From NCBI GenBank assembly GCA_944392295.1, contig CALXWE010000001.1, positions 67,239-131,238 on the forward strand: 64,000 bases of DNA, in the 5' to 3' direction. Origin of the DNA: an uncultured Alphaproteobacteria bacterium (GTDB lineage Bacteria; Pseudomonadota; Alphaproteobacteria; RF32; CAG-239). The position numbers and the translations under genes are program-made. Shown here piece after piece: positions 1 through 64,000 of this stretch. Numbering within the stretch: position 1 is the first letter of the stretch; every line of letters begins with the position of its first letter. A model generated the notes under the pieces. The model was not told where the DNA came from. It did no database searches and was given only the letters and a program-made list of their open reading frames with translations.

Positions 1-1
1 T

Positions 2-514
2 ACAGCACCAGGTGTATTATTTGCCGAATTAATCAGTGAAAGTGAATTAAAAATTTATACATCGGAAGAAGCTAGTCAATTAGCAGAGTGTTATTACGGT
101 GTATCAAATATTTATGCAAGATACTTTCCCGATAGCCAAATATTAACTTATGTAAAATGTAGTGAAGCATCGTCTTTGAATGATTTTATATACGGAGTAT
201 TTAAATATAATGCTGACGGTAAATGGCAAAAGTTAAATGTGGTGCTTCCGGCCGAAGTACCTGAAAATCTGGGCTATTCAGCAACACAATATTGTAAATA
301 TTTAGCAGTTTCAACAGATATGAGCAGATGTATTGTTGGCTACTGGGTATCCAGTTCTTCTCAAGTGCTTTACCGTTATCAATTAGAAAATTTTGATGGT
401 AACAATCTTTATCAATATCGTCGAGAAATAATAACGGAAAATTGTTTAACCGGCAAGGCTAACCAAGATATACCAAGTGGTCAAAGTGGTGAGGTGAGTA
501 CAGTATTATTATGA
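2..514 (+). CDS. hypothetical protein, 5'-truncated at window edge; translationally coupled (ATGA overlap) to downstream spanin genes, possibly lysis-module protein
   Basis: Frame open from position 2 to the stop at 512-514 with no stops; the stop overlaps the ATG of the next gene; no recognisable motifs. Confidence 0.35.
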   Translation, partial: TAPGVLFAELISESELKIYTSEEASQLAECYYGVSNIYARYFPDSQILTYVKCSEASSLNDFIYGVFKYNADGKWQKLNVVLPAEVPENLGYSATQYCKYLAVSTDMSRCIVGYWVSSSSQVLYRYQLENFDGNNLYQYRREIITENCLTGKANQDIPSGQSGEVSTVLL

Positions 515-795
515 AAATATTTTATTTATTCATGATTTTTTCCGCTTTTATGTGCGTTTACCTTAACTTTAGGGTAGACGCACTAAAAGAGCAAAATGAG
601 AGGCTTAAAACCTATAATAATGCCTTGCAATTAAATTCCGAAAGGTTAGTAAAAAATGAAAACGACTACCGTATACAAGTTAAAACGCTGCAAGCGGAAA
701 TTAAAAAGGATAAAAGCGGTTTTGATTGGCAGTACAATCTTAGCAATAATCCTGTTCGTATCAGGGTGTCAAAAGAGTGCTTATCCTGTGATTGA
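511..795 (+). CDS. i-spanin (Rz-like) phage lysis protein
   Basis: N-terminal TM segment (IFYLFMIFSAFMCVYL) followed by coiled-coil-like charged region; a lipoprotein ORF is embedded in +1 frame, classic Rz/Rz1 architecture. Confidence 0.5.
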   Translation: MKIFYLFMIFSAFMCVYLNFRVDALKEQNERLKTYNNALQLNSERLVKNENDYRIQVKTLQAEIKKDKSGFDWQYNLSNNPVRIRVSKECLSCD

Positions 796-910
796 GCCGA
801 TTAACTGCCTAAGGGAATGGACCACGCCCGAAGAGCTTTTATATTGTGCCAAGGAGTATGATATAAAGTATAATTCTTTACGGCGCCAATTAACCCCGAA
901 TGCCGATTAA
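656..910 (+). CDS. o-spanin (Rz1-like) outer-membrane lipoprotein, overlapping i-spanin in +1 frame
   Basis: Lipobox LFVSGC after basic n-region; short Pro/Cys-containing mature part; overlaps 511-795 out of frame. Confidence 0.5.
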   Translation: MKTTTVYKLKRCKRKLKRIKAVLIGSTILAIILFVSGCQKSAYPVIEPINCLREWTTPEELLYCAKEYDIKYNSLRRQLTPNAD

Positions 911-1279
911 TAAACATAAGTAAATCCTGGAAAATTGCTTTGACTTTTGCAAATTATTTTGTAAAGTAATAATCGGAACATTTGATGAATGTTCTGGGGT
1001 ATGAGAACCTCTGCATAGCGTCTTGTGTAAAGACGATAATTTTGCACGCCAGAAAGTCTGATAATGACTGGAAGGCGGCAAAATATACAAATATGTCGCA
1101 CTATCTATGCATAGTTCTCAGCTTCCAGTCGCTTTCATCAGGCGGCTTTTTTTATTTTAAAAGTCCGAGCGATGAAGGTTATGGATGTTGATGAACTGGT
1201 GATGTTTTTATCACCGACTTTATCCAGTTACAATCAAATGTTTGCAATAAAAACAACTCATTTATGAAAGGATAATATT

Positions 1280-1822
1280 ATGTTATTGCGAACACTGGTC
1301 TTGTTTACGATGATTTTTATTGCCGGTTGCGATGAAACCGAAGTCAGGTTTACTCCATCGGCAGAATGTGAACAGGGCATTATTAAACTTATAGATACGG
1401 CGGATACTTCCATTGATGCTGCCGTATATTCAATCAGTAATGACAACATTGTTAACGCTCTGTACAGAGCTCATAACCGTGGCGTAAAATTACGCATTTT
1501 AACCGATAGATTGCAAGCCTCCGGCAAATATTCAAAGGTGCCGGAAATGTACAAATCGGGTTTAAATGTTAAAGTAAATACCGCAAACAAAATAGAGCAT
1601 AATAAATTTGCGGTTTTTGACGGAGCAAAAGTTGTTACCGGTTCTTATAACTGGACAACCTCGGCGACCAAAAGTAATAGTGAAAACTGTCTGTTTATTT
1701 TACAAAAAAGCGACAGTGTTGCCGATTATCAAGACAGATTTAATGAATTGTGGCAAAAAAACAGTTATGTTAAATCGGATAAATGGCTAAAGAAGCGTCT
1801 TGAAAAGCAATTCCAAGAATAA
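1280..1822 (+). CDS. phospholipase D-family nuclease (Nuc-like endonuclease, single HKD motif), lipoprotein signal
   Basis: HNKFAVFDGAKVVTGSYNWT matches HxKx4Dx6GSxN; N-terminal FIAGC lipobox; ~180 aa as for Nuc. Confidence 0.75.
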   Translation: MLLRTLVLFTMIFIAGCDETEVRFTPSAECEQGIIKLIDTADTSIDAAVYSISNDNIVNALYRAHNRGVKLRILTDRLQASGKYSKVPEMYKSGLNVKVNTANKIEHNKFAVFDGAKVVTGSYNWTTSATKSNSENCLFILQKSDSVADYQDRFNELWQKNSYVKSDKWLKKRLEKQFQE

Positions 1823-1845
1823 TGCAGTTGCCTAACAACTAAAAA

Positions 1846-1873
1846 AGCCCTGATGACGTCAGGGCTTTTTTTG
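1846..1873 (+). terminator. intrinsic terminator after nuclease gene
   Basis: aaaaaagccctgatgacgtcagggcttttttt hairpin plus T-run. Confidence 0.6.
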
Positions 1874-1896
1874 CTGTGTGAATTATAATTTATAAA

Positions 1897-1977
1897 GAGA
1901 GCAAGTTTTGAAAAAACGCAGCTCGATTGGAACCGAGCACAAAAAAACCGCCTTCAAACGGCGGTCTTTAAATGGTG
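1897..1977. repeat. ~80-bp direct repeat copy 1 (contains ccgccttcaaacggcgg hairpin)
   Basis: agagcaagtt...cgcagctcgattggaaccgagcacaaaaaaaccgccttcaaacggcggtctttaaatggtg, near-identical to 2111-2188. Confidence 0.7.
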
Positions 1978-2110
1978 TGAGTTGGGATGGCTAAGTAAAA
2001 ACAACCGAAGTAACGGTTGTTTTTATCTGCAACTTCTTTGTCATCTTCTTGAGCCAAGAGGCGGCAGCCTTACCGGCGAAAGTTAGATGCCAAAGCGGGG
2101 CCCGTCCCCA

Positions 2111-2183
2111 AGAGAGCAAGTTAAAGAACGCAGCTCGATTGGAACCGAGCACAAAAAACCGCCTTCAAACGGCGGTCTTTAAA

Positions 2184-2188
<5 letters not shown>
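2111..2188. repeat. ~80-bp direct repeat copy 2, abutting and overlapping 3' end of tRNA-Phe
   Basis: Same sequence as 1897-1977; last 5 nt run into tRNA CCA end. Confidence 0.7.
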
Positions 2189-2259
<71 letters not shown>

Positions 2260-2371
2260 ATCGAACACGAAAACTCTTATAATGTATATTTTTTTAAATG
2301 TCCAGTATATTTTTTATTTTTTTGCATATTTTTTTATTATATCCCCAAAATCCTTGCTTTCTGCGGGTTTG

Positions 2372-2701
2372 TTATTTAGAAAAGGAGCTTTTATTATCTT
2401 TTTCAAGCTCTATAATATCTTTATTATTAAGTGTACGGCATTCTTTGGCAAACCAGCAACCGTTTTGCTTAGCAACGGAGTTTAACAAAATTTGTTTATC
2501 GGCAGAGCATTCGGTAAAATCTATATTTTCGGGGCTCTGCTTGCCGCATAAAACATCTCTTTCGCGTTCAAGCGCATCCAAGCGCAATAAATGGCGGTGG
2601 TACAGGGGCGAGCTGTAATAGCTATCGTTGCCGTTTTCTTGGCAAAAGATTAGTTCTTTTATAAATTTTATTTCGTTGTTTATTTCATCTAAAGTTTTCA
2701 T
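2372..2701 (-). CDS. hypothetical small Cys-containing protein
   Basis: Strong RBS (taaggagacagccATG); 20-bp perfect palindrome atatatcaatattgatatat upstream at ~2741-2760. Confidence 0.45.
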   Translation of the reverse strand: MKTLDEINNEIKFIKELIFCQENGNDSYYSSPLYHRHLLRLDALERERDVLCGKQSPENIDFTECSADKQILLNSVAKQNGCWFAKECRTLNNKDIIELEKDNKSSFSK

Positions 2702-2857
2702 GGCTGTCTCCTTATATTAAAATTAATATAATTATAAAAATATATCAATATTGATATATCGGCTTGTGCAAAACTTTTAGCCATCACTTTTTATAAGTAC
2801 GTCATTAAAAAATCCACCGAAGCAAAATCGGCGGATTTTTTACTCGAAATCTTATTT

Positions 2858-3559
2858 TTATACGTGCATCAGTACGCCGATAACCTTTCCTAAAACCTTT
2901 AATTGACCGGCATCTTGCGTGCGATATGCTTTATATTGCTGGTTATCACAGCTTATTTCCGTAGAACCATCCAAAGGTGAGGTTTGTAAACGCTTAATAT
3001 TAACCTCTCGTCCGCTGGCCAATAAATACAACCCGTCGGTCTCCGGCCTTTGGTAAGAAATATCAACCCAAACATAATCCCCCGGATTAATCGACGGTTT
3101 CATGGTATCGCTTACTATTTTAACAATTTTAATGTCTTGCGGATGCGAATAGGTAAAGTCAGCCAAAATGTTCTTGCTTATGTATTGCCTGCCGATAATG
3201 TTGTGCGCAAAATCGGTGCCGTCGATTTGCGGTTTTAATATGTCAATTACTGCCATTTCGCTATCTTCCGATGACGCGGTTTTTACAATTTCGGATATCA
3301 GATTTATATTTTTATCTGTTGAACTTGTTGCTTTTGAGGCAATAATTTCATCATCCATAAGCTCAATGTCGTCAATGCCCAGTAACTGAGCTAAGCGTGC
3401 GCGGTCGATTTCTTTTAAGCGGCGAGGGTAGCCGTATTTTACATATTGCTGCAAATAAGAATCTTTGCGCCCGATTTTGAGCGATAGCTCACGGTAATTA
3501 AAGCCTTTTTGTGCAATTAATTGGTCAATTTTTTTTCTTATATCTTCAATATCTGCCAT
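2858..3559 (-). CDS. phage CI/LexA-like repressor (XRE HTH + S24 peptidase domain)
   Basis: N-terminal HTH region (NYRELSLKIGRKDSYLQQYV), C-terminal S24-like segment with SDTMKP...NIKRL (Ser/Lys dyad). Confidence 0.8.
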   Translation of the reverse strand: MADIEDIRKKIDQLIAQKGFNYRELSLKIGRKDSYLQQYVKYGYPRRLKEIDRARLAQLLGIDDIELMDDEIIASKATSSTDKNINLISEIVKTASSEDSEMAVIDILKPQIDGTDFAHNIIGRQYISKNILADFTYSHPQDIKIVKIVSDTMKPSINPGDYVWVDISYQRPETDGLYLLASGREVNIKRLQTSPLDGSTEISCDNQQYKAYRTQDAGQLKVLGKVIGVLMHV

Positions 3560-3684
3560 TTATGCCTCCTTTAATTTTCATACACTATATATTAAAAATA
3601 ATATTTGTGCAAATATTATTTTTCATATTGACTTTTGAGCATGTGTCTTTTTATATTAATATTAATATAGCAAGGAGGTCGTAT
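3560..3684. promoter_or_regulatory. divergent promoter/operator region between repressor and rightward phage genes
   Basis: TTGACT at ~3628-3633 with AT-rich -10 candidates; RBS aaggagg before 3685. Confidence 0.4.
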
Positions 3685-4080
3685 ATGCAAGAAGTAAGCT
3701 CAATTGAAGATGTCGAATATGAAATTAAAAAAGCCATAAAAGTTTTGCGGGCTTTGCCTAAAGACGGACCATATAAGGCAAAATCGTCATGGCCCAAGTT
3801 TTTGCCGGAAAAACAAGATGAAGAATACCAAAAAATTTGCGTAAACTTTACACCGCTTCCTTCCGAAATTGACGATATGGATATGGTGTTTGAACAATGG
3901 TTTAAAGTCTTGGACAGGCAAGACCGCTTGCTGGTATTTTATAAAAATTTCGGGTATCGCGATAAAGTGTTAATGCGTATTTTTAATAAAGCCCGCAGTT
4001 CGCTGTTTGTACAATATAAAAAAGCTCTGCAGTCTATTCTAGATTACGTACTCGAACAACAAGTCAAACATTGCGCCTAA
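3685..4080 (+). CDS. hypothetical phage protein, candidate small terminase subunit by position
   Basis: ATG with aaggagg RBS; immediately upstream of large terminase; no motif recognised. Confidence 0.3.
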   Translation: MQEVSSIEDVEYEIKKAIKVLRALPKDGPYKAKSSWPKFLPEKQDEEYQKICVNFTPLPSEIDDMDMVFEQWFKVLDRQDRLLVFYKNFGYRDKVLMRIFNKARSSLFVQYKKALQSILDYVLEQQVKHCA

Positions 4081-4095
4081 CGGAGTACCACAAAT

Positions 4096-5418
4096 ATGCC
4101 CAAACACCCATCTCTTATTTTTTATGAAAAATATTTTCCGCTGCTGGAAATGGATAACGGTAAATACGATACTTTTGTTTTTACCGGCGGTCGCGGCTCA
4201 TTAAAAACCGGGCACGTTTGTCGGGCAGTTTTGGTGGCCATGATGCGCTCTAAAAAACGTGTTGCCGTGTTCAGAGAAACTAAAGTTTCCACCGAAGAAA
4301 GTCTGTATATTGAATTTAAAGAATTAATCAATAGCGAATTTTTTAATCGAGGGTTTGATTATTCTAAAAATAAAATCGTTCATAAATCCACCGGCTCGGA
4401 ATTGTTCTTTATGGGGTTGCAAGATAAAAATCAGAGTGCGCGCGAGAGCCTAAAAGGCTTGGCTCAGGTAGATATTTTATTAATCGACGAAGCCCAAGCC
4501 GTCAGCGCTGCCGTATGGAGCGTACTGTTAAAAACCATACGAAAACAAGGCGTCGTTTTAATTGTTATTTATAACCGTATAGATGACGACTTACCGGTTG
4601 AACAGGCTCTGTTTTTAGATTACGTTTCAATGTCGGCACCCGATAAAACTTATTTTGTAGAGGTAAACTATCCTGAGGTAGAACATTTAGGCGTGTTATC
4701 GGAAAAATTTTTAACCTACGCCGGTTTGATAAAACAAAACAAGCCCGATGAATATGAACGCGATTATCTAAACAAGCCCAAAGGCTCCGATGCCGCCAAA
4801 GTTGTTAAATATTGGTCGCCGGAAAACATTAATCCCGATATTCGCTATTGTGAAGATTTGGATATTTACTGGAGCCTTGATTTTAACGTTAATCCGGCTA
4901 TGTCAACGCTTGCTCATTACGATGGCAAAAAGTTTTTTGTTTTTGATGAATTAGTCTTAAATAATGTTATAACTCAGGACGTCGTCGATGAATTTATGCA
5001 TCGCTATCCGCCGGAAAAGGTTAGGGGAATAATTCAAATTTGCGGTGATGCTTCGGGCAAATATCGCAAGACCCAAAGCCGGTTTTCTGATTATGCCATT
5101 ATTGTTAATACGTTGGCTAAAAACGGGTATCATTATAAACTTAATTTACGTCCATTTAATCCGCCGATTATTGCCAGGGTTAATGCGTTTAACAAACAAG
5201 TTTTAACTGATGACGGTAACAGAAATGTACTGGTTCATCCAAGGTGTAAGTGGCTTATTTATAATATGAAAAATCTGCGTTACAAAGAAGGAACGAATAT
5301 CATCGATGAGGCAACGCCTTCGCAAATTGCTGATGATGACGCCAAACTTTACTTAGGACATATCTTTGATGCCGTAAGCTATATGGTAGAATTTTTTAAA
5401 CCAGTCGTTAAAGAATGA
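4096..5418 (+). CDS. terL: phage terminase large subunit (PBSX/Terminase_3-like)
   Basis: Walker A-like FTGGRGSLKTGH, Walker B VDILLIDEAQ, C-terminal nuclease-like region. Confidence 0.85.
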   Translation: MPKHPSLIFYEKYFPLLEMDNGKYDTFVFTGGRGSLKTGHVCRAVLVAMMRSKKRVAVFRETKVSTEESLYIEFKELINSEFFNRGFDYSKNKIVHKSTGSELFFMGLQDKNQSARESLKGLAQVDILLIDEAQAVSAAVWSVLLKTIRKQGVVLIVIYNRIDDDLPVEQALFLDYVSMSAPDKTYFVEVNYPEVEHLGVLSEKFLTYAGLIKQNKPDEYERDYLNKPKGSDAAKVVKYWSPENINPDIRYCEDLDIYWSLDFNVNPAMSTLAHYDGKKFFVFDELVLNNVITQDVVDEFMHRYPPEKVRGIIQICGDASGKYRKTQSRFSDYAIIVNTLAKNGYHYKLNLRPFNPPIIARVNAFNKQVLTDDGNRNVLVHPRCKWLIYNMKNLRYKEGTNIIDEATPSQIADDDAKLYLGHIFDAVSYMVEFFKPVVKE

Positions 5419-5473
5419 CTATTTTACTAAACTAATAAGAGAGTTACTTAAGCTTGAAAGGGGTGCTCTGTTT

Positions 5474-5660
5474 GATGACAAAACCGAACAAAATCGAACA
5501 TTTTCGAACATTTTTGCGCTGGACATTTTTTGTAAAAAAAGGCTATAAAAAAGCTATAATCGTAAGATCGAGTGCAAGCCATAAACTCTCACGATTATAT
5601 TTAAACTTAAACTGAAATTTTAACAACCAATACCGAAGCTCATAACTTCGGTATTTTTTT
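5474..5660 (+). repeat. cassette element copy A: 3 cgaaca iterons, promoter, stem-loop, intrinsic terminator
   Basis: Shares ...cgaacattttcgaacatttttgcgctggacattttttgtaaaaaaaggctataaaaaagctataatcgtaagatcgagtgcaagccataaactctcacgattat...taccgaagctcataacttcggtattttttt with copies C and D. Confidence 0.8.
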
Positions 5661-5749
5661 ACAAGAAGTAAAGCCCATGTTTTATTATGGGCTTTACAAA
5701 AATAAACAAAAGTTGTACTGTGTGAAAAAATCAACCGAGGAGGCTGTCA

Positions 5750-6658
5750 ATGAAAATAATTAAATATCTGATTGCGGAACTTTTGTTTATTATCTTAATT
5801 ATCAATAATTACGGTATGTTTGTTAATATGGATAAAGCCGATTTGGTTTGCATTAACGAGGGTATCAACAATTATCTGCAATTTGATTGGAATAGTTATT
5901 TTCATTGGTTCCGAGATGATATAAATACCGTTTGTCGTTTTGATACACAAAGCTTATTTATGTATTTTTGGTTTGTTCTTACTTATTATACCTTATTTAA
6001 AATCATTGCTCTCAAAATCTTCCCTGATAGCTTAAAAATAAAATTTTTGATTCCCGAAACTTTGGTTTACATATTGTCTTTCGGCATACGAATTGTTTGG
6101 ACCGATGGTTTTGAAGTAACATCCGGAAGTCTGCAAAACGCCGCTCTCGGTTTGATGTATATGTTCTCACCGTTCATTGTATATGTTATTATTGTATATT
6201 TAGCATACCACATGGCTGAGACCTATGGCAGGAAAATGCCGCAATCCGTTAAAAACTTATTTTTAAGTATTGGCTTGTTTATTTTTTCGGTAGTGGCATT
6301 TCCGCCGATATGGGCAATACTTTACAGCTTGTTGCTGCTGCCTTTTATTTTATGGTTTATTTACCTTTACATACCCCGACTATTCGTAAAATCTGTTGCC
6401 GATAAACAAACAACTCCTGCCTCTTATTTTTGTCTTAGGTTGCCTGCCGGAATCATCTTGTTTTTGGGATGTATCAGTTATGAAATTTTATTTTCAAGAC
6501 AGTATTACCGAGCTCTGTCTATAGAGGAGTTTTTCGCCTATTATATTTTGTGTACAACCTTTATCCGATTGACCTATTATCTGTTAATTGCTTTAATTTG
6601 GAATCCCAAAGCCGTTAAAAATTTTGTAAATAAACTACATTTAACTCAAAATACCTAG
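5750..6658 (+). CDS. integral membrane protein (multi-TM), cargo gene
   Basis: RBS gaggagg; many hydrophobic segments. Confidence 0.5.
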   Translation: MKIIKYLIAELLFIILIINNYGMFVNMDKADLVCINEGINNYLQFDWNSYFHWFRDDINTVCRFDTQSLFMYFWFVLTYYTLFKIIALKIFPDSLKIKFLIPETLVYILSFGIRIVWTDGFEVTSGSLQNAALGLMYMFSPFIVYVIIVYLAYHMAETYGRKMPQSVKNLFLSIGLFIFSVVAFPPIWAILYSLLLLPFILWFIYLYIPRLFVKSVADKQTTPASYFCLRLPAGIILFLGCISYEILFSRQYYRALSIEEFFAYYILCTTFIRLTYYLLIALIWNPKAVKNFVNKLHLTQNT

Positions 6659-6669
6659 AGCTTGAATAT

Positions 6670-7104
6670 TTATTCAAGCTCTACCACAAAGGTTGCAACC
6701 CCCAATCGTTGCCAATTTTCATCATAGGAATATTCTTTTATGTAGCGGGCGGTACATATCCCTTTGGCATCTTTAAGGAAACATTCTTCCGGTACATATC
6801 TGTAAAACTCGTCACTGCCGAAAATTTGACATTTTAAAATTATATAATCATTTTCATTTTCCAACAGCTGACAAGTATTAGTCGTCCAACCGTCCTTATA
6901 ATTATCGCCGTCTTTATGAATAACCGAGTTGGAGTAGCGTAGGGAATTGGGTGTTAAAAATGTTTCACGCGAATTAGACGATAAAGGAGATAATTGTTTA
7001 TAAAACAACGGATTTACAAATTTTTCTTCCTTCTCACTTCCGGCCCGCAATGAACATCCGACAATAAATAACACGCTTAATATTACCCATAAACTTTTTT
7101 TCAT
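6670..7104 (-). CDS. lipoprotein, Cys-containing, cargo gene
   Basis: Signal peptide with lipobox FIVGC. Confidence 0.5.
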   Translation of the reverse strand: MKKSLWVILSVLFIVGCSLRAGSEKEEKFVNPLFYKQLSPLSSNSRETFLTPNSLRYSNSVIHKDGDNYKDGWTTNTCQLLENENDYIILKCQIFGSDEFYRYVPEECFLKDAKGICTARYIKEYSYDENWQRLGVATFVVELE

Positions 7105-7168
7105 AATCTTATTTCCTTATACTTAATTTCCATAAATAATAATTAATCCCGGCTATTCCGTCAAAGAT

Positions 7169-7657
7169 TTACTTGTAATTTTTAAGAAAGCCATAAACGG
7201 CAAGTTCCTGTTTAATTTGCAATAATAGGGTATTAAGGTATTGCAAAACAATTTCTTTGGATTTTGCCATATTTTCCTGTTCGCATACAGTGCCGGCAGG
7301 AGTTGCATATTTATTTAAGCAATAAACAACCCCATAGGCCGATAATGTGGCTTTAACATAGTTGTTATAACTTGCCATATTACGCTCAAGATTATGATTA
7401 TAAAAAGTTTTCATAACCTTATCGGCAAGAGTGTTGGCACAATCAAATTGTCGAGAGCTTTCGGTACATAAAGATAATTCTTTTTGATATTGTGTGATGA
7501 GGGTGTAGTCATCAATTATATCTTTGATTTTTTCTTTACTGCTCCAATCGCTTTTAGCATACACATCATCTATATCAATACCATGGTAAATTTCCGCATT
7601 AACGTTTGTTGCAGATATTAAAAAGCTCAAAAGAGAAATAATGTATATTTTTTTCAT
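7169..7657 (-). CDS. secreted protein with signal peptide, cargo gene
   Basis: AAGGA RBS 8 nt upstream of ATG at 7657; N-terminal signal peptide ...ATNVNA; four Cys. Confidence 0.5.
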   Translation of the reverse strand: MKKIYIISLLSFLISATNVNAEIYHGIDIDDVYAKSDWSSKEKIKDIIDDYTLITQYQKELSLCTESSRQFDCANTLADKVMKTFYNHNLERNMASYNNYVKATLSAYGVVYCLNKYATPAGTVCEQENMAKSKEIVLQYLNTLLLQIKQELAVYGFLKNYK

Positions 7658-7751
7658 AATCAATTATCCTTATGCATAAAACCGATGAAACAAGTTTAGA
7701 TTTAATCCATAATATAAGCAACAACTTTTATAGTTAAAGCACAAGAAAATA

Positions 7752-7840
7752 ATATTTTAACTTAAACTAAAATTTTAACAACCAATACCGAAGCTCTTTG
7801 CTTCGGTATTTTTTTTATTTAAAAGAAAGGAAAATAAATC
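7752..7840 (+). repeat. cassette element copy B (3' part only: terminator hairpin + conserved RBS leader)
   Basis: ttaacttaaactaaaattttaacaaccaataccgaagctctttgcttcggtattttttttatttaaaagaaaggaaaataaatcATG. Confidence 0.75.
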
Positions 7841-8428
7841 ATGACAAATAAAAAATATAATCCATTTGCGGATATGTATAACTTTAATGCTAACAGTAAC
7901 AACTGGGTACAAAAGCTAGGATATAATGCGGATTTTTATAATAATCCGCTGGGCTATAACAGCTCACCCATCCCCAGACCTTATGATAACACAACAAAAT
8001 TAAATAATAATGTTCCTAAATATTGGGACAGTGCAAATGAGGGTAGAAAAGTTCTTGACTATGTAATACAAAAAGAAGGGAATATTACTCCTGAATCACA
8101 AGATTTTTTTGCATATGGAAAATCTGGTCTGACTGGAGGATTAAACACGATACAGAATTATATGTCTTTAAGAGATAAAAGATATACAGATAAGTACAAG
8201 CACGCACTTATAAATTGTAAGGCAGCTCAATCCGGAAAAGGAGGATACGATATTGTAAAATTTATTTCTGATTTAAAAGAAAAGAGTGATGTTAAAAATG
8301 GTCGCAATACTATTGACAGTAGTTTAAGTGATAACTATGCTAACGAAATAGGACGGCTGTTAGGAACAAAATATCGCAAAGGAGATTGTGATGCTCTCAT
8401 CCAACAATACATTAACAAAAATTGGTAA
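7841..8428 (+). CDS. MTNK-family protein with shared N-terminal module and unique C-terminal domain (candidate toxin/effector)
   Basis: First ~52 aa near-identical to 11801-13084 protein (MTNKKYNPFADMYNFNANSNNWVQKLGYNADFYNNPLGYNSSP.PRPYDNTT). Confidence 0.6.
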   Translation: MTNKKYNPFADMYNFNANSNNWVQKLGYNADFYNNPLGYNSSPIPRPYDNTTKLNNNVPKYWDSANEGRKVLDYVIQKEGNITPESQDFFAYGKSGLTGGLNTIQNYMSLRDKRYTDKYKHALINCKAAQSGKGGYDIVKFISDLKEKSDVKNGRNTIDSSLSDNYANEIGRLLGTKYRKGDCDALIQQYINKNW

Positions 8429-8557
8429 GTGGCTTATTATATCTTTTGTTTTCGTTGCGGGGCTTGTGCTTACTGCCCTTATTAGTTTGAGCTGTGTCTA
8501 CATCTTCAGCTTGTAACAGGTCTATAAAATTGTTTGAGTAAAACAAGGAGATTGCTG

Positions 8558-9349
8558 ATGAAAAAGGCTCTGTACATTCTTTTAGAGGTCTTGTTTATAT
8601 TTTTGATTGTAAATCATCGGGAATATTGGCTTGTTGCCAACCAAGCAGTCCGGGTAAACGGAGTTTATGTATGGCTTATCTTAACGGCTTATTCAGTCCT
8701 TAAAACATACGGAGCCTTTAATTGGAAACTTACCATAAAGCCTGTTTTTGTAATATGTGAACTATTGTTGTTTATATTATCAGGTTGCGTTTTGGGATTA
8801 TACACCCAAAGTTTGCCAGTAACCGCACAAATATACACTGTATTTTTACCCTTAATTTTTTATGTTTTGGTATTGGGGATGGGATGGTATATACTGCTTA
8901 AAAACAACCCGACAATAAACGATTTTACCACCCATTGCCAACAGCATTCCAAACGTTATCTTGCTTTGATTTGGTTTTTGGCTGCCTTGTTTATATGTCC
9001 GCCGATTTTAACCGTTGTTTACAGCAAGGTATGGTTTGTGCTGATACTGATGGGAATATATGTGTTTTTGCCGTATAAAATAAGTACTTTGTTGCTCAAA
9101 GATTTATCGTTACACAAATTCTTTTCATTAGGAAAAGTAATTCCCGTAATGTTGATAATTTTTGTTCAGATAAATCTGGAAGCGATACTCAGTGGCTTTT
9201 GTTTTTACGGATCTTGGTTGGATGCTTATAGGGTGGTAAAATACATAATAATTGTTGCCGTTTTGCGATTTATTATTTGCGGCTTAATATTATGCGTATT
9301 AGATTACAAACAAATTAAAGGATTATTTATAACAGCCAAAACAAAATAA
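8558..9349 (+). CDS. integral membrane protein (candidate immunity protein)
   Basis: ATG with AAGGAG RBS; multiple TM helices. Confidence 0.5.
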   Translation: MKKALYILLEVLFIFLIVNHREYWLVANQAVRVNGVYVWLILTAYSVLKTYGAFNWKLTIKPVFVICELLLFILSGCVLGLYTQSLPVTAQIYTVFLPLIFYVLVLGMGWYILLKNNPTINDFTTHCQQHSKRYLALIWFLAALFICPPILTVVYSKVWFVLILMGIYVFLPYKISTLLLKDLSLHKFFSLGKVIPVMLIIFVQINLEAILSGFCFYGSWLDAYRVVKYIIIVAVLRFIICGLILCVLDYKQIKGLFITAKTK

Positions 9350-9377
9350 ATAAGGTTAATCATATAAGAGGTGATTT

Positions 9378-9914
9378 ATGGAAGAAGGAACACAAAAGCC
9401 AGAAGAAGATGACGCATTGTTCAAAGAGGATGCCAAGACCATATATTTTTCATTTGAAGGGGTATTCGGTCGCATACAATTTTTTATAGTAGCGGTTACC
9501 CTCGGTGGTTTTATGGATTTAATGAGTACGGGAAATAATATAGTACTCGTGGTCATAGGCACAGCCATAGTATTTTATGCGATGCTGGCAGCGATTCAAA
9601 AACGCAGTCGTGATATGAATATTGGCGGTAGTTTGTTTATTTTATTGTATTCTCTGAGTTTTCCGATAAGTCGGATGATGTTATACGGTAGGGATACTGG
9701 AAATCCGATAATTATCCATAACGACATAATTCGGAAAAGTTTTTACGGAGCGTTAATAGGATATTTGATAGTATCATTACTTTTGGTGCTTATGCCCGGA
9801 GCAAAGAAGAAGGATATGAGCAAAAGGAGTCCGTTATTAAAAAATCCTCCGCTGTATTTTTTAATATGCGTAATAATTTATGCCATAGTCGCCTATTTTA
9901 TCAGAGATTTATAG
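9378..9914 (+). CDS. DUF805-like inner membrane protein
   Basis: YFSFEGVFGRIQFF motif resembles DUF805 signature; several TM segments; terminator hairpin ccaaagagggagg...ctccctcttt downstream. Confidence 0.45.
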   Translation: MEEGTQKPEEDDALFKEDAKTIYFSFEGVFGRIQFFIVAVTLGGFMDLMSTGNNIVLVVIGTAIVFYAMLAAIQKRSRDMNIGGSLFILLYSLSFPISRMMLYGRDTGNPIIIHNDIIRKSFYGALIGYLIVSLLLVLMPGAKKKDMSKRSPLLKNPPLYFLICVIIYAIVAYFIRDL

Positions 9915-9984
9915 CTTGTAAGAGATTACCAAAGAGGGAGGATAAAAACTCCCTCTTTAGTATTTTAAAAGCAAATAAGTGAGA

Positions 9985-10273
9985 GGGAAACCGCTCTCAA
10001 AAAGGACAAAAACGGCGTATTTAATGACAAAACCGAACATTTCCGAACATTTTCGAACAAAAATGAACAATTCCGAACAAAATCGAACATTTTCGAACAT
10101 TTTTGTGCTGGACATTTTTTGTAAAAAAAGGCTATAAAAAAGCTATAATCGTAAGATCGAGTGCAAGCCATAAACTCTCACGATTATATTTTAACTTAAA
10201 CTAAAATTTTAACAACAGATACCGAAGCTCATAACTTCGGTATTTTTTTATTTAAAAGAAAGGAAAATAAATC
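9985..10273 (+). repeat. cassette element copy C (full: 7 iterons, promoter, stem-loop, terminator, RBS leader)
   Basis: Near-identical to 11505-11800. Confidence 0.85.
10145..10259 (+). ncRNA. candidate short terminated leader transcript (stem-loop ataatcgt...acgattat + intrinsic terminator taccgaagctcataacttcggta-T7)
   Basis: Promoter-like TGGACA/TTGTAA with TATAAA/TATAAT upstream; strong terminator ~110 nt downstream and 14 nt before next ATG. Confidence 0.35.
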
Positions 10274-10531
10274 ATGACAAATAAATTAATCACTGTAGCT
10301 GGTAAATATGCAGCTAAAAAAGTTCGTAATAAAACCGTTAATAAGGCCATGGAAAAAATAAGCGAGCCATATGAAAAATTCAAAAAAGAGGTTTTCAGTA
10401 TAAAACCTCTAAATGTTGGGGAAAGAGAAACCATAAAATGTTTACAAAATCGTCATAACACCTTAGACTATTGCAAGAATATAGGAAACAAGGCAAGGAA
10501 AGCTTATCAAAAATCCGGAAAATATAGGTAA
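10274..10531 (+). CDS. small basic protein starting with MTNK leader
   Basis: Shares cassette RBS and first 4 codons with other MTNK genes. Confidence 0.45.
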   Translation: MTNKLITVAGKYAAKKVRNKTVNKAMEKISEPYEKFKKEVFSIKPLNVGERETIKCLQNRHNTLDYCKNIGNKARKAYQKSGKYR

Positions 10532-10595
10532 CTTTTTATTAAAACAAAAGTACTCATCAATACGGACAATATGCACTGTGTAACGGGAAGATAAT

Positions 10596-10856
10596 ATGAA
10601 AAAGATAGTACTGTTTATAATTGGTCTTATGTGTATACCGCCGATATTGGGGTATTTGACAACATATGTGAGTAACAATCCTGAATGTGAAGTATACACC
10701 GGATTTTGGGGAGTGCTGTATCTATTTATTTATATTCTTTTTCCTTTGTTATATAAAGGGAAAATAAAACAAGCTATGAATAGATATGCTTTTTATGCCT
10801 TGTTGTACGGCATTTTGTTTCTGATAATAAATATATTACTTATTTGTTTTAATTAG
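10596..10856 (+). CDS. small membrane protein
   Basis: Three hydrophobic segments in 86 aa. Confidence 0.4.
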   Translation: MKKIVLFIIGLMCIPPILGYLTTYVSNNPECEVYTGFWGVLYLFIYILFPLLYKGKIKQAMNRYAFYALLYGILFLIINILLICFN

Positions 10857-10906
10857 ATGTAATGAAGCTGTAAAAAGCAGCAAGATTATAATGGTAAATA
10901 GAAAGG

Positions 10907-11416
10907 ATGGCAGAAATGAAGAATATAATATTTTTACTGCTGGCAGTACTAATGCCGACATTGAGTTTAGCAGCAGAAGAAAAGTCAACATTTACATATG
11001 AAGCAGAAAAATGTTCCGGTGAAGAAGATGTATTTATACGAGGTTTAGAGGAAGAATTAGCTAATTGTAAAATTCAAATGCCGGATAATCCATCTACGGC
11101 AGATATGAATAATGCCACTTATGATTTTGGCGATTGTTGTATTGCTGTAGCCAATAAACTTTTTGATAGAAATTACAAAAAGTATAATGAGCAGGTAAAA
11201 CAGGATTTTGATGCACTTGTCAAAGCATTTTATGCAAATGCTCATGATATGGTTCAACATAGCGATTTTGGACTTTTAAGAGGAGGAACTATGTACAATA
11301 CGGAAGCCATTGCTACGGGGGCTTTTTGGATTAGAGATGTGGTAAAAGAATACCTTTATCAAGCACGAATGGAATGCGATGATAAGGCAGGATTTGATTC
11401 ACTGGATATAGAATAG
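10907..11416 (+). CDS. secreted protein with signal peptide
   Basis: MAEMKNIIFLLLAVLMPTLSLAAEEK signal peptide; Cys-containing. Confidence 0.45.
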   Translation: MAEMKNIIFLLLAVLMPTLSLAAEEKSTFTYEAEKCSGEEDVFIRGLEEELANCKIQMPDNPSTADMNNATYDFGDCCIAVANKLFDRNYKKYNEQVKQDFDALVKAFYANAHDMVQHSDFGLLRGGTMYNTEAIATGAFWIRDVVKEYLYQARMECDDKAGFDSLDIE

Positions 11417-11504
11417 ATTATTTTAATCAAACAATGAAAAAGAGGCTTATAAAAGTCTCTTTTTTGTGCTTTTAAAGAAAGGAAAAATAAGTTAGGCTAG
11501 ATAA

Positions 11505-11800
11505 AAGGATAGGGAAATTGTTTCTAAAACGGACAAAAACGGCGTATTTAATGACAAAACCGAACATTTCCGAACATTTTCGAACAAAAATGAACAATTC
11601 CGAACAAAATCGAACATTTTCGAACATTTTTGTGCTGGACATTTTTTGTAAAAAAAGGCTATAAAAAAGCTATAATCGTAAGATCGAGTGCAAGCCATAA
11701 ACTCTCACGATTATATTTTAACTTAAACTAAAATTTTAACAACAGATACCGAAGCTCATAACTTCGGTATTTTTTTATTTAAAAGAAAGGAAAATAAATC
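11505..11800 (+). repeat. cassette element copy D (full)
   Basis: Near-identical to copy C, including 7 cgaaca iterons at ~11558-11632. Confidence 0.85.
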
Positions 11801-13084
11801 ATGACAAATAAAAAATATAATCCATTTGCGGATATGTATAACTTTAATGCTAACAGTAACAACTGGGTACAAAAGCTAGGATATAATGCGGATTTTTATA
11901 ATAATCCGCTGGGCTACAACAGCTCACCCACTCCCAGACCTTATGACAACACAACTGTCTTTGGTGCAGATGATGACAATGAAGTTGTAAGTGGGTTTAA
12001 GCCTCAAACCCCTCGGACAACAAGCTTAAATAACGGATTTAATGTTAATAAGCAGCAACCGTCCATGGGTAATATGTCAAGCTTTAACCTTAAAGGAAAT
12101 AATAACGCTTCTGACTTTAATACGGGCAGTAGCAACTGGGTGCAAAGGTTAGGGTATAATGCGGACTTTTATAATAATCCGCTGGGCTATAACAGCTCGC
12201 CAACTCCCAGACCTTATGACAACACAACTGTCTCTGGTATAAATAACAGCTTTAATATTAATAACCGACAGCCTTCTTTAAGCGGATTGGAAAGTTACAA
12301 TCAACCTCAAAAGAAGCAGTATACTAACCCTAAAGTAAAACCCTTTACTTCATGGGATATTGCTTTATCAGCTCTTGAAGGATTTGGAGAGGGAGCAGCC
12401 GGAGGAACTGAAAATATTATGAATGGACTAACTTTGGGAGGATATGGGATTGTTAGTGATAAATTAGGGTTAGGTATGAAAGAAAGAAAAACAAAATTAC
12501 AACTTTCCTCAGATTATGCTGGTGTAGGAGATGTTTTTAATGTAACCAATAAAGGGACATATTTAATTGGAAATGGATTGTTATTATACCTATTGCGATC
12601 AAAAGGGATACCGGCTATTGGACAAGCTTATAATATATACAATATTTTTAATGGAAGTCGTAACCTTGCAAACCAATTGCACAGAGGTAGCAATTTTAAG
12701 GATATTTACATGGGGAAGATTGATAAAAATAAATTTAATCAAATTAATGATATTAGACTAGGTTTAGGCGAGGCTCCTATTTTATCCAGACAAGTAAAAA
12801 TCCCCAAGCAAAATGTACAACATATTTGGGATAGGCGAATTAATATTGGACAATCTAAACCCAGAGAAGTTGCAAATTATGTGAAAGATAGCATTTTTAG
12901 TAAAGATAGTCAGGTGTTTCCAGGTAATGTCTCTCGTAACCAGGTGATTATTAAAACGGGTGATAAACACCCCAGTATGAGTGTTATATCAAAAGATGAT
13001 ATATTTGATGGTATATCGGTAAGAAGTTCTATGCAGAAAGATTTGCCAAGCCTATTAAAAAAATATCCCGATTTAAAATACTAA
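11801..13084 (+). CDS. MTNK-family protein, N-terminal module present twice, Gly-rich linker, unique C-terminal domain (candidate toxin/effector)
   Basis: Residues 1-52 and ~107-150 repeat SNNWVQ(K/R)LGYNADFYNNPLGYNSSPTPRPYDNTTV; C-terminal ~250 aa unrelated to 7841 protein. Confidence 0.6.
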   Translation: MTNKKYNPFADMYNFNANSNNWVQKLGYNADFYNNPLGYNSSPTPRPYDNTTVFGADDDNEVVSGFKPQTPRTTSLNNGFNVNKQQPSMGNMSSFNLKGNNNASDFNTGSSNWVQRLGYNADFYNNPLGYNSSPTPRPYDNTTVSGINNSFNINNRQPSLSGLESYNQPQKKQYTNPKVKPFTSWDIALSALEGFGEGAAGGTENIMNGLTLGGYGIVSDKLGLGMKERKTKLQLSSDYAGVGDVFNVTNKGTYLIGNGLLLYLLRSKGIPAIGQAYNIYNIFNGSRNLANQLHRGSNFKDIYMGKIDKNKFNQINDIRLGLGEAPILSRQVKIPKQNVQHIWDRRINIGQSKPREVANYVKDSIFSKDSQVFPGNVSRNQVIIKTGDKHPSMSVISKDDIFDGISVRSSMQKDLPSLLKKYPDLKY

Positions 13085-13404
13085 AGTGGCTTTGGATGGA
13101 CGGTGTTTCCCATCATTACAACACAAATACGTCGTGTTCTGCAGTTGCACCGATTTTCTGCTCTTCAAAGCCACTACATTTATGTAGTATTTGTCACTAC
13201 ATAAAATATGCATTAGGTTGACAAATAACCTAATAACATTGATATGTTAAGCTAAAAACAACAATTTGTCAATCATATTGATTATCTGTATTTTTTAATA
13301 TGCGTAATAGTTTATTCCATAGTCGCCTACTTTATCAGAGATTTATAGTCTGTAAGAGATTACCAAAGAGGGGGTAAAAGCTCCCTCTTTGGTATTTTAA
13401 AAGC

Positions 13405-13515
13405 AGACAAGGGATAGGGAAATCGCTCTCAAAACGGACAAAAACGTCTTTAATTTTAACAACCAATACCGAAGCTCATAACTTCGGTATTTTTTTATAA
13501 TAAGAAAGGAAAATA
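13405..13515 (+). repeat. cassette element copy E (deletion derivative: upstream part joined directly to terminator + RBS)
   Basis: gggaaatcgctctcaaaacggacaaaaacg...ttttaacaaccaataccgaagctcataacttcggtattttttt; upstream 13290-13400 duplicates 9850-9960 (3' end of 9378-9914 gene). Confidence 0.75.
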
Positions 13516-15294
13516 ATGTTCGCATATACTCTTGAAAAAGAAAGCTTTATGTCAACGGGAAATCCCGATGATAAGCGGGCAGTAGTTCAAGATGTGGTGG
13601 ATTTATTCACATCTTGGGATACTGTTCGTACTAAACAAAAAAATATTGCCGATAAGTTGCATTCGGAAATCTATCTGGATGACCGAAAAAAAACTTATGT
13701 CCCGGAAGATGACGAATGGAAATCGGATATCCATCTTAATAAAATCTATTCGTTATTCCAAACACATCAGGCCTACATTTGGGATAATATCTATTCTAAT
13801 GTGGAAAATATGTTTGATGTTGAAGGAATTGATGATCTTTCGGCACAAACGGCTTTGTTGCAAAAACAAAAACTGGTTAATACCTTTTATAATATCGGTA
13901 TTCAACGCAAGCTGGATACCGCTATTGAGCATTTAGACAGTGTCGGTGAAATTTGTTTGTTTATCGGTTGGCAAAAAAAATATAAACAAATCCGCCGTCG
14001 TTTGGATAAATTCAGCTCCTCTGCCGATAAGCCCTTGCTTACTCAAGGCTTGTTCGGGGTGTTTAATCAGGAAATTTATAACGGAGCCGATGTTGAGGCC
14101 ATTAACCCGCTCAATTTGGTATTTGACCCCAGGGTTAATCCTGACGATAAGGAAAAATGGAATGCCTGCGGTAAAATTATTAAATCATGGGAAACATATC
14201 AGTCGGTAGCTTCCAATAAATTGTATAATCTTAAAAAAGAAGAGCTTGATGATTTGCATAAAATGTTAAACTCTCCTTCCAAAGATGAAGATCGTTCGGA
14301 AACAGATAAAACCGATGATGTGGTTGATAGCGATAGGGTTGAGGTTTTACAATATTGGGGAGATTATGTTACCCCAAAAGGCGATGTTTTAAAAAACTGG
14401 CATATCGTAGTTATCGGTCGTAAATATCTGGCGGTGTTTGAACCTAATCGCTGGGTAATTAACCCGATTATCAATATGGCTTTATTTAGGGATATCAACA
14501 GTAAGCGAGGTATTCCCGAATTATGGTCCATTTACGATATATGTAAGGAACAGGAAAATAAAGTAAACTTACAAAATGATGCTCAATCACTTAACCTAAA
14601 TCCTCCGGCCTATGCTCCGGAGGGTTTTTTTAAGGAGGAAAAAGTAAAACTCTTCCCCGGTAAACAAGTGGAATACAAACAGGGTCTTGAAGATCCCGGA
14701 GCAATCATCAAAATGCAGTTTCCGTTGTTCAGTAATGAAAATATTATTCAGTATTATGACAATACGGCTTCAAGCGTAAGCGGTATTTTTCCCAATATGC
14801 AGGGACAACAGGAAGTAAGCAAAGCTACGGCCACCGAAATAAGCATTAAGGTTCAGGGACAAACCACGCGTTTGGGTAAAACTTTGGATACCATCAAGCA
14901 AAATGTTATTGTCCCGATGGTGCAAAAAGTTGCCGAACTTGAAGCTAATATGAAATTCGGTGATGAGGTTTTAAAGCTTAACATTTTGGGGTATCCGGTT
15001 ACCAAAACCATTGATGATGTGGTGCGTCAGGGCAATTATGAATATCGTTATACCGATAATACCGGTATTCAGAAAAAGCTTAACACCAATCAAACGCTTA
15101 TTCAGATTTTTACGCAAATCTGGAATGATGAAAGCGTCCCCTTAAACAAACTGCAAATTGTTAAAGAAGTACTGCGTAATGCCGGCATAGAAAATACCGA
15201 AAAGTTTTTTCTAAGCCAAAATCAAATTCCGGCAGCCAATCAAAATACAGCGGCGGCTGGTGTCAACAATAATCTTTTACCCGTTCAAAAGTAG
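13516..15294 (+). CDS. putative portal protein
   Basis: 592 aa, first structural gene after terminase/cargo, followed by scaffold and capsid genes. Confidence 0.55.
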   Translation: MFAYTLEKESFMSTGNPDDKRAVVQDVVDLFTSWDTVRTKQKNIADKLHSEIYLDDRKKTYVPEDDEWKSDIHLNKIYSLFQTHQAYIWDNIYSNVENMFDVEGIDDLSAQTALLQKQKLVNTFYNIGIQRKLDTAIEHLDSVGEICLFIGWQKKYKQIRRRLDKFSSSADKPLLTQGLFGVFNQEIYNGADVEAINPLNLVFDPRVNPDDKEKWNACGKIIKSWETYQSVASNKLYNLKKEELDDLHKMLNSPSKDEDRSETDKTDDVVDSDRVEVLQYWGDYVTPKGDVLKNWHIVVIGRKYLAVFEPNRWVINPIINMALFRDINSKRGIPELWSIYDICKEQENKVNLQNDAQSLNLNPPAYAPEGFFKEEKVKLFPGKQVEYKQGLEDPGAIIKMQFPLFSNENIIQYYDNTASSVSGIFPNMQGQQEVSKATATEISIKVQGQTTRLGKTLDTIKQNVIVPMVQKVAELEANMKFGDEVLKLNILGYPVTKTIDDVVRQGNYEYRYTDNTGIQKKLNTNQTLIQIFTQIWNDESVPLNKLQIVKEVLRNAGIENTEKFFLSQNQIPAANQNTAAAGVNNNLLPVQK

Positions 15295-15306
15295 AAAGTA
15301 TTTATC

Positions 15307-15507
15307 GTGGATTTAATAGAGCTTCGTGAACTGATGCGTTCCGAAAAGGGTCGGCTGTTGTTACGCTACCTTACGGATTTTATGGTTGAAGTTTCCACCC
15401 GCGGTAATGCCAATGCCGAATGGATAAAAGGTATGGGCATGCTTATCAATCACTTAAAAGAAATTGATGAAATATGCCAAAAATTAAATGAAGAAAAAAG
15501 GAGATAA
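15307..15507 (+). CDS. small phage protein
   Basis: ORF in head-morphogenesis cluster. Confidence 0.35.
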   Translation: MDLIELRELMRSEKGRLLLRYLTDFMVEVSTRGNANAEWIKGMGMLINHLKEIDEICQKLNEEKRR

Positions 15508-15509
15508 AA

Positions 15510-16499
15510 ATGACAATTAAAACAAAATCAACACCTTCACAGCGTTTGACGGATAACTCCTCTGATATATTTGTTGCGGATACCTCTCTAAAAGAGCCTG
15601 AAGCAGTATATCAAGAGCCCGTAAGCGATGCTATGGAAGCTGATGTTAATGATAAAGCCTTGGAAGATGGCGGTCTTATCTTTGGTAAGTTTAAGACCAT
15701 GGAAGAGGCTCAAAAAGGCTATAAAGAGGCGGAACGAGCCATCACGCGAGCCGCCGATTTGGAAAAAGAACTGCAAAACTACCAGTATCTTTCCAAAGCT
15801 TATGAAGAAGATGCCATAGCTAGGCAGAACGGTTATTCCGATCGTTTGGAAATGGCACTTAATCATGATGTAAAGCAACATGAACTTGACAGTTATGCCT
15901 TGGCGGCCAGCCATACATTACCGTATCAGGCTCAGTTGGAAGTTGCTCAATTGATAAATACGTGCCGCCTTGGTGGTACGGAAAAGGAATTCAACCTTTT
16001 ACGGCAGTATTTTCCGCCGCAAGTGGTGGCATTAGTTTCCGAAGATGCGGCTTTATACAAAAATTCGCGTCAGGGCGAGTTTGATAATATCCGCAGTAAC
16101 GATAAAGCCATTCGTTATGCTCGGAAATTGCATGAATTCCGCAATCAAAACGAGAGTTGGTTTGATTCTCCCTTAAAAGAAGACCTTATAAATCAGGCTC
16201 TGGAAGTCTCGGACGGCAGAGTAGATTTAAACGGGCTTAAAAAAATGGCCGATGCCGTAGTGGAAGAAGCTCTCAAAAAATATCAAACCGGTCAGGATAC
16301 GGCGTATCAAAATGCTCTGATGCAAGACAGCTTGCAAACTCCGGGCAATGATAACACGCGTATCAAAAACAAAAAATGGCTTACCAAGGATGAGTATTAC
16401 AAACTCACTCCGGCACAGGAAGCCGAAAAATATGATTTAATCGTGGAACAGGTTTTGCTTGAAAAACAAGGCAAGTTACCGCGTATGTTAACCAAATAA
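15510..16499 (+). CDS. putative scaffolding protein
   Basis: Acidic, helical, low-complexity; directly upstream of capsid gene. Confidence 0.5.
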   Translation: MTIKTKSTPSQRLTDNSSDIFVADTSLKEPEAVYQEPVSDAMEADVNDKALEDGGLIFGKFKTMEEAQKGYKEAERAITRAADLEKELQNYQYLSKAYEEDAIARQNGYSDRLEMALNHDVKQHELDSYALAASHTLPYQAQLEVAQLINTCRLGGTEKEFNLLRQYFPPQVVALVSEDAALYKNSRQGEFDNIRSNDKAIRYARKLHEFRNQNESWFDSPLKEDLINQALEVSDGRVDLNGLKKMADAVVEEALKKYQTGQDTAYQNALMQDSLQTPGNDNTRIKNKKWLTKDEYYKLTPAQEAEKYDLIVEQVLLEKQGKLPRMLTK

Positions 16500-16523
16500 T
16501 TTAATTTTTGAAAGGAAAAAACT

Positions 16524-17462
16524 ATGTCAACAAATGCAGAAACTTTAAACAGACAATTATCCGCCATTATTCCTGAAGTATGGAGTATGTCTTTAACCAA
16601 AGGTTTGGATAAATCCGGTGTGGGAATGAAGGTAGTTAACCGTATTCACGAAGCCGATACTCACGAATACGGCGATACCGTAAACATCGGTGAATTGGGT
16701 GATGTAACCATTTCCGATTACTCGGAAGATGTATCCTCAGGCGGAGTAAATTACCAAAGAATTGATGCCAAAAATCAGCAATTAAAGCTTGATCAAAGCA
16801 AGGCTTTCGGTATTTTTGTTTCCGATATCAGCAACAAACAAGGCAACATTAAAGACTTGCAGTCTAAAATTGAAGCCAAAGCCAAAACGGCAATTGATTT
16901 GGCCAAAGATACCTATATCCTTTCGGCATTTTCGGAAATTCCTGAGGAAAACAAACTGGATAACATTACTTTAACTCCCGATAATGCTTATAAGTGCTTG
17001 GTATGGTTGTCTAAAACCTTAAAGAACAATAACGCCATTCAACTTAAAAACGATCAGGTGTTTAAGTCCAATCAAGCCGGCGGCGATGCCATGCCGTATG
17101 TAATAATCAATCCGGATGTTGAAGCAATTTTATTGCAATCACCCGATTTTATTCATGCTACCCAAGCCGGCGACAGAGTGTTGCGTGAGGGTTCAATCGG
17201 TACCATTGCCGGATTGGATGTTTTGGTATCTACCAACTTGCCGACAACCGAGAAAAAAGTCAACATTATGGCCGGTATCAACGATGCCATTGCCTTTGTG
17301 GGCAATATTTCGCATATTGAGGCCATTCGTGACGAAAAATTCTTCGGCACCAATATCCGCGGCTTATATGTTTACGGTAAAAAAGTAGTTTTACCAAAAG
17401 CCTTAGCCGGTATGACGGTAGATGTAAGTGCAGCTGATTCCATTGTGGAAGCTGCGGCTTAA
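16524..17462 (+). CDS. major capsid protein
   Basis: 312 aa, strong RBS, followed by strong terminator hairpin at ~17500-17546. Confidence 0.6.
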   Translation: MSTNAETLNRQLSAIIPEVWSMSLTKGLDKSGVGMKVVNRIHEADTHEYGDTVNIGELGDVTISDYSEDVSSGGVNYQRIDAKNQQLKLDQSKAFGIFVSDISNKQGNIKDLQSKIEAKAKTAIDLAKDTYILSAFSEIPEENKLDNITLTPDNAYKCLVWLSKTLKNNNAIQLKNDQVFKSNQAGGDAMPYVIINPDVEAILLQSPDFIHATQAGDRVLREGSIGTIAGLDVLVSTNLPTTEKKVNIMAGINDAIAFVGNISHIEAIRDEKFFGTNIRGLYVYGKKVVLPKALAGMTVDVSAADSIVEAAA

Positions 17463-17499
17463 TATTAAAATTAATTCATGTAAATCCTTTCGTTATAAA

Positions 17500-17546
17500 A
17501 AAGCAGAGGACGCAATGAAAATTGCGTCCTCTGTGGGTTTAAAGGA
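17500..17546 (+). terminator. intrinsic terminator after capsid gene
   Basis: gcagaggacgcaatgaaaattgcgtcctctg + T-rich. Confidence 0.6.
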
Positions 17547-17570
17547 AAAATGTTTTGAGGAGAAATAAAA

Positions 17571-17801
17571 ATGGCATCGGAAATTGCAGATAAAGTTTTA
17601 GGCAAAAAGACCGATAACTTTACAAAAAACGATAAATATCTGACCGCCGATTGCGTATGGCAGGTTTATAAAACCGGCTGTGGCAAGAGCCGTGTCAACG
17701 GGTTAATGGCAGCCGAAATGCTAAGTCAGGAAGGTAAGAAAAAAGCCAGAAGAGGCATTAAAAAGATTACCGACAAAGACTTTGTTTTTGAGCGGCAATA
17801 A
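17571..17801 (+). CDS. small phage protein
   Basis: RBS gaggag; 76 aa basic. Confidence 0.35.
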   Translation: MASEIADKVLGKKTDNFTKNDKYLTADCVWQVYKTGCGKSRVNGLMAAEMLSQEGKKKARRGIKKITDKDFVFERQ

Positions 17802-17816
17802 TAAAAAGGAGGAAAG

Positions 17817-18482
17817 ATGAAAACCTATTTTGATATTATACGCGATGTATCCAATTTAAGATGGTCGGTAGTTGATACCGATCCTTCATCTTTTGCGGAA
17901 GTTCAAAAAGCCGTAAAGTTAGCCGTACAGCAAGCCAATAGCTATATTTGGGGATTGGATAATTTTCCGTTTAAGGTAAAAAAAGAGGCTTTTAAGATTA
18001 ACAAAGGGCAGTCGGCATTACCGGCACCTAAAGGCAGTATTGTTAATATTTGGCTTGATGGTTCCAATACATATTTGGAAGAAATCAGTCAGGAAAAAGC
18101 CGATTTTCTTTCGGGAGAAGAGAAGGGTAAGCCGGTGTGTTTTTGGATAGAATTCGGAGATGATGGCGCCGAAGTGCATTTTTATCCCAAGGCTTCCGAA
18201 GATTGCACCATGTTAATCCGTTATATAACTAACTGTAAGGCCAAAGCTCAAGACGGCACTTTAAAGGCCAACTTATCGGATATGGACGATGTATTAAACT
18301 TGCCTGACGACAGTGTGATAGAGGACTTGTTTTTGCATTGTTTAAATACCAAGGCAATGGAGTATTTAATTGCCGATACCAATGATGAAAACTATCAGCC
18401 CTACCAAAAAGAATTTGTGGAAGCTTATTCGTCGTTATTATGTTTTAGTGGGGTTAAGCATAATCCTCGTTTAATCGTTTAA
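17817..18482 (+). CDS. phage structural protein (putative adaptor/tail tubular)
   Basis: Position between capsid and large tail protein. Confidence 0.35.
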   Translation: MKTYFDIIRDVSNLRWSVVDTDPSSFAEVQKAVKLAVQQANSYIWGLDNFPFKVKKEAFKINKGQSALPAPKGSIVNIWLDGSNTYLEEISQEKADFLSGEEKGKPVCFWIEFGDDGAEVHFYPKASEDCTMLIRYITNCKAKAQDGTLKANLSDMDDVLNLPDDSVIEDLFLHCLNTKAMEYLIADTNDENYQPYQKEFVEAYSSLLCFSGVKHNPRLIV

Positions 18483-18492
18483 GGAGGAGGCT

Positions 18493-20082
18493 ATGCTAAA
18501 CACACTGTTTATTGATAATTTTCGGGGAATTCGCAAATTTAATCCGGTGGCAGATTTGATATCAAGCGGAGTGGTTTCGGCTGTTAACTGTCAAAATGTG
18601 GAGCTTACCAATACCGAACACAGTAAAAATTTAGCCATTTTTACGACCAAAGGCAACAAAGCGGTTAAAGATATCGGGCAAAAAGTTGTTGGACAGTTTG
18701 AAAGTATTCAAAACGGGACATCTTATTGGTTTATATATGCCACGGACGATACAAGAGGATATCTTTATGCTTTAGGAGCAGATAATGAGCTGACGCTTTT
18801 AGATGTAAGTTTATCGGTAAGTGATGATTGTAACGGTATTACCATTGCCCAAGGTTATAATGACTGGTTTGTGTTTACCAACGGTGTGGATGATTATTTG
18901 GGAGTTTGTATGTCGCAAGCATCCCCCGAAGACCGTATTAAATTTTTGAATGCAACCGATGCCGAAGGGCGTGATATCAGAGGCTTAGGGCTTGAAGTTC
19001 AGGACGGAAGATTGGTAACCTTTTGCCAAAATCGGGTTCATTGGTCGGGACAATCCAACATTTTTGACTGGATATCAAGCGATGAAGAGTTGCTTACGGC
19101 TCCGGCATATCAGGAGTTTGACCGTGATGTAACAGCTATTATTCTTTATAATGATATGTTGATAGCCTTTACCGATGAGTATTCCACTTATTTTAAGGGC
19201 AATCCCGGAGATGCAAGTACCTTCACCCGAGGCGGAGCTTCTGGCGGAGGGTGTCCGTCGTTTCGTTCGGTAATCAAGTTTGATAACAAGCTTTTTTATT
19301 ACGATAACAAAGCCAAAAATGTTTTTGCTTATTACTTAATGGACAGCGGACAAACGCGTCCGAGTGAAGGGCTTGCCAATAATGTCATTTCCTATTTTGA
19401 AGAAATTGATGAAAGTAAATTAAATAAAATAGAAATGGTAAGTTATATCCACGGTAATAAAAGCGAGATATGGCTTAAATTTCCCTCAACAGAGAGGAAT
19501 GTAGTTTTAATTTACGATTATTTGAACGGCGAATGGTGTGAACGTGTTGCTCAAGCCGATATTCACGGATTAAGCCTGATAAAGGGCGGATTATATTCAC
19601 TGTCCGGAACTAAGGTCTTAAAAGAATATATCGGTTCTACATTTGATGGGGAATATATACCTTCGGAATATAAGACCAACATCATCAACTTGCAAAGCGA
19701 CAGTAATATCAAAGTGCCGAAAATGCCTTTGATTTTAACCTTGGATTTTGACTGTGAAAACGACTTTTATATAGAGTTTATCTACGATGATATGCCTAAA
19801 AAAAGCCGCACATTTCATATTGTTAAAATGATGAAAGGTTACTTGATTTGGGCAAACTCGGCAGCAGATGAAAAAGGCGGTCTTTGGAGTTTAGATGCAT
19901 CAGATGAAAACGGCGGCATGTGGGTAAGTTCGGATAAAAACACCGTAATGTTTAACTTGGCGGGAGTTTTACCGTTTAAGCAGTTGCAGATACGAATTTT
20001 TACCAAAGACAGTCCGCAAGAGTTTGCCGTTAAACGGCTGGAGTTCAAACGCGTCGGCTTAAAAACCAAAAGTCTGGGTTAA
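18493..20082 (+). CDS. phage tail protein (large)
   Basis: 529 aa, RBS ggaggagg, position in tail module. Confidence 0.4.
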   Translation: MLNTLFIDNFRGIRKFNPVADLISSGVVSAVNCQNVELTNTEHSKNLAIFTTKGNKAVKDIGQKVVGQFESIQNGTSYWFIYATDDTRGYLYALGADNELTLLDVSLSVSDDCNGITIAQGYNDWFVFTNGVDDYLGVCMSQASPEDRIKFLNATDAEGRDIRGLGLEVQDGRLVTFCQNRVHWSGQSNIFDWISSDEELLTAPAYQEFDRDVTAIILYNDMLIAFTDEYSTYFKGNPGDASTFTRGGASGGGCPSFRSVIKFDNKLFYYDNKAKNVFAYYLMDSGQTRPSEGLANNVISYFEEIDESKLNKIEMVSYIHGNKSEIWLKFPSTERNVVLIYDYLNGEWCERVAQADIHGLSLIKGGLYSLSGTKVLKEYIGSTFDGEYIPSEYKTNIINLQSDSNIKVPKMPLILTLDFDCENDFYIEFIYDDMPKKSRTFHIVKMMKGYLIWANSAADEKGGLWSLDASDENGGMWVSSDKNTVMFNLAGVLPFKQLQIRIFTKDSPQEFAVKRLEFKRVGLKTKSLG

Positions 20083-20105
20083 TTTTAAAAAAGGAGGAGG
20101 CAATA

Positions 20106-20318
20106 ATGAAAAAAAAGGCAACCGGCAAAGTCAGTTATCAGCCTTCGGAAAGTTTTGAGCAGTTAAACAAGCTGCAAGAAATGGCAATTTCGCAAGAAAA
20201 TGTAAGTTTGGCATTAAAAGCGGAAGAGCTCAAAGGCAAGCTTGCCGGATTGTATAGCGATAAAAAAGAGGCGGAAGAAGTTGATACGACGCCTCTTGAG
20301 ATAAAAATCATCAAATAG
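20106..20318 (+). CDS. small phage protein
   Basis: RBS aggaggagg. Confidence 0.35.
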   Translation: MKKKATGKVSYQPSESFEQLNKLQEMAISQENVSLALKAEELKGKLAGLYSDKKEAEEVDTTPLEIKIIK

Positions 20319-20330
20319 GAGGTTGGTAAA

Positions 20331-20741
20331 ATGGTAGTTTTAATAGAAAAAGACAGTCCTTTTTTTGAAAGGCAGAAAGCCAAAGAGCTATTTGAAGCCA
20401 ATCGGGAAAATTTGGATGATGAAAACGGCTTTGAGGGCATATTAGCCAACAGCCGTTTTTTTAATGTCTATCAACACGGTTATATCGGCTCCGGTTTTGT
20501 ATATCAGGGAGCCGAGGATAATCGCAATTATTTGGGAGGATATATGCTGCGAAAACATCATAAAGAAGCGGTGGAGGCTATTAAGCAAATCTGTTCGTTT
20601 TTTGATGAGGTTTACGCTCATACCCGCCATGTAAATGCGGTTATAGCCTTAAAGCGAGCAGGCTTTAAGTGGTATGATCGCAACAAAAAATTGTTAGTTA
20701 AGAAAAACAAAATCAAGAAAGGAGAAAATAATGTCAAGTAA
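20331..20741 (+). CDS. hypothetical phage protein
   Basis: RBS aggaggttgg. Confidence 0.35.
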   Translation: MVVLIEKDSPFFERQKAKELFEANRENLDDENGFEGILANSRFFNVYQHGYIGSGFVYQGAEDNRNYLGGYMLRKHHKEAVEAIKQICSFFDEVYAHTRHVNAVIALKRAGFKWYDRNKKLLVKKNKIKKGENNVK

Positions 20742-21423
20742 TGTAAAAGCCAAACCGCAAACTTTTTCAAGTGGAGGTTTATACGGTACGGCAACCACCA
20801 ATAAAAACGGAACAACTTATAATCCGAGTAATTTTGAAAAACAGCTGGTAGGAATGACTACGCAATATATTCCGCAGTATTTGCAACAGCTGGTAAATCC
20901 GACATATGACAGTGAGGTTTTTAAGGCGCAGACCACGCAAAGGAACAGACTTGCCAATCAAAGCTTTGAAAACAATTTAATAAATCCATTGTCGCAAAGA
21001 GGTCTGACCAGAGGTTCAAGCGTTAATCAAATGAGCAATCAGTTTGCCAACAAATTGGCCGATCTAGAGGTTGATGCGATGGCCAATGAAGATAGTCGCA
21101 ATGCCGGAATATTGAATAATTTATTTAGTTACTATCAGGTTCCGTATGAGATGATGATGGGTATGTCTGATTTCAGTAACAAGCAATATCAAAGTGCCGT
21201 TCAAAATGCCATGATGCAAAATAAAATAAATAACGATGCACTGGGAGGCTGGGCGCAGTCATTAGGAAATATGTCAGTATCTGGAACAGGTAAAAACAAT
21301 AACTCATCCGGCATGGGCTGGGGAGGCTTGGTAGGTACGGGTCTTGGTTATGCGCTGGGAGGTCCGGCAGGAGCATCGGTTGGTTCCGTATTTGGCAATC
21401 AATTGGGCAATTTATGGAAATAA
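20731..21423 (+). CDS. putative internal virion protein, Gly-rich C-terminus
   Basis: Q/N-rich with GxGxG C-terminal tail. Confidence 0.3.
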   Translation: MSSNVKAKPQTFSSGGLYGTATTNKNGTTYNPSNFEKQLVGMTTQYIPQYLQQLVNPTYDSEVFKAQTTQRNRLANQSFENNLINPLSQRGLTRGSSVNQMSNQFANKLADLEVDAMANEDSRNAGILNNLFSYYQVPYEMMMGMSDFSNKQYQSAVQNAMMQNKINNDALGGWAQSLGNMSVSGTGKNNNSSGMGWGGLVGTGLGYALGGPAGASVGSVFGNQLGNLWK

Positions 21424-21489
21424 CAGTAAAATTAATGACAAAACTCCGCTTATTTAAAGCGGAGTTTTAATTTTTTAAAGGAGATAAAA

Positions 21490-22602
21490 ATGGCAGATAC
21501 TAATTTAGTGTATCCGTACGAGTTTCAAGGAGGAACAAAGGCCGTAGCATCGGAAGTAAATGCCAACTTTGAAGCGGTAAAAAGCTTTGCCGGCGGCATT
21601 AATGCCAGCCTTGACGAATTACGTACGGCAATTGCGGATTTAAAAAATAAACCGACGCGTGAGATGTTTGACATTTATTACAGTTTTTCAAGTAACACTC
21701 CGGCCGGAGCATATCCGTTATGGACTGGGGAGACCATAACTCACTGTAAAAGTTTATATCCGGATTTTTGGAACAAATTAAACAATCTGGTAAGTTTGGG
21801 TAATGTTGTGAGTGTAACTCAAGAAGAATACGAAGAAAAGTTGGAAGAGTACGGTCAATGTGCCGGTTTTTACATTGATAGTTTAAACGGTCATGTCAGA
21901 TTGCCGAAAATCACGCGTTTTATTTCAGGAATTGATGAGTTGAGTCAATTAGCAGCTGAGGAAAACGCAGTAAATACGGCTCATACACATAATTTAAAGG
22001 CCTATACCGGATCTGGTAACCGCAATGCGGCAGAGGAAAGATATTTAGGCTCGGGAACCGATAACTCAAAATCGGATATGTTCTGGAGCGATACGACAGA
22101 TATTGAAAATACGGCAGCAGTGGTAAGCCAAGGTGAAGAAGAGGGGCACCCAAAAAATGTGCGTTTATGCTTGTATATTCAAGTTGCCAATAACTTAGGG
22201 GAGCTATCGGAGCTTGATACAGCTGCTATTGCCAAGGAACTAGAAAGCGGATTGATTGCTTTAGAAAATGCCTACACCACATACAGCACGGAATTAAACA
22301 AACTGTATGCCAAGGTTAAACAGGATATTTTAAGCTCTTCTCCGGTGGTTAAGGATGTGCGTTTGGAAGTAACACCCGAGATGTTTAAGAGCGACGATAC
22401 GTATGAGGAGTATCCGTACAGTGCCGATATTGAGTTTGAAGATGCATCGTCCGAACTTATTCCGACGGTAAATTTCAATTTAGCGGAAAGTCAGAGCGGC
22501 AATTACGCACCTGTGGCGGAAAGTTTGGACGGATATGTCAGGATATACGCTAAGCAAATACCGGAACAAAGCTTTGAGATAGCCTCAATCATACTGCAAT
22601 AG
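21490..22602 (+). CDS. putative tail fibre / receptor-binding protein
   Basis: Last structural gene before lysis cassette; terminator hairpin immediately downstream. Confidence 0.4.
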   Translation: MADTNLVYPYEFQGGTKAVASEVNANFEAVKSFAGGINASLDELRTAIADLKNKPTREMFDIYYSFSSNTPAGAYPLWTGETITHCKSLYPDFWNKLNNLVSLGNVVSVTQEEYEEKLEEYGQCAGFYIDSLNGHVRLPKITRFISGIDELSQLAAEENAVNTAHTHNLKAYTGSGNRNAAEERYLGSGTDNSKSDMFWSDTTDIENTAAVVSQGEEEGHPKNVRLCLYIQVANNLGELSELDTAAIAKELESGLIALENAYTTYSTELNKLYAKVKQDILSSSPVVKDVRLEVTPEMFKSDDTYEEYPYSADIEFEDASSELIPTVNFNLAESQSGNYAPVAESLDGYVRIYAKQIPEQSFEIASIILQ

Positions 22603-22603
22603 G

Positions 22604-22640
22604 GATTATGCCGCATTACCTAATGCGGCATAAGTTTTTT
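22604..22640 (+). terminator. intrinsic terminator between tail fibre gene and lysis cassette
   Basis: ttatgccgcattacctaatgcggcataagtttttt. Confidence 0.6.
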
Positions 22641-22655
22641 AAAAAGGAGGTAAAA

Positions 22656-22913
22656 ATGGATTTTTTAAATTTACTGGGAGCGATGTCGGGGTGCGCCTCA
22701 ATAGTGTCGTTTTTAGCGTTGGTAATAAGACTTGGAGAGTGGAAAGCCCGCCATGAGGAACGCTTGGCAAGTCAGGGCAAACGCATTGACGGGATAGAAA
22801 TCAAGCAAGATTCGTTATCGCTATTATTAAACAAAAACAACGAGATACTAGCTGAAATTAAAGTAAAAGTTGATTTGATGCACAAAGAAAAAAATAAAAG
22901 GAGTAAGCAATGA
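22656..22913 (+). CDS. holin-like single-TM protein
   Basis: aggagg RBS; one TM (LGAMSGCASIVSFLALVI) then charged coiled-coil tail; stop overlaps lysozyme ATG. Confidence 0.55.
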   Translation: MDFLNLLGAMSGCASIVSFLALVIRLGEWKARHEERLASQGKRIDGIEIKQDSLSLLLNKNNEILAEIKVKVDLMHKEKNKRSKQ

Positions 22914-23380
22914 TAGATGAAGAAGAAATCATAAGAAGATTGATATTACATGAAGGTATGAGATTAGAACCATATAAATGTTCTAAAGGTTATTTAACCA
23001 TAGGCGTGGGCAGAAATTTAATAACCAATCCTTTGAGTAAAGAGGAAAAAGAATATATCGGTGACTGGAGTAAGGGTATTACCAGAGAGGAGGCATTGTA
23101 CTTATTAAGGCACGATATCAAAAGATTAATCAAAGAGTGTAAAGAAAAAATAAGCTGCTGGCGTTATTTAGATGCGGAAAGAAAATATGCTCTTTTAGAT
23201 ATGGCATTTAATTTAGGAATAAGCGGGGTTTTAAAGTTTAAGAATATGCTGGAGGCGTTATCAATCGGTGATTATCGCGGAGCAGCCAAAGAATGCTTAA
23301 ATTCAAAATATGCTAAAGATGTTGGGATAAGAGCGGTAAGAATAGCTAATATTTTTAAGACTGGGAGGTTTGAAATATGA
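22910..23380 (+). CDS. phage lysozyme (GH24, T4-lysozyme-like endolysin)
   Basis: LHEGMRLEPYKCSKGYLTIGVGRNL matches GH24 catalytic motif. Confidence 0.9.
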   Translation: MIDEEEIIRRLILHEGMRLEPYKCSKGYLTIGVGRNLITNPLSKEEKEYIGDWSKGITREEALYLLRHDIKRLIKECKEKISCWRYLDAERKYALLDMAFNLGISGVLKFKNMLEALSIGDYRGAAKECLNSKYAKDVGIRAVRIANIFKTGRFEI

Positions 23381-23535
23381 TAAAGAAAAAAGAACACAGC
23401 TGTAAATATCAGTTGCGAAGGGAAATAGTTCATAAATTAACTCGAACGCAGTTATTTTGGTTGTGTGTGTTGTTTTTAACGGTGGTAGGTATCATCGGAA
23501 TATGTGCTCCTACGGCTTTAGTTGGTATTTTCTAA
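23377..23535 (+). CDS. small C-terminally anchored membrane protein, translationally coupled to lysozyme (lysis accessory candidate)
   Basis: ATGA overlap with lysozyme stop, GGGAGG RBS, 52 aa with C-terminal TM. Confidence 0.4.
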   Translation: MIKKKEHSCKYQLRREIVHKLTRTQLFWLCVLFLTVVGIIGICAPTALVGIF

Positions 23536-23618
23536 GTAGTAAAATTTAAAAATAAGATTTACAAATCCTAAAATAGATGATTTAATAGGCTCTATATCAG
23601 GAAGGTTCTCAACGGAGA

Positions 23619-24071
23619 TTGATTATGAAAACATTTTTACATCAGGCTTGTGTGCTTGGCGGTTTTTATTTTATAATTTCAAAAATTTTAGGCCGTATAC
23701 CTTGCGTAATAACATCATGGGTCGAGTGGATTATGGTATTTATGCTTATAGTTGCTCTTATGGTGTTGGTATACCAAAAATCATTTCCTGTTATTAAAGG
23801 TTTTGTTCAAAAGTATCCTAAAATAAGCAATTATGTTACAGCACTTGGTGTGGTAGCATATTTTAGCTTTTTCTTTGGATTTATTCCCGGAGCCATAGAT
23901 GGTTATTTTGCCGCCCGCGCCGAAATTAACAAAACTTTATATGTTTCGCAGTTCGTTACTTATCTTCCCATATTTACCACTCTGTATTGGGTAGTCTTTT
24001 GGGCATCAATAATAATGGCAACATATTTAAGTTTTGTTCGTAATTTAATTTATAAATCGGGTAACAAATAA
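23619..24071 (+). CDS. membrane protein, paralog 1
   Basis: Shares KKYPKIS..Y....GVV.YFS..FG.IPGAIDGY with 24125-24658. Confidence 0.45.
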   Translation: MIMKTFLHQACVLGGFYFIISKILGRIPCVITSWVEWIMVFMLIVALMVLVYQKSFPVIKGFVQKYPKISNYVTALGVVAYFSFFFGFIPGAIDGYFAARAEINKTLYVSQFVTYLPIFTTLYWVVFWASIIMATYLSFVRNLIYKSGNK

Positions 24072-24124
24072 TTAAGGATTATGTGTAAGTATCAAAAACA
24101 GCTGTAATCAACTAAGGAGGAAAC

Positions 24125-24658
24125 ATGAAACAGTTTATTAAAGAAGCTCTTTTATTGGGAGGATTTTACTTTTTCCTTTCATATTTTGTATGTTATTTTA
24201 CCGGCAACGATGCCTGGATTTGGGGCTTGGCAATTATTACCATTTTGCTCATTGCCGTTATTGTTTTGGCGTTTAAGAAATCGTTTGCTCCGTTAGCAAA
24301 GTTTTGGAAAAAATATCCTAAAATTTCTACATACCTTGCCGGTTTCGGTGTTGTAAAATATTTCAGTATCATCTTCGGAGGTATTCCGGGAGCCATTGAT
24401 GGTTATTTGATGGTAACGGCAACCGATATAGCTTGGTATCAAGAATATTTTGAAGCATATATGCCTACCTTTATTTTTGTTTATTGGTTGGTATTTTGGT
24501 GCTGCTTGTTCGGAGCTACCTATTTGGCGTTTTTCTCAGATATTAAGTTGGTAAAAATTATTGAAGTTCCGGCTAAAGTAGAGAGCAAAGACGTAGCTCA
24601 AAACAAGGCAAGAGCTCCGCGCAAGAATGCTCGTAAAAAACCAGCCAAAAAGAAATAA
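24125..24658 (+). CDS. membrane protein, paralog 2, basic C-terminal tail
   Basis: Paralog of 23619-24071; bidirectional terminator aaaaaatcccgctcaaatgcgggatttttt downstream. Confidence 0.45.
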   Translation: MKQFIKEALLLGGFYFFLSYFVCYFTGNDAWIWGLAIITILLIAVIVLAFKKSFAPLAKFWKKYPKISTYLAGFGVVKYFSIIFGGIPGAIDGYLMVTATDIAWYQEYFEAYMPTFIFVYWLVFWCCLFGATYLAFFSDIKLVKIIEVPAKVESKDVAQNKARAPRKNARKKPAKKK

Positions 24659-24720
24659 TTATTAGAAGTTAAAAAAAATCCCGCTCAAATGCGGGATTTT
24701 TTGTGCGTGATTAAAATAAA

Positions 24721-26022
24721 TTACTGCACGCCGAGAGCGTGAATTTCAAAGCCCAAAGAACGAGCTTCGTCACGGTTGATGATATTTCTTAAATCAACGA
24801 TTTTAGGAGTTTTCATCAGCTGTTTTACTTTTGCCAAATCCAACGATTTAAAATCTTCCCATTCGGTTAAAATGGCTAAGACATCTGCATTTGGTAAGGC
24901 TGCATACATATCCGAGGCATAAGATACTTTATCGCCCAGAATTTTTTGAGCATTGCCCATAGCCTCAGGGTCATAAAGAGTAATAGAAGCGCCTTTTTCC
25001 AACAAAACTTGAATAATCTGCATAGCAGGAGATTCACGGCAATCGTCAGTACCGCCTTTAAATGCGGCGCCTAAAACGGCAATATGCGGATTGCGGATAT
25101 TATCAACAGTTTCAAGTATGCGTTTTGCCATGTTGATTTTGCGCTTATCGTTGCCTTGAATAGTGGCTTCAATCAGAGATAAATCAACACCTTTAACACG
25201 TCCCATATAGGCCATGGCGTTAGTATCTTTCGGAAAACAAAATCCGCCGTATCCGGGGCCTGGGTTTAAGAACTTGTTACCGATACGCGAATCAAGCCCC
25301 ATACCTTGAGCAACTTCATAAACATCGGCGCCGGCCTTTTCGCAAAAATCGGCCATTTCGTTAATGTATTGAATTTTCATAGCCAAAAAGGCATTGGAAG
25401 CATATTTAATTGTTTCCGAAGAGCGGCGATGAACATATAAAATTTTAGTTTTACCGGCAAATGGTTCATAGAGCTTGGCAATGACATTTTTAGCCCGTTC
25501 GGTGTTAGCGCCGACGATAATTCTATCGGGGTTAAAAAAGTCGTGTACGGCAAAGCCTTCGCGTAAAAATTCCGGCAAAGAAACAACATCAAATTCGCCT
25601 TTAGGTTTTTGAGAAGCAACAATTTTTTCAACTTCATCGCCGGTATTAACCGGAACGGTAGATTTCACGGCAATAACGGTATATCCACTGATATATTGAG
25701 CCAATTCTTCGGCAGCAGCGTAGATATACTTCATATCAGCTTCTTTGGTAATGGGGTTTGGTGGTGTACCGACAGCTAAAATGACTAAATCAGCATCTTG
25801 TACGGCCTCTTGCATGGAAGTGGTAAATTTAACTTTACCGTTAGCGGTATTTTTATTAAAAAGCTCCTCCAAGCCATATTCAAAAATAGTTAACTTACCG
25901 GCTTTTAAGGAGTTAATTTTATTTTCATCTTTATCAATACAGATTACGTCATTACCAAGTTCAGCCAAGCCGACGCCTGTAGGTAAACCGACGTAACCGG
26001 TTCCGACAACAGCAATTTTCAT
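24721..26022 (-). CDS. ugd: UDP-glucose 6-dehydrogenase
   Basis: MKIAVVGTGYVGLPTG Rossmann N-terminus, full-length conservation. Confidence 0.9.
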   Translation of the reverse strand: MKIAVVGTGYVGLPTGVGLAELGNDVICIDKDENKINSLKAGKLTIFEYGLEELFNKNTANGKVKFTTSMQEAVQDADLVILAVGTPPNPITKEADMKYIYAAAEELAQYISGYTVIAVKSTVPVNTGDEVEKIVASQKPKGEFDVVSLPEFLREGFAVHDFFNPDRIIVGANTERAKNVIAKLYEPFAGKTKILYVHRRSSETIKYASNAFLAMKIQYINEMADFCEKAGADVYEVAQGMGLDSRIGNKFLNPGPGYGGFCFPKDTNAMAYMGRVKGVDLSLIEATIQGNDKRKINMAKRILETVDNIRNPHIAVLGAAFKGGTDDCRESPAMQIIQVLLEKGASITLYDPEAMGNAQKILGDKVSYASDMYAALPNADVLAILTEWEDFKSLDLAKVKQLMKTPKIVDLRNIINRDEARSLGFEIHALGVQ

Positions 26023-26099
26023 TATAGACCTCATAAATATTTATACTAGCCTGAGTTTACTCATATTGTGGTTAAAAGCAAGCTATTAAGCCAAGTTAT

Positions 26100-26987
26100 C
26101 TACTTATGTTTAAATTGGGGATAGATGATAAGTAAAATTCCCAAAGAAATTACGGCAATGCCGATAATTTTGATAAAATCAGGAGCTTGGTTAAGAAATA
26201 TGTAAGAAAAAAACATGGTAAAAATGGGCATAGTGTAGTAAAGAGAGCCGGCAGCAAGAGTTCCTATTTTTGGTACGGCATTATCCCAGCATAAGTACGC
26301 CAAAAAAGAGTTAGCAAAGCCCAATATAAAGAGGATTATCCACACTTCATAGCCCAGGGTTAAAGTTTTAGCTAAAGAAAATTGATAAATAAATCCCGGA
26401 GTAAAAAAGAGTGTGCTCAATCCAATGGCAGATAACAATAAAGACGAAGAGTGTACAGCCTCAGGCAGTTTTCTCTGCGAGAGAGAATAAGAGGCAAACA
26501 GCAATGCCGAGCCCAGCATAAAGACATCACCCGGGACAAAGTTGAAATTGGTTAAATTGGCAAAGTTGCCGTCTAAGATGATAAGTAATACTCCGAATAC
26601 GGTAATGGAGATACCCAGTATTTGTACCAAAGAAATGGCCTGAGCGGAGATGATGATAAGAAATATGGGACCTAATATGCTGATAAGCGACATATCGGTA
26701 GGAGAGGCGGTATAACCGGCATGATAGATAAAATAATTTATGCCGCTGATGCCGCTTAAAGCCATAATCAAAATTAAGAGCCAATGCTTTTTAAGAGCAG
26801 TCCAGTCGGTTTTGAGGTTTTTAAAGAAAAAAGGCAGCATAATAATTAGGGCAATAAACCAGCGATAAAAAGATATTTGCACCGGGGTAAGAGCTCCTGC
26901 CAAGTGAGCAGAGTAGATAAGATTAAGGCTCCACATCATAATTGTAAAAAAAGCAAGTAAATAACCTTTGAGCATAATAGGAAGCAT
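26100..26987 (-). CDS. DMT-superfamily (EamA-like) permease
   Basis: ~10 TM, two EamA-like halves. Confidence 0.7.
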   Translation of the reverse strand: MLPIMLKGYLLAFFTIMMWSLNLIYSAHLAGALTPVQISFYRWFIALIIMLPFFFKNLKTDWTALKKHWLLILIMALSGISGINYFIYHAGYTASPTDMSLISILGPIFLIIISAQAISLVQILGISITVFGVLLIILDGNFANLTNFNFVPGDVFMLGSALLFASYSLSQRKLPEAVHSSSLLLSAIGLSTLFFTPGFIYQFSLAKTLTLGYEVWIILFILGFANSFLAYLCWDNAVPKIGTLAAGSLYYTMPIFTMFFSYIFLNQAPDFIKIIGIAVISLGILLIIYPQFKHK

Positions 26988-27093
26988 CCTTTTTAAAAAA
27001 TGTTATAAAAACGATATAATCATAAAAAAATTAAATTTAAATGTGAACTTTATTTTAAAACTTTTCGTTATAGAATAATGAAAGGAGAAAACA

Positions 27094-27345
27094 ATGGAAG
27101 ACATATCTGCTCTTATTAAAGAGGCTAAGCCGCTATATTTTGCACGCAAAAGACGTCGTCGTATAGGAACGGGCTTGCTTGCGATGTTAGTGGTTTTGGT
27201 AGGTTTAAGGCTGCCGAAATACAACGCTGAGCCCGAGGTTCTATATGATTTATGGACAACTCAGATATATGTAACCGAGAGCGGATCGGTAATTGAAGAT
27301 ATGGGGCTTCCGGTAGATGAATACGGATTATTGATGGTAGGCTGA
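27094..27345 (+). CDS. small single-TM protein, first gene of ECF-sigma operon
   Basis: Basic RKRRRR then TM; stop overlaps sigma-factor ATG. Confidence 0.4.
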   Translation: MEDISALIKEAKPLYFARKRRRRIGTGLLAMLVVLVGLRLPKYNAEPEVLYDLWTTQIYVTESGSVIEDMGLPVDEYGLLMVG

Positions 27346-27848
27346 TGAAAGAAATAATAAGAGATAATAAGAAGTACGTCAAATCCGTAATTAAGAAGCT
27401 GACCGGGTCGGAGAACGATGATATCGAGCAAGAGGTATACATCAAAGCCTGGCAGAATATGCCCAAATATGAAGAAATGGGCAAGTTCAAGCAGTGGATT
27501 TGCACATTAACGGCTAATGTCTGTCGGGATTATTTTCGTTCCAAAAGCTTTAAGAAAACAAGTAAAGAGGTTGCCGATGATAATTTAGAAGAAATATATC
27601 AAGAGGCATCAACCCCGGAAGATAAAATAAGCAGTCGGCAGCGCCAAAAGATTATATTAAAGGCGGTCGACGATTTACCAAAAATCTATAGGGAGGTTAT
27701 AATATTATTTGAGTTTGAAGAATACCCAATGGAAAAGATAGCCAAGAAGTTAAAAATACCTGAAGGTACGGTAAAATCGAGGTTATCCAATGCGCGTAAG
27801 ATACTAAGTAAAAATTTAAGTTTTTTGAAAGGATACAAATATGAATAA
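27345..27848 (+). CDS. ECF-type RNA polymerase sigma factor (sigma-70 family)
   Basis: Region 2 (YIKAWQNMPKY) and region 4 HTH (EKIAKKLKIPEGTVKSRLSNARKIL). Confidence 0.85.
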   Translation: MKEIIRDNKKYVKSVIKKLTGSENDDIEQEVYIKAWQNMPKYEEMGKFKQWICTLTANVCRDYFRSKSFKKTSKEVADDNLEEIYQEASTPEDKISSRQRQKIILKAVDDLPKIYREVIILFEFEEYPMEKIAKKLKIPEGTVKSRLSNARKILSKNLSFLKGYKYE

Positions 27849-28521
27849 AAAATTTTTAGCAATATTATTGGCTACCACCGTTTTGTCGGCAGGGGCAGTG
27901 CAAGCAGAACCTATGGTCGAAAAAGCAGGAGCAGCACCGGAGGTGGTTAAGGTCGAAAAGCCGGGTGAAGTAAGACGTCTCGGCAAAAAACATCACAAAG
28001 AAATGGCAGAGCGTATGGCCAAAGATTTAGGCTTAACTGCAGAACAGCGCCAAAAAGCAGAAGAAATACGCAAAGAAAGCCAAAAGAAGATAAAACCGTT
28101 AATGGATGAGATGAAAGCATTAAGAGAAAAAATTGATGCCGAACGTAAGGCCAATATGGAAGAGTTTGAAAAGATTTTAACACCTGAACAAAAGGAAGCT
28201 TTTGAAGCAATGAAAAAAAGAGGAGCTGAAGATTTCAAACGCCGCCATAAAGAGATGCGTGAATTTATGATGGGTAAACGCCCACACAAGGATAAAGAGG
28301 GCAGATTCCTGCCTCATGAAAGAGAATATGAAAAGCTAAAAGGTCATGAACTTGAGCATGAAGATGAATTAAGAGGAAGACATAAAAGGATAAGAGATCA
28401 CAGAGGTGAGCCGGGAGAAATATTGCCTCCTCCGCCTCCGCCGGTAGAAGATAAAGATATTATACCGCCGATGCCTTTATTGGAAGATGACAGTATCTTA
28501 CCGCCGGCTCCCGAAGAATAG
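27841..28521 (+). CDS. periplasmic LTXXQ-motif (CpxP/Spy-like) protein with Pro-rich C-terminus
   Basis: Signal peptide; LTAEQRQK and LTPEQKEA motifs; K/E-rich; PPPPPPVEDKDIIPPMP tail; overlaps sigma gene by 8 nt. Confidence 0.6.
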   Translation: MNKKFLAILLATTVLSAGAVQAEPMVEKAGAAPEVVKVEKPGEVRRLGKKHHKEMAERMAKDLGLTAEQRQKAEEIRKESQKKIKPLMDEMKALREKIDAERKANMEEFEKILTPEQKEAFEAMKKRGAEDFKRRHKEMREFMMGKRPHKDKEGRFLPHEREYEKLKGHELEHEDELRGRHKRIRDHRGEPGEILPPPPPPVEDKDIIPPMPLLEDDSILPPAPEE

Positions 28522-28590
28522 TTAAGAAGCATTAAATAATTAAGCCTCGGCATCTGCCGAGGCTTAATATTTAAGCTATAAGTTCTAAAT

Positions 28591-29334
28591 TTATAAAAAG
28601 GTATCAAGAGCCGATAAAATTTCATTTATATCTTGGTCGGAATTAAGACGATGGTCGCTGCTTTTCAAGAGCTTAACCAAAACATCTTGACTTTGAACTT
28701 TTTCGGCAATTTTCAGCACCTTCGGCCAATAAACAGAGTCGTCTTCCATACCCTGAATTAAGGCAACTTTACAAAAAATCGGAATATAAGGCTTATCAAG
28801 CAGCAAGTTTTGATTTCCGGTTTCAACGAGTTGCTTGGTAACAACAGTTATAAAACCATTATCATCAAAAACAATTTTACCGTTTTGTTCCATTTGTTCT
28901 TTTTGCTCTTGAGTAATAAATTGTTCGTTATCTTTGGTAAAATCAGGAGCGGCAGCCAGTCCCAAAAGTCCGCAAACACGTTCAGGACGTTTAACGGCGG
29001 CAACCAAACTCAGCCAACCTCCTAATGAAGCTCCGGCAACCAGAATAGGTCCTTGTAAAATATTATCGATAATTTCGAGTATCTGCGATTTCCAGATATT
29101 AAAATCGGCTTTTTCCAGATTTTGCTTATCTGAGCCGTGTCCGGCGAGTTCATAACGGTAAAAATTAATACCGTTTTTAATGCACCAGTTTTTTATTTCT
29201 TCAGGCTTTCTGCCCCAAGGATCTGCGCAAAAACCGTGTGTATAAAGCACGCTAAATTTGGGATTGTGGGAAGAATCTGCTTGAATATACTCAAAATCAG
29301 TAGTAAAACCAGATGAAAAAGTGTGTTGTGGCAT
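28591..29334 (-). CDS. alpha/beta hydrolase
   Basis: GASLGG nucleophile elbow, HG oxyanion motif. Confidence 0.7.
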   Translation of the reverse strand: MPQHTFSSGFTTDFEYIQADSSHNPKFSVLYTHGFCADPWGRKPEEIKNWCIKNGINFYRYELAGHGSDKQNLEKADFNIWKSQILEIIDNILQGPILVAGASLGGWLSLVAAVKRPERVCGLLGLAAAPDFTKDNEQFITQEQKEQMEQNGKIVFDDNGFITVVTKQLVETGNQNLLLDKPYIPIFCKVALIQGMEDDSVYWPKVLKIAEKVQSQDVLVKLLKSSDHRLNSDQDINEILSALDTFL

Positions 29335-29382
29335 AAGTCATAAACTCCAAAAAATTAATTTAAGAAGGATTGTATACTTAAA

Positions 29383-30537
29383 ATGAGTAAAAATAAAGAT
29401 AAAAAACCGGTAGTGTTACAAGTTTTGCCGGAAATGAATCAAGGCGGTGTTGAAATCGGTACTATAGAGATAGCATCGGCATTGCAGGAAAAAGGCATAA
29501 CCAACTACGTAGCTTCGGCCGGAGGTCGTCTGGAGTATAATCTGGAAAGACTCAAGGTTAAGCATTTTACATTACCGTTAAAGACCAAAAATCCCTTCAA
29601 GATGTGGTTAAATTATCGCCGTTTGGTAAAAATAATTAAAGAAAACGGCATAAATATAGTTCATGCGCGTTCTCGTGCTCCGGCATGGAGTGCTTATTGG
29701 GCAGCCAAAAAAACAGGAGCACATTTTGTTACTACATTTCACGGAACTTATGGTTTAGGTCCTAAAGGTATTAAAAAGATTTACAATAGGGTGATGACGT
29801 ACGGAGAGTTGGTAATAGCCGTTTCAAACCACATCAAACAGCACATACTAAAAAATTACAAATGCGATGAAAAGAAAATAAGAATGATACATCGCTGTGT
29901 AAACATGGAAAAGTTTGATGTAAACAAGATGACGGCAGAAAGAATGATAAAGCTGATAGAAGAGTTTCATTTGCCCGAGGATAAGCCGATAATTTTATTA
30001 ATCGGCAGATTAACCCGTTGGAAGGGTCAAATGTTAATGATAGAAGCATTATCAAAGCTTAAAGATAAAGATTATTTCTGCGTATTTGTTGGTGATGATC
30101 AAGGTAGAGATTATTACACCAAAGAACTTAAAGATGCTATAGCAGCCAATGGCTTAGACGGAAGGTTTGCCTTTATCCGCCATGTAACGGATGTTCCTGC
30201 AATGATGATGGTTTCAGATGTAGTCGTATCGGCATCATTGGAGCCTGAAGCATTTGGTCGCATAGCCGCCGAAGGAGAAGCAATGGGCAGGATTGTAATT
30301 GCATCAAACATCGGTGGTTCGCTTGAGAACATTAAAGACGGTGAAACCGGACGCTTATTCGAGAGCGGTAATGCAGATGCTTTGGCCGAGGCTTTGGAGT
30401 GGGCATTAAGTTTAAGCACCGAAGAGCGAGAAAAAATCGGTGAAGCAGCGATAGAATATGTTAAACAAAACTTCACAAAACAAATTATGTGCGATAAAAC
30501 TATTGCAGTTTATGAAGAATTGATTAATATGGACTAA
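29383..30537 (+). CDS. glycosyltransferase family 4 (GT-B)
   Basis: EPEAFGRIAAEGEAMGRIVIASNIGG...E.G motif typical of GT4. Confidence 0.8.
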   Translation: MSKNKDKKPVVLQVLPEMNQGGVEIGTIEIASALQEKGITNYVASAGGRLEYNLERLKVKHFTLPLKTKNPFKMWLNYRRLVKIIKENGINIVHARSRAPAWSAYWAAKKTGAHFVTTFHGTYGLGPKGIKKIYNRVMTYGELVIAVSNHIKQHILKNYKCDEKKIRMIHRCVNMEKFDVNKMTAERMIKLIEEFHLPEDKPIILLIGRLTRWKGQMLMIEALSKLKDKDYFCVFVGDDQGRDYYTKELKDAIAANGLDGRFAFIRHVTDVPAMMMVSDVVVSASLEPEAFGRIAAEGEAMGRIVIASNIGGSLENIKDGETGRLFESGNADALAEALEWALSLSTEEREKIGEAAIEYVKQNFTKQIMCDKTIAVYEELINMD

Positions 30538-30636
30538 TTAGAGTCTTATCCGCAAAAAGCCGGATAAGGGTACTAATGAGCCGGAATACCGGCAAAGTAT
30601 AAAATAAAACTTAAACAATATGAAAAGGAAAAAATA

Positions 30637-32568
30637 ATGGTTAAAATAAAGTTGCCTGATGGCAGTGTGATGGAAATGGAGAGCGGCATCAGCGGTTATG
30701 ATGTAGCATCCAAGATCAGTGCCGGGCTTGCTAAAGCAGCTCTGGCGGTTAAGGTAAATGACAAATTGCAAGATTTGACTACACCAATCACTACCGATGC
30801 AACCGTAACCGTTATAACCGCCAAAGATAAAGACGGCTTGCACATATTGCGTCACTCAGCATCTCATATTATGGCAGAAGCCGTGAAGGAATTGTGGCCT
30901 GACGTACAAGTAACGATAGGTCCTGCCATTGAGAATGGTTTTTATTACGATTTTTCACGTAAAGAACCGTTTACGACCGAAGACTTTGCTAAAATTGAAG
31001 CTAAAATGCATGAGATAGTTAAGCGCGATGAAAAGATAGAAAGGTTCGTATTGCCGCGCAATGAAGCAATTAAGTTTTTTAATGATTTAGGTGAACATTA
31101 TAAGGCTGAAATTATTAATGACTTACCTGAAGATGAGACGATATCGCTTTATAAACAGGGTAACTTTACGGATTTGTGCCGCGGTCCGCACGTTCCGTCA
31201 ACCGGCAAAGTAGGCGATGCCTTTAAGTTAATGAAAGTTGCCGGAGCCTATTGGCGTGGAAATTCTGAAAATGAGATGTTGCAAAGAATCTATGCAACAG
31301 CTTGGGCAGACAAAAAAGATTTGAAAGCATATTTAGATATGCTTGAAGAAGCCGCCAAGCGCGACCACCGTAAACTCGGAAGAGAAATGGATTTATTCCA
31401 TTTTGAACCGGAATATGCTCCCGGTGCGGTTTTCTGGCACGATAAGGGATATAAAATTTACCGTAAGTTGATTGAGTATATGCGCAACCGCCAAGAAAAC
31501 AACGGTTATATTGAAATATCAACTCCGCGTGTTATGGATAGATGCTTGTGGGAGACCTCCGGACACTGGGATAAATACGGTGCGCATAACTATTCCGGTC
31601 AGACAGAAGATAAGAAGTGGTTTTGTATTAAACCGATGAACTGCCCGGGAGGATTGTTGGTATATAAGCAAGGTATAAAGTCATACCGTGATTTACCGCT
31701 TCGTATAGCCGAGTTTGGTAAAGTAAACCGCTATGAAGCTTCAGGAGCATTGATGGGTTTGATGCGTGTTCGCGAATTTACGCAAGATGATGCGCACATT
31801 TTCTGCACGCCTGAGCAAATGGAAGAAGAATGCATTAATACTTTAAAACTGATTTTAGATATTTATAAAGATTTTGGTTTTGAAGACGTTAAGATTTATC
31901 TATCAACTCGTCCTGACAGCATTTACCGTATCGGTTCTGATGAAATTTGGGATTTATGTGAAAACTCTTTGGCAAATGCCTTAACTTCACATGGTTATAA
32001 ATATGAGATAAATCCAGGTGAGGGAGCTTTTTACGGTCCTAAATTGGAATTTATATTAAAAGATGCCATTGGCCGTGAATGGCAATGCGGCACCATACAA
32101 GTAGATATGAATTTGCCGGAACGTTTTGACATTTCGTACATTGGTGAAGACGGTGAAAAACATCGTCCGGTAATGTTGCACAGAGCTTTGTTTGGTTCTA
32201 TTGAACGCTTTTTAGGTATTTTGATAGAAAACCATGCCGGTAAATTACCGTTATGGTTATCGCCTGAGCAAGTCGTTGTAGCTCCGATTGTAAGCGAGTT
32301 TGACGGCTATGCTCAAGAGGTGGCAAAAGAGCTGCGCAAAGCCGGTTTAAGTGCGAAGACGGATTTACGTAACGAAAAGATTAACTATAAGATACGTGAA
32401 CATTCCGTAGCCAAGATACCGGTTATAGCGGTTGTCGGAGCCAAAGAGCAAGAGAACAGAACGGTAACCGTGCGTCGTTTAGGTTCAGAAAAACAAGAAG
32501 TTATGAAGTTAGAAGACTTTATAAAGATGTTATCTGAAGAGGCCAAGATGCCGCACTTGGGAGAATAG
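30637..32568 (+). CDS. thrS: threonine--tRNA ligase
   Basis: TGS N-domain, class II core motifs (HRKLGREMDLFHF), full length 643 aa. Confidence 0.95.
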   Translation: MVKIKLPDGSVMEMESGISGYDVASKISAGLAKAALAVKVNDKLQDLTTPITTDATVTVITAKDKDGLHILRHSASHIMAEAVKELWPDVQVTIGPAIENGFYYDFSRKEPFTTEDFAKIEAKMHEIVKRDEKIERFVLPRNEAIKFFNDLGEHYKAEIINDLPEDETISLYKQGNFTDLCRGPHVPSTGKVGDAFKLMKVAGAYWRGNSENEMLQRIYATAWADKKDLKAYLDMLEEAAKRDHRKLGREMDLFHFEPEYAPGAVFWHDKGYKIYRKLIEYMRNRQENNGYIEISTPRVMDRCLWETSGHWDKYGAHNYSGQTEDKKWFCIKPMNCPGGLLVYKQGIKSYRDLPLRIAEFGKVNRYEASGALMGLMRVREFTQDDAHIFCTPEQMEEECINTLKLILDIYKDFGFEDVKIYLSTRPDSIYRIGSDEIWDLCENSLANALTSHGYKYEINPGEGAFYGPKLEFILKDAIGREWQCGTIQVDMNLPERFDISYIGEDGEKHRPVMLHRALFGSIERFLGILIENHAGKLPLWLSPEQVVVAPIVSEFDGYAQEVAKELRKAGLSAKTDLRNEKINYKIREHSVAKIPVIAVVGAKEQENRTVTVRRLGSEKQEVMKLEDFIKMLSEEAKMPHLGE

Positions 32569-32580
32569 CCTAAGTAAAAC

Positions 32581-32618
32581 AACAACCGCCGCCATTAACT
32601 TGGCGGCGGTTGTTGTTT
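32581..32618. terminator. bidirectional intrinsic terminator between thrS and pilin-like gene
   Basis: aacaaccgccgccattaacttggcggcggttgtt. Confidence 0.65.
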
Positions 32619-33240
32619 ATTTCCATTGGACATAGAGAGCACAGCTTTGCTCATTACAGATGTTGCAAAGAGCATCAAGGTCATTCAATGATATATGACC
32701 TAAACATTTCAAGTTTGCGCCATTACAATATTTATCTCCATATACTGCGCCTTCATTAGTATATTTATCATCATTGGTATATTTTTTTTGAGTAAAGACG
32801 GTATATAAATCGTTACTGTTAGGTTTTACGGCGTTAACAACATTATAACATATTTCTTTTCCCTGAACTGAAGGCTCAAAGCGTAAACCCATTCCGTTAT
32901 TATTTTTGGAAGAATATATCCATACATCATTATTAAATATGTCTTTAAATACGGCAGAATTAGACTTATAAGTTATACCGTCAGGAATCATATTAAGTTT
33001 TTTCAGAATGGATGTATAATAAATTGCCCCATTAGCATCTACAGTATCACCGCTGTCAATTTCATTAACTATCTGCAATGAATTATTAAGAAGTATACTT
33101 ATAGATTCTGCTTGTTTATTGAGCTTATATTTAAACATAGCTTTAGAGTAGCCGGAGAGTGCACCGACGGAAAGTACACCGATGATGGCTAAAACTCCTA
33201 ACATCTCGACCATACTTCTACCCAGTTCATTAAATTTCAT
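32617..33240 (-). CDS. type IV pilin-like protein, paralog 1
   Basis: Prepilin N-terminus MKFNELG|RSMVEMLGVLAIIGVLS (E at +5), C-terminal Cys pair and ...WK end. Confidence 0.75.
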   Translation of the reverse strand: MKFNELGRSMVEMLGVLAIIGVLSVGALSGYSKAMFKYKLNKQAESISILLNNSLQIVNEIDSGDTVDANGAIYYTSILKKLNMIPDGITYKSNSAVFKDIFNNDVWIYSSKNNNGMGLRFEPSVQGKEICYNVVNAVKPNSNDLYTVFTQKKYTNDDKYTNEGAVYGDKYCNGANLKCLGHISLNDLDALCNICNEQSCALYVQWK

Positions 33241-33325
33241 CTAAAACCTCCGAGTTTTGGGTTGTTAAAGGGCTTTAAACGAAATCATAAACCGTTTTTT
33301 TTTTTTGCAATCAAAAAGAGTCTTT
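33241..33325 (-). promoter_or_regulatory. conserved pilin upstream element (promoter/5'UTR) with poly-T tract
   Basis: ctaaaacctccgagttttgggttgttaaagggctttaaacgaaatcataaaccg-T12-gcaa shared by 6 paralogs. Confidence 0.6.
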
Positions 33326-33357
33326 CGATATAAACTATTTTTAATTTTCTTAAATAG

Positions 33358-33984
33358 CTACTTCCACACTGCATATAATCTGCATCTTGTAGCATCATTA
33401 GCGCAATTATTACATAAGATATCAATATCATTTAATGTCATATCTTTAATACAATTATCCGATGAATTACAATATTTATTACCATAAAATCTTCCCATTA
33501 TTTGAGCATTTTCTTTATCATCAGCAGTAAATTTATCAGAAGACACATAGTACAGAATATCCATATGTTGTTTGTACATATTAAAGAGATTAAAACAAAT
33601 TTCTTTATCATTATTATTAGATGTAAAATTGTATCCTATACCAAAAGCTGTCGGATAAGCATATACCCATATACTATTTCCGAACGGATCTACTAAAATT
33701 TTCGGATTATTTACATCTAATCTGACACCATCAGGAAGAAGTCCTAGTTTATCCATTGTTTGTGCAAGAAACAATGCATCGGTAGTGGACGAAGTGTTAT
33801 TAATCTTAGGCATTAGTTGAAAAGCATTCATAAATAAGAAATTAAAGGCTTCGGCTTGTTTATTTAGCTTATATTTAAACATTGCTTTAGAGTAGCCGGA
33901 AATAGCACCGACGGAAAGTACGCCGATGATGGCTAAAACGCCGAGCATTTCGACCATAGAACGACCAAGTTCATTAAATTTCAT
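33358..33984 (-). CDS. type IV pilin-like protein, paralog 2
   Basis: Same N-terminus; divergent C-terminal domain with Cys-rich tail. Confidence 0.75.
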   Translation of the reverse strand: MKFNELGRSMVEMLGVLAIIGVLSVGAISGYSKAMFKYKLNKQAEAFNFLFMNAFQLMPKINNTSSTTDALFLAQTMDKLGLLPDGVRLDVNNPKILVDPFGNSIWVYAYPTAFGIGYNFTSNNNDKEICFNLFNMYKQHMDILYYVSSDKFTADDKENAQIMGRFYGNKYCNSSDNCIKDMTLNDIDILCNNCANDATRCRLYAVWK

Positions 33985-34066
33985 CTAAAACCTCCGAGTT
34001 TTGGGTTGTTAAAGGGCTTTAAACGAAATCATAAACCGTTTTTTTTTTTTGCAACTTTAAAAGGAA
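33985..34066 (-). promoter_or_regulatory. conserved pilin upstream element
   Basis: Same 80-bp element, T12. Confidence 0.6.
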
Positions 34067-34131
34067 AATATACCACTTAAACAAAAAACTCCCATTTTAA
34101 CGGGAGTTTTTTTGTTTAAGTAGAATAAAAT

Positions 34132-35472
34132 TTATTCCTGAACTTCGGGTAAATTACATACTCGGTCTTTTACCGTAACTTTAACACGTTTAACGCGCAT
34201 CTTGTTGGCGGAAATTACTTCGTAAATACAATAATCGTCTTCTACCTTATCACCAACTTTCGGAGCATTGCCCAAAAGGGTAAATACGTAACCGCCAATA
34301 GTGCTCTCTTCACATTCAAATTCAGGCAGTTCAAGATAATCAAAAGCATCTTCAACCAATACTTTACCGTCAAATTCACAAACCTTTTCATTTACTTTAT
34401 GAATTTCTTCCATTTCGGGAGCGTCATGTTCATCGAATATATCTCCGACCAACTCTTCCAAAATATCTTCCATAGAAAGGAGACCTGCCGTTCCACCATA
34501 CTCATCTACCACAATGGCAACATGAGTACGCTTGCGCATCATCAAGTGTAATACTTCGGAAATAGATTGATTTTCAGGTACAAACAATATCTGACGGGCA
34601 ATCTTGTTTAAACGACCTTTTTCCAACTTTTCTTCACTATGTTCCAGCAAATCACGAATATGAATCATACCCACAACATTATCTCTGTCTTTATCACATA
34701 AAGGATAACGTGTGTGTTTGGTACGCTTAACCAAACTCATTACTTCATCAAAGCTGTCGTCCAAAAACAAACATTGCATATCTTGTCTGGGTATCATAAC
34801 TTCGTGAGCATAAATTTCTGAAAAATCAACAGCATTTTGAATAATATCACGTTCGGTATCATCAATAAAACCTCCTCTTTGCGAAGCGTTAACAATTAAC
34901 TTGATTTCTTCTTCAGAGTGAGCTGAATCTTGTTCAGATGCCGGTTCAACACCGATAATATGCAAAATTTTTAAAGTCATTGTATCTAACACCCAAATAA
35001 ATGGGTAAAAAATACGCTTGAACATATATAACGGATAAGCAATCATCAAAACGAAAGTTTCGGTTTTTTGAATAGCCAAAGACTTAGGTATTAATTCACC
35101 CAACACAACGTGCAATAAAGTAATCAAACCGAAAGCAACGGCAATGCTTACCGAATGTAATAAAATCTGATTTTCTTCAAAAACTCCGCCGAACAAATCT
35201 TCAAACAAATGCGCAACTGCAGGCTCACCGATCCAACCTAGACCTAAAGAGGCAAGGGTAATACCAAGCTGAATAGCACTCAAGTAAGAGTCCAGATGTT
35301 CGGTAATTTTTAAGGCAATTTGTGCACGTTTATTACCGGAGTGTATCATTTCTTCGAGTTTTGTGCGACGAATTTTAACAATCGCAAACTCAGACACTAC
35401 GAAGAAAGCATTAAAGAAAATTAAAATTAAAACGAAAATAAAATTAAATAAATAACCATAAAGCGGATTCAT
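34132..35472 (-). CDS. HlyC/CorC-family transporter (DUF21-CBS-CorC)
   Basis: DUF21 TM region (EFAIVKIRRTKLEEM), CBS pair, CorC_HlyC C-terminus. Confidence 0.8.
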   Translation of the reverse strand: MNPLYGYLFNFIFVLILIFFNAFFVVSEFAIVKIRRTKLEEMIHSGNKRAQIALKITEHLDSYLSAIQLGITLASLGLGWIGEPAVAHLFEDLFGGVFEENQILLHSVSIAVAFGLITLLHVVLGELIPKSLAIQKTETFVLMIAYPLYMFKRIFYPFIWVLDTMTLKILHIIGVEPASEQDSAHSEEEIKLIVNASQRGGFIDDTERDIIQNAVDFSEIYAHEVMIPRQDMQCLFLDDSFDEVMSLVKRTKHTRYPLCDKDRDNVVGMIHIRDLLEHSEEKLEKGRLNKIARQILFVPENQSISEVLHLMMRKRTHVAIVVDEYGGTAGLLSMEDILEELVGDIFDEHDAPEMEEIHKVNEKVCEFDGKVLVEDAFDYLELPEFECEESTIGGYVFTLLGNAPKVGDKVEDDYCIYEVISANKMRVKRVKVTVKDRVCNLPEVQE

Positions 35473-35570
35473 TTTATATATAAAACCTATGTTGTTAAAA
35501 AAACAGCGTAGATGATATGCTTAACATATACGTTTGTCAATAGGTGATTATATTTTCAAAACCGTGTTTG

Positions 35571-37646
35571 TTATTTATGTTCCAGATTATACATCAAATT
35601 AGCGTTTTTTAAGCTGTTTTCGTTATATAAAACAGCAAAAGCTTCATCTTTGGTAAACACGGGCTCTAAGTTATAACGAATAAAGTTTTCGAGCTTGATT
35701 TCGGCATTTTTAAGATCGCTGCGTTTATAATCGGGAGCCGGACCGTTTACCGGAAGCATTAAAATATGCAAAGCATTAAGCTCATTATCGGTTATAACAT
35801 TTTTAACATCTATATCATCAAGGTGGTTCTTTTCTAAGAACAATAAATACTCATGAGCTTTTTGCAACACTTCAGGTTTATTAACTTCTTCGGGTATAAC
35901 AAAATAGTTATGACGTTTAGCCCATAATCCGAGTTTTTCTTTAGATGATAAAAATGAAAACGGAATGGATAAAATTAAGCCTACGGTAATAGGGCTCATC
36001 CACCAAAAGAGCCCGTTAGCATATTTCCAAACAACAACGGCGGTTACAATGCCGAGCAAGGTATGCCATTTATGCCGCTGCCAAGCTATTGTCCACGGAG
36101 TTCCCGTATCATCTCGGTTTTGTGATTTCCAGCCGGAATCATGACCGGTAAAAATATCCCAAACAAACTTGCTTTGAAACAGCATCATAATGGGGGCGCT
36201 CAAAGCGCTGAATATAATTTCGGCAACAACACTTTTGATTGCTCCCCAATATCCGCCGATAGTCGATGATTTATTTTGTTTAAGGTATACTACCAGTCCC
36301 AAAAACTTAGGAAAGATAAGCATAAATATTGAAAAAGCAAACATGCTGATAATGCCTATTTTATCAAAAATCGGCCAGGTCGGAAACAAGGTATAAGATT
36401 TCGGGAAATACTCCGGCGGAAAAAAGTTTCGCCCTAAAGCCACCGATAAACCTACCAACAAAAAGCACAACCACAAAGGAGAGGATAAATATGACATAAT
36501 TCCGATGGTGAAATGTACACGGCTTATGGGGTTTAGCCCTTTAGCGGTTACGATTTTTAAATGTTGCATATTTCCCTGACACCACCGTCTGTCGCGCAAA
36601 GCAAAATCAATTAAAGTAGGCGGACATTCTTCATAACTTTCGGTAAGTTCGGGCAACAACCAAGCATTCCAACCGCCGCGTCTTATAAGCGCCGCTTCTA
36701 CAAAATCGTGGCTTAATATTGGTCCGCCGAATGGAGCTTTACCTTTTAATACCGGCAATTTACAACAATCCATAAAAGCTTTGGTTCTGATAATGGCATT
36801 GTGCCCCCAGTAATTGCTATCGCCGAGCTGCCAATAAGCAAGTCCTGCCGAAACAATCGGTCCGTATACTTTTCCGGCAAACTGCTGTACTCTGGCAAAT
36901 AAAGAGTTTTTATTAATACACATCGGCGGCGCCTGAATAATACCGGTTGCCTCATTTGCTTGCATTAATTTGGTCATGGTTACTATGGTTTTTCCGGCAA
37001 GCAAACTATCGGCATCTAAAACTACCATAAAATCATAAAGAGCCCCCCACTTGCTGCAAAAATCTTCAATATTTCCGCTTTTACGGGCCGTATTTTGGGC
37101 TCTGCGGCGATAATACAAGTTCATACCTTCGGGCATATTTTCTTTTGTAGCGAGCCACACGGCTTCTTCTTTAATCCATAGATCAGGGTTGGTTGTATCG
37201 CTTAACACAAACATATCATAGTTTTGTTGTTGACCGGTAAGTTTCAAGCTTTGAGCAATCGCCGCCAAATTTGAAAATACCTCCAGAGGATTTTCGTTAT
37301 ATATCGGCATAAGAATAGCCGTTTTGGTGCTTATGCTTGAATTGTCATCCGGCCAGATAATTCCCGGAACGTTTTTACCTTTTAACAGCTCACAAAATCC
37401 AAAGATGCTCGACCAAAAAAACAATGAAATCCAGCCAAAGGTAAGTACAAACAAAACAATCATTAATACAGAGGTAAACCACGAAGCATCTGAAGGAATT
37501 ACCTCCATCCATTTAAGAGTAGAAATCAAAGTGCATAATAACGTTATTCCGAAAATTTTGACACGACGTCTTTTAATCTGCGAGGCGTTTATGGCTATGG
37601 TTTGAGGTTTCATCGTTACATTCTTTCTTACGTTTTTATTGCTCAA
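35571..37646 (-). CDS. opgH: glucans biosynthesis glucosyltransferase H
   Basis: GT2 core with DADS, RRWCQGN motif, multiple TM. Confidence 0.85.
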   Translation of the reverse strand: MSNKNVRKNVTMKPQTIAINASQIKRRRVKIFGITLLCTLISTLKWMEVIPSDASWFTSVLMIVLFVLTFGWISLFFWSSIFGFCELLKGKNVPGIIWPDDNSSISTKTAILMPIYNENPLEVFSNLAAIAQSLKLTGQQQNYDMFVLSDTTNPDLWIKEEAVWLATKENMPEGMNLYYRRRAQNTARKSGNIEDFCSKWGALYDFMVVLDADSLLAGKTIVTMTKLMQANEATGIIQAPPMCINKNSLFARVQQFAGKVYGPIVSAGLAYWQLGDSNYWGHNAIIRTKAFMDCCKLPVLKGKAPFGGPILSHDFVEAALIRRGGWNAWLLPELTESYEECPPTLIDFALRDRRWCQGNMQHLKIVTAKGLNPISRVHFTIGIMSYLSSPLWLCFLLVGLSVALGRNFFPPEYFPKSYTLFPTWPIFDKIGIISMFAFSIFMLIFPKFLGLVVYLKQNKSSTIGGYWGAIKSVVAEIIFSALSAPIMMLFQSKFVWDIFTGHDSGWKSQNRDDTGTPWTIAWQRHKWHTLLGIVTAVVVWKYANGLFWWMSPITVGLILSIPFSFLSSKEKLGLWAKRHNYFVIPEEVNKPEVLQKAHEYLLFLEKNHLDDIDVKNVITDNELNALHILMLPVNGPAPDYKRSDLKNAEIKLENFIRYNLEPVFTKDEAFAVLYNENSLKNANLMYNLEHK

Positions 37647-38049
37647 TGGACTGAGGTTTCATTGCCTGATAATGATATTGCGGCGCGTTTACGACATATG
37701 ATTTACGCATTTTGGCGATTAAATCTTCGGGAAGCTGAAGCTTTTTAAGATTGTCTGTCGAACAACATTTAGCACCTTTACACTTTAAAAAGCACAATTT
37801 GAATTGTGCCAAAAGCTGATTATCCTCAAGAGGTGATGGACTAAAAATACGCTTAGCTTGTTTGGTTAAAATATCATCAATAAATTGCACAATTTTATCG
37901 GCATCTTGAATAGGCACGTTTTGCAGTTTACCTAAAATAGTCTCGGTAACAATCACCAGTCTTTCTTTTTCAAAGCCGAAGCTTTTAAGATAGGCTTTTA
38001 TTATATCTTCTTTACTTTGAATTTTTACGGCAACCATTGATAACTCCAA
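37636..38049 (-). CDS. hypothetical protein between opgG and opgH
   Basis: 137 aa, CFLKCKGAKCC motif; overlaps both neighbours. Confidence 0.4.
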   Translation of the reverse strand: MELSMVAVKIQSKEDIIKAYLKSFGFEKERLVIVTETILGKLQNVPIQDADKIVQFIDDILTKQAKRIFSPSPLEDNQLLAQFKLCFLKCKGAKCCSTDNLKKLQLPEDLIAKMRKSYVVNAPQYHYQAMKPQSIEQ

Positions 38050-39599
38050 ATTTCAGAAATCTGTTTTCCGTTCTTTTTAACAACAGCCTTAAGCTCAGAA
38101 GTTTGTCCATTAGGTTCAAAATCGATATAAGCGGTAAGCCCTTTTGTAACCGGATTGTAGGTTAAATACTGGCCGACTATTTTACCCTGAGAAGCCGAAA
38201 CTTCAAGTGTGGCAATACCTTTTTTAACTTCCGACTGCATATTAAGGATATCAAAATCAATTACAAACTTGCGTTGTTGAGTTTGCAGCATACCGGATAC
38301 TCCGCCGATTCCCGTATAGGTTGCAGTAATATCACCCGGAATTTTATTGACGGGCAGAGTGTTAAACCAGTACAAACGATATTTAAAATTCATCGGCTCC
38401 AGAGGTTTAACGGGAGTTTCGGGTACCCAGTAAGCAACAACGTTATCATGTATTTCTTGTATTGACGGAATTTCAACCAATTCTACCCAGCCTTTGCCCC
38501 AATTTTCCAACGGTTCGACCCATACGCTGGGGCGTTGTTCATAAAAGGCTTCAAAATCCAGATAATGAGCCGGATTGCGATCGCGCTGCAGCAAGCCAAA
38601 CCCTTTGGGATTATTATCTACAAACGCGCTTATACGTAGGGTTTTGGCATTGTCAAGCGGACGCCAAATCCATTCATTATTGCCGTTTAAAACCAGAAGT
38701 CCGTCGCTGTCATGCACTTCGGGGCGATGATCATCAAAACGATTTTTGGTATTTTCACCAAACAGGTACATTGAGGTAAGGGGAGCAATTCCCAGTTTGG
38801 TAATTTTTTCTCTGGCAAACAAGGTAGCGTTTGTATCAATTATGGTGTTTTTTCCCGGAGTAACCACAAAGGTAAAAGCACCGGTTATTCTGGGGCTGTC
38901 AAGTAACGCATATATGGTAATAGATTTATCTTTACGGTTCGGTTTTTTGAGCCAAAATTCTCTAAAAATAGGAAATTCTTCCCCGATGGGAAGCGCCGTA
39001 TCCACAGCCAACCCTCGTGCAGAAATACCATATTTTTGATTTTGTGCCAAAGCTCTGAAATAGCTGGCGCCCAAAAAGGATATTAATTCATCATAATATT
39101 TTTTAGAGTTGAGCGGATAATGAATGCGAAATCCGGCATAACCGAGAGCATTAAATCCGGATGTATCAATAGTATTTTTGCCAAAGTCAAAATACGCGGC
39201 ATCATATTTAATTTCGTGGCTTTTTTGGTGGATTATTTCGTTTACGGTAACCGAATTTTGAAATAATGAACCGGGGTGAAAAAACTGAATTTCAAACGGA
39301 AGTTTTTTGCCGAACCAAGGTCCGTTTTCGCGAATAAAACGTATATCCCGGTACTGGTCGTAATTTAGATTTTTTAATGATGTTGGAAGATTGTTTTGTG
39401 GCGCGACATAAGGATGTTGAGCTAAATTTTGAGCCATAGCAATTAGCTTTTGTTCATCAAAAATTTCATTTTGAGCACTAATAGCTTCAAATAATTGCTG
39501 TTGTTTATAATTATTATAAAAATCTATAGCAAAAGCTACTCCCAATCCAAATGCAACAAGTAGTAGGAAAAACAATAAATTATAATAAATTTTTTTCAC
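38025..39599 (-). CDS. opgG: periplasmic glucan biosynthesis protein G
   Basis: Signal/TM N-terminus, ~520 aa MdoG-like. Confidence 0.75.
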   Translation of the reverse strand: MKKIYYNLLFFLLLVAFGLGVAFAIDFYNNYKQQQLFEAISAQNEIFDEQKLIAMAQNLAQHPYVAPQNNLPTSLKNLNYDQYRDIRFIRENGPWFGKKLPFEIQFFHPGSLFQNSVTVNEIIHQKSHEIKYDAAYFDFGKNTIDTSGFNALGYAGFRIHYPLNSKKYYDELISFLGASYFRALAQNQKYGISARGLAVDTALPIGEEFPIFREFWLKKPNRKDKSITIYALLDSPRITGAFTFVVTPGKNTIIDTNATLFAREKITKLGIAPLTSMYLFGENTKNRFDDHRPEVHDSDGLLVLNGNNEWIWRPLDNAKTLRISAFVDNNPKGFGLLQRDRNPAHYLDFEAFYEQRPSVWVEPLENWGKGWVELVEIPSIQEIHDNVVAYWVPETPVKPLEPMNFKYRLYWFNTLPVNKIPGDITATYTGIGGVSGMLQTQQRKFVIDFDILNMQSEVKKGIATLEVSASQGKIVGQYLTYNPVTKGLTAYIDFEPNGQTSELKAVVKKNGKQISEIWSYQWLP

Positions 39600-39775
39600 A
39601 AAAACCTCCTTATTATATTTTCCGACACCAACGACAATAGAAACTAAAATTTTTCTAAAGTCAAGAGTATGTATTACAGATATGATAATAATAGATGTTT
39701 ATTTATACCAAGGGGGTGTTATTTTTAGATATACAATTATATATAAGGGCGACACATTAAAATCGGAGAATTTAC

Positions 39776-42700
39776 ATGCAAAATCGACGTCCTGTTTTTT
39801 ATATATTTTTAATTTTTTACTTTATTGGTTTTCCATATTCATCATATGCAATTACAACAATAATTGAAGCAGGAGAGACCGTAAACGGCGGAGATGTTAA
39901 TTCCGTTGTTACGCAAAAGGTATACGGAGAAGCCGATAATTTTACGGTATTGGGAACACAGCAGGTTATGAGCGGAGGCATCACAAAGAACAGTAATTTA
40001 TATCCTTACGGTACGCAGGAAGTTATGTCAGGTGGAACATCTTATAATACTAATTTACAGTATTCGTCAGTTCAGAGAATTTACGGCACATCTTACGATA
40101 CCACCATTGCCTCCCGAGCATCGGCTAACGTTTACGGCGGCGGTTTGGCGGAAAGTACGGTTTTAAACGGAGGTTCTTTTTATGTTTTGAGCGGAGGTAC
40201 GGCAGAAAGCAGTACCATTAACTTCGGTCACGGATATGTGTCGGGAACGGATAGTAATACTACGGTTAAGGGCGGAATTTGGGAAATAAGGAGCGGCGGT
40301 AAATCTGATGGGGCTGTTATAAGCGGAGGAGAACAACAGGTAGATTCCGGGGGAAGTGCCACAAATTCCACAATTAACAGCGGAGGATTACAAGAGGTAT
40401 ACGGTACGGCACAGGGGTCCATGGTACAAGGCGGAGTTTTGAAAGTAATAGACAGCGGCAGTATAGAAAACACCACATTAAATAGCGGAAGGATAGATGT
40501 CGGTTCGGGAACATCGGCAACCGGGACCGTGGTAAACGGCGGAACGGAATATGTATACGGAAGCGATACGCAAAGTACCATAAACGGCGGATTACAATAT
40601 GTGGGAAGCAGCGGTACGGTTATGAATGTAATATTGCAGAATCAAGGATCTCAGAGTGTTTACGGTACGGCAAACAATGTAACGGTGCAAAATGGCGGAG
40701 TGCAAAATGTCAGATACGGAGGTGTCAGTAATAATACCACATTGTTAAGCGGTGGGGTACAAAATGTTACGGGCACGGATAACAATGCGGTTATTAACGG
40801 AGGCACGCAGACGGTGGAAAGTGACGGTATAGCCAACGGCACGACATTAAACGGCGGAAACCAAAAGGTATTCGGTACGGTCAATAGTGTTAATATTAAA
40901 GGTGGAATACAGAATATATTAAGCGGCGGTCTGTCAAGCGGAAGTACCGTAAACGGCGGAGAGATGATGGTTGCAAGCGGAGCAACGGCTGAAAATACGG
41001 TCTTAAATACTGGAAGTGAGCTGGTATACGGTACGGATAATAATGCCGTTATTAACGGGGGCACACAGACGATAGAAAACGGCGGTATAGCAAGCGACAC
41101 AACGCTAAACGGCGGCGAGCAGGTAGTATTATCTGGAGCAACGGTAAACAATGCAAGCATCAACGGGGGCACGCAGGAAGTATCGGGCACGGTAAACGGC
41201 ACGAATATCAAAGGCGGAGTGCAGAGTATTTTGAGTGGCGGTGTTGCAAGCGGAAGTACCGTAAACGGCGGAGAGATGATGGTTGCAAGCGGAGCAACGG
41301 CTGAAAATACGGTCTTAAATACTGGAAGTGAGCTGGTATACGGTACGGATAACAATGCGGTTATTAACGGGGGCACGCAGACGATAGAGAGCAGCGGTAT
41401 AGCGAACGGCACAACGCTAAACGGCGGCGAGCAGATAGTATTATCTGGAGCAATAGCTAAAAACAGCAAGTTACAAGGAGGAACTTTAACTTTGTACAGT
41501 GGCGGAAATCTTGAGGGAATAACCAATGTCACCAATGCAGTTATGAATATTTCAGGAAGTAATGATATATCTTCTCTCAATGTTAGCAATTCTCAAATCA
41601 ATTTTTTAAGAGATTCCGGTTTTAGTACTCTTAATATAGAAAACTTAAATGGTAGCGGTACCTTTAATTTAAGTAGTAATTTAGCAGATGATGAGTCGGA
41701 TATTTTAAATATCACCAACGGGAACGGTAATTTTGGTCTGATTATTCACGATTATAGCTATGAAGGAAATTTACCCTCAAGCTTTAAGGTTATTAACGAA
41801 GCTTCAGCCACTGATGATTTTTACTTAATCGGCGGGGCTGTAGACGTAGGAGCATATGAGTATGAATTACAATATGACGGTAATGATTGGGTATTGGTAA
41901 GAACTCCAAATCTTACAGAAAGCGCGATCATTGCCAAAAACACATATACTTCACTTTCATCGGTTTTTTACAGTATGCTGACACCTGTATATAATCGTAT
42001 AAAAAGTAACAGAAGAAATGGCAGCCCTGAACACAATTTATGGTTCAAAGGCATTGGTCATGAAGTTAAGCTCAATTACAAAGATGATACAAAGAGCCGT
42101 TTACAGATTTATGGCGGAGCTTTAGGGTATGATAAGAATATTTGGCAAAGTGGCGGCAATAGCTTAAAATTAGGATTTTTTGGCAGTTATGCTTATTCCC
42201 ATCAAGATTACGATCGTCAAGGTCGAGGTCATGCCGATACGCAAAACTTTGGCTTATATGCCGGAATATTGACTAATAATAATTGGTTTTTAGATATCGC
42301 GGGCACCTATTTTATGCATGATCAAAGAGTACAAAGTTATACTCCGGCCATGTATGAAGTTATCGGAAAGTATAACACCAACGGCTGGCACGGAGCTGTA
42401 TTTATAGGTCGCAGAGTTGACCTTGCCAAAGATTGGTATATTGAGCCTAATTTAGGTTTTAACTACATTCATGTTGAGGGTATTGATTACCGAACCAATT
42501 TCAACACCTTAGTAACGGCCGATGATATGGATTACATGAATGCTCAAATAGGTAGTAATATTGGCAAGGGAGTAGAATTGGCGGAAGATACTAAGCTTAA
42601 TATTTTCGGAAGCTTTAATCTGATACATGATTGGGACGGAAAAAGTACGGTTCAAGTAGCAAACTACACATTTAATGAGGACATATCTTCGGTGCGCTAT

Positions 42701-42829
42701 GAACTGGGAATTGGTCTGGAAGCAATAAAAACAGATAAGGGCAATGCATACATAGAAGCAACCACCCAACTAGGCAATCGTGTCAAGATGCCCTGGGAGA
42801 TAAATTTAGGTGTAAGTTTTGCTTTTTAA
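39776..42829 (+). CDS. autotransporter with repetitive passenger domain and C-terminal beta-barrel
   Basis: Signal peptide; ~19-aa GG..V.G repeats; C-terminal ...GVSFAF terminal aromatic. Confidence 0.8.
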   Translation: MQNRRPVFYIFLIFYFIGFPYSSYAITTIIEAGETVNGGDVNSVVTQKVYGEADNFTVLGTQQVMSGGITKNSNLYPYGTQEVMSGGTSYNTNLQYSSVQRIYGTSYDTTIASRASANVYGGGLAESTVLNGGSFYVLSGGTAESSTINFGHGYVSGTDSNTTVKGGIWEIRSGGKSDGAVISGGEQQVDSGGSATNSTINSGGLQEVYGTAQGSMVQGGVLKVIDSGSIENTTLNSGRIDVGSGTSATGTVVNGGTEYVYGSDTQSTINGGLQYVGSSGTVMNVILQNQGSQSVYGTANNVTVQNGGVQNVRYGGVSNNTTLLSGGVQNVTGTDNNAVINGGTQTVESDGIANGTTLNGGNQKVFGTVNSVNIKGGIQNILSGGLSSGSTVNGGEMMVASGATAENTVLNTGSELVYGTDNNAVINGGTQTIENGGIASDTTLNGGEQVVLSGATVNNASINGGTQEVSGTVNGTNIKGGVQSILSGGVASGSTVNGGEMMVASGATAENTVLNTGSELVYGTDNNAVINGGTQTIESSGIANGTTLNGGEQIVLSGAIAKNSKLQGGTLTLYSGGNLEGITNVTNAVMNISGSNDISSLNVSNSQINFLRDSGFSTLNIENLNGSGTFNLSSNLADDESDILNITNGNGNFGLIIHDYSYEGNLPSSFKVINEASATDDFYLIGGAVDVGAYEYELQYDGNDWVLVRTPNLTESAIIAKNTYTSLSSVFYSMLTPVYNRIKSNRRNGSPEHNLWFKGIGHEVKLNYKDDTKSRLQIYGGALGYDKNIWQSGGNSLKLGFFGSYAYSHQDYDRQGRGHADTQNFGLYAGILTNNNWFLDIAGTYFMHDQRVQSYTPAMYEVIGKYNTNGWHGAVFIGRRVDLAKDWYIEPNLGFNYIHVEGIDYRTNFNTLVTADDMDYMNAQIGSNIGKGVELAEDTKLNIFGSFNLIHDWDGKSTVQVANYTFNEDISSVRYELGIGLEAIKTDKGNAYIEATTQLGNRVKMPWEINLGVSFAF

Positions 42830-42830
42830 T

Positions 42831-44246
42831 CTATTCGCCTGATGTTTGATTAACGTTGTTTATACAAGCGGCCAGTTTAATTTTATGGTAATTGTTTTTG
42901 AAATAGGTTACGGATTTTTTACCTTTGAAATGGCGAATAACAAATACATAACCTATCATTACCACCAAAGAGGCTCCTAACCAAGCAATCGGGCTGGCAT
43001 AAAATACACCTTTATAACCCATAGCGTGAGCCAAAACTATGGCAGCAAAAGAACGCATAACCAGTTCGGCAATACCGGCAATAAGAGGTATAATAGATTG
43101 TCCCATACCTTGTAAGGTATTGCGGAAAATAAATATCATACCCAAGAAAAAGTAAAATAAGGTGCTTATGCTGAGGTAAGCTTTACCTGTATTGATAATA
43201 AACTGGCTTTCATCTTTTAAGAAGACAGAAATCATATCACTTCCGACATAGCGTACCAGAAGGGACATAAAAATACTAATGATTAAAGAGACCAGTCCTG
43301 CAAATCTAACGCCTTTACGAATACGGGCAATTTTACCTGCGCCCCAGTTTTGAGCCGCATATGTAGCCATGGCAATACCCAAGGCGACCAAAGGTTGGGT
43401 AGCTAATTGTTCAATTCTTAAAGCGGCGGTAAAAGCAGCGATAACATCTGGACCGAATGAGTTGCAAACGCTTTGAATAACCATCATGCTCAAGGACAGA
43501 ATGGAAAATTGGATAGCCATAGGTATAGCAATATTCAAGTGCATTTTCATAAAATCTGGATCATAAGCCCAGTCTTTTTTAGTAATGCGCATTAACGGAA
43601 ATTTTTTATAAATATAGATAACACATAAAACCACAGCAACACTAATGGCCGAAACCGTACCGATAGCCGAACCGATAACGCCCAAATGAAAATGATAAAT
43701 TAAGGTAAAGTTAAACAGTATATTTAAAAGAGTTGAGAAGATTAAGAAGTAAAGAGGAGTTTTACTGTCGCCCAAAGCTCTTACAAATCCTGCCAAGAGG
43801 TTATAAAAAACAATCATAACCAATCCGCCGGTTAAAACAGCCATAAAATTAAAAGCATCTTCCATAATTTCTTGAGGCACGTTCATGATTTTTAAAAGAG
43901 GGTGCAAAAAGAGAGCCAAAAAAATCATAATTAAAATACTTAAAACAGAACTTGCCATAATAGAATGAGTAACCGATTTTCTAACTCCGTTATAATCTCC
44001 GGCACCGAAGCGTTGAGCGGTAATCACGGTTAAACCTCCGGTAAAGCCGAAAGATATGAGCAAAAATACAAAATAAATAGGAGCAGAAGCGCCCACGGCG
44101 GCCAAAGCCTTAACTCCGATTAAACGTCCAACGATTAAAATATCAGATATGTTATAAAGCTGCTGAAACAAGTTACCGATTAAAAGCGGTAAAGCAAACA
44201 GCAGAATAAGTTTAGCCGGTGAGCCGGATGTCATGTTTTGTACCAT
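42831..44246 (-). CDS. MATE-family efflux transporter
   Basis: 12 TM, N-terminus typical of NorM/MATE. Confidence 0.8.
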   Translation of the reverse strand: MVQNMTSGSPAKLILLFALPLLIGNLFQQLYNISDILIVGRLIGVKALAAVGASAPIYFVFLLISFGFTGGLTVITAQRFGAGDYNGVRKSVTHSIMASSVLSILIMIFLALFLHPLLKIMNVPQEIMEDAFNFMAVLTGGLVMIVFYNLLAGFVRALGDSKTPLYFLIFSTLLNILFNFTLIYHFHLGVIGSAIGTVSAISVAVVLCVIYIYKKFPLMRITKKDWAYDPDFMKMHLNIAIPMAIQFSILSLSMMVIQSVCNSFGPDVIAAFTAALRIEQLATQPLVALGIAMATYAAQNWGAGKIARIRKGVRFAGLVSLIISIFMSLLVRYVGSDMISVFLKDESQFIINTGKAYLSISTLFYFFLGMIFIFRNTLQGMGQSIIPLIAGIAELVMRSFAAIVLAHAMGYKGVFYASPIAWLGASLVVMIGYVFVIRHFKGKKSVTYFKNNYHKIKLAACINNVNQTSGE

Positions 44247-44413
44247 AAAAAATCTCCCTTTATTTTCGGCGGCAAGTTAAACCTACTTTTAAAAAATGTA
44301 AACAAAAATTTACAAAAAAATGTATGTAAATTTAAAAAGCTACTTGACAAGCGAATATATAGTATATACCATACATATATATTTTGTAATATTTCATCAA
44401 GAAAGGTAAAACT

Positions 44414-45028
44414 ATGGAAAAAGCTAAAAGTGTTAAAGAGTTTGTTGAACGTATGGATAATAGTAAAAAGGTTAATCCTAAAGATTTATCTTCTGATCAA
44501 GATTTAACAATTGCGATAATGAATTTAATTTCCATTGAAGAGCACTTGGTCTTTTCTGGAGCAAAAACGGGAAAGACAAGTTTCTATGATTTAATTGAAG
44601 AAGTAAGAGAGAGCCGTAAGCAATTAATGCAAAAAATCATTCCTGCGTATGAGGGTGAAGTTTGGTGTATATCCAAACACCTTTTAGCCACTTGTATGCG
44701 TTTAATGGAAGTTGGAACCAAGCAACAAAGTTTAGGTAACAAAGAGCAGGCATATGACTTGTTTAACAAAGCCTATGACATGTACTGCCTGTTTTGGGGT
44801 TTAAATATGAATATGTTAAATGTTGAAAACGTAAAATGGGTAGAAGATAGTCTGTCAGATGTTAAGAAATTAAGTAAAAAAGTAGATGAAGCAATGTCTA
44901 AAATGCCAGAAGCAAAAGTAAAAGAAACAGCATTGCAGACGGTAGCTAAGGATGAAAATGAACCCAAAGGGACCTTAGCCAAGATGAAAGCCTTTGTAAG
45001 AAAAGCCGTTGATTGCTGTATAGAGTAG
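44414..45028 (+). CDS. hypothetical protein
   Basis: TTGACA promoter-like upstream; no motif recognised. Confidence 0.4.
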   Translation: MEKAKSVKEFVERMDNSKKVNPKDLSSDQDLTIAIMNLISIEEHLVFSGAKTGKTSFYDLIEEVRESRKQLMQKIIPAYEGEVWCISKHLLATCMRLMEVGTKQQSLGNKEQAYDLFNKAYDMYCLFWGLNMNMLNVENVKWVEDSLSDVKKLSKKVDEAMSKMPEAKVKETALQTVAKDENEPKGTLAKMKAFVRKAVDCCIE

Positions 45029-45039
45029 GGATATAGGTA

Positions 45040-45390
45040 ATGAAAAAAGTTTTATTGGCCGTATTTGTTGGTTTGTTTTTGTTGAGCGGCTGTGGCAAAA
45101 AAGAAGCATTAAGCTCAGACAAGATATATTATTTTTACTCTGAAAGTTGCAGTCATTGTAAAGAGGCGAGCGCTTACATTAGTCAACATTATCCCGATTT
45201 AGAGATGATAAAAGTTGATGTAACAACCAAAGCCGGATACGATATGATAATTAAGTGTGCCCAAAAGTTTAAGTTGGGTAATCGTATAGGTACGCCACTG
45301 TTTTGCATGGGCGACAGATATATTATGGGTTGGTCGGATAGAGATGCCGCCAAGTTTAATGCGTATATCAAGCCCTATTTAGATAAGTAG
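45040..45390 (+). CDS. thioredoxin-fold lipoprotein (CxxC)
   Basis: Lipobox LLSGC; CSHC motif. Confidence 0.55.
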   Translation: MKKVLLAVFVGLFLLSGCGKKEALSSDKIYYFYSESCSHCKEASAYISQHYPDLEMIKVDVTTKAGYDMIIKCAQKFKLGNRIGTPLFCMGDRYIMGWSDRDAAKFNAYIKPYLDK

Positions 45391-45440
45391 CAAAGACTTA
45401 AGATTAAAAGACAAGCTGCAGTAATGCGGCTTATCTTTTA

Positions 45441-46055
45441 TTATCTGAAGGTAATGTATAATAAACATTGAGAAGATTCGCAAAAGCTACATCTATCATA
45501 AATATCGCTTATTTGCATATCTTTAAGACATACTACATTTTTTGTGCACCCAACATCTCCATATATGCGTGTAGACCATTCGTTATCTTTATCATCATAG
45601 TCGTTTCTAAAAAAAATAGTGCTAATGGCGCTATGATTTTCTTTGGCGGTAGTTATAATGTTTATACACTGTTCCATAGAAGAGTGAGAAGCATCAATAT
45701 AATATATAATTCCCAAATAGTTTGTCTCGTGGTAGTAGATACTCATTTCCGTTTTAAAAACATCAGATATTCGGCTTAAATTTGAAGTAAGCATGTCCTC
45801 AGGTATTTCGCCCAATTTATTAAGGTAAGGTATCAGGTTATTTTGTCCGCTAGCTGCTCCTGTTTTTATCCGTAAGTCATTTAGGTATCTAATACAAGCA
45901 TTGATAATGGTGTTGGCTTGTTCAGCCTGTTTATTAAGTTTATACTTCATCATAGCTTTAGAGTATCCGGAGATAGCACCGACGGAAAGAACGCCGATAA
46001 TGGCAAGAACGCCGAGCATTTCGACCATAGAGCGCCCAAGTTGATTAAATTTCAT
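45441..46055 (-). CDS. type IV pilin-like protein, paralog 3
   Basis: MKFNQLGRSMVEMLGVLAIIGVLSVGAISGYSKAMMKYKLNKQAE. Confidence 0.75.
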   Translation of the reverse strand: MKFNQLGRSMVEMLGVLAIIGVLSVGAISGYSKAMMKYKLNKQAEQANTIINACIRYLNDLRIKTGAASGQNNLIPYLNKLGEIPEDMLTSNLSRISDVFKTEMSIYYHETNYLGIIYYIDASHSSMEQCINIITTAKENHSAISTIFFRNDYDDKDNEWSTRIYGDVGCTKNVVCLKDMQISDIYDRCSFCESSQCLLYITFR

Positions 46056-46136
46056 TTAAAAACCTCCAAAGTTTGGGTTGTTAAAGGCATTTAAACGAAA
46101 TCATAAACCGTTTTTTTTTTTTGCAACTTTAAAAGG
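46056..46136 (-). promoter_or_regulatory. conserved pilin upstream element
   Basis: T12 tract. Confidence 0.6.
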
Positions 46137-46163
46137 AATTGTATCCAAATATATTCATATTAG

Positions 46164-46811
46164 CTAAAAATCTTCTTTATTGGTCAGATTATCGTAACGT
46201 TTATGGATACATTCGATTGCGGTTTTATGTACGCCTTTGGTAATGCTGTAAAATATAAATCTACCGTCACGGCGGCAAGAAACGAAACCGTCATCGCGTA
46301 ATCGCTTCAAATATTGTGATGTTTTAAGCTGATTGCAATCAATACCTTCCATAATTTGCGAAACGTTGCTTTCTCCGTTAAAATACAAAAATTCTAAAAT
46401 CCGCATTTTATCAAAATTGGCAAATAGCTTTATTTGGTTAGCGACCATATTGGTATAATCCTTGGGCAGCATTGCCTTAAATCCGTCGGCCAAATAGTGA
46501 AAATCATTGGCCATATAACCAAAGAGTTTGCGCAAACAAGTAAATAAACTTGCCGGATATTCTTCATGAATTTTGTAGTAAATAAATATACCGTGCCTTT
46601 CGGTTGTAACTAAACTGGCATCTCTTAGTTTTCGTAAACTTTGGGATACAAACACTTGCTCTGCTCCGATTCCTTTAGTTATAGCTGAAACAGATGAAGC
46701 TCCGTTTACATCTAAAAATTCTAAAATTCTAAGCCGCAAAGGGTGCGAAATGTAAGAAATACCCAAGGCGGCTTTTTTCATAGTTTCTACAGGCAGTTGT
46801 TTTGTATTCAT
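46164..46811 (-). CDS. transcriptional regulator with two tandem ArsR/SmtB-like winged-HTH domains
   Basis: HPLRLRILEFL...LRKLRDASLV and DKMRILEFL...LKRLRDDGFV; RBS-supported ATG at MNTKQ. Confidence 0.6.
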   Translation of the reverse strand: MNTKQLPVETMKKAALGISYISHPLRLRILEFLDVNGASSVSAITKGIGAEQVFVSQSLRKLRDASLVTTERHGIFIYYKIHEEYPASLFTCLRKLFGYMANDFHYLADGFKAMLPKDYTNMVANQIKLFANFDKMRILEFLYFNGESNVSQIMEGIDCNQLKTSQYLKRLRDDGFVSCRRDGRFIFYSITKGVHKTAIECIHKRYDNLTNKEDF

Positions 46812-46959
46812 TTTGTTTTCCTTTATACATTGATAGTACAATATATATCAAAACTGTAATTTATTGCAAATAAAAAATAAACATATTTGCTAATTGAATT
46901 TTAACAAACTTTGCATATTATGAAGTAAAAAATTACGTAATTTATACAAGGTAGATAAT

Positions 46960-48291
46960 ATGAAAATAAAAAATTTACTTATAGGCTTATTGTGCATTAT
47001 CAGCTTTCCTGCGCATGCCGAATTGGAGATAGACATTACTGGAGCTATGCGAGAACCGATGCCGATAGCTTATCCTAAAATGATAAACGATGGCAAAGCC
47101 ATGGGTTTATTCGGAGTAGGAATGTATGCCGATAGGATTCGCGACGTTGTTATGGCCGACTTAGACCGCAGCGGATTATTCAGAGTTATAGATGACGGCA
47201 GTTACATTGAAGATTTAACTTCAATAAATCAGCGACCCAATTTTATAGATTGGCAGGCAATAAAAGCCCATGCTTTAGTACAAAGTGCGGTGCAAGAAAC
47301 AACCGACGGTAAATTAAAAGTAGAACTACGCTTATGGGATGTTATGAGCGGCGAGCAGTTGCAAGGACAATCGTATTCTACAAGTAAAGATAACTGGCGT
47401 CGCATAGCCCATATTATTGCCGATACGATTTATGAGAGATTAACCGGTGAAAAAGGTTATTTTGATACACGCGTTGTTTATGTTTCGGAAAGCGGACCGG
47501 CAACTCGTAGGGTAAAACGCTTGGCAATTATGGATCAAGATGGCGAAAATCACCGTTTTTTAACATCAGGTACCTCAATGGCTTTAACTCCGCGTTTTTC
47601 ACCTAATATGCAAAAAGTAACTTATTTGTCATTTTCAGGTTCTGCACCTAAAGTGTATATTTTAGATATTGAAAGCGGTAAACAAGAGTTGGTAGGTCAT
47701 TTTCCGGGTATGACGTTTGCTCCGGTATTTTCGCCCGACAGTTCTAAATTGTTGCTGTCTTTTGCAGCCAACGGTAATACTGAGATTTATGAGATGGATT
47801 TAAAAAATCGTACCAGCCGTCAGTTAACCAAAAATCCGGCGATTGATACATCACCGAGTTACTCGCCGGACGGCAAACAAATCGTATTTAACTCCGACAG
47901 AGGCGGCAATCAACAACTTTACGTTATGGACGCTGACGGCTCCAATGTAAAGAGAATAAGTTTCGGCAACGGTCGTTATGCAACGCCGGTATGGTCTCCC
48001 CGAGGCGATTACATAGCCTTTACCAAAATGGCGGGAGGACAGTTTTACATCGGAGTTATGCATCCTGACGGCAGCGGCGAAAGATTGCTGGCCAGCGGTT
48101 ATTTGGTAGAAGGTCCGACCTGGTCGCCGAACGGACGTGTGTTAATGTTCTTCCGTCAAGATAGGGGAACGGCACGTAAGAATGCTCCGGTCAGATTGTA
48201 TACAATAGACTTAACCGGCTACAATGAACGTATGGTAGTAACTCCGGCCGAAGGTTCGGATCCGGCATGGTCTCCGTTGTTGCCGCAATAA
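46960..48291 (+). CDS. tolB: Tol-Pal system beta-propeller protein TolB
   Basis: Signal peptide, repeated SPDG/WSP propeller blades. Confidence 0.9.
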
Positions 48292-48304
48292 TGAGGCCTG
48301 ATTA

Positions 48305-48916
48305 TTATCGCCAAATGATATATAAGCCCCACCATGTGGTATCTTCATTAAATATGCTGCACAGCTCTTCGGCTTTGGCAAGAGTTAAATTGCGCAAACA
48401 TTTATCTTCGGAACTACAATACTTATCACCCCGCAGGCCTGATGCCAATAATTGAGGGCCGTCAGTTATATAATTTAGGAAAATGGAATTTATATCGGCA
48501 TGAAATTCTTTGGCAATCATATATAGATTGCGGCATTGGGTGGTGTTTCCGGCAGAATCTAAATTGACATTAATACCTACATATCCGGTATTGTGATGAT
48601 ATATCCAGTAGCGATTCTTGAACACATCCTCAATTTGATCTTCCACGTTGGCAATATACATCTCTTTGGGGATCTCATTTAGTTTTTTCAAAATAGGGAT
48701 TAAACTGAAAGCATCGGTGGAACCGTCGTTAATCATTAAATCTTTATAATAACGGGCAACGGTACTGATAATAGTATTTATTTGCTCGGTCTGCTTGTTG
48801 AGTTTGTACTTAAACATCGCCTTCGAGTAACCGGCAATCGCGCCGACGTAAAGTACCCCGATAATCGCCAGCACGCCCAGCATCTCAACCATAGAACGCC
48901 CTCTTTCTTGCATCAA
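48305..48916 (-). CDS. type IV pilin-like protein, paralog 4 (variant N-terminus MMQERG|RSMVEML)
   Basis: Same hydrophobic N-domain. Confidence 0.7.
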   Translation of the reverse strand: MMQERGRSMVEMLGVLAIIGVLYVGAIAGYSKAMFKYKLNKQTEQINTIISTVARYYKDLMINDGSTDAFSLIPILKKLNEIPKEMYIANVEDQIEDVFKNRYWIYHHNTGYVGINVNLDSAGNTTQCRNLYMIAKEFHADINSIFLNYITDGPQLLASGLRGDKYCSSEDKCLRNLTLAKAEELCSIFNEDTTWWGLYIIWR

Positions 48917-48992
48917 AAAACTCCTTAGAATACGTAAAAATCATCACTTTCGCGTCATTCTAAACCGTTTTTTTTTGCAACTTTAAAATGCG
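48917..48992 (-). promoter_or_regulatory. divergent copy of pilin upstream element (T9 tract)
   Basis: Only the aaaccg-T9-gcaactttaaaa core conserved. Confidence 0.5.
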
Positions 48993-49048
48993 GGTGGGGT
49001 ATGGCGTAAGGCTAATGCCGACAAGCATAGCCAAAAGATAAAGCCGGT

Positions 49049-49477
49049 TTAAAAGATTTCATGCAGATACATACTGTGTGGAAAAATAAAAATATGCACA
49101 AAGAGCCATACAAAAGAAAAAACACGGGCAAACCAAACAATCCGATTTTTTTGATTATAAATCCACCAGCCGAGCAACACCATCAGATTATCACAAATCA
49201 ATCGGTTGCTCCAATGTTCCACGCCTTGCAGCCAAAAAGCAACAGCTTGACCGCCGAGGCCGATCTCCAGATAATGCTCCAAAGTTTCCCACATATAGGC
49301 CGCCAAAAGGGTTAAAATAAAGCTGATGCGCAATTTCAAACGGTCGGAAACATCTTCATCACCGACAATTTTTTTTGTCATCCATGCCGCAAAACAGGCC
49401 ACGGATATCCCCATGATGATATGCTCAATTGACCAAACGTCAAAAGATGCTTCTGTTTTTAATCCCCACCAAACCAT
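49049..49477 (-). CDS. hypothetical membrane protein
   Basis: 4 TM segments. Confidence 0.45.
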   Translation of the reverse strand: MVWWGLKTEASFDVWSIEHIIMGISVACFAAWMTKKIVGDEDVSDRLKLRISFILTLLAAYMWETLEHYLEIGLGGQAVAFWLQGVEHWSNRLICDNLMVLLGWWIYNQKNRIVWFARVFSFVWLFVHIFIFPHSMYLHEIF

Positions 49478-49668
49478 AGAATAAAAAATTCCTGAAACGA
49501 TATGTCGGCTTAATTGTTATGAATAAGACTTTTAATTTTTTTCTTAAAGTTTGTCAACAAATATAAAAGAAAAGCACAGAATTTACGGCAAGTTTTTTTA
49601 TAACTTGACTTTTGAGCTAAAAAACGCAACAGTATGGTAGTTTATGCAACTAAAAATCGGAAAAAACA

Positions 49669-50430
49669 ATGGTGAAATTATCTGTTTATATTGTAACCTT
49701 AAATGAAGAATTACGCTTAGAAAGAACCTTAAAAGCCGCTTCTAAAGTCGCTGATGAAATTGTTATTGTCGACAGCGGCAGTACGGATAAAACGGAGGCT
49801 ATTGCCAAGAAATACAAGGCCAAGTTTCTTTTTCATAAATGGAAAAACATTTCTTCACAAAAGCATTTTGCTCAAAACAAATGCAAGAATGATTGGGTGC
49901 TTTCTTTGGATTCGGATGAAGTTTTATCTGATGAGCTGATTAAAGAAATCAATCAACTCAAAAAAGCACCGCAAGCAGATGCGTATAAAGTTAAAATTCG
50001 TGATATGCTTCCCGGAGATGTTAAGCCCCGGTTGTTTGCCAAGAGCTATAATCAAGTTCGTTTGTATAACCGAAACAAAGCCAATATGCCCGATGATTTA
50101 ACTCATGACAGGGTAGTGCTTGGACCGGATTGTTCGGTTATAGAGCTTAAAAACATTATTCACCACTATTCGTATGTGTCTTTGACACAGTTATGGTTTA
50201 AGCTTAATATGTATACCGATGAGTTGGTACATACGGCTGTGGTAAAAAACAAGAAGTATTCACGCTTACGGCTTTATACGGAAATGCCGCGCCAGTTTTT
50301 GTTTTACTATTTTGTACGTCGCTATTGTATGTATGGAACGTGCGGTTTCTGGATGGCAACATCGTATGCTTATTTCCGCTTTTTAAAGATAGCCAAGTGG
50401 TTTGAGTATCAAGCTTTGCATAAAAAATAA
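49669..50430 (+). CDS. glycosyltransferase family 2 (LPS-core-type), tandem paralog 1
   Basis: LSVYIVTLNEE...IVIVDSGSTD...SLDSDE (DxD). Confidence 0.75.
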   Translation: MVKLSVYIVTLNEELRLERTLKAASKVADEIVIVDSGSTDKTEAIAKKYKAKFLFHKWKNISSQKHFAQNKCKNDWVLSLDSDEVLSDELIKEINQLKKAPQADAYKVKIRDMLPGDVKPRLFAKSYNQVRLYNRNKANMPDDLTHDRVVLGPDCSVIELKNIIHHYSYVSLTQLWFKLNMYTDELVHTAVVKNKKYSRLRLYTEMPRQFLFYYFVRRYCMYGTCGFWMATSYAYFRFLKIAKWFEYQALHKK

Positions 50431-50439
50431 GATTTTTAG

Positions 50440-51213
50440 ATGATAAAGTTATCTGTTTATATCATAACCTTTAATGAAGAGCAACGCCTGGAAAAAACCT
50501 TAAAGGCAGCATCCAAAGTGGCAGATGAAATTGTTGTCGTGGATAGCGGCAGTACCGATAAAACACTTGAGATTGCAAAAAAACATAAAGCAAAGGTTAT
50601 ACAGCATAAATGGGAGACTTATTGTAAGCAAAAATCTTTTGCCGAAAAGCAGTGTACCAATGATTGGGTTTTGATGCTAGATGCCGATGAGGTTTTATCA
50701 GACGAACTGATTAAGGAAATTAAAATCTTAAAGCGTCATGAACCGCCTTTTAAGGCTTATAATATCAAAATTTGCAATATGTTTTTGCAAGATAAAAAGC
50801 CGCGTTTATTTGCTCAAAGTTTTAATGTAGTACGACTTTATAATCGCCAGTTTGCTCATATGCCGCCGGATTTGTATAATAAAGACAGAGTTAGAGTAAA
50901 TGAAGGAGAAAAAGTAGGTCAACTGCAAGGTAAAATTCATCATTATTGTTTCTTTAGCTTAGAGCAGGCAACTTCAAAGTACAACTTGCACAGTTTAGAG
51001 CTTGTGCATACGGCAATAGCTGAAAATCGACGATTTTCGCGATTGCGACTATATACGGAATTTCCGCGTCAGTTTTTGCATTATTATTTCATTAAACGGT
51101 ATTGTTTGCTAGGGACGCAAGGTTTTATTCAGGCAATGTTTTTAGCAAACTTCCGCTTTTTAAAAATAGCCAAGTGGTTTGAAAGCCAAAAACCGCACAA
51201 AGAATACAAATAA
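50440..51213 (+). CDS. glycosyltransferase family 2, tandem paralog 2
   Basis: Paralog of preceding gene. Confidence 0.75.
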   Translation: MIKLSVYIITFNEEQRLEKTLKAASKVADEIVVVDSGSTDKTLEIAKKHKAKVIQHKWETYCKQKSFAEKQCTNDWVLMLDADEVLSDELIKEIKILKRHEPPFKAYNIKICNMFLQDKKPRLFAQSFNVVRLYNRQFAHMPPDLYNKDRVRVNEGEKVGQLQGKIHHYCFFSLEQATSKYNLHSLELVHTAIAENRRFSRLRLYTEFPRQFLHYYFIKRYCLLGTQGFIQAMFLANFRFLKIAKWFESQKPHKEYK

Positions 51214-51276
51214 TATTTTTGTTCAACAAACAAAAAAGGCTCGCTAAAGCGAGCCTTTTTTAGATAAGCAATAAGC

Positions 51277-52107
51277 TTAAAATTCTGATAAAACCTTAGC
51301 GCTTTCTTGAACGTTGTTAAGGCTCATCATGGCAATTTTGTTATAACCGTTATCAACGTGAACAACTTCGCCGGTAATGGCAACGCCTAAAGGAGACAAC
51401 AAAGCCAAAGCAGCACGACCAACTTCTTCTTGAGTAACGTTACGTTGTAAAGGAGCGTTTAATTCGTTCCAACGCAAGATTTTTCTAAAATCACCGATAC
51501 CGGAAGCTGCCAAAGTTTTAATCGGTCCGGCAGAAATAGCGTTAACACGAACACCCTGTAAGCCCAAATCAACAGCGGCATAACGAACGGAAGCTTCCAA
51601 TGCAGCCTTAGCAACGCCCATAATGTTGTAGTTAGGCAAAACTCTTTCAGCGCCTAAGTAAGTTAAAGTTACGATAGAACCACCTTCATTCATAATCGTA
51701 GAAGCGCAACGACAAGTTTCAATAAATGAATAGCATGAAATGTGCATAGTATTTAAGAAGTTGTCCAAAGTGGTATCAATGGTACGACCTTTTAATTGAT
51801 CCTTATCGGAGAAGGCAATAGCATGAACAACAAAGTCGATTTTGCCCCATTTTTCACCCAATTCTTTAAAGCAGGCTTCAACAGAAGCAGAGTCTGAAAC
51901 ATCGCATTTAATGAGCAACGGAGAGTTTCCAAGTTGTTCAGCCAAGGGTTTAACTCTTTTTTCGAGAGCTTCATTTTGGTAAGAAATGGCAATTTGAGCA
52001 CCTTGCTCGTTCAAAGCTTTAGCAATACCCCAAGCGATGGAGTGGTCATTAGCCAAGCCCATAATTAAACCTTTTTTACCTTCCATAAGAGGATTAACTG
52101 TAGTCAT
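51277..52107 (-). CDS. fabI: enoyl-[acyl-carrier-protein] reductase (NADH)
   Basis: GKKGLIMGLANDHSIAWGIAKAL N-terminus, SDR fold. Confidence 0.9.
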   Translation of the reverse strand: MTTVNPLMEGKKGLIMGLANDHSIAWGIAKALNEQGAQIAISYQNEALEKRVKPLAEQLGNSPLLIKCDVSDSASVEACFKELGEKWGKIDFVVHAIAFSDKDQLKGRTIDTTLDNFLNTMHISCYSFIETCRCASTIMNEGGSIVTLTYLGAERVLPNYNIMGVAKAALEASVRYAAVDLGLQGVRVNAISAGPIKTLAASGIGDFRKILRWNELNAPLQRNVTQEEVGRAALALLSPLGVAITGEVVHVDNGYNKIAMMSLNNVQESAKVLSEF

Positions 52108-52215
52108 TTTATATTTTCCTTTTGCGTTTTAAAAAAATTAATATAAATTAATGCTAAGAGGATATTTATCCAATAATGTTGGTTTTGTAAACAATTTTTT
52201 TAAAGAAGAAGAAAA

Positions 52216-53127
52216 ATGTGTTGGAAAAGTAAGATTATAGATGTTATTCGTGAAGTCCGTGAGTTTTTATATTTTCTTATGAAAAGGGCTCAAAACGATA
52301 CAATTTTGCGAGTAGCATCATCGCTTAGTTATACATCGCTTATTGCCATGGTGCCGGTTTTGGCTATTGCGCTGGCCATATTTTCAGCATTTCCGGTGTT
52401 TAACGATGTAAGGCAGCAAGTTCAAGAGATAATAATAAATAATGTGGTTCCCGATGCCGGACAAGACATTAATATGTATTTTACGCAGTTTATCAATGCT
52501 GCAGCTAAATTAACCACTATTGGTGTAATCGGTATTATTTTGACGGCAATTTTACTGTTATCCACAATAGAGAACAGCTTCAATTTTATATTTAAGGTTA
52601 CAAGACCGCGTCGCTTTACGACCAAGATTACTTTGTATTGGACAATTATAACATTAGGACCCTTGTTGCTTGGCGTGGCATTTTCCATGAAGGGATATGT
52701 GGCGTTTAACGATGTTTTGCAAAGCATTCCCGAGTTAAATGTTATGCTGGGTACGATATTGCCGTTTTTATTAACCTGGCTGGTGTTGACAAGTGTGTAT
52801 GTATTTGTGCCCAATAAGCGGGTAGGGTTTTTAAATGCGGTAGCCGGAGCCTTTGTGGCCTTGTGCCTGTTTTGGATATTAAGGAATGGTTTTTCTCTGT
52901 TTTTTGTAAAGAACAGTACGTATAAAACATTGTACGGAGCGGTAGCGGCCGTGCCGATGATGTTAATTTGGATGTATTTATACTGGGCGGCGGTAATCTT
53001 CGGAGCAGTTTTTACGGCGGCTTTGGAAGAATATCGTCAGCTGGACAGACGCAGTTTAAATAAGATTATTGTCAGCGGTCAACCTAACAACAGAGGGAAA
53101 AAGAAGTTTAATAATATACACAGATAA
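52216..53127 (+). CDS. YihY/BrkB-family membrane protein
   Basis: Typical 6-TM YihY profile. Confidence 0.7.
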   Translation: MCWKSKIIDVIREVREFLYFLMKRAQNDTILRVASSLSYTSLIAMVPVLAIALAIFSAFPVFNDVRQQVQEIIINNVVPDAGQDINMYFTQFINAAAKLTTIGVIGIILTAILLLSTIENSFNFIFKVTRPRRFTTKITLYWTIITLGPLLLGVAFSMKGYVAFNDVLQSIPELNVMLGTILPFLLTWLVLTSVYVFVPNKRVGFLNAVAGAFVALCLFWILRNGFSLFFVKNSTYKTLYGAVAAVPMMLIWMYLYWAAVIFGAVFTAALEEYRQLDRRSLNKIIVSGQPNNRGKKKFNNIHR

Positions 53128-53197
53128 AAAATAGTTCTTGCAAACAGAACAAAAATAGAACATAAGAGTTAATAGTAACAATAAAAGGAAAGAAAAC

Positions 53198-54226
53198 ATG
53201 GAGAAAGATAAAGCCCTTGATGCGGCATTAAGCCAAATAGAAAGAGCCTTTGGTAAAGGTTCAATCATGCGCTTAGGTCAAAGCACCAATATAGATATTG
53301 AGGCTATTTCGACCGGTTCTTTGGGAATTGATATTGCCTTAGGTATCGGAGGATTGCCCAAAGGACGTATAGTTGAAATATATGGTCCGGAAAGTTCCGG
53401 TAAAACAACTTTGGCATTAAGCGTAATTGCTCAAGCTCAGAAAAAAGGCGGAACTTGTGCCTTTATAGATGCCGAGCACGCTTTGGATCCGTCTTATGCC
53501 AAGAAGATTGGTGTAGATATTGAAAACTTGCTGATATCTCAGCCTGATGCCGGTGAACAAGCTCTGGAAATTGCCGATACATTGGTAAGATCAGGAGCTA
53601 TTGACGTGTTGGTAGTAGACTCGGTTGCCGCCTTAGTACCTAAGGCCGAGTTGGAAGGTGAAATGGGAGATTCGCACATGGGCTTGCAAGCTCGTTTAAT
53701 GAGCCAAGCTTTAAGAAAGCTAACATCAACGGTATCTCGCTCCAATACCTTAATTATATTCATTAACCAGATTCGTATGAAAATCGGTGTAATGTTTGGC
53801 AATCCCGAAACCACGACCGGTGGTAACGCCTTAAAGTTCTACGCTTCGGTTAGAATGGATATTCGCCGTATCGGAGCTATTAAGGACAAAGACGATGTAA
53901 TCGGCAGTCAGACACGAGTTAAAATTGTTAAAAACAAGGTAGCTCCTCCGTTTAAGACGGTAGATTTTGACATTATGTACGGTGAGGGCATATCCAAAAC
54001 CGGTGAATTGATAGATTTGGGCGTTAAAGCCGGCATAGTAGAAAAATCGGGAGCATGGTTCTCTTATAAAGGTGAAAAACTCGGTCAAGGCAGAGAAAAT
54101 GCTAAGTTATATTTAAGAGATAATCCGAGTGTTGCTGAAGAAATTGAAAGCAAAATCAGAGCCGATGCCGGTCACTTAACGACCGAAATGATAGGCGATG
54201 ATGAACCTATTGAAAGCGAAGATTAA
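53198..54226 (+). CDS. recA: recombinase RecA
   Basis: GPESSGKTT Walker A, full-length conservation. Confidence 0.97.
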
Positions 54227-54318
54227 GTATTAAATAAGTCTTAGGCAGAACGTATAATTAAGCCCCGCAAATTTGCGGGGCTTAATTATTACGATAGCAA
54301 CAAACTGCTGAGTATGCG

Positions 54319-54957
54319 TTAAATCCACAAGATGTTAATCCATGAACGTTTACCATCTAAATCGGCACATATATCACCGATTTTAGTTAAGGTTAAATCT
54401 CTTAAACATGAATTTTTAGATGTGTTGCAATACTTATCGCCGTAATACTCATATAGGGAACCGCCGTTACCTACCTGAGGCGTAACTTTCCATAAATCGG
54501 CGTGCATTTGCTGTACAACGGTTAAAATATTTTGGCATGAGTTGAAATCAACATACGAGTTAGCAATTATATTGTTATCGTGTTCAACAGTAAGCCGAAA
54601 ATAACCATCGCCATAAGCATTTCCCTCTCTAACCCAATATAGTAGTATTAAATTGCCCATAGCATCTTCAAATCCCTGATTTCTATACACCTCATTAGCA
54701 GGAATAAGCCCTAGCTTGTACATAACAGGAACTAAATATGTAAAAGAAGAACTAACATTTTGTGCATTAAATTCAGGGCGATTATACAACTCGAAGGCAT
54801 TATATATAAGGGTTGATATTTGCTCGGCTTGTTTATTAAGTTTATACTTCATCATTGCCTTTGAGTAGCCGGAAATGGCGCCGATAGATAAAACGCCAAT
54901 GATAGCAAGAACGCCGAGCATTTCGACCATAGACCGCCCAAGTTGACTAAATTTCAT
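54319..54957 (-). CDS. type IV pilin-like protein, paralog 5
   Basis: MKFSQLGRSMVEMLGVLAIIGVLSIGAISGYSKAMMKYKLNKQAE. Confidence 0.75.
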   Translation of the reverse strand: MKFSQLGRSMVEMLGVLAIIGVLSIGAISGYSKAMMKYKLNKQAEQISTLIYNAFELYNRPEFNAQNVSSSFTYLVPVMYKLGLIPANEVYRNQGFEDAMGNLILLYWVREGNAYGDGYFRLTVEHDNNIIANSYVDFNSCQNILTVVQQMHADLWKVTPQVGNGGSLYEYYGDKYCNTSKNSCLRDLTLTKIGDICADLDGKRSWINILWI

Positions 54958-55040
54958 CTAAAACCTCCAAAGTTTTATTTGTTAAAGGACTTTAAACGAA
55001 ATCATAAACTGTTTTTTTTTTTTGCAACTTTAAAAGGAGC
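54958..55040 (-). promoter_or_regulatory. conserved pilin upstream element (T13 tract)
   Basis: Same element. Confidence 0.6.
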
Positions 55041-55181
55041 AATGTCCCCAAAGAATAAGCGATGTAAATAAAATTTAGAAAAATACAAAAAAAATTAAAT
55101 AGGCTATTGCTTAATGGTATTTGGCTACCTATATAACCCTTTAGAAAAAAGTTTTTTACTAATAAAATAAAAGGATTAGTC

Positions 55182-57104
55182 ATGAGTAATAAAGTTATAG
55201 GTATAGATTTAGGTACAACAAACTCCTGCTTTGCCGTTATGGATGGTGGAGAAGCTAAGGTTTTGGAAAACTCTGAAGGTGCTCGTACCACACCTTCAAT
55301 GGTTGCTTTTACCGACAATGAACGTCTGGTCGGCGCGGCTGCTAAACGTCAGGCTGTTACCAATGCCGAAAACACATTGTTTGCTATTAAACGTTTAATC
55401 GGTCGTCGTTACGATTCTCCGGAAGTCCAAAAAGATAAAGCTACCGCTCCGTTTAAAATCGTTGAAGGCGATAACGGTGATGCTTGGGTTGAAGTTAAAG
55501 GTCAAAAATATGCTCCTTCACAAATTTCAGCCATGGTTTTGCAAAAAATTAAAGAGTATGCAGAAAGTTATTTAGGTGAAAAGATTGAAAAAGCAGTTAT
55601 TACCGTTCCTGCATATTTTAACGACTCACAACGTCAGGCAACAAAAGATGCCGGTAAGATTGCCGGATTAGACGTATTGCGTATCATTAACGAGCCGACG
55701 GCCGCTGCATTGGCTTACGGTTTGGATAAAAAAGCCTCCGGCACGATTGCTGTTTACGACTTAGGTGGTGGTACGTTTGATATTTCTATTTTGGAAATCG
55801 GTGATGGCGTATTTGAAGTTAAATCAACTAACGGTGATACGTTCTTGGGTGGTGAAGATTTCGACCAGAGGATTGTTAACTACTTGGCTGATGAATTCAA
55901 AAAAGATACCGGTATTGATTTGAAAACCGATAAGTTGGCTTTGCAACGCTTGAAGGAAGCTGCCGAAAAGGCCAAAATTGAATTGTCTTCTGCAACTCAG
56001 ACTGATGTAAACTTGCCGTTTATTACAGCTGATGCAACCGGTCCTAAACACTTAAACATCAAATTAACTCGTGCCAAATTAGAATCTTTGGTAGATGATT
56101 TGATTGACAGAACCGTAGCTCCTTGTGAGAAGGCTTTGGCCGATGCCGGATTAAAAGCCAGCGACATCAGTGAAGTCATCTTGGTTGGTGGTATGACTCG
56201 TATGCCGAAAGTACAAGAAAAAGTAAAAGAGATTTTCGGTAAAGAACCGCATAAAGGTGTAAACCCGGATGAAGTAGTTGCCGTCGGTGCCGCTATTCAA
56301 GGTGGTGTATTGATGGGCGATGTTAAAGATGTATTGCTGCTTGATGTAACTCCGTTGTCATTAGGTATTGAGACTTTGGGTGGTGTATTTACTCGTTTGA
56401 TTGATAGAAACACGACCATTCCGACCCGTAAGTCGCAAGTATTCTCAACAGCCGAAGACGGACAAACGGCAGTAACCATTAGAGTCTTCCAGGGTGAACG
56501 TGAAATTGCCGCCCACAACAAACTGTTAGGTCAGTTTGACTTGGTAGGTATTCCGCCGGCACCGCGTGGTATGCCGCAAATTGAGGTTACCTTTGATATT
56601 GATGCCAACGGTATTGTAAACGTATCAGCTAAAGATAAGGCAACCGGCAAAGAGCAGGCCATTCGTATTCAAGCCTCGGGCGGTTTGTCTGATGCCGATA
56701 TTGAAAAGATGGTAAAAGATGCCGAAGCTAACGCCGAAGCTGATAAGAAGAAAAAAGAAGAAGTTGAAGCTCGTAACCAAGCCGAAGCTTTGATGCACTC
56801 TACCGAGAAGACATTAAAAGAAAATGCCGACAAAGTAAGTGCCGCCGATAAGACTGCTATTGAAGAGGCTATTGCTGCTTTGAAGACAGCCTTGGAAGGT
56901 ACTGATGTTAACGCCATTAAAGAAAAGAGCGATGCCTTAATGCAAGCTTCATTAAAATTGGGTGAAGCTATGTATAAAGCTCAAGGTGCTGCCGGAGCCT
57001 CCACGGCCGGAGCGACCGGAGCCGAGAGCGGAACTCAAGGTTCAAACGCTAACAACGGCGGAGACGACAAAGTAGTTGATGCCGACTACGAAGAAGTTAA
57101 GTAA
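55182..57104 (+). CDS. dnaK: molecular chaperone DnaK
   Basis: [19 protein letters not shown] motifs, full length. Confidence 0.97.
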
Positions 57105-57194
57105 TCAAAGAGCTTAGCTTACAAAAACCCCCATCGTTAAAAACGATGGGGGTTTTGATATAAAGCTTTTTTCCAAGTAATTATTGAAGCAAAT

Positions 57195-57800
57195 TTATTT
57201 TATTCTCAATTTTAGATGAGAATCTTCTTTATTAATATGTTCAGCACATAAATTATCTATTTCAGACATGGTTAAATCAACTAAGCATTTACTGTTGTTT
57301 GTACAGTATTTATCGCCATAGACATTACTAATTGCTTCATCTTCATTTCCATAGTTACTAAGAGAAGATACGACATAAATATCTTCATGAAACTCTTTCA
57401 CAATAGTAAAAAATTGACGACATACAGTCAGAGATTGGTCTGAATTATCAATTTTTAACAAACAATAAAGAGTGTCTCCGGTACTTTCAGAAGTTATTTG
57501 TACTTTATTTCCAAAAATATCGTAAACATAACTGTTGTCATTTTTAATCATTTCTGTTGGAATTAGATTTAATTTTATATAAGTACCAGTTATATCATAA
57601 TATTTTCCTGATGGGGTGATTTTTCCCACATATTCAACCATTGATGCAATAATTTGCCGATACTGTGCTGACATTTTATTTAGCTTATATTTCATCATTG
57701 CCTTGTTATAGCCGGAGATAGCACCTACTGATAATACTCCGATAATTGCGAGTACTCCTAACATCTCGACCATAGAGCGTCCAAGTTGATTAAATTTCAT
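57195..57800 (-). CDS. type IV pilin-like protein, paralog 6
   Basis: Same N-terminus. Confidence 0.75.
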   Translation of the reverse strand: MKFNQLGRSMVEMLGVLAIIGVLSVGAISGYNKAMMKYKLNKMSAQYRQIIASMVEYVGKITPSGKYYDITGTYIKLNLIPTEMIKNDNSYVYDIFGNKVQITSESTGDTLYCLLKIDNSDQSLTVCRQFFTIVKEFHEDIYVVSSLSNYGNEDEAISNVYGDKYCTNNSKCLVDLTMSEIDNLCAEHINKEDSHLKLRIK

Positions 57801-57888
57801 CTAAAATCTCCAAAGTTTGGGTTGTTAAAAAGCTTTAAACGAAATCATAAACCGTTTTTTTTTTTTGCAACTTTAAAAGGAATTATAT
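57801..57888 (-). promoter_or_regulatory. conserved pilin upstream element (T12)
   Basis: Same element. Confidence 0.6.
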
Positions 57889-57958
57889 GCAGGTAATGAA
57901 GAGCATAAAAAACTCCCTAAAACAATTAGGGAGTTTTTTATTGAAAATAAGTAACCGT

Positions 57959-59428
57959 TTACATTAATTTCATCAGTTCGTTAAATAATCGAACGCCAAA
58001 ACCGCTGGCTCCTTTAGGATTAAGCGGCTTTACTTTTTCTATTTTATCCATACCAGCAATGTCCAGGTGCGCCCATTTAATATTTTTATCAATAAAGCGC
58101 TGCAAGAAACAAGCTGCGGTAATTGAGCCGGCATTACGACCTTCGCTGATGTTTTTCATATCGGCAATGCTGGAATCCATCATTTTATCATATTCTTTGG
58201 TTATAGGTAATTGCCAAACTTTTTCATCAACGTTACTTCCGGCTTTGGCAACCAAATCGACAAACTTTTGGTTGTTACCCATAATACCGGCCATTTCGGT
58301 ACCCAAAGCGACCATAATTGCGCCGGTTAAAGTAGCAATATCTACCACATTTTTAACACCGAATTGTTTTTGAATATACCATAAGCAATCAGCCAATACC
58401 AACCGACCTTCGGCATCGGTATTTAATATTTCAACAGTTTGTCCTGACATTGAACGAACGATATCACCGGGGCGGGTGGCTGAGCCCGAGGGCATATTTT
58501 CAACCAAACCGACAACGGCGGCAACATTAATCGGCAATTTTTGTAAAGCTGCGGCTTTCATGGCACCGACAACGGCGGCGGCACCAGCCATATCCTGCTT
58601 CATATCCCACATACCGCTTCCGGGCTTAAGAGATATACCGCCGCTGTCAAACGTAACGCCTTTACCTACCAAGCCCAAAACAAACTCTTTACTTTGAGGG
58701 TTGCCTTGCCAGGTAATTACTGCGATGCGTGGCGGATTATTTGAGCCTTGAGCAACAGATAAAGCCAAATTAAATTCTTTTTCTTTCATGGCTTTTTCAT
58801 CTAAAATTTCAACTTTCAATCCCAAATATTCCAGACGTTTAATATCTTCGGCCATAATTGCCGGCGTCATATTATTTGCCGGTTCATTGGTCAAATCGCG
58901 TGTATAACGTACGGCATTGGCAAGAGCGGCAAAAGGAGTATAGCCGTCTTTAGAAATTACTTTACCGTCAGCGGCAAAAGCCACACTCTCAAGTTTAGGA
59001 AATTCTTCGGGTTTACGCTTGGTTAAATATTTATCAAACCTATAAGAAGATAACTCTAAGCCAAAAGCTATATTATAAGCAATTTCGGCGGTTTTAAGCT
59101 TGCAGCTTGTCGGTTTTGCAGCATAGACCACTGCCGATTGATACTTTTTGATGTAGTGATACAAATTTCCGCCCAATTTTTGCAGTTCAATTTTATCGGG
59201 GTTAAGAGCGCAACCTAAAAGCACAATTTTATTTTCAGCGGTAGCCGTGATAACAGCTTGCCCAAATTTAGGTTTAAAATTTTCACGATCAGCAATCTTG
59301 ACAAGGAGTTTAATTTCATCTTGGCTCAAAAACTTTGCCATATATTTTTTATCGAGTTTGCCACAAGCAAGAACAACCTTTACTTGATTGGGGCGTGGTT
59401 TTTTATTACTAAATACAATTTCCACCAT
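57959..59428 (-). CDS. pepA: leucyl aminopeptidase (M17)
   Basis: NTDAEGRLVLADCLWY signature. Confidence 0.9.
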   Translation of the reverse strand: MVEIVFSNKKPRPNQVKVVLACGKLDKKYMAKFLSQDEIKLLVKIADRENFKPKFGQAVITATAENKIVLLGCALNPDKIELQKLGGNLYHYIKKYQSAVVYAAKPTSCKLKTAEIAYNIAFGLELSSYRFDKYLTKRKPEEFPKLESVAFAADGKVISKDGYTPFAALANAVRYTRDLTNEPANNMTPAIMAEDIKRLEYLGLKVEILDEKAMKEKEFNLALSVAQGSNNPPRIAVITWQGNPQSKEFVLGLVGKGVTFDSGGISLKPGSGMWDMKQDMAGAAAVVGAMKAAALQKLPINVAAVVGLVENMPSGSATRPGDIVRSMSGQTVEILNTDAEGRLVLADCLWYIQKQFGVKNVVDIATLTGAIMVALGTEMAGIMGNNQKFVDLVAKAGSNVDEKVWQLPITKEYDKMMDSSIADMKNISEGRNAGSITAACFLQRFIDKNIKWAHLDIAGMDKIEKVKPLNPKGASGFGVRLFNELMKLM

Positions 59429-59564
59429 TTTATCCTCCTAAATTAATACTGCTTTAAAATATAATCACAAAAAATAAAAAAATGCTAAATATTTTAAAAT
59501 AAGCATAGACAAATAAGATTTTATATTTTACACTTTAGACAAAACAATAAAAAAGGTTGTAACA

Positions 59565-61133
59565 ATGGCAGAAAAAGGCAGCAAATACGCAAGAAAGCAT
59601 CAACAAATCGTAGAAATAGATGATGACGATTACCAAACAGAATCTTTAGAAGATGATAGCTTTTTAGGAGTTATTTATGATGATGTAACTTTTTTAAGAA
59701 CATTTCAAAAGCTAACGTTAACCGAACAGATTAAGGCGTACAGAACATTAAAACGCTTAGCCGAACCCAAAAGTAACAAAAAGATAAGTCCCTCGGATAG
59801 GCTTTTAGCGCAAACATCAAAATACAAACTTGAGCAGATAAATTTGGCAGCCGGACTACGTTTGGAAGAAAGACAGCATTATGCCTTAAGTGCCGATGAG
59901 CTACATATTATACGTATGGATTGTTATGGCTCGGTAGATGAGCGTCCGCAGCATCAACTTAGTACATATTATCGCGAATTTTTGAAAAATAAGTTACCAA
60001 AGCAAAGTCCTTTTAAGGCGTATGATTTAGATAAAGCCCCGGCTTGGCAGTTATTTCGTCAGTTCCGAAATTTCAGAAAAATTGAAAGGTCGGTTAAACA
60101 ATATCTTGTAAAATCTCGTTTAAATCCCGAAGCACTAAAGGTTATGGGAGTACGCGATTTTTCCGATGTGATTTTCAAAGCGTTTGCCGATAAGTCGAAA
60201 AACGGAAAATCTTTTTTCTTAAAAGGAGATGCTCCGCGTAATGCCTTTGTTAAAAAAGTTTCTAAAAAATTTGAGAGTAAAATCGGTCAATTACTTCGTC
60301 AAGAACATTTAGATGAAAGATATATAAGGTCATTATTAAGCGCCATGCAAACCTTTGGCACTACGGATGCCGAAAAGATTATAATTACGGAAATATATTT
60401 TACGCCGCGTATTTTAAAAGATATGGCTAAGGCCCGTATGGATCATCGGCAATATCATGTAGGAGATGAAATTCCGCCGGCACTTATCAAATCATTAATG
60501 AAGGCAGATAAAGGCTCTATTTTGGCGGCACGAGACGAAGCGGGCAATTTATTGTCGAGCAGTAATTTCCCGTCTTTTGAAGTCCATCATAAAACGGCAG
60601 TGTTAGAAAGCGGAAGTCTGGCATTTATAGCTATGGTCAACTACGAAAACAATTATGTTTTGGTTCCGGCTGATGTCCATCGCCACGTTTTGCACGGCTT
60701 TGATAGGTTAACCAGTGCCGCACATAAAGAAGCGTACCACCGCCGGCTTGAATTTATAGATAAAAATGCCACTTTTATGTCAGGTTTATCTGAAGACAAA
60801 CAGATTTATTTCGATTGGACTAAACGTCCTTCTTACAAAGAGCATCTAAAAGAAGATTCCCAGTATATAGTTTCTTATGATGAGGTTATGGGAAAATTAG
60901 CGCTTAATCGTCAAGAATATATGGAAGGCAGTAAAAGCGTTGAGTTTGATGTAGACAGCGTAGTTCAGGTTATACGTCATAAGCGAGGCATCACCAGCGA
61001 TGAATTGCTTAAAAAGCGCAAGATTAATCGGTTAGAAAAAAACAATAAGCAGGCCATAGCAAAGATTTCGGAAGACAAGATTAATCAGACACTGTCAAAA
61101 TACATCAAGTCGCAAAAATCACGCAAAAAATAA
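59565..61133 (+). CDS. large hypothetical protein with C-terminal HNH/AHH-like His-Me finger motif (candidate nuclease toxin/effector)
   Basis: EVHHK...NNYVLVPADVHRHVLHG resembles HH-N-H arrangement; followed by SUKH immunity-like gene. Confidence 0.4.
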   Translation: MAEKGSKYARKHQQIVEIDDDDYQTESLEDDSFLGVIYDDVTFLRTFQKLTLTEQIKAYRTLKRLAEPKSNKKISPSDRLLAQTSKYKLEQINLAAGLRLEERQHYALSADELHIIRMDCYGSVDERPQHQLSTYYREFLKNKLPKQSPFKAYDLDKAPAWQLFRQFRNFRKIERSVKQYLVKSRLNPEALKVMGVRDFSDVIFKAFADKSKNGKSFFLKGDAPRNAFVKKVSKKFESKIGQLLRQEHLDERYIRSLLSAMQTFGTTDAEKIIITEIYFTPRILKDMAKARMDHRQYHVGDEIPPALIKSLMKADKGSILAARDEAGNLLSSSNFPSFEVHHKTAVLESGSLAFIAMVNYENNYVLVPADVHRHVLHGFDRLTSAAHKEAYHRRLEFIDKNATFMSGLSEDKQIYFDWTKRPSYKEHLKEDSQYIVSYDEVMGKLALNRQEYMEGSKSVEFDVDSVVQVIRHKRGITSDELLKKRKINRLEKNNKQAIAKISEDKINQTLSKYIKSQKSRKK

Positions 61134-61148
61134 CGGGAAAGTAATGTC

Positions 61149-61571
61149 ATGGATAAAATATTATCACTATTGTCCGGCAGTCAGAGTAGATTAAAGTTAG
61201 GAGCTCCGCTTAACGCTAAAGATGTAATTAGTGTTCAAAAAGCACTGACCAGGGAGGGCTTGCCGATTTTGCCGCCTGATTTTATCAATTTTTTAAGACA
61301 TTATAACGGGGTTAAAAGTCAAGATTCGCAAATTTTGGGCATTGCGCCGGTAGCAGACGGGCAAGATGACATAGTATCCTTTAATGATGAGTATAATCAG
61401 TCGCCGGATATGGTGATTTTGGGCTATGATGATTTTGGTTATTTAGTTTATAACACTTCAACAAAAACCTATCAGTTAGTTGACAAAGAGGGCGGTATGG
61501 TGATAGAAGAGTTTTTTGAAGATGAACTGGAATATGCATTGATAAGTGTTATACATGTTAACTGCGAATAA
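61149..61571 (+). CDS. SUKH (Smi1/Knr4)-family immunity protein
   Basis: LPILPPDFINFLRHYNGV and MVILGYDDFGYLVYN motifs typical of SMI1/KNR4. Confidence 0.65.
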   Translation: MDKILSLLSGSQSRLKLGAPLNAKDVISVQKALTREGLPILPPDFINFLRHYNGVKSQDSQILGIAPVADGQDDIVSFNDEYNQSPDMVILGYDDFGYLVYNTSTKTYQLVDKEGGMVIEEFFEDELEYALISVIHVNCE

Positions 61572-62517
61572 AAACAATATATATAAAAACACGCCGGAAA
61601 ACATAGATTACGCAGCTTCCGTAATTAAGAAGGGCGGTCTTGTTGCGTTTCCGACGGAAACGGTTTACGGGCTTGGTGCAAATGTTTACGATGCCAAAGC
61701 GGTAGCCTCGATTTTTGCGGCAAAAGGACGTCCGTCGTTTAATCCGTTAATTTCGCATATTGCGGAAAAAGATTTTGTAAAAGAATATGCCAAAGTCGAT
61801 GAGCGGGTTTTAGCTTTAGCCGATAAGTTTTGGCCCGGTCCTTTAACATTTGTTTTAAACCGTATAGATGATAATCCGGCGCTTGATTTAGCCTGTGCCG
61901 GTTTAAGGACGGTAACGGTACGTATGCCCAATCACCCGGTAGCATTAAGCCTTATTAAAAAGAGCGGGGTGCCGATTGTGGCGCCTTCTGCCAACAAGTC
62001 GCAGACCATAAGCCCGACTACGGCGCAACACGTTGCCGACAGTTTAGGCGATAAGGTCGATGTTATCATTGACGGAGGAGCCTGCAAGGTAGGTGTAGAA
62101 TCAACCATTATCGATGTTACGGGCAAAAATGTTGTTTTGTTAAGAGCAGGGGGTATTGCTCTGGAAGATTTAGAGGCTTTTTTGGGTGAAAAAGTGCTTA
62201 TTTCTCACGGCAATCCCGATTTACCGACATCTCCCGGGCAAATGTTAAAGCACTATGCACCGTCTCATGAGCTGCGTATTAACGCTCAAAGCCGTAATGC
62301 CGATGAGTTTTTTATAGGCTTTGGCGATGTAAAGGATTGTGATTTGAATTTAAGTCCGAGCGGAGATTTATGTGAGGCGGCGGCAAACTTGTTTGCTTAT
62401 ATGCGTTTGGCAGATTCGCAAGACAAATATCCAAAGTTGGCTATGTCGCCGATACCCGAAAGAGGGTTGGGATTGGCCATTAATGACAGAATCCGCCGTG
62501 CCGCATATAAAAAGTAA
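61555..62517 (+). CDS. tsaC: L-threonylcarbamoyladenylate synthase (Sua5/YrdC family, long form)
   Basis: GGLVAFPTETVYGLGA motif; C-terminal Sua5 domain. Confidence 0.85.
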   Translation: MLTANKNNIYKNTPENIDYAASVIKKGGLVAFPTETVYGLGANVYDAKAVASIFAAKGRPSFNPLISHIAEKDFVKEYAKVDERVLALADKFWPGPLTFVLNRIDDNPALDLACAGLRTVTVRMPNHPVALSLIKKSGVPIVAPSANKSQTISPTTAQHVADSLGDKVDVIIDGGACKVGVESTIIDVTGKNVVLLRAGGIALEDLEAFLGEKVLISHGNPDLPTSPGQMLKHYAPSHELRINAQSRNADEFFIGFGDVKDCDLNLSPSGDLCEAAANLFAYMRLADSQDKYPKLAMSPIPERGLGLAINDRIRRAAYKK

Positions 62518-62582
62518 GCTAAAGGTTGACATTTATAATTTAGCGCTTAAGATTTTTAAAAATTAATTTTAAGGAGAAAGTT

Positions 62583-63734
62583 ATGCTAAAAGACACAAAT
62601 AAATGTAAATGTGATAAAGATTGCAAGTGCGGCTGCCAAGAAGGCAAAGAGTGCACCTGCGGTTGTGATAAAGATTGCAAGTGCGGTTGCCAAGAAGGTA
62701 AAGAATGTACTTGCGGATGCGATAAAGATTGCAAGTGCGGTTGCCAAGAAGGTAAAGAATGTACTTGCGGATGCGATAAAGATTGCAAGTGCGGCTGCCA
62801 AGAAGGCAAAGAGTGCACCTGCGGTTGTGATAAAGATTGCAAGTGCGGCTGCCAAGAGGGAAAAGAATGCACCTGTGGTTGCGGTAAAGATTGCAAGTGC
62901 GGTTGCCAAGAAGGTAAAGAATGTACTTGCGGATGCGATAAAGATTGCAAGTGCGGTTGCCGGGAAGGCAAAGAATGTACTTGCGGCTGTGGCAAGGATT
63001 GCAAATGCGGTTGTGGCCGTGGCAAAAAAGTTGTCAGTGCCGCAATGTTGGCTTTTGGTTTGGTGCTTGGCGGATTTTTCCCCGGATACTACTATTACCA
63101 TGCTAAAATGGATGCCAACAGTGTTGTAGTTAAAGGTTTGGCCGAAATGGACGTTAAGGCCGACTTAGCTATCTGGAATATCAAATTTGTTGTAACCGGC
63201 GATGATGTAATCAAAGCTCAACAAGATATGGAAAAGCAAAAAACAGTTGTGCAAGATTTTTTAATCAAGAATAACATTAAAGCCGAAGAAATCAGCGTTG
63301 GAAGGCTGGAAACCAACGATTTAATGGCTAATCCGTATCGCAGCAACAACGATAACAATGTTCGTTTTATTTTAACGCAAAACATAACCGTAAAATCGGC
63401 AAATGTTGATAACATTGCCAAAGTGCTTAATAAATCCGGCGATTTAGTGGCTCAAGGCGTGATATTCAATCAAGATTACGGTTACCCGGTATCATATTTA
63501 TTTACGGGTTTAAATAACATTAAGCCGCAAATGCTTGCCGAAGCTACCAAAAACGCCAAAGAGGCAGCTGAAGAGTTTGCCAAAAATTCCGGCAGCAAAG
63601 TCGGAAAAATTCGCCATGCCAATCAGGGGGTATTTTCAATTTTGCCGCGAGAGCAGAGTGCCTATGCCTCAGAGATGCAAGAGATTGAAAAGAAGGTAAG
63701 AGTAGTATCCACGATTGAATACTGGTTGGAATAA
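62583..63734 (+). CDS. membrane-anchored SIMPL-domain (DUF541/YggE-like) protein with N-terminal metallothionein-like Cys-rich tandem repeats
   Basis: ~7.5 copies of CDKDCKCGCQEGKECTCG, then TM (MLAFGLVLGGFF), then ~220-aa SIMPL-like domain. Confidence 0.65.
   Translation: MLKDTNKCKCDKDCKCGCQEGKECTCGCDKDCKCGCQEGKECTCGCDKDCKCGCQEGKECTCGCDKDCKCGCQEGKECTCGCDKDCKCGCQEGKECTCGCGKDCKCGCQEGKECTCGCDKDCKCGCREGKECTCGCGKDCKCGCGRGKKVVSAAMLAFGLVLGGFFPGYYYYHAKMDANSVVVKGLAEMDVKADLAIWNIKFVVTGDDVIKAQQDMEKQKTVVQDFLIKNNIKAEEISVGRLETNDLMANPYRSNNDNNVRFILTQNITVKSANVDNIAKVLNKSGDLVAQGVIFNQDYGYPVSYLFTGLNNIKPQMLAEATKNAKEAAEEFAKNSGSKVGKIRHANQGVFSILPREQSAYASEMQEIEKKVRVVSTIEYWLE
62608..63030 (+). repeat. 54-bp tandem repeat array (~7.5 units) in coding sequence
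   Basis: Near-perfect 54-nt units encoding 18-aa Cys-rich repeat; all six frames lack stops here. Confidence 0.8.
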
Positions 63735-63792
63735 GATAATTAATCAGTCAATTATAAATATAAGACCGCCGTCATAGATGGCGGTCTTTATT

Positions 63793-63990
63793 TTAAAAAT
63801 CTATAAAGGCTACTCTAATATCAAACACACGTTTCTGTGCGTCTTCATTAAATACATCGCAATAATTATATAAATCGGTTACCGACATATTTTTAAGACG
63901 TGGCTGGTTATTGATTTTTGTTCCGTTTTCGCCATACACAACACCCTTAAAATTATAAGAATTTTCACCTGCCGAGTTCATTAAATTTCA
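63793..63990 (-). pseudogene. truncated pilin-like gene (paralog 7): start MKFNELGR retained, hydrophobic N-domain deleted, frameshifted
   Basis: atgaaatttaatgaactcggcagg followed by tga in frame; a shifted frame continues 62 aa. Confidence 0.5.
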
Positions 63991-64000
63991 TCTAAAATCT

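Follow-up and report, generated by a model that had tools for sequence, protein, structure and literature searches.

Gene transfer agents (GTAs) of the RcGTA type, known from Rhodobacter and Caulobacter, are domesticated clusters of phage structural genes that lack replication and integration genes, have been maintained by purifying selection across the members of a host clade, encode siphovirus tails, respond to host control of the CtrA/GafA type, and are released by an endolysin and a holin. Loss of the DNA-binding half of the small terminase subunit (TerS) has been proposed as the defining feature of GTA-type TerS (PMC6854486), and in the Caulobacter GTA, expression involves antitermination by GafZ (PMC11150451). 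FpGTA of Faecalibacterium, a Firmicutes host, is a podovirus-like, GTA-type element of a gut bacterium that is supported by VLP sequencing; it has operons for structural proteins and lysis, no replication genes, and a TerS candidate in which no DNA-binding domain is obvious (PMC12946183). A different type of virion-associated system is represented by the MuF polymorphic toxins of temperate phages, in which variable toxin domains targeting the cytoplasm are attached to the C-terminal side of a conserved virion-associated module; their genes lie in the morphogenesis region and are followed by immunity genes (PMC5576092).

In a 64-kb stretch of DNA from an uncultured gut alphaproteobacterium (the window, that is, the entire sequence analyzed), a phage-type particle gene cluster occupies 2.3–24.7 kb and includes repressor, TerL, portal, candidate scaffold, capsid, adaptor, nozzle, candidate fiber, and lysis genes (plus strand unless indicated). 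On balance, we lean toward the view that this locus descends from a P22/SU10-type temperate podovirus of gut Alphaproteobacteria and has been domesticated and fixed in the chromosome as a GTA-like particle-production locus, not a mobile prophage; such a locus may also deliver polymorphic toxins. All genomes compared are metagenome-assembled genomes (MAGs) or metagenome contigs.

The left landmark of the element is a tRNA-Phe(gaa) gene (2184–2259, minus strand; ARAGORN and Rfam) at the end of the order rplL-accC-accB-PLD-tRNA. The 5′ end of the tRNA points toward the cluster, so that the element lies, as the initial annotation noted, on the side opposite to canonical integration, and the tRNA was rejected as its att site. 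This tRNA gene, identically oriented, also adjoins the element in two rabbit-gut MAGs, L031 and L036, in which the left flanks likewise consist of host genes (in L036, those for XseA and a GT2 glycosyltransferase). The leftmost conserved element gene encodes a 109-aa Cys-rich protein (2372–2701, minus strand) with 48–54% identical orthologs in the same position in these two MAGs and no match in Pfam or PHROG. The right end is variable and contains two paralogs of 150 and 177 aa with three TM-like segments each (23619–24658), which are 62% and 88% identical to their counterparts in the L019 haplotype; the right 40 kb of the window are occupied by housekeeping genes, including Ugd, EamA, an ECF sigma factor, ThrRS, MdoGH, TolB, RecA, and DnaK. 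Profile searches of the cluster detected no integrase, excisionase, or replication genes, in agreement with the earlier reading, and neither integrase and replication genes nor att repeats were found in the cluster, in either flank immediately outside it, or in the remainder of the 64 kb. Queries with the early genes of phage relatives yielded no match anywhere in the window, and direct repeats at the element borders are no longer than expected by chance. Lacking means of replication, excision, or integration, the element would depend for any spread on inheritance with the host and on homologous recombination; genes for replication, an integrase, or a full-length TerS could reside in other parts of the genome.

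The particle module begins with the portal (13516–15294; phrog_332 and phrog_1216, with a weak match to PF12236, Head-tail_con), the orthologs of which in relatives match SU10_portal. It is followed by a 66-aa head-module protein conserved in all relatives (15307–15507), a 329-aa scaffold candidate (15510–16499), the major capsid protein (MCP) of the HK97 fold family (16524–17462; phrog_267 and PF25209), listed in identical form in 91 collection blocks, a 76-aa virion-module protein conserved in relatives (p76; 17571–17801), and a head-to-tail adaptor (17817–18482), assigned through a weak match of its orthologs to SU10_adaptor (PF24175). The next gene encodes a 529-aa tail nozzle or hub (18493–20082); its AF2 model (pLDDT 86.8) retrieved in Foldseek, as the top 29 PDB matches, exclusively podovirus nozzle or hub proteins (E 3e-19 to 1e-8), including P22 gp10, Sf6 gp8, and those of SU10 and T7 (gp12), and the homologous protein P0209 carries PF11134. 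This is the largest ORF of the element, and none is long enough to encode a tape-measure protein. Further downstream are two virion proteins of 136 and 230 aa conserved in all relatives (20331–21423), of which the latter ends in a glycine-zipper-like tail and is a candidate small ejection protein; a tail fiber or receptor-binding candidate (21490–22602); and a lysis cassette (22608–23535; PF00959, phrog_7, and TM scan) consisting of a holin-like ORF with one TM segment (22608–22913), a phage lysozyme (22910–23380; PF00959), and a 52-aa TM protein (23377–23535). The podovirus-like character proposed in the initial annotation is supported, for the tail, by the nozzle structure and the absence of a tape-measure-length ORF, and its portal, capsid, lysozyme, holin, and small membrane protein were all recovered. 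Its scaffold, the most divergent head gene, is conserved in position and bears that name only by position and composition; among its tail genes, the nozzle is established by structure, whereas the fiber, also one of the most divergent structural genes, stays a candidate on a weak match to phrog_27381.

The initial annotation also correctly recognized TerL (4096–5418; Terminase_3, phrog_3717, and phrog_2), which is 78% identical in L031 and L036, but its terS candidate at 3685–4080, the first gene of the rightward operon, encodes a 131-aa DUF6362 protein (PF19889 and phrog_6836). A TerS role for DUF6362 was rejected: the prophage relative L037 has an early DUF6362 gene and a separate TerS gene beside TerL. 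The TerS-derived gene of the window is located at 20106–20318, between the genes for the nozzle and the 136-aa protein, and encodes a truncated and relocated 70-aa form (TerS′) identified by blastp and family coverage. TerS′ matches residues 69–150 of a 151-aa Terminase_2 TerS (E 8e-17) and aligns with the C-terminal part of 117–189-aa proteins in about 33 of 45 library matches; PF03592, which spans residues ~2–93 of full-length TerS relatives, is missing. These alignments show that TerS′ keeps only the C-terminal half, with the predicted DNA-binding N-terminus lost. The dN/dS of TerS′ is 0–0.12, and together with TerL, it is among the best-conserved genes of the element. A TerS remnant of 63 aa also occurs in an independently reduced element, L045, the sister of which, L048, has a full TerS of 129 aa. 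Truncation of TerS arose twice, by different routes, in the reduced clade and in L045, which looks like selection rather than decay.

The CI/LexA-type repressor named in the initial annotation (2858–3559, minus strand; phrog_4, phrog_6201, and PF00717) indeed consists of an N-terminal HTH and a Peptidase_S24 domain. Alignment with LexA and lambda CI shows Thr at the catalytic Ser position; given this altered self-cleavage dyad, derepression may no longer occur by simple SOS-induced autocleavage. The divergent control region (3560–3684; sequence reading and promoter scan) contains the promoter-like TTGACT-18-TATATT and the palindrome AATAATATTTG-TG-CAAATATTATT (3599–3622), a putative repressor operator. 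The structure model of DUF6362 is poor; this protein is a candidate late activator or antiterminator. Intrinsic terminators precede each cassette (see below) and the portal, which implies antitermination, with GafZ as a precedent. In a strict scan, a terminator ahead of the portal, of different sequence, was found in 12 of the 15 reduced-clade loci versus one of nine phage-type loci.

TerL and the portal, which directly abut in phage relatives, are separated in the window by a strain-variable insert of ~8 kb (5419–13515; GC 0.32–0.35 in 2-kb windows). The insert had been annotated as cargo; it does exist, but the label understates a hypervariable array of effector-like and immunity-like genes apparently derived from presumed ejection proteins, with terminator-bearing repeats between the cassettes. 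The first junction repeat (5392–5691; families D1, D3, and D4, from alignment and terminator scan) comprises a promoter-like box, a leader, and a terminator hairpin. It is followed by a 302-aa protein with ~6 TM-like segments in a hydropathy scan (5750–6658), which is immunity-like or exclusion-like and had no family match in domain searches; a 144-aa lipoprotein (6670–7104, minus strand; lipobox IVGC), an orphan immunity-like gene of the c144m family; and a 164-aa secreted, immunity-like protein with a signal-peptide-like N-terminus (7169–7663, minus strand). Genes of the c144m family follow lysozyme-like effectors in L020, L026, L027, and L041, the last with six copies. The second repeat (7749–7833; D3), with the terminator and RBS part, precedes an effector-like protein (7841–8428) in which a ~52-aa N-terminal module is joined to an SAA-like C-terminal domain (PF00277, E 2.4e-11); this gene and those for two multi-TM, immunity-like proteins of 271 and 178 aa (8534–9914; hydropathy) form a trio that recurs in other strains. 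The third repeat (9981–10280; repeat search, alignment, and scan) again consists of a promoter-like box, leader, and terminator and contains seven GAACA motifs with ~10–11-nt spacing (10035–10099). Three small genes follow (10274–11416; hydropathy), for a basic protein of 85 aa, an 86-aa protein with three TM-like segments, and a secreted protein of 169 aa. After the fourth repeat (11508–11807), which aligns with the third at 97% identity, c427 (11801–13084) encodes a 427-aa truncated derivative of C23 (tblastn and blastp, E down to 7e-20), with two copies of the N-terminal module of the SAA-like protein (D2) and a segment homologous to the central part of the large C23 proteins, presumed to be ejected, that phage relatives encode. 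The fifth repeat (13430–13514; repeat search and terminator scan), an intrinsic terminator, ends 24 nt 5′ of the portal ATG.

The N-termini of cassette proteins are 83–92% identical to those of the large C23/C37 proteins of the same genome, and the effector domains detected are Tlde1/YkuD, GH108 with a PG-binding domain, weak lysozyme-like matches, and the SAA-like domain. These sequence comparisons show that the cassette proteins are fusions of the N-terminal module of the presumed ejection proteins to peptidoglycan-targeting or SAA-like domains. The family of the downstream gene is predictable from the effector type across species; this co-occurrence and the predicted localization suggest that the partner genes act in immunity. 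C22 and C23, for which no homology to characterized proteins was found, are presumed ejection proteins by gene position and composition; given that full-length large C22/C23-type proteins are absent from the window element, its delivery capacity is uncertain.

These arrays bring up the possibility, which we consider rather unlikely, of a capsid-based bacteriocin selected for killing non-immune competitors through ejection-protein/toxin fusions, in which case packaged DNA would complete head maturation and power ejection, and gene transfer would be incidental. In many species, polymorphic effector/immunity-like arrays do interrupt the structural module at several positions between genes, and they differ among strains with an identical MCP; the effector domains act in the periplasm, with Tlde1 described as a T6SS effector family; and the window contains an orphan immunity-like gene. 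However, in L031 and L036, TerL and the portal are separated by just one or two small ORFs, with no effector-family cassette recognized, and the entire structural set is still held under selection, and the strong conservation of TerL and TerS′ is also at odds with a purely toxic function. Furthermore, phage-type and independently reduced relatives (for example, L045) carry cassettes too, so that the cassettes predate domestication or are independent of it.

The phage relatives (MCP 68–78% identical; longest contigs 33–39 kb) keep early genes, a full Terminase_2 TerS abutting TerL, as well as a pair of large proteins encoded between p230 and p370; the three consecutive genes 3′ of their nozzle (~200–230, 550–620, and 660–890 aa) resemble the gp7-gp20-gp16 arrangement of P22. 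The reduced form is monophyletic in the tree of portal, MCP, and nozzle and is represented in ~17 species-level GTDB genomes or MAGs of gut Alphaproteobacteria, in which all ~15 structural ORFs are intact. The neighborhood from tRNA-Phe to Ugd-EamA is common to the window, L031, and L036 (Ugd 68–69%, EamA 49–50%, and MCP 77–79% identical to those of the window), the genes flanking the L022-25 elements also occur to the right of the element in the window, and among 12 contigs with an identical PLD protein, none has an empty site. All structural genes, TerS′ included, evolve under purifying selection: in a recent pair, synonymous and non-synonymous changes number 16:3 in the portal, 15:1 in MCP, and 3:0 in TerS′, and in deep pairs with unsaturated dS, dN/dS is 0.06–0.42, not exceeding 0.27 except for the short p76. 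The monophyly, the ~17 species, and the shared neighborhood argue for a single ancient reduction followed by long retention.

A defective prophage, one of the candidates in the initial annotation, would be a remnant without particle function, kept by chance or for its repressor, lysis, or cassette genes. The missing integrase and replication genes, the loss of the two large proteins, the altered repressor dyad, and L033, where the portal-to-lysis module is set amid housekeeping genes and lacks TerL within 7 kb, fit such passive decay, but intact ORFs in so many species, dN/dS values far below 1 for recent as well as deep pairs, shared derived features of a monophyletic clade, and the dual truncation of TerS make it improbable. 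The split locus of L033 is, moreover, incompatible with a prophage. The GTA-like candidate of that annotation is, conversely, supported by monophyly, purifying selection, the TerS lacking its DNA-binding half, and the shared neighborhood (flanking host proteins 50–69% identical). Inheritance has not been strictly vertical, given that the head module is ~98% identical between two haplotypes in which the right end and flanks are only 74–89% identical.

Although this near-identity shows that at least the head module has recently moved horizontally and intact phage relatives infecting the same bacterial group could act as helpers, a propagating virus or satellite, replicated and integrated in trans by the host, a helper phage, or another locus, is highly improbable given the lack of att repeats, the recurrence of the same neighborhood in distant species, the absence of reduced-clade members among IMG/VR viral contigs, a TerS without a recognition domain, and the split locus in one species, and the satellite suggested in the initial annotation is ruled out by the element's own adaptor, nozzle, fiber, and lysis genes, tail and lysis sets that satellites lack, and by the absence of integrase and primase.

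If the locus is, as we favor, a GTA-like particle-production locus, the CI-type repressor would shut the divergent promoter, and derepression would lead to expression of DUF6362 and TerL. Transcription would then read through the terminators 5′ of the cassettes and portal, possibly with DUF6362 as the antitermination factor, and the portal, scaffold, capsid, adaptor, nozzle, and fiber would assemble into a short-tailed particle. TerL would work with TerS′, which retains the C-terminal (oligomerization/TerL-binding) half; without the DNA-recognition domain, any cellular DNA would be packaged by headful. Holin and lysozyme would release the particles. Cassette proteins would be loaded into heads and expelled with DNA into the target periplasm, and cells making the cognate lipoprotein or membrane partner would be spared. 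If the capsid is unchanged from that of the ~33–39-kb phage relatives, the headful would exceed the 14–22-kb locus.

Compared with RcGTA-type GTAs, the locus is similar in its domesticated structural cluster without replication or integration genes, its retention across a host clade under purifying selection, its TerS lacking the DNA-binding N-terminus, its release by endolysin and holin, predicted here from the genes, and its antitermination, shown in Caulobacter (PMC11150451) and implied here by the internal terminators. It differs in its independent origin, with a podovirus nozzle instead of a siphovirus tail, in the phage CI/S24-type repressor at the locus, in the relocation of TerS into the tail module, and in the embedded effector/immunity-like cassettes; the heads of classical GTAs cannot accommodate their own gene cluster, whereas the capacity here may exceed the locus. 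FpGTA, likened here by description, shares the gut habitat, the podovirus-like architecture, the TerS feature, and the operon content, but differs in its host and in having VLP-sequencing support, and toxin cassettes are not reported in the accessible part of its description (PMC12946183). The cassettes resemble the MuF toxins (PMC5576092) in their modular layout, their location in the morphogenesis region, and the succeeding genes, immunity-like in this case. A Pfam search of the cassette N-terminal module gave no match to MuF; instead, the module is the N-terminal part of those large proteins of the same elements that are presumed to be ejected. Further differences are that the domains recognized here are directed at the cell wall or envelope, that Gram-negative bacteria are the hosts, and that the carrier does not propagate. 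Finally, the element has the portal, adaptor, nozzle, and fiber architecture of P22/Sf6/SU10-type podoviruses and, unlike these, lacks early genes, integrase, and full TerS; the two large proteins are represented only by a truncated derivative and by fusions to toxins.

The cluster at ~2.3-24.7 kb is most likely a podovirus-derived, GTA-like domesticated particle locus, from which particles would be produced. The GC content of the window is ~38%, and its sole tRNA, tRNA-Phe(gaa), lies on the minus strand at 2184-2259; the next genes, also on the minus strand, encode a 109-aa protein and an S24/CI-type repressor (2858-3559). These are followed by a DUF6362 gene (3685-4080), TerL (4096-5418), ~8 kb of low-GC ORFs without matches to phage families, the portal gene (13516-15294), a 66-aa ORF, a scaffold-sized ORF, the major capsid protein (MCP) gene (16524-17462) and seven more ORFs, and a lysis end that consists of a holin-like ORF, a phage lysozyme (22910-23380), a 52-aa transmembrane ORF, and two membrane paralogs. 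To the right of the element are genes for UDP-glucose dehydrogenase (Ugd; 24721-26034, minus strand) and an EamA transporter, and the last 37 kb of the window are occupied by housekeeping genes (ECF sigma factor, ThrRS, MdoGH, MatE, TolB, RecA, DnaK, and Sua5). This region also includes a 1017-aa ORF (39776-42829, plus strand) that has no Pfam match on record and sits at the GC maximum of the window (0.44). In sister contigs, the order to the left of the element is rplL ... accC-accB-PLD-tRNA-Phe; in the window, a PLD-like (PLDc_2) protein, whose gene (1280-1822, plus strand) separates tRNA-Phe from the host acc genes, has a lipoprotein-like N-terminus (FIAGC) and matches phrog_12711.

The initial annotation had described a structural-only cluster without integrase, excisionase, or replication genes, and this description holds. 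We found none of these genes in the element, in the flanks just outside it, in the rest of the 64 kb, or at homologous loci of the reduced type defined below, so that, in all this sequence, phage-derived particle genes are present in the chromosome without genes for replication, integration, or excision. An intact temperate prophage would contain an integrase with flanking att repeats, but no integrase was detected and the borders share just 10-mers, the length expected by chance; the early/replication module and full-length TerS expected of such a prophage are present in phage-type relatives but absent from the window element. The tRNA-Phe gene was ruled out as an integration site given that the element is on its wrong side and there is no repeat, and Pfam ruled out C55 (an ORF cluster) and other flank genes of three homologous loci (L036, L031, and L045) as integrases. 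Separately, a 66-nt direct repeat (1911-1977 and 2123-2188, 97-100% identical, starts 211-212 nt apart) is located on the 3' side of tRNA-Phe and encompasses the final 5 nt of the tRNA along with the downstream terminator; it has no connection with the phage-like cluster and may be a scar left by an earlier insertion on the canonical side of the tRNA.

The virion module is of the P22/SU10 type, with a podovirus portal, adaptor, and nozzle. Orthologs contain SU10_portal and SU10_adaptor domains (precomputed Pfam), and when the 529-aa protein was modeled with AF2 (pLDDT 86.8), the best 29 PDB fold matches were all podovirus nozzle or hub proteins, including those of Pa223, Pan3, Pam1, P22 (gp10), Sf6 (gp8), SU10, and T7 (gp12), with E-values from 3e-19 to 1e-8. 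Sequence searches of the PDB with the portal, adaptor, and nozzle returned nothing; the fold search of the nozzle alone succeeded. The element has no ORF of tape-measure length, whereas RcGTA-like GTAs have a siphovirus-type tail with a tape-measure protein.

The window is 100% identical to two human-associated metagenome scaffolds (L001 and L011) and close to the MAG CALXTJ01 ('uncultured Alphaproteobacteria bacterium'). The exact capsid protein occurs in 91 collection blocks, with identical chromosomal context in every contig shown, and its relatives (47-100% identity) were detected at 30 loci in the species-representative genome collection, almost all in gut Alphaproteobacteria MAGs (human, rabbit, mouse, rumen). 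A megablast search of GenBank phages with the whole cluster gave zero matches, and tblastn with the MCP found no close cultured phage, the best matches being actinophage capsids at 34% identity.

The homologous loci fall into two types, as judged by synteny (tblastn), clustering of ORFs, and precomputed Pfam labels. Phage-type loci (L035, L037, L038, L040/L049, L042, L048, L050-52, and IMG/VR contigs of up to 35 kb) encompass early genes (DnaA_C-like, DUF6291, DUF6456, pRha, and SocA), a full Terminase_2 TerS and a portal gene that both adjoin TerL, and, between the genes for 230-aa and 370-aa proteins, two large proteins, one of cluster C22 (~550-620 aa) and the other of C23, C37, or C40 (~660-890 aa). 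C22 and C23 contain Gly-rich hydrophobic segments and occupy the position of the ejection proteins in P22; we infer that they are ejection proteins, and PHROG scans of all four clusters yielded matches to families of unknown function alone. In the reduced type (the window element, L019-L034, and L036), the early region is missing, and the repressor, DUF6362, and TerL genes are contiguous; the portal gene is set apart from TerL, a 70-aa gene is inserted between the nozzle gene and that for a 136-aa protein, the large proteins are mostly missing, and the lysozyme cassette is the cluster end. The reduced type is monophyletic in a neighbor-joining tree of portal, MCP, and nozzle, and the relatives in IMG/VR are all phage-type, with none of the reduced type.

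The terS candidate of the initial annotation, DUF6362, has to be abandoned: in the prophage L037, DUF6362 is encoded in the early region, and a separate TerS lies beside TerL. The 70-aa protein (20106-20318), here TerS', aligns to residues 69-150 of a 151-aa Terminase_2 TerS (E-value 8e-17), and among 1.84 billion representative proteins, ~33 of its 45 matches are to the C-terminal part of 117-189-aa proteins, with a single 70-aa cluster representing the reduced clade. The Pfam domain Terminase_2 spans residues ~2-93 of the full-length relatives and has no match in the 70-aa protein, and because the preceding stop codon is just 23 nt upstream, an N-terminal extension of TerS' is impossible. 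TerS' is encoded in the same position across the reduced-clade loci and shows high conservation, with dN/dS of 0-0.12. Judging from the alignments, it appears to be a GTA-type TerS without a specific DNA-binding domain (a criterion of PMC6854486), and packaging would then be non-specific; in RcGTA, the missing N-terminal DNA-binding domain of TerS has been proposed as the cause of random packaging (PMC6854486).

A second reduced element, on a separate tree branch, was identified at 2193-16707 of L045 (CAJUAK010000001.1, a mouse-gut MAG). The gene order is repressor-DUF6456-x-TerS'-TerL ... lysis, followed by host ROK, porin, and GT2 genes; the flanks are host genes, the MCP gene is followed by genes for an SAA-like effector and its C18 partner, and the element also encodes a SleB-like lysin. 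Its TerS remnant, of 63 aa, is still at the original position upstream of TerL, and in the sister L048, TerS is full-length at 129 aa, so the truncation arose twice, in independent lineages. Truncated TerS is a simple sequence marker for further GTA-like loci.

The evidence favors domestication over decay or continued mobility. All structural ORFs are intact, and their dN/dS, from unsaturated dS, is 0.02-0.25 for a recent pair and 0.06-0.42 for deep pairs (at most 0.27 except for the short 76-aa ORF). An empty site was observed in none of 12 contigs that encode the identical PLD protein. Two rabbit-gut loci, L031 and L036, have the same frame as the window, tRNA-Phe(-)-109aa-Rep-DUF6362-TerL ... 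Lys-Ugd-EamA, with host genes on the left flank, at 68-69% identity to the window for Ugd, 49-50% for EamA, 78% for TerL, 77-79% for MCP, and 67-68% for portal. This neighborhood is common to the window, L019, L031, and L036, and in part to L022-25, where the element end adjoins pilin-like, ArsR/MarR-like, and TolB genes that are also found right of the element in the window. The pilin-like genes of the window are a tandem of type IV pilin-like paralogs (32617-33240 and 33358-33984, both minus strand) with a common N-terminus, GRSMVEMLGVLAIIGVL, and divergent C-terminal halves; their homologs directly adjoin the right end of the element in L022-25, and the pair could form a receptor or a DNA-uptake pilus. 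In L033 (JAZKXV010000012.1, 1-20840), the portal-to-lysis module is embedded among housekeeping genes (PrmC, a sigma-70-family factor, a class II aaRS, a HAD hydrolase, and a DedA-like protein on one side, a TPR methyltransferase on the other); TerL and the repressor are not within 7 kb upstream of the module, and the locus is either split or has lost TerL.

Taken as a domesticated particle locus, the element is retained across the host lineage under purifying selection, with the caveat that it is a recombination mosaic. Between two haplotype groups (L002, L004-6, L010, L019), the head module (window 13516-20741) is ~98% identical, and the fibre, lysis, Ugd, EamA, and sigma-factor segments (20731-27848) are 73-91% identical, with a recombination breakpoint at the boundary of the 136-aa and 230-aa genes; over the fibre, lysis, and host-flank segments, the groups diverge by 11-26%. 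In these groups, the receptor-binding end co-varies with adjacent surface-polysaccharide-type genes. Within this one family, true phages are found next to a large domesticated clade and another, independently reduced element. The course of domestication is directly legible: the early genes were deleted, TerS lost its DNA-binding half, the large presumed ejection proteins disappeared, and a terminator was inserted before the portal gene.

The region that separates the repressor gene from DUF6362 contains a promoter-like site and a perfect 11-2-11 palindrome. In an alignment of five sequences with LexA and lambda CI, the S24 dyad is intact (Ser-Lys) in the prophage L037 (475-1212) but is Thr-Lys in the window repressor, Ser-Arg in L031 (3371-4144) and L036 (3925-4632), and Ala-Lys in L045 (2193-2816). 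Thus, each domesticated repressor seen has lost one dyad residue, by differing substitutions, and these five sequences suggest that self-cleavage was lost in the domesticated copies. A strict scan detected an intrinsic terminator before the portal ATG, ending 19-84 nt upstream, in 12 of the 15 reduced-clade loci, with a sequence that varies by species; the remaining three have, by eye, a short GC stem and a T-run, and only one of nine phage-type loci has a terminator there, a weak one. Transcriptional read-through is therefore required in the reduced clade, possibly through antitermination, for which GafZ is responsible in the Caulobacter GTA (PMC11150451). By its position, DUF6362 is a tentative candidate for the antitermination factor; the word-indexed homolog search found four close matches, the AF2 model (pLDDT 44) is unusable, and no informative match came from a profile search of the PDB.

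The evidence supports in part a second layer, that of polymorphic ejection-protein/toxin cassettes. Between TerL and portal, a junction repeat is present in five copies, which precede the cassettes and the portal gene, each with a hairpin, ACCGAAGC-N6-GCTTCGGT, a T-run, and an RBS; an Rfam scan of 1-27 kb found just the tRNA above threshold, with no match for the repeats. Three of the five contain a promoter-like box, preceded in two of these by seven GAACA motifs spaced by ~10-11 nt (10035-10099 and 11562-11626; a partial array at ~5470-5520), which looks like a putative protein-binding array. Cassette sets differ among strains with an identical capsid protein (SAA-like, GH108, DUF805-like, and others), and in other species, cassettes are located after the MCP, between the 230-aa and 370-aa genes, or after the holin.

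The cassette proteins of one genome have a common N-terminal module of ~50-110 aa and differing C-terminal domains (Tlde1/YkuD, GH108 with a peptidoglycan-binding domain, weak lysozyme-like matches, SAA-like, and further domains without an assignment). In L027 and L032, which have kept the large proteins, the N-terminus of C23/C37 matches this module of the same genome at 83-92% identity. In the window, the 427-aa cassette protein (11801-13084) shows homology to the central part of C23 (E-value 7e-20). The effector type predicts the next gene: lysozyme-like effectors are followed by a lipoprotein of the 144-aa c144m family (four loci, with six copies in L041), Tlde1 effectors by C21 pairs or C48, and SAA-like effectors by C18 or two membrane proteins. 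The common N-terminal module, variable C-termini, and type-specific downstream families resemble a polymorphic-toxin architecture, in which the cassette proteins would be loaded and delivered and the partners would confer immunity.

It seems possible, if on the whole unlikely, that the locus is a podovirus-derived GTA with strain-specific cell-wall toxins on an ejection-protein loading module, which would transfer DNA to immune kin and harm or kill non-kin; on this reading, TerS would have lost its DNA-binding domain convergently in two or more lineages of a single phage family. If true, the locus would represent a GTA that discriminates kin and a new way of delivering polymorphic toxins; the embedded cassettes suggest reuse of ejection-protein loading signals to deliver polymorphic cell-wall toxins, which would tie together gene transfer, kin recognition, and bacteriocin-like antagonism among gut microbes. 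Few lineages are known to have GTAs. Our literature searches found no podovirus-derived GTA described for Alphaproteobacteria or any GTA for this uncultured gut group, and nothing relevant joining GTA with polymorphic toxin, Tlde1 with capsid, or RF32 with prophage.

Among the known systems, phage satellites (PICI and cf-PICI) have their own integrase and replication genes and use helper tail and lysis functions, whereas the window element lacks an integrase and a primase but encodes an adaptor, nozzle, fibre, and lysis proteins of its own. RcGTA-like GTAs have a siphovirus tail, from which the podovirus nozzle sets the element apart, as judged by nozzle fold and ORF length. The GTA trait of packaged DNA shorter than the locus may fail here, the contigs of phage relatives being ~33-39 kb and the locus 14-22 kb. 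Among published concepts, the MuF polymorphic toxins of temperate phages (PMC5576092) come closest to the cassettes, although Pfam scans of the cassette proteins gave no match to the MuF (SPP1 gp7-like) N-terminal domain. In the window, a c144m lipoprotein gene stands alone, its effector missing; orphans of this kind are seen in polymorphic toxin loci. Among podovirus-like elements of the GTA type, FpGTA of Faecalibacterium has been reported as the first (PMC12946183).

Follow-up and report, generated by a model that had tools for sequence, protein, structure and literature searches.

The window analysed here, a 64-kb stretch of DNA, carries a temperate, podovirus-like prophage of an uncultured, low-GC alphaproteobacterium, in which an 8.1-kb block is wedged between the large terminase and portal genes. 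Pfam and PHROGs confirmed the identities given to these two genes in a preliminary description, which had also held that they are normally adjacent. This is the case: in at least 18 related phage loci (TerL identity of 54–77%) the terL–portal spacer is 3–18 nt, and the 8.1 kb is therefore an insertion. The G+C content of the island is 0.30–0.36, compared with 0.39–0.41 for the backbone, and the structural genes are under strong purifying selection (pN/pS of 0.055–0.08). An identical TerL protein is encoded on 22 metagenome contigs. By our count the island contains 10 plausible open reading frames rather than the 11 first described; they are listed with the border genes and one RNA match:

4096–5418, + strand: large terminase gene terL, left island border (PF04466, Terminase_3, and terminase PHROGs)
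5750–6658, + strand: 302-aa multi-transmembrane (TM) protein, immunity-like, without an adjacent effector; distant paralogue of the 271-aa protein
6670–7104, − strand: 144-aa lipoprotein (lipobox IVGC), orphan immunity-like
7169–7663, − strand: 164-aa secreted protein, orphan immunity-like
7841–8428, + strand: 195-aa predicted effector, MTNK N-terminal module and serum-amyloid-A (SAA)-like domain (PF00277)
8534–9349, + strand: multi-TM protein of 271 aa (called 263-aa), candidate immunity protein for the SAA-type effector
9378–9914, + strand: 178-aa DUF805-like membrane protein, its 3′ end duplicated at 13286–13348
10274–10531, + strand: 85-aa basic protein
10596–10856, + strand: 86-aa protein with three TM segments
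10907–11416, + strand: 169-aa secreted protein
11801–13084, + strand: 427-aa predicted effector, two MTNK N-terminal repeats, linker module and C-terminal predicted BECR-fold domain
13087–13173, − strand: skipping-rope RNA (RF02924) match below the gathering score, convergent with the 427-aa gene
13516–15294, + strand: portal gene, right island border (portal/adaptor PHROGs); adjoins terL in relatives

The RNA match reached 31.6 bits, below the gathering score of 36.7 (E = 2.6 × 10−4 in an 8.4-kb search).

Of the MTNK-family proteins proposed earlier, two (195 aa and 427 aa) have an N-terminal domain of 52 aa in common, at 98% identity; the 85-aa protein has only its first four codons in common with them. 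The remainder of the 195-aa protein matches the SAA family in Pfam (44.4 bits, cut-off 30.8) and SAA chains in the PDB (E = 2 × 10−5), and the C-terminal domain of the 427-aa protein is predicted from its model to have a BECR fold, similar to RelE, colicin D and CdiA-CT, and to be RNase-like. Effectors of this family are short (about 180–500 aa), have no signal peptide and begin with one or two copies of a low-complexity, lineage-restricted module (consensus YNFNANSxNWVQxLGxNADFYNNPLGYNSSPTPRPY) that matched no known trafficking domain in profile searches. Homologues keep this module and end in GH108 (PF05838), Tlde1 (PF10908) or several unassigned C-termini, and the neighbouring immunity-like proteins have signal peptides, a lipobox or TM segments.

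Pairing of these genes recurs elsewhere. The SAA-type effector and the 271-aa protein remain together in variant L002, and in KS this candidate immunity gene is kept beside the truncated 3′ end of an effector. The 144-aa lipoprotein is 37% identical to a 146-aa protein of L015, has a 147-aa tandem paralogue in L002 and has others at a chromosomal effector locus; the family of the 164-aa protein is convergent to MTNK effectors in other variants. In L021, a 166-aa protein comes after the GH108 effector P0019 and has 95% identity to the product of 10907–11416, which makes the latter a probable orphan immunity gene. No obvious immunity candidate adjoins the 427-aa effector. A more distant species carries an array that is wholly chromosomal, with effector genes and small-protein genes in alternation; VgrG3-like_C, Tlde1 and GH108 are represented in it. 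Judged from sequence, the cargo is probably a polymorphic effector–immunity array with several apparent orphan immunity genes, a character that the preliminary description had missed.

The island is punctuated by a repeated module. A search for its hairpin, ATACCGAAGCTCATAACTTCGGTAT, allowing up to 3 mismatches, returned five matches (at 5630, 7785, 10219, 11746 and 13466), all on the + strand, none in the rest of the 64-kb window and 0 in dinucleotide shuffles. The repeat search aligned 9981–10280 with 11508–11807 at 97% identity and with 5392–5691 at 70%, and found an 85-nt core common to all five copies. The five-fold recurrence of a ~250-bp element claimed previously therefore stands for the hairpins, whereas full copies of ~250–300 nt are limited to A, C and D, with B and E being 3′ fragments. 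The original coordinates were accurate to a few bases, and the near-identity of C and D over ~290 bp was borne out. The copies and their parts are as follows:

5460–5661, + strand: copy A, full
5485–5510, + strand: three CGAACA boxes of copy A, with TGGACA at 5520–5525
5555–5567 and 5587–5599, + strand: palindrome arms of copy A
5629–5655, + strand: terminator hairpin and T-run of copy A
5668–5697, no strand assigned: second hairpin after copy A, with a minus-strand terminator-like score
7749–7840, + strand: copy B, 3′ fragment with AU-rich linker, hairpin (7784–7810), T-run and ribosome-binding site (RBS)
9981–10273, + strand: copy C, full
10034–10099, + strand: seven boxes of copy C
10109–10114, 10133–10138 and 10144–10149, + strand: TGGACA, TATAAA and TATAAT of the promoter-like core of copy C
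10144–10156 and 10176–10188, + strand: palindrome arms of copy C
10189–10216, 10217–10245 and ~10260–10264, + strand: linker, hairpin and Shine–Dalgarno (SD) sequence of copy C
11508–11800, + strand: copy D, full, 97% identical to C
13286–13515, + strand: copy E unit, with a remnant of the 178-aa gene 3′ end, a terminator (13367–13390) and a truncated module

A full module runs from an array of CGRACA boxes through a promoter-like core, a 13-nt palindrome, the AU-rich linker and an intrinsic terminator to the RBS. Arrays comprise 3–7 boxes at an exact 10-nt spacing, with an invariant hexamer and variable 4-nt spacers, and the last box lies 9 nt upstream of the −35-like TGGACA. The core is invariant (TGGACA-N18-TATAAA-N5-TATAAT) and its predicted −10 is overlapped by the palindrome; the −10 of this proposed + strand promoter reads TATAAA, and a consensus promoter scan did not list it for that reason. 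Full, promoter-bearing copies use one box type per genome, either all CGAACA or all CGGACA; in the KS MAG the full copies are CGGACA, and a decayed, promoter-less array (L013 6191) is of the GAACA type. A box array also lies ahead of an unrelated 414-aa gene, again 9 nt away from a −35-like hexamer; two samples have 6 boxes there and three others have more. One common regulator probably binds at the boxes.

All full copies end in a strong terminator, as first described, but the common RBS leader said to follow it is replaced after copy A by the second hairpin, a segment that also comes after copy B′ in L002. Within copy B, a promoter-like site on the minus strand (7778→7749) points towards the 164-aa gene. 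In copy E the module part (about 13448–13515) consists of linker, hairpin (13465–13491) and a variant RBS leader ending at the portal ATG, with boxes, promoter and palindrome deleted; because 13286–13446 duplicates 9852–10014, we read it as a C-like copy that has lost ~185 nt internally.

The module is not confined to the phage. The hairpin is present in only 1 of 185,579 species genomes, where it occurs at two loci, one phage and one chromosomal. At the latter, the order is ligA, an 88-aa HTH gene, module and effector, beside a VirD4-like gene; module copies of 88–90% identity immediately precede effectors P0009 and P0026, and no complete type IV secretion system (T4SS) was seen adjoining the locus. 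The presence of the module upstream of homologous effectors on the chromosome argues that the repeat is the conserved 5′ regulatory region, as predicted from sequence, of a polymorphic effector gene family.

Cassette content differs between samples with identical TerL. In L002 there is an additional cassette of 1.94 kb with a copy of a 64–67-nt linker–hairpin segment on either side, the KS MAG, L020 and L021 carry other effector sets ahead of the same portal gene, and the module is where many contigs break off. This comparison rests on metagenome assemblies, which can be chimeric at repeats. Breakpoints fall in the linker–hairpin, the palindrome, the boxes and inside genes, so that the expected coincidence of cassette boundaries with the repeat holds for several and fails for others; the KS 3094/3106 join, for example, lies inside the SAA gene and outside the module, so not all rearrangement is module-mediated. 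The moron-style description is upheld as regards inserted cargo and variable cassettes, and the lower G+C content agrees with it. A dedicated phage cassette-exchange system is not: the same module occurs on the chromosome, and no integrase or recombinase was detectable among the open reading frames between accB and ugd. Exchange seems to proceed by ordinary homologous recombination, the paralogous 5′ regions being the partners, and some illegitimate deletions have apparently occurred as well.

We consider it likely that the terL–portal spacer holds a hypervariable effector–immunity array in which the repeat is both the 5′ control module of the effector family and a recombination substrate. With the module, every cassette would form a separately regulated and insulated transcription unit, with the leader terminator holding expression off unless read through; in true family members, the module also includes the first ~50 codons. 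Near-identity in many copies at two loci would make the module a substrate for homologous recombination. Variation and breakpoints are observed directly; recombination at the module would add, delete and swap cassettes, leaving behind orphan immunity genes and truncated copies. The effector C-termini, peptidoglycan-targeting, membrane-associated (SAA-like) or RNase-like by prediction, would presumably be delivered to competitors, and the secreted, lipoprotein and membrane neighbours presumably protect kin.

A possible but unlikely alternative is that the MTNK effectors are packaged into or ejected from the virion, acting at DNA entry, in the manner of T4 internal proteins, MuF/PBECR ‘polyvalent’ proteins or virion lysozymes. 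Their partners would then mediate superinfection exclusion, by analogy with T4 Sp, which acts against the gp5 lysozyme of an incoming second phage. If virion delivery were true, the polymorphism would reflect a phage–phage arms race rather than bacterial warfare. The position of the island in the late region, at the terL–portal junction, and the purifying selection on structural genes noted above are consistent with it, and homologues of the C-terminal half of the 427-aa protein lie among structural genes of the related phages L011 and L038. The C-domain model also matches phage models in BFVD (E = 1 × 10−4 to 5 × 10−4; ‘large polyvalent protein-associated domain’, ‘minor capsid protein’ and ‘PolyVal ADP-ribosyltransferase’). 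PBECR domains, moreover, are known in both virion-gene and T4SS contexts (PMC5512222), in agreement with the two contexts seen here. Against virion delivery, the same effectors and module occur at a chromosomal locus without virion genes, and the array of a related species is wholly chromosomal. MuF or portal fusions are absent, most phage relatives have no such genes at the terL–portal junction, and orphan immunity genes with multiple effectors are typical of interbacterial toxin loci. We think it quite improbable that full copies are primarily small-RNA genes, producing a ~105-nt promoter-to-terminator RNA with a 5′ hairpin, AU-rich single strand and terminator hairpin as in Hfq-type sRNAs, the open reading frames being separate or reached by read-through. 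A canonical terminator about 100 nt past the core, a predicted fold with z = −3.8 against shuffles and a linker almost invariant over 21 distinct copies point that way; Rfam returned no match, the copy alignment contains no compensatory substitutions that would back an RNA role of the palindrome, and an RBS and ATG follow within 25 nt of the T-run in every gene-proximal copy. Since copies of the B and E types retain just the linker, hairpin and RBS, the selected unit includes the translation start. The small-RNA and attenuator readings of the module are compatible.

Three further explanations have little to recommend them. Border hairpins, direct-repeat arrays and cassette gain and loss recall integron-like or other site-specific capture, in which the hairpin or box array would be the site of a dedicated recombinase, but the lack of a detectable enzyme between accB and ugd, the cassettes’ own predicted promoters, the scattered breakpoints and the long flanking homology that homologous recombination requires make this very unlikely. 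It is scarcely credible that a selfish REP- or MITE-type repeat accumulated here by chance: short, intergenic, repeated and hairpin-bearing as the module is, it lies in a single orientation, always 5′ of a gene, contains a predicted promoter, RBS and start codon, has neither terminal inverted repeats nor target duplications and, in that one species, occupies only two loci in the reference MAG, which is not the genome-wide distribution raised as a refuting possibility in the preliminary description. An equally far-fetched reading is a contig made chimeric by its repeats; many contigs of other samples do break inside the module, but the independent assemblies L001 and L003 reproduce the order in the window at 99.9% identity across the whole island.

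Among the closest known systems is the polymorphic toxin–immunity kind that includes orphan cassettes (Zhang et al. 2012, PMC3482391; Rhs/CDI orphan arrays), which has a conserved N terminus, swapped C-terminal toxin domains, adjacent small immunity-like genes, orphan or truncated module arrays and recombination in the conserved 5′ part. The island differs in that its N-terminal module matches no described trafficking domain, its proteins are only about 180–500 aa, the conserved recombining unit reaches ~250 nt upstream into the promoter/terminator module, and the late operon of a prophage houses one of the two loci. The effectors are also reminiscent of X-Tfes. X-Tfes are defined by a C-terminal XVIPCD signal. 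The bactericidal T4SS effectors of Xanthomonadales (X-Tfe/X-Tfi) are described as having a C-terminal consensus sequence (PMC10933484, PMC6759196); peptidoglycan-targeting members, predicted periplasmic or lipoprotein immunity partners and an effector locus adjoining a VirD4-type coupling protein are shared, whereas here the conserved part is N-terminal and no complete T4SS was seen beside the locus. MuF toxins and PBECR proteins (Jamet et al. 2017, PMC5576092; Iyer et al. 2017, PMC5512222) similarly place toxin domains beside portal and terminase genes, and the predicted BECR-type RNase-like fold of the 427-aa protein, in a family found in prophage and T4SS-gene contexts, resembles the latter; the island effectors, however, have no Pfam-detectable MuF, portal or LPD domain, and their conserved part is a short, low-complexity N terminus.

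In its architecture, the module recalls the PeSL cassettes of T4-type phages, which are promoter/stem-loop units (Arbiol et al. 2010, PMC2839356; Comeau et al. 2014, PMC4122927). Both are composite repeats with AT-rich upstream sequence, a sigma-70-like promoter, a stem-loop possibly overlapping the −10, an SD sequence and a start codon; both precede variable non-core genes and bound indels between close relatives. Unlike PeSLs, the module occurs in a temperate prophage and the host chromosome rather than a lytic T4-like genome, is much longer, with a phased CGRACA box array and a second, canonical terminator between promoter and RBS, and is tied to one gene family. As with morons of lambdoid and other temperate phages (Cumby et al. 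2012, PMC3594210), extra DNA of deviant base composition, with its own predicted promoter and terminator, lies between genes that are adjacent in relatives; here, however, four or five tandem, strain-variable cassettes have one type of control module in common, are shared with a chromosomal locus and carry predicted toxin and immunity genes rather than a single conversion gene. Overall, shuffling of cassettes by homologous recombination, as in T4 PeSLs, morons and polymorphic-toxin loci, fits the variation seen at this junction.

In the prophage, the ~8.1-kb island separates two genes that are neighbours in related phages. Many of the 46 related loci in our TerL alignment have record names that say human gut metagenome. 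The portal open reading frame starts 3-18 nt after terL in at least 18 related loci (54-77% TerL identity), the gap being 6 nt in the closest relative (L043, 77% TerL identity), and only a few of the 46 have insertions at this junction (0.5-2.7 kb). The G+C content of the island is 0.30-0.36, compared with 0.39-0.41 in terL and the structural genes. From the short gaps in relatives and the lower G+C, the junction is ancestrally tight and the 8.1 kb is added DNA. The preliminary description had taken terL and portal to be normally adjacent in phages, as proved to be the case, and its identification of both genes was correct.

The repeat described earlier between terL and portal is also real. 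Allowing up to three mismatches, its 25-nt hairpin ATACCGAAGCTCATAACTTCGGTAT matches the 64-kb window five times (5630, 7785, 10219, 11746 and 13466), always on the plus strand and never outside 5.4-13.5 kb, and has no match in 100 dinucleotide shuffles. An 85-nt core is common to the five copies (A-E), but only A, C and D are full; B and E retain just the linker, hairpin and ribosome-binding site (RBS). Over 300 nt, C (9981-10280) matches D (11508-11807) at 97% identity, and A (5392-5691) is 70% identical in register. Copy E is C-like with an internal deletion of ~185 nt, and the 160 nt upstream in it (13286-13446) duplicate 9852-10014, including the last codons of a 178-aa gene. The claim that each full copy leads into a common RBS leader fails for copy A, after which a second hairpin comes instead, and we counted 10 plausible open reading frames in the island rather than 11. 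The exact hairpin has no match in IMG/VR, nor has 3.5-16.5 kb by megablast against INPHARED phages.

The anatomy of this module was defined by aligning 21 distinct copies, some in the window and some in other samples, and is given here in the coordinates of copy C:

10034-10099, plus strand: seven CGAACA hexamer boxes (one TGAACA) at exact 10-nt spacing; copy A has three
9 nt in copy C: gap between the box array and TGGACA
10109-10114, plus strand: TGGACA, in copy C
10133-10138, plus strand: TATAAA, 18 nt after TGGACA
10144-10149, plus strand: TATAAT, 5 nt after TATAAA
10144-10156 and 10176-10188: palindrome TATAATCGTRAGA / TCTCACGATTATA, with a variable 19-nt interior
10189-10216: AU-rich linker, nearly invariant, which also holds a minus-strand promoter-like site
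10217-10245, plus strand: terminator hairpin, then T7
~10260, plus strand: Shine-Dalgarno AAGGA
10274, plus strand: ATG start

Each full module would comprise a regulated promoter and then a leader terminator immediately before the RBS. The leader RNA fold is stable (z = -3.8); RNAalifold found no compensatory substitutions in 10 distinct leaders, and the RNA-structure evidence is limited to stability. Searches against Rfam gave no match for the module in the island at E <= 1 and only chance-level miRNA matches for L015, a related contig.

The module also occurs outside the prophage. The effector genes P0009 and P0026 each have a copy with 88-90% identity directly in front of them, at a chromosomal locus with the order VirD4-like coupling protein, 242-aa gene, ligA, 88-aa helix-turn-helix (HTH) gene, module, effector and immunity-like genes, an arrangement seen in three samples and the reference MAG of the species. 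When a single genome for each of 185,579 species was scanned, the hairpin turned up in none but that MAG, 'uncultured Alphaproteobacteria bacterium BRZ_KS__bin114' (hereafter the KS MAG), at these two loci, the island and the chromosomal one. Given its position upstream of chromosomal effectors and its restriction to two loci in one MAG, the repeat is neither a genome-wide REP element nor a phage invention, and we interpret it as the 5' control region of the effector family. The REP-like alternative raised earlier, or a dispersed repeat of MITE type, was rejected because the five copies lie in one 8-kb locus of the window and the reference MAG has just the two loci. Upstream of the 88-aa HTH gene there is a separate conserved non-coding element of ~155 nt (L015 9295-9453; also L014, L023, L073, L074 and L077), which occurs in several species and different genomic contexts with a promoter-like site and a terminator at its end. 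It has no Rfam match and shows compensatory helix changes by eye (AACAACAAG/CTTGTTG versus TCACTATG/TATAGTGA); we consider it a candidate for a new structured RNA or leader.

The genes that the module probably controls include those for proteins that we call MTNK effectors. Those of 195 aa (7841-8428) and 427 aa (11801-13084) in the window have a common 52-aa N-terminus (98% identical); an 85-aa protein that had been placed with them has only four codons in common. In a database search, relatives with the same N-terminus had the motif YNFNANSxNWVQxLGxNADFYNNPLGYNSSPTPRPY once or twice. Identity across the N-terminus is 86-98%, while the C-termini are unrelated and include SAA, GH108 lysozyme (P0015, P0016, P0019 and P0027), Tlde1 L,D-transpeptidase-like (P0026) and BECR-like types, with several lacking a library assignment. 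The 195-aa protein has a serum-amyloid-A-like domain (PF00277, 44.4 bits, cut-off 30.8; PDB SAA chains, E = 2e-5), and the 427-aa protein has no match in a PDB sequence search. Searching with the N-terminal module alone returned just five proteins, too few to census C-termini. This N-terminal module has no Pfam, NCBIfam or PHROG match, no signal peptide and no link to a known export pathway. A full-length, sub-threshold match to the skipping-rope RNA (RF02924; 31.6 bits versus a gathering score of 36.7; E = 2.6e-4 in the 8.4-kb search) lies at 13087-13173 on the minus strand, 3 nt after and convergent with the gene for the 427-aa BECR-like effector, with compensatory changes in the outer stem. 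Skipping-rope RNAs are reported to associate with a particular neighbouring protein (PMC5737381); no such RNA was found beside homologous effectors in L019, L011 and L072.

The other island proteins comprise a lipoprotein (144 aa), two with Sec signals (164 and 169 aa) and four with multiple transmembrane segments (302, 271, 178 and 86 aa); none matches a curated family or a known immunity family. In other samples, the gene next after that for P0019 (GH108) encodes a 166-aa protein with 95% identity to the product of window 10907-11416, and a secreted family of 151-164 aa is encoded convergently after MTNK effectors, two with a GH108 match (L020 and L021) and one unassigned (KS MAG). Based on these pairings, several of the small secreted, lipoprotein and transmembrane neighbours are probable immunity proteins. 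Their cognate effectors are absent from the window, so these immunity-like genes are orphans there, and no immunity candidate adjoins the 427-aa effector gene. In a more distant species, effectors (VgrG3-like_C, Tlde1 and GH108) alternate with small proteins in an array that is purely chromosomal. The cargo seems to have the architecture of a polymorphic toxin-immunity locus, with both toxicity and immunity predicted. It defines a new, lineage-restricted effector family with a putative N-terminal delivery module, in a host whose phage relatives come largely from human-gut metagenomes.

Contigs with 100% identical TerL have differing islands. The order in the window is reproduced at 99.9% identity by L001 and L003, contigs from other samples, which rules out mis-assembly. 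A further contig, L002, has an additional lipoprotein paralogue and an additional 1.94-kb cassette (121, 199 and 152 aa) bounded by two linker-hairpin copies of 64-67 nt (14133-14196 and 16133-16199). The KS MAG, L020 and L021 have the same portal gene and other effectors (MTNK-182 and MTNK-240; GH108 types of 331, 387 and 340 aa), with a B-type copy and a convergent secreted-protein gene preceding portal. Some module copies are truncated or deleted, some junctions fall within genes and many contigs terminate within the module. The simplest mechanism for these differences would be that module copies of the island recombine by homology with one another, and perhaps with those of the chromosomal locus, accompanied by occasional illegitimate deletions. 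The proposal of a moron-style, modular cassette-exchange system holds for the insertion between normally adjacent genes and for cassette sets that vary between samples; the 'exchange system' itself is most likely plain homologous recombination, the principle of which is already known, and searches of the proteins of the element found no recombinase gene. This natural variation suggests how a single portable promoter/terminator/RBS module can both wire a toxin-immunity arsenal and reshuffle it, and connect a prophage locus to a chromosomal one. Such modules also break metagenome assemblies precisely at the most variable loci.

The element that carries the island is organized as follows:

between accB and the UDP-glucose dehydrogenase gene: the element, ~25 kb
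left part: 414-aa gene, 94-aa gene, PLD-type nuclease, tRNA-Phe, S24 (cI-like) repressor, DUF6362 and TerL
L001 5044-5099 (~860 nt left of window position 1), L002 4817-4922, and in L004-L006: box array upstream of the 414-aa gene
1895-1977 and 2110-2188: 83-nt direct repeat, 94% identical, adjoining tRNA-Phe
2184-2259, minus strand: tRNA-Phe, inside the element
3685-4080, plus strand: DUF6362 protein, in the usual TerS position directly upstream of terL
after the island: portal, scaffold-like and major capsid genes, a few tail-like genes and lysozyme

Its structural genes are podovirus-like. No att repeat of tRNA-Phe was found at the right prophage end, and the prophage borders are tentative. 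Between samples, the left arm of the prophage is 98.7-99.8% identical, compared with 95.5-97.1% for flanking host DNA. The element may be defective or domesticated, or else an active phage, and which of these applies bears on the delivery route.

Several other repeats were encountered. In L011, a related phage with 77% TerL identity, a 52-nt hairpin repeat, GGAAGATCCCTTGATTTTTGCCTGTCGGCAAAAAAGGGATGAC, unrelated to that of the window, occurs at five intergenic sites of a rearranged late region (1176, 2793, 4945, 5011 and 7286), flanking terL and the portal gene on both sides; such hairpins, repeated between genes, may be typical of this group of phages. In L019, from a more distant species, the chromosomal effector array has 100% identical 300-nt repeats (9834-10133, 12126-12425 and 18688-18987) that run from upstream regions into the 5' ends of effector genes; the principle is shared but the sequence differs. 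In the window, a 237-nt repeat family (68-87% identical; 33074-33310, 33818-34054, 45889-46125, 54791-55027 and 57634-57870) takes in the 5' end of each of five minus-strand open reading frames of ~205 aa, together with the region upstream. This is another paralogous family with a conserved 5' region, and the left flank holds two more copies (L001 814-1431 and 1550-2185), with weak prepilin N-methylation motif matches in their proteins. Tandem repeats of 54 nt (seven; 62556-63067) and 156 nt (three to four; 40850-41453) lie within the open reading frames 62583-63734 and 39776-42829, which probably encode repetitive surface proteins.

The box arrays, which are present only at the loci of this species, have a constant hexamer and variable 4-nt spacers. 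In full promoter-bearing copies, the boxes are uniformly CGAACA within each genome in the window, L001, L002, L015 and L023, and uniformly CGGACA in the KS MAG and L021; the exception is a decayed KS MAG array that lacks the promoter. The invariant hexamer, variable spacers and genome-uniform type suggest that the boxes are bound by a protein, their uniformity being maintained by gene conversion or by co-evolution with a regulator, and do not simply reflect DNA curvature. A third context for the array is the left end of the element, where an unrelated 414-aa gene is preceded by 6 boxes in L001 and L006, 9 in L005 and ~11 in L002 and L004, again with a 9-nt offset to a -35-like hexamer. The arrays at the two kinds of gene suggest a small regulon with a variable-number repeat. 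We rejected the 88-aa Xre-like HTH protein as a dedicated box-binding regulator because its homologues in other species occur in housekeeping contexts (near clpXP, gidA/mnmE and accA), with no effectors or box arrays there. The DUF6362 protein was considered as a candidate late regulator from its position alone; its single-sequence fold was unusable (pLDDT 41) and a PDB sequence search found no match. In L072, from another species, a DUF6362 homologue has a tRNA and a homologue of the effectors as neighbours. Candidates for binding the boxes are this protein, the S24 repressor (2858-3559) and host response regulators.

In the window, portal is preceded only by terminators and the promoter-less copy E, and upstream genes have their own terminators at 9931-9958 and 13367-13390. 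Comparison between samples nevertheless shows strong purifying selection on the genes from portal to p529 (pN/pS 0.055-0.08, pS ~0.06, no indels), from which we infer that transcription must pass the hairpins before portal, by leaky termination or antitermination, as in lambdoid late operons, which tolerate terminator-bearing morons (PMC3594210). The module would be a compact regulatory element, combining phased CGRACA boxes, the type of which differs by genome, with a leader terminator placed directly before essential phage late genes.

As for how the effectors act, we rank first an interbacterial role, by whichever route, and second delivery by the virion. Packaging or ejection with the virion would fit the location beside portal, polyvalent/PBECR-like fold matches (PMC5512222) and homologues among structural genes of related phages. 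A type IV secretion route is compatible with the position of the chromosomal locus beside virD4 and with VirB8 genes in related genomes. Release at phage lysis, for which colicin release at lysis is an analogue, is also compatible, in which case the low-complexity N-terminus might serve as an import module.

A bolder reading, which we regard as improbable, is that the 'prophage' is a domesticated particle-producing element, used by the bacterium to deliver polymorphic effectors. The N-terminal MTNK module would then be a capsid-targeting or ejection signal, the CGRACA arrays would define a small regulon in which the effector cassettes and the left-end 414-aa gene are activated jointly, and module-mediated shuffling would diversify the payload between strains. 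In its favour, the element (window 1-24700) has no recognisable integrase and lacks genes that relatives carry between repressor/DUF6362 and terL (DUF559 and, as in L033 and L043, RusA, DUF6291, Bro-N and the Terminase_2 small subunit), the structural genes are still under strong purifying selection, and wherever a sampled contig extends into the left flank the element is at the same chromosomal site.

The system resembles several known ones in part. As in polymorphic toxin systems, in which toxin-immunity loci have orphan modules (PMC3482391), a conserved N-terminus is joined to alternative, unrelated C-terminal domains in close relatives; unlike in those systems, the MTNK N-terminus is not a known trafficking domain. 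The small secreted, lipoprotein or transmembrane proteins that flank the effectors, with some pairs co-occurring, are candidate immunity partners. Phage-borne polymorphic toxins of the MuF type lie beside portal and terminase genes (PMC5576092), but no island protein has a Phage_Mu_F domain by Pfam. An integron was rejected: we found no integrase or other recombinase/IntI, the cassettes carry promoters whereas those of integrons are promoterless, and breakpoints are heterogeneous. Like a moron (PMC3594210), the cargo is inserted between genes that are adjacent in at least 18 related phages; it contains motifs for a putative promoter and terminator. PeSL promoter/stem-loop cassettes, which mediate modular shuffling in T4-like phages (PMC2839356, PMC4122927), share with the module a repeated, predicted sigma-70-like promoter and stem-loop with a Shine-Dalgarno sequence and start codon at the end, as well as indels between close relatives that are bounded by the unit (1.94 kb in L002, and other variants); theirs are in hyperplastic regions of T4-type myoviruses, whereas here they are in a podovirus-like prophage of ~25 kb and a chromosomal locus. 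Judged by defining domains, the system falls outside all of these families. What is new is the effector family with its N-terminal module, the control module that its genes share, with a leader terminator and phased boxes of genome-specific type, the dual residence in a prophage late operon and a chromosomal locus, and the insertion exactly in the terL-portal spacer.

Follow-up and report, generated by a model that had tools for sequence, protein, structure and literature searches.

A predicted polymorphic toxin–immunity island with a shared N-terminal module, flanked by terminase and portal genes, in an alphaproteobacterial prophage-like element

Why do two genes lodged among phage head genes encode proteins that begin almost identically and then diverge completely? 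The window analysed here, a 64-kb stretch of DNA from an uncultured alphaproteobacterium, holds a small prophage-like element, and both genes belong to a cargo island (5.4-13.5 kb) between its terminase and portal genes. The flanks, the two predicted toxins and the lysis genes of the element are:

4096..5418 (+): terminase large subunit, left island flank (Pfam Terminase_3, E 2.5e-19; PHROG terminase large subunit, E 4e-30)
7841..8428 (+): MTNK-SAA toxin, 195 aa; module A, aa 1-52 (7841-7996); prok-SAA/Lipocone domain, aa ~57-195
11801..13084 (+): MTNK toxin, 427 aa; module A copy 1, 11801-11956; copy 2, 12113-12229
12338-12502 (+): Gly-rich middle module of the 427-aa protein (KPFTSWDIALSALEGFGEG...)
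about 12590-13081 (+): C-terminal domain of the 427-aa protein (427-type)
13516..15294 (+): portal protein, right island flank (PHROG head-tail adaptor/portal, E 1.7e-21; weak Pfam Head-tail_con match)
22608..23380 (+): 101-aa holin-like ORF with one TM segment (hydrophobic-segment scan) and GH24 endolysin (22910-23380; Pfam Phage_lysozyme, 57.6 bits)

An earlier note on this DNA had described a near-identical N-terminus of about 52 residues followed by C-terminal domains that are not homologous to each other. The two ORFs are present where the note had placed them, and BLASTP agrees on both counts: the proteins are identical at 51 of 52 residues (aa 1-52, E 3e-33) and show no significant similarity past residue 52. 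The second copy of this N-terminus in the longer protein, placed by the note at about aa 107-150, is indeed present but spans aa 105-143 (33 of 39 residues identical), and in the 64-kb window tblastn detects no copies beyond these three. The DNA of 7810-7995 matches that of 11770-11955 with 98% identity, which begins 31 nt upstream of the ATG and thus within the leader; this suggests recent gene conversion. Copies 1 and 2 differ in their 30-codon core by seven synonymous and one non-synonymous change, and the core is under purifying selection. Module A is predicted to be disordered (AF2 pLDDT <50 at aa 1-44 of the 195-aa protein, the underlying alignment having just two sequences that cover the module). 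It contains neither a signal peptide nor a TM segment, matches no known family or trafficking domain and is absent from IMG/VR and the phage collection.

In related metagenome sequences, module A precedes seven or more C-terminal domains that are unrelated to one another, the tips in close relatives being of the SAA, GH108 (three variants), Tlde1-like, helical, 427-type, P0064 and P0065 types. The same domains are also found on a sister module, B, or on other N-termini in other alphaproteobacterial species. Module A is a portable N-terminal module of ~52 aa that homologous recombination has placed before many unrelated C-terminal domains. Modules A and B have only the motif YxxPLGY in common, and module B retains 13 invariant residues over 23 diverged sequences. 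The N-regions comprise 50-180 aa of predicted disorder, are duplicated in some proteins and carry the conserved motifs Y-x-x-P-L-G-Y and D-[TM]-Y-N-F. As a shared, predictedly disordered "address tag" of 52 residues, module A is new.

Structure prediction, proposed earlier for both C-terminal domains, identified an SAA fold in the 195-aa protein but failed for the 427-aa protein, whose AF2 model (pLDDT 40) is not usable. For the former, Pfam SAA scores 44.4 bits (cut-off 30.8), a profile match to mouse SAA3 in the PDB has E 2.4e-12, and the AF2 model of aa 57-195 (pLDDT ~90) has SAA3/SAA1 as best Foldseek matches (TM 0.74-0.78); the sNxxGR motif reads ANEIGR, and two cysteines are invariant or nearly so. 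The 427-type domain has no match in Pfam or the PDB. It sits behind other N-modules in homologues, and some of its 80 remote homologues lie within giant polyvalent-type proteins (LPD38, ART-PolyVal, ParB-like), which reportedly travel together with injected DNA. Prok-SAA/Lipocone domains have previously been described as tips of polymorphic toxins, with TM or lipoprotein immunity that includes a 4-Cys domain (PMC12419801). Judged from its sequence pattern alone, this 4-Cys domain may match the Cys-rich neighbour family of the related loci L004 and L002.

Across ten loci, toxin types co-vary with particular membrane or periplasmic neighbour ORFs, such that each type travels with a characteristic one. 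Every neighbour has a signal peptide or TM segment, and the toxins have neither. GH108 toxins are accompanied by a reverse-strand secreted ORF (four loci, with an orphan of this family in the window), pesticin-like toxins by a reverse-strand lipoprotein, VgrG3C by a 159-167-aa ORF, the helical type by a DUF805-like ORF and SAA2 by a Cys-rich ORF, and a 152-aa TM neighbour family follows two different toxin types. Most recognisable C-domains are of kinds that would act on the cell envelope from within the periplasm, namely SAA-like Lipocone, GH108 muramidase and Tlde1-like tips behind module A and pesticin-like lysozyme, VgrG3-C-like and SLT-like tips behind module B. Pfam matches in the relatives' toxins include GH108, Pesticin (32 bits, above cut-off) and VgrG3-like_C (93 bits); those to SLT and Tlde1 are weak. 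The same tips and immunity families occur away from phage genes: a module-A Tlde1 toxin lies at the non-phage locus L002/L009, the SAA cassette of L013 adjoins chromosomal genes, and ordinary chromosomal islands harbour module-B toxins, with arrays of several toxins in non-phage islands. Module A on so many unrelated C-domains, the same C-domains behind other N-modules and type-specific neighbours lead us to read the region as a probable polymorphic toxin–immunity island, just as the earlier note had proposed. Its smaller genes are:

5750..6658 (+): 302-aa protein, ~6 hydrophobic segments; orphan immunity-type
6670..7104 (-): 144-aa lipoprotein, lipobox VGC; orphan immunity-type
7169..7663 (-): 164-aa secreted protein of the GH108-following family; orphan immunity-type
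8534..9349 (+): 271-aa multi-TM protein, ~7 hydrophobic segments; candidate immunity to the SAA toxin
9378..9914 (+): 178-aa DUF805-like membrane protein, ~3-4 hydrophobic segments; orphan immunity-type
10274..10531 (+): 85-aa basic ORF starting with MTNK, conserved in L001
10596..10856 (+): 86-aa 3-TM protein, kept with its neighbours in L001, L008 and L013
10907..11416 (+): 169-aa secreted protein with 5 Cys and a single N-terminal signal-like hydrophobic segment, conserved in L001 and L008

The first three of these, not mentioned in the earlier note, are part of the same island, and the last two, like 8534-9349 and 9378-9914, are the small membrane and secreted ORFs of that note, all of them real. 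The note's suggestion that the adjacent genes confer immunity probably holds in part. For the 195-aa toxin, 8534-9349 is the one plausible partner: it follows the MTNK-SAA gene in the window and in L013 (94% identical), a pairing seen in one lineage only, and is kept without the toxin in L008. The 302-aa protein is its distant paralogue (21% identity over 298 aa, E 7e-12). The 427-aa toxin, however, has no protein partner gene, and 6670-7104(-), 7169-7663(-) and 9378-9914 are orphans, the window containing no toxin cognate to them. ORF 6670-7104 is 56% identical (E 5e-35) to L011 4816-5256(-), which follows a module-B lysozyme-like toxin; a further relative, L014 9473-9970(-), comes after a toxin with a Pfam Pesticin domain, and there is no pesticin-like lysozyme toxin in the window. 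Likewise, 7169-7663 shares 47-51% identity with reverse-strand ORFs right after GH108 toxins in L001, L004 and L014 and 29% with the L008 counterpart, and the window has no GH108 toxin. The ORF 9378-9914 is 40-50% identical to ORFs right after helical-type toxins in L004 and L008; a Pfam match behind its label "DUF805-like" exists but is weak (E 0.017; 16 bits, cut-off 25.7). The 85-aa ORF starts with MTNK because the leader repeat covers its first four codons, and it was rejected as a member of the N-module family.

A 300-nt promoter/leader repeat (direct-repeat family D1) punctuates the island, accompanied by shorter copies and a cassette remnant:

5392..5691 (+): leader repeat copy 1, 70% to reference; three phased CGAACA units; hairpin 5630-5658
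7749..7833 (+): short leader copy before the 195-aa gene; hairpin 7785-7813, T-run, RBS; repeat family D3
9981..10280 (+): leader repeat, reference copy; seven CGAACA units in exact 10-bp phase (10035-10099); hairpin 10219-10247
11508..11807 (+): leader repeat copy 3, 97% to reference; hairpin 11746-11774
13286..13379 (+): remnant, 91% copy of the last 94 nt (9852-9945) of the DUF805-like cassette; repeat family D6
13430..13514 (+): short leader copy directly before the portal gene; hairpin 13466-13494, T-run, RBS

A promoter-like site, TGGACA-N18-TATAAA, is found in copy 1 and in the reference copy. The phased CGAACA units are spaced N6, and no alphaproteobacterial LexA box, for which the spacing is N7, was seen. 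Every cassette begins with the same promoter/leader, whose terminal hairpin precedes every MTNK gene as well as the portal operon and also occurs at the non-phage locus L002/L009. The short leader at 13430..13514 is the right-hand breakpoint of cassette exchange: from 13452 on, the window is 98.4% identical to L001 across 9.3 kb, with differing cargo, and 98.9% identical to L008, all relatives being metagenome contigs, in which the 300-nt repeats could cause mis-assembly; in L008 and L013 the left flank is a different one. A strain with head genes 98% identical holds a different cassette at this one site.

Very probably, as far as sequence comparison tells, the toxins are lethal or inhibitory to related bacteria, the neighbours serve as immunity proteins, which would intercept the incoming toxin in the envelope, and the 195-aa protein acts on a lipid, for example lipid II, by cleaving its head group, as proposed for prok-SAA; this applies jointly and at the class level. 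With a new shared tag and adjoining protective membrane and periplasmic proteins, the toxins would so constitute a new family of bacterial warfare toxins. As to delivery, we tentatively favour lysis-released colicin/pesticin-like bacteriocins over contact-dependent secretion or virion packaging, a preference held at clearly less than even probability. The toxins would accumulate in the cytoplasm, co-expressed with the late genes via the shared leader, and leave the cell on lysis by the holin and endolysin that the element itself encodes. The N-module, predicted to be disordered, would then thread through an outer-membrane protein of a neighbouring cell and engage a periplasmic energy-transducing partner (Tol or Ton), by which the toxin would be pulled into the periplasm. 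Gram-negative protein bacteriocins carry Tol/Ton epitopes in a disordered N-terminus of ~50 or more residues, and pore-forming and lipid-II-cleaving bacteriocins end their journey in the periplasm (PMC12927319). Since the N-module matches no known trafficking domain, the route is drawn by analogy only. Classical colicins and pyocins, in contrast, possess a separate receptor-binding domain, for which the 195-aa MTNK protein has no room. Short, low-complexity stretches of the N-module resemble what we take to be TonB- and TolB-box motifs. The explanation as a whole, a toxin–immunity island with lysis-released bacteriocin-like toxins, falls just short of an even chance.

It is unlikely that a contact-dependent secretion system instead delivers the toxins as its effectors, a T6SS being the likeliest such system and a bacteria-killing T4SS a possible one, with modules A and B as N-terminal loading markers that would bind spike, tube or adaptor. 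Within about 10 kb, none of the ten loci has hcp, vgrG, PAAR, adaptor or virB genes, the predictedly disordered, sometimes duplicated N-regions differ from known loading domains, which are folded, known T4SS killing effectors have their signal at the C-terminus, and a leader common to a phage late operon would have no obvious role. On the other hand, MIX, FIX and RIX are N-terminal loading markers of T6SS effectors, from which Tlde1 and VgrG3-C domains are also best known. The repertoire (Tlde1_dom, VgrG3-like_C, muramidases and SLT, alongside immunity proteins of the periplasm) is typical of T6SS effectors delivered to the periplasm, the toxins are small and lack a signal peptide, and a VirD4/TraG-type coupling protein is encoded 3 kb away from one module-A gene. 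On Lipocone toxins, PMC12419801 lists hallmarks that include those of T4SS and T6SS, which also counts for secretion. Improbable, in our view, is that module A is a packaging signal and that the podovirus-like particle encoded next door injects the toxins into the target periplasm, as likened to MuF toxins, T4 internal proteins and eCIS cargo signals. In its favour, the portal gene immediately follows the island in the window as well as in L001 and L008, the portal operon has the same leader hairpin, giant polyvalent-type proteins contain remote 427-type homologues, and MuF polymorphic toxins provide a precedent within the packaging module (PMC5576092). Moreover, no integrase or replication genes of the element were seen in the window, so it may be domesticated. 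The toxin loci without phage genes speak against packaging, and with it against the capsid-targeting alternative in the style of T4 internal proteins that the earlier note had offered. Neither a MuF domain nor a recognisable prohead protease was found in the element, module A is absent from the viral collections, and several toxins plus many orphan immunity genes per island suit bacterial warfare better than a virion component.

We give very little credence to the toxins serving the phage itself, in entry or lysis, as peptidoglycan hydrolases that are either alternative ones or virion-associated, with periplasmic partners as superinfection-exclusion inhibitors. GH108, lysozyme and SLT are common phage lysin domains, P0041 has a weak NCBIfam match to a holin-associated muramidase, and the location is within a prophage-like element; yet this element already has a canonical holin-like gene and GH24 endolysin, module A also carries non-lysin tips (SAA-like, helical, 427-type), and multi-toxin arrays occur in non-phage islands. 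Equally improbable is a shared N-terminus devoid of peptide function, conserved together with the leader as 5' homology for cassette recombination or translation initiation. The 98% DNA identity reaching into the untranslated leader and the unrelated 85-aa ORF that begins with MTNK would fit such a role, but the internal copy, with no leader nearby, retains the peptide with mostly synonymous changes in its core, module A is in frame on at least seven tips, and module B has kept its invariant residues.

The 427-aa gene is bordered by a further element on the opposite strand:

13078..13182 (-): three-stem structured antisense RNA, adjoining the 427-aa gene at its stop codon
13244..13272 (-): sigma-70-like promoter TTGACA-17-TAACAT (promoter scan), pointing at the RNA

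The RNA resembles the skipping-rope motif (Rfam RF02924, E 2e-5, its 31.6 bits falling short of the gathering score of 36.7) and adjoins the 427-type gene in all four loci seen. Most of its block does not vary in the three other loci, where the toxin proteins are only ~47-60% identical. The structure has 34 pairs, 2 of them compensatory, with G-U pairs that fit the minus strand, and RNA model R1 matches solely beside 427-type genes in the 233 kb searched. The TTGTCAAT block at the RNA promoter is invariant in the four-locus alignment.

The MTNK proteins encoded at 7841-8428 (195 aa) and 11801-13084 (427 aa) share their N-terminus and then part company, just as the earlier note had proposed. 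Both open reading frames exist, their residues 1-52, hereafter module A, are identical at 51 of 52 positions (E 3e-33), and the second copy that had been described for the longer protein is present as well, with residues 105-143 repeating residues 14-52 (33 of 39 identical). Beyond the module and its repeat the two proteins do not align. The 5' ends of the genes are 98% identical as DNA from 31 nt upstream of the start codon, and tblastn finds no more than these three copies of module A in the window. Neither MTNK protein has a hydrophobic segment or a signal peptide. The residues N, Q, Y, P, G and S account for 52-55% of the first 60 positions, and residues 1-44 of the 195-aa protein are modelled by AF2 with a pLDDT below 50 and without secondary structure, over a stretch where the alignment is shallow. 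In polymorphic toxins, the N-terminal part gives the family its name and sets delivery. Here, Pfam, PHROG and NCBIfam returned no match and no recognised trafficking domain, either for residues 1-52 or for module B, an 85-aa sister N-module found elsewhere. Module A would be a new, very short N-terminal part, predicted to be disordered and assignable to no known delivery route. Between its two copies within the 427-aa gene, a core of 30 codons differs by seven synonymous changes and one non-synonymous change, which argues for selection on the peptide itself and not merely on the DNA; that the N-module has no function as a peptide is very improbable in our estimate.

Among the C-terminal domains, or tips, whose identity and fold the earlier note had proposed to check, that of the 195-aa protein could be resolved as serum amyloid A (SAA) by Pfam, PDB profile and fold match, while the tip of the 427-aa protein (427-type) gave neither a Pfam nor a PDB match and an AF2 model with a pLDDT of 40, which is unusable. 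The 195-aa protein scores 44.4 bits with Pfam SAA PF00277 (cut-off 30.8), a family also present in all close homologues, and its family profile finds mouse SAA3 with an E value of 2.4e-12. Residues 57-195 reach an AF2 pLDDT of ~90, and the best seven PDB matches in Foldseek are all SAA1 or SAA3 (probability 1.00, target TM 0.72-0.78). The sNxxGR motif, as defined for the bacterial relatives of SAA (prok-SAA, PMC12419801), reads ANEIGR. D117, H121, A167 and N168 are invariant or nearly so among 25 homologues, G171 and R172 are conserved in at least 90%, and the SAA-type alignment keeps DKYKH and two cysteines, one invariant and one nearly so. By sequence, predicted helical-bundle fold and motif, the 195-aa tip is a member of the prok-SAA / Lipocone family. 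Burroughs, Nicastro & Aravind (2025) placed SAA in the Lipocone superfamily and described prok-SAA as a polymorphic-toxin tip that is predicted to cleave lipid head groups, e.g., those of lipid II, and is accompanied by transmembrane (TM), lipoprotein and four-Cys immunity proteins (PMC12419801).

For the 427-type tip, the PDB profile search produced a chance TPR match only. Searching its profile against 1.84 billion representatives yielded 80 relatives, some of which are giant proteins that also carry LPD38, ART-PolyVal, ParB-like or lethal-factor-like domains. When 39 remote homologues were scanned one by one with Pfam, no consistent family emerged. The giant relatives point to a domain that is probably deployed in conflict systems.

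A search of 5.8 billion proteins recovered module A, at 80-95% identity, in front of a near-identical SAA-type tip, three different GH108 tips, a Tlde1-like tip and two small "helical" proteins, and a second search added a close 427-aa variant as well as two further types represented by the related proteins P0064 and P0065 (453 aa). Module A is therefore found with at least seven tip types. SAA-like, GH108 and 427-type tips also occur behind module B on other alphaproteobacterial contigs, and behind further N-termini. Besides GH108, the further tips on modules A and B include a Pesticin-type lysozyme (Pfam 32 bits) and VgrG3-like_C (93 bits). While SAA, GH108, Pesticin and VgrG3-like_C exceed the Pfam cut-offs, the SLT and Tlde1 matches are weak, and the 427-type and helical tips could be assigned to no family. 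Judging from these families, most of the recognisable tips would act on the cell envelope.

Module B follows the pattern M..KYKSPLGY..IDSYGVDHSGF..RDELEYQ..NFWG..NNYGFG. Profile comparison finds a single nine-residue motif in common with module A, YNNPLGYNS versus YKSPLGYQT with the core YxxPLGY. Overall homology of the two modules was rejected, as hhalign aligns just nine columns with a probability of 3%, and the shared motif alone is retained. A Gly-rich middle module (..ALEGFGEG..NG.TLGG..) forms a second junction. Dozens of ORFs of 50-150 aa (P0066-P0130) consist of module B alone; these are probably truncated or displaced 5' modules, or result from contig breaks at the variable junction. 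Module-only remnants are typical for recombining toxin loci. Module A itself is absent from IMG/VR and from JGI metagenomes, and in the GTDB species set it occurs in one genome only, the MAG "uncultured Alphaproteobacteria bacterium BRZ_KS__bin114". Neither P0016, another related protein, nor the 427-type domain nor two remote homologues had a match in phages or plasmids by tblastn.

The small membrane and secreted proteins that had been reported beside the MTNK genes were found again, i.e., multi-TM proteins at 8534-9349, 9378-9914 and 10596-10856 and a signal-bearing protein at 10907-11416. The label "DUF805-like" for 9378-9914 did not hold at the Pfam threshold (PF05656, 16 bits against a cut-off of 25.7, E 0.017) and is used here as a family name only. 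Clustering of the ORFs of eleven islands, comprising the island between terminase and portal genes in the window and its counterparts at related loci on metagenome contigs, showed that the neighbours vary together with the tips. At four loci (L001, L004, L008 and L014), the ORF after the GH108 tip encodes, on the reverse strand, a secreted protein of one family. Pesticin-like tips are followed by a reverse-strand lipoprotein family, the VgrG3-C tip by a family of 159-167 aa, helical tips by the DUF805-like family and a second SAA subtype (SAA2) by a Cys-rich family, possibly the counterpart of the four-Cys domain described for Lipocone toxins (PMC12419801). The window encodes members of three of these families and one further gene of this kind:

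5750-6658, plus strand: orphan immunity-type gene whose cognate toxin type is not in the 64-kb window
6670-7104, minus strand: member of the lipoprotein family that follows pesticin-like tips
7169-7663, minus strand: member of the secreted family that follows GH108 tips, 47-51% identical to three members
9378-9914, plus strand: member of the DUF805-like family that follows helical tips

Since the 64-kb window lacks tips of the GH108, pesticin-like, helical and Tlde1 types, the genes at 6670-7104, 7169-7663 and 9378-9914 are regarded as orphan immunity-type genes. The best candidate for the immunity partner of the SAA toxin is the 271-aa membrane protein encoded at 8534-9349, with support from one lineage: its gene lies 3' of the MTNK-SAA gene in the window and in L013, and is kept without the toxin in L008. 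Such paired toxin and immunity genes would be a natural test bed for the recently proposed prok-SAA toxins, which is relevant to the ancestral activity of serum amyloid A in animals. For the 427-type tip, no protein ORF occupies the immunity position at any of four loci. The toxins carry no signals for export and every partner is an envelope protein, so that the partners would guard against toxin arriving from outside, a layout that follows the logic of inter-bacterial antagonism. A trio of genes at 10274-11416 (plus strand), encoding an 85-aa basic protein, an 86-aa protein with three TM helices and a 169-aa secreted Cys-containing protein, has no family match. It is kept together in the window and in L001 and at least partly in L008 and L013, and the MTNK start of its 85-aa ORF is due to a leader repeat.

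The earlier note had recognised here the architecture of a polymorphic toxin/immunity system, and each of its elements was found: a constant N-terminal part, variable tips and adjacent small membrane genes. Tips from toxin and enzyme families and neighbours that co-vary with them come in addition. By the criteria for polymorphic toxin systems sensu Zhang et al. 2012, among which a recognised N-terminal trafficking domain was looked for and not found, it is well supported and, in our judgement, highly probable that these genes are polymorphic toxin–immunity cassettes serving antagonism between bacteria.

The cassettes are embedded in a chromosome, with bacterial genes (ugd, thrS, mdoG/H-like, autotransporter, tolB at 46960-48291 and dnaK) from ~24.7 kb onwards. 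A phage-like element at ~2.8-24.7 kb is flanked by tRNA-Phe (2184-2259, minus strand) and ugd and carries genes for an S24 repressor, DUF6362, the terminase large subunit (4096-5418), a podovirus-type portal (13516-15294), a major head protein, a tail-fibre-like protein, a holin-like ORF and a GH24 endolysin. Within the window, the element shows neither integrase nor replication genes, and once the cargo is subtracted its length is ~13 kb only; a defective prophage, a satellite and a domesticated particle are all conceivable. Its portal protein has one distant match only. The island is an 8-kb AT-richer insert between terminase and portal (GC 0.32-0.35 versus 0.38-0.40), and megablast against 50,697 phage records returned nothing for it. 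Comparison of L008 (9400-17400) and L013 (9400-13040) with window positions 4096-13516 showed that the L008 island, the right flank of which is the portal gene, and the MTNK-SAA cassette of L013 adjoin on their left not terminase but chromosomal genes (recJ, DUF308, BOF), which reflects either a real rearrangement or mis-assembly across 300-nt repeats. Module-B islands reside between housekeeping genes such as gltX/argS and eno, and the module-A Tlde1 gene adjoins ligA and a VirD4/TraG-like gene. A neighbour at L010 considered as a terminase showed no similarity to one. Overlapping ORFs that resemble an i-spanin/o-spanin pair, one with a TM helix and the other a nested lipobox ORF, come after the C-terminus of a 639-aa fibre-like protein at window positions 176-910 (plus strand) and in L008 and L013 (2222-4538); in relatives they adjoin accB/accC. 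Together with the fibre-like protein, they may be what is left of a phage-like element or a distal portion of one.

Toxin genes and the phage genes are linked by a repeated upstream region, the parts of which are listed here together with a cassette remnant:

5392-5691, 9981-10280 and 11508-11807, plus strand: three copies of a 300-nt promoter/leader unit, identified by repeat comparison
5486-5510, 10035-10099 and 11562-11626, plus strand: CGAACA arrays of 3-7 units, exactly phased at 10 bp and confined within the window to these sites
5630-5658, 7785-7813, 10219-10247, 11746-11774 and 13466-13494, plus strand: five copies of the leader hairpin, the last preceding the portal gene
13286-13379, plus strand: scar of the DUF805-like cassette, a 91% copy of its last 94 nt (9852-9945)

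The 300-nt unit comprises a terminator for the preceding gene, the CGAACA units, which in all three full copies lie just upstream of a promoter-like TGGACA-N18-TATAAA site, and a leader of ~110 nt. The CGAACA units could act as a phased array of operators, or the DNA could be intrinsically bent. The alphaproteobacterial LexA box is GTTC-N7-GTTC, and a reading of the array as an SOS box finds no support because its spacing is N6, not N7. The leader ends in the hairpin ATACCGAAG-N7-CTTCGGTAT followed by T7, ~25 nt before the ATG, and Rfam assigns the leaders to no family. The same hairpin precedes the MTNK gene in each relative in which one was seen, namely L001, L002, L003, L009 and, with its GH108 gene, L008; of these, L002/L009 is a non-phage locus. 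It also precedes the portal genes of L001 and L008. Its role would be that of a leader terminator dependent on antitermination or of a 5' stabiliser of the mRNA, and its common occurrence suggests that the toxins may be co-regulated with the late operon.

Cassette exchange has left traces. From position 13452 on, identity of the window to L001 is 98.4% over 9.3 kb, and to L008 it is 98.9%. Directly upstream of this common region, the cassettes differ: the 427-type gene in the window, a two-module GH108 gene with its reverse partner in L001, and a one-module GH108 gene with its partner in L008. The breakpoint falls inside the repeated leader, which argues that the promoter–leader–module unit serves as the 5' homology for swaps and the next leader as the 3' homology. 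The 94-nt remnant at 13286-13379 indicates that a DUF805-like gene formerly stood between the last toxin gene and the portal gene. The gap in the packaging module and the portable promoter–leader–N-module unit would thus allow toxin cassettes to be shuffled between phage and chromosome.

The partner of the 427-type tip may be an RNA:

13078-13182, minus strand: three-stem RNA, supported by a sub-threshold Rfam match, alignment and covariance model
13244-13272, minus strand: conserved promoter-like TTGACA-17-TAACAT, pointing at the RNA
L010 3371-3475, L011 8503-8607 and L012 2400-2504: other copies of the RNA, next to 427-type genes

Three nucleotides past the stop codon of the 427-aa gene, on the opposite strand, Rfam reports the skipping-rope family RF02924 with 31.6 bits (E 2e-5 in a 651-nt search), a score below the gathering score of 36.7; the L010 and L011 copies are not reported by Rfam. 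At all four loci seen, the RNA is antisense to the 427-type gene and abuts its stop codon. Most columns of the ~100-nt block are invariant among the window, L010, L011 and L012, while the toxin proteins are only ~47-60% identical. RNAalifold predicts a three-stem junction with 34 pairs, two of them compensatory, and several G-U pairs fit the minus strand only. A covariance model built from the window, L010 and L011 copies finds the RNA at these four places only in 233 kb. Weinberg et al. 2017 (PMC5737381) reported an association between skipping-rope RNAs and a nearby protein, found in either orientation. That the RNA is an antitoxin or a cofactor of the 427-type tip is a testable idea, and the pairing provides a concrete hypothesis for an orphan, skipping-rope-like RNA class.

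Several known systems share features with these cassettes. The prok-SAA polymorphic toxins (PMC12419801) have in common with them a prok-SAA tip with sNxxGR, a variable tip behind a constant N-part, and partners that are TM, lipoprotein or Cys-rich proteins, with action predicted at the envelope; unlike there, the N-part has none of the hallmarks described (VirD4-binding, PAAR, WXG/LXG, T9SS, MuF, cystatin-like and others). Like the MuF toxins (Jamet et al. 2017, PMC5576092), the genes reside within a prophage DNA-packaging module beside the portal gene and are followed by small putative immunity ORFs. However, neither the MTNK proteins nor the post-portal ORFs match MuF (SPP1 gp7-like) in Pfam, the genes lie upstream of the portal gene rather than immediately downstream, members also occur outside prophages, and the tips mainly hit the cell envelope, whereas MuF tips hit cytosolic molecules. 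Polymorphic toxins, prok-SAA tips and phage-borne toxin families such as MuF (PMC5576092) are already known. New are the N-terminal modules, unmatched in the databases and narrow and uncultured in their host range, the portable promoter–leader unit common to toxin cassettes and phage late operon, the terminase–portal gap as a site of exchange, and the RNA-linked tip.

As to delivery, we tentatively prefer a route like that of colicin- and pesticin-like bacteriocins, for which the size of module A, its predicted disorder and occasional duplication, the conserved short motifs and the periplasm-acting tips speak. In Gram-negative protein bacteriocins, a disordered N-terminus of ~50+ residues threads through an outer-membrane protein and presents Ton/Tol epitopes, at times with duplicated porin-binding epitopes; their C-domains are periplasm-acting (muramidase, lipid-II-cleaving, pore-forming) or nuclease-like, and the pore-forming and lipid-II-cleaving members end in the periplasm (PMC12927319). 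Resemblance to colicins, pesticins and klebicins extends from the predicted disordered N-terminus before a periplasm-acting C-domain to the candidate immunity protein in membrane or periplasm and the presence of orphan immunity-type genes (PMC12927319). A Pesticin-type lysozyme tip even occurs within the same system, at L014. Four motifs resemble Ton/Tol epitopes, as resemblances only: FVDTYNF of module A and IDTYGVD of module B, which we take to be similar to the DTMVV-type TonB boxes of pesticin and colicin B, and NNPLGY and FWGNSPENNYGFG, presumably similar to the ColE9 TolB epitope GWSSENNPWGG. Bacteriocin hallmarks that were looked for and not found are a receptor-binding domain, for which members as small as 182-195 aa have no room, an SOS box and a small lysis lipoprotein, in place of which phage lysis genes are present. 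Unlike for bacteriocins, toxin release would therefore rely on the element's own lysis genes, coordinated by the common leader.

Contact-dependent secretion appears unlikely. MIX, FIX and RIX are N-terminal markers that define classes of T6SS effectors, in which, as here, a short conserved N-region unites unrelated effectors with adjacent immunity genes, and Tlde1 and VgrG3-C, both classical T6SS tips, occur in both systems. Module A differs from these markers in being predicted disordered, at times duplicated and tied to a phage late-gene leader, and within ~10 kb at ten loci there are no T6SS, T5SS or T7SS genes, specifically no hcp, vgrG, PAAR or adaptor gene. We consider it improbable to a still greater degree that module A serves to load the toxins as cargo into particles of the adjacent podovirus-like element. 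The leader hairpin common to element and toxin genes would fit, as would the fact that integrase and replication genes are not seen, and, as in T4 internal proteins and eCIS/PVC cargo, a short N-terminal peptide is found on unrelated proteins near structural genes. The capsid-targeting signal of T4 comprises ~10 residues and is cleaved by the prohead protease, whereas the module has 52 residues, immunity genes lie alongside and members occur outside the element; no prohead protease is recognisable among the head genes of the element. Little weight is likewise given to a domesticated particle that injects interchangeable envelope-degrading toxins, instead of or besides DNA, into rivals; the element would then be a phage-derived polymorphic toxin-delivery device. 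That the MTNK proteins are the phage's own lysins has hardly any probability, a role as the endolysin being rejected in view of the canonical GH24 endolysin at 22910-23380. The remaining probability falls to some route other than those named. Knowledge of the partner of the module would tell apart a minimal colicin-like import signal in Alphaproteobacteria from a new loading signal, used by a secretion machine or a phage-like particle. The peptide NWVQK/RLGYNADFYNNPLGYNSSPTPRPYDNTT of the MTNK proteins offers itself as a target for mass spectrometry.
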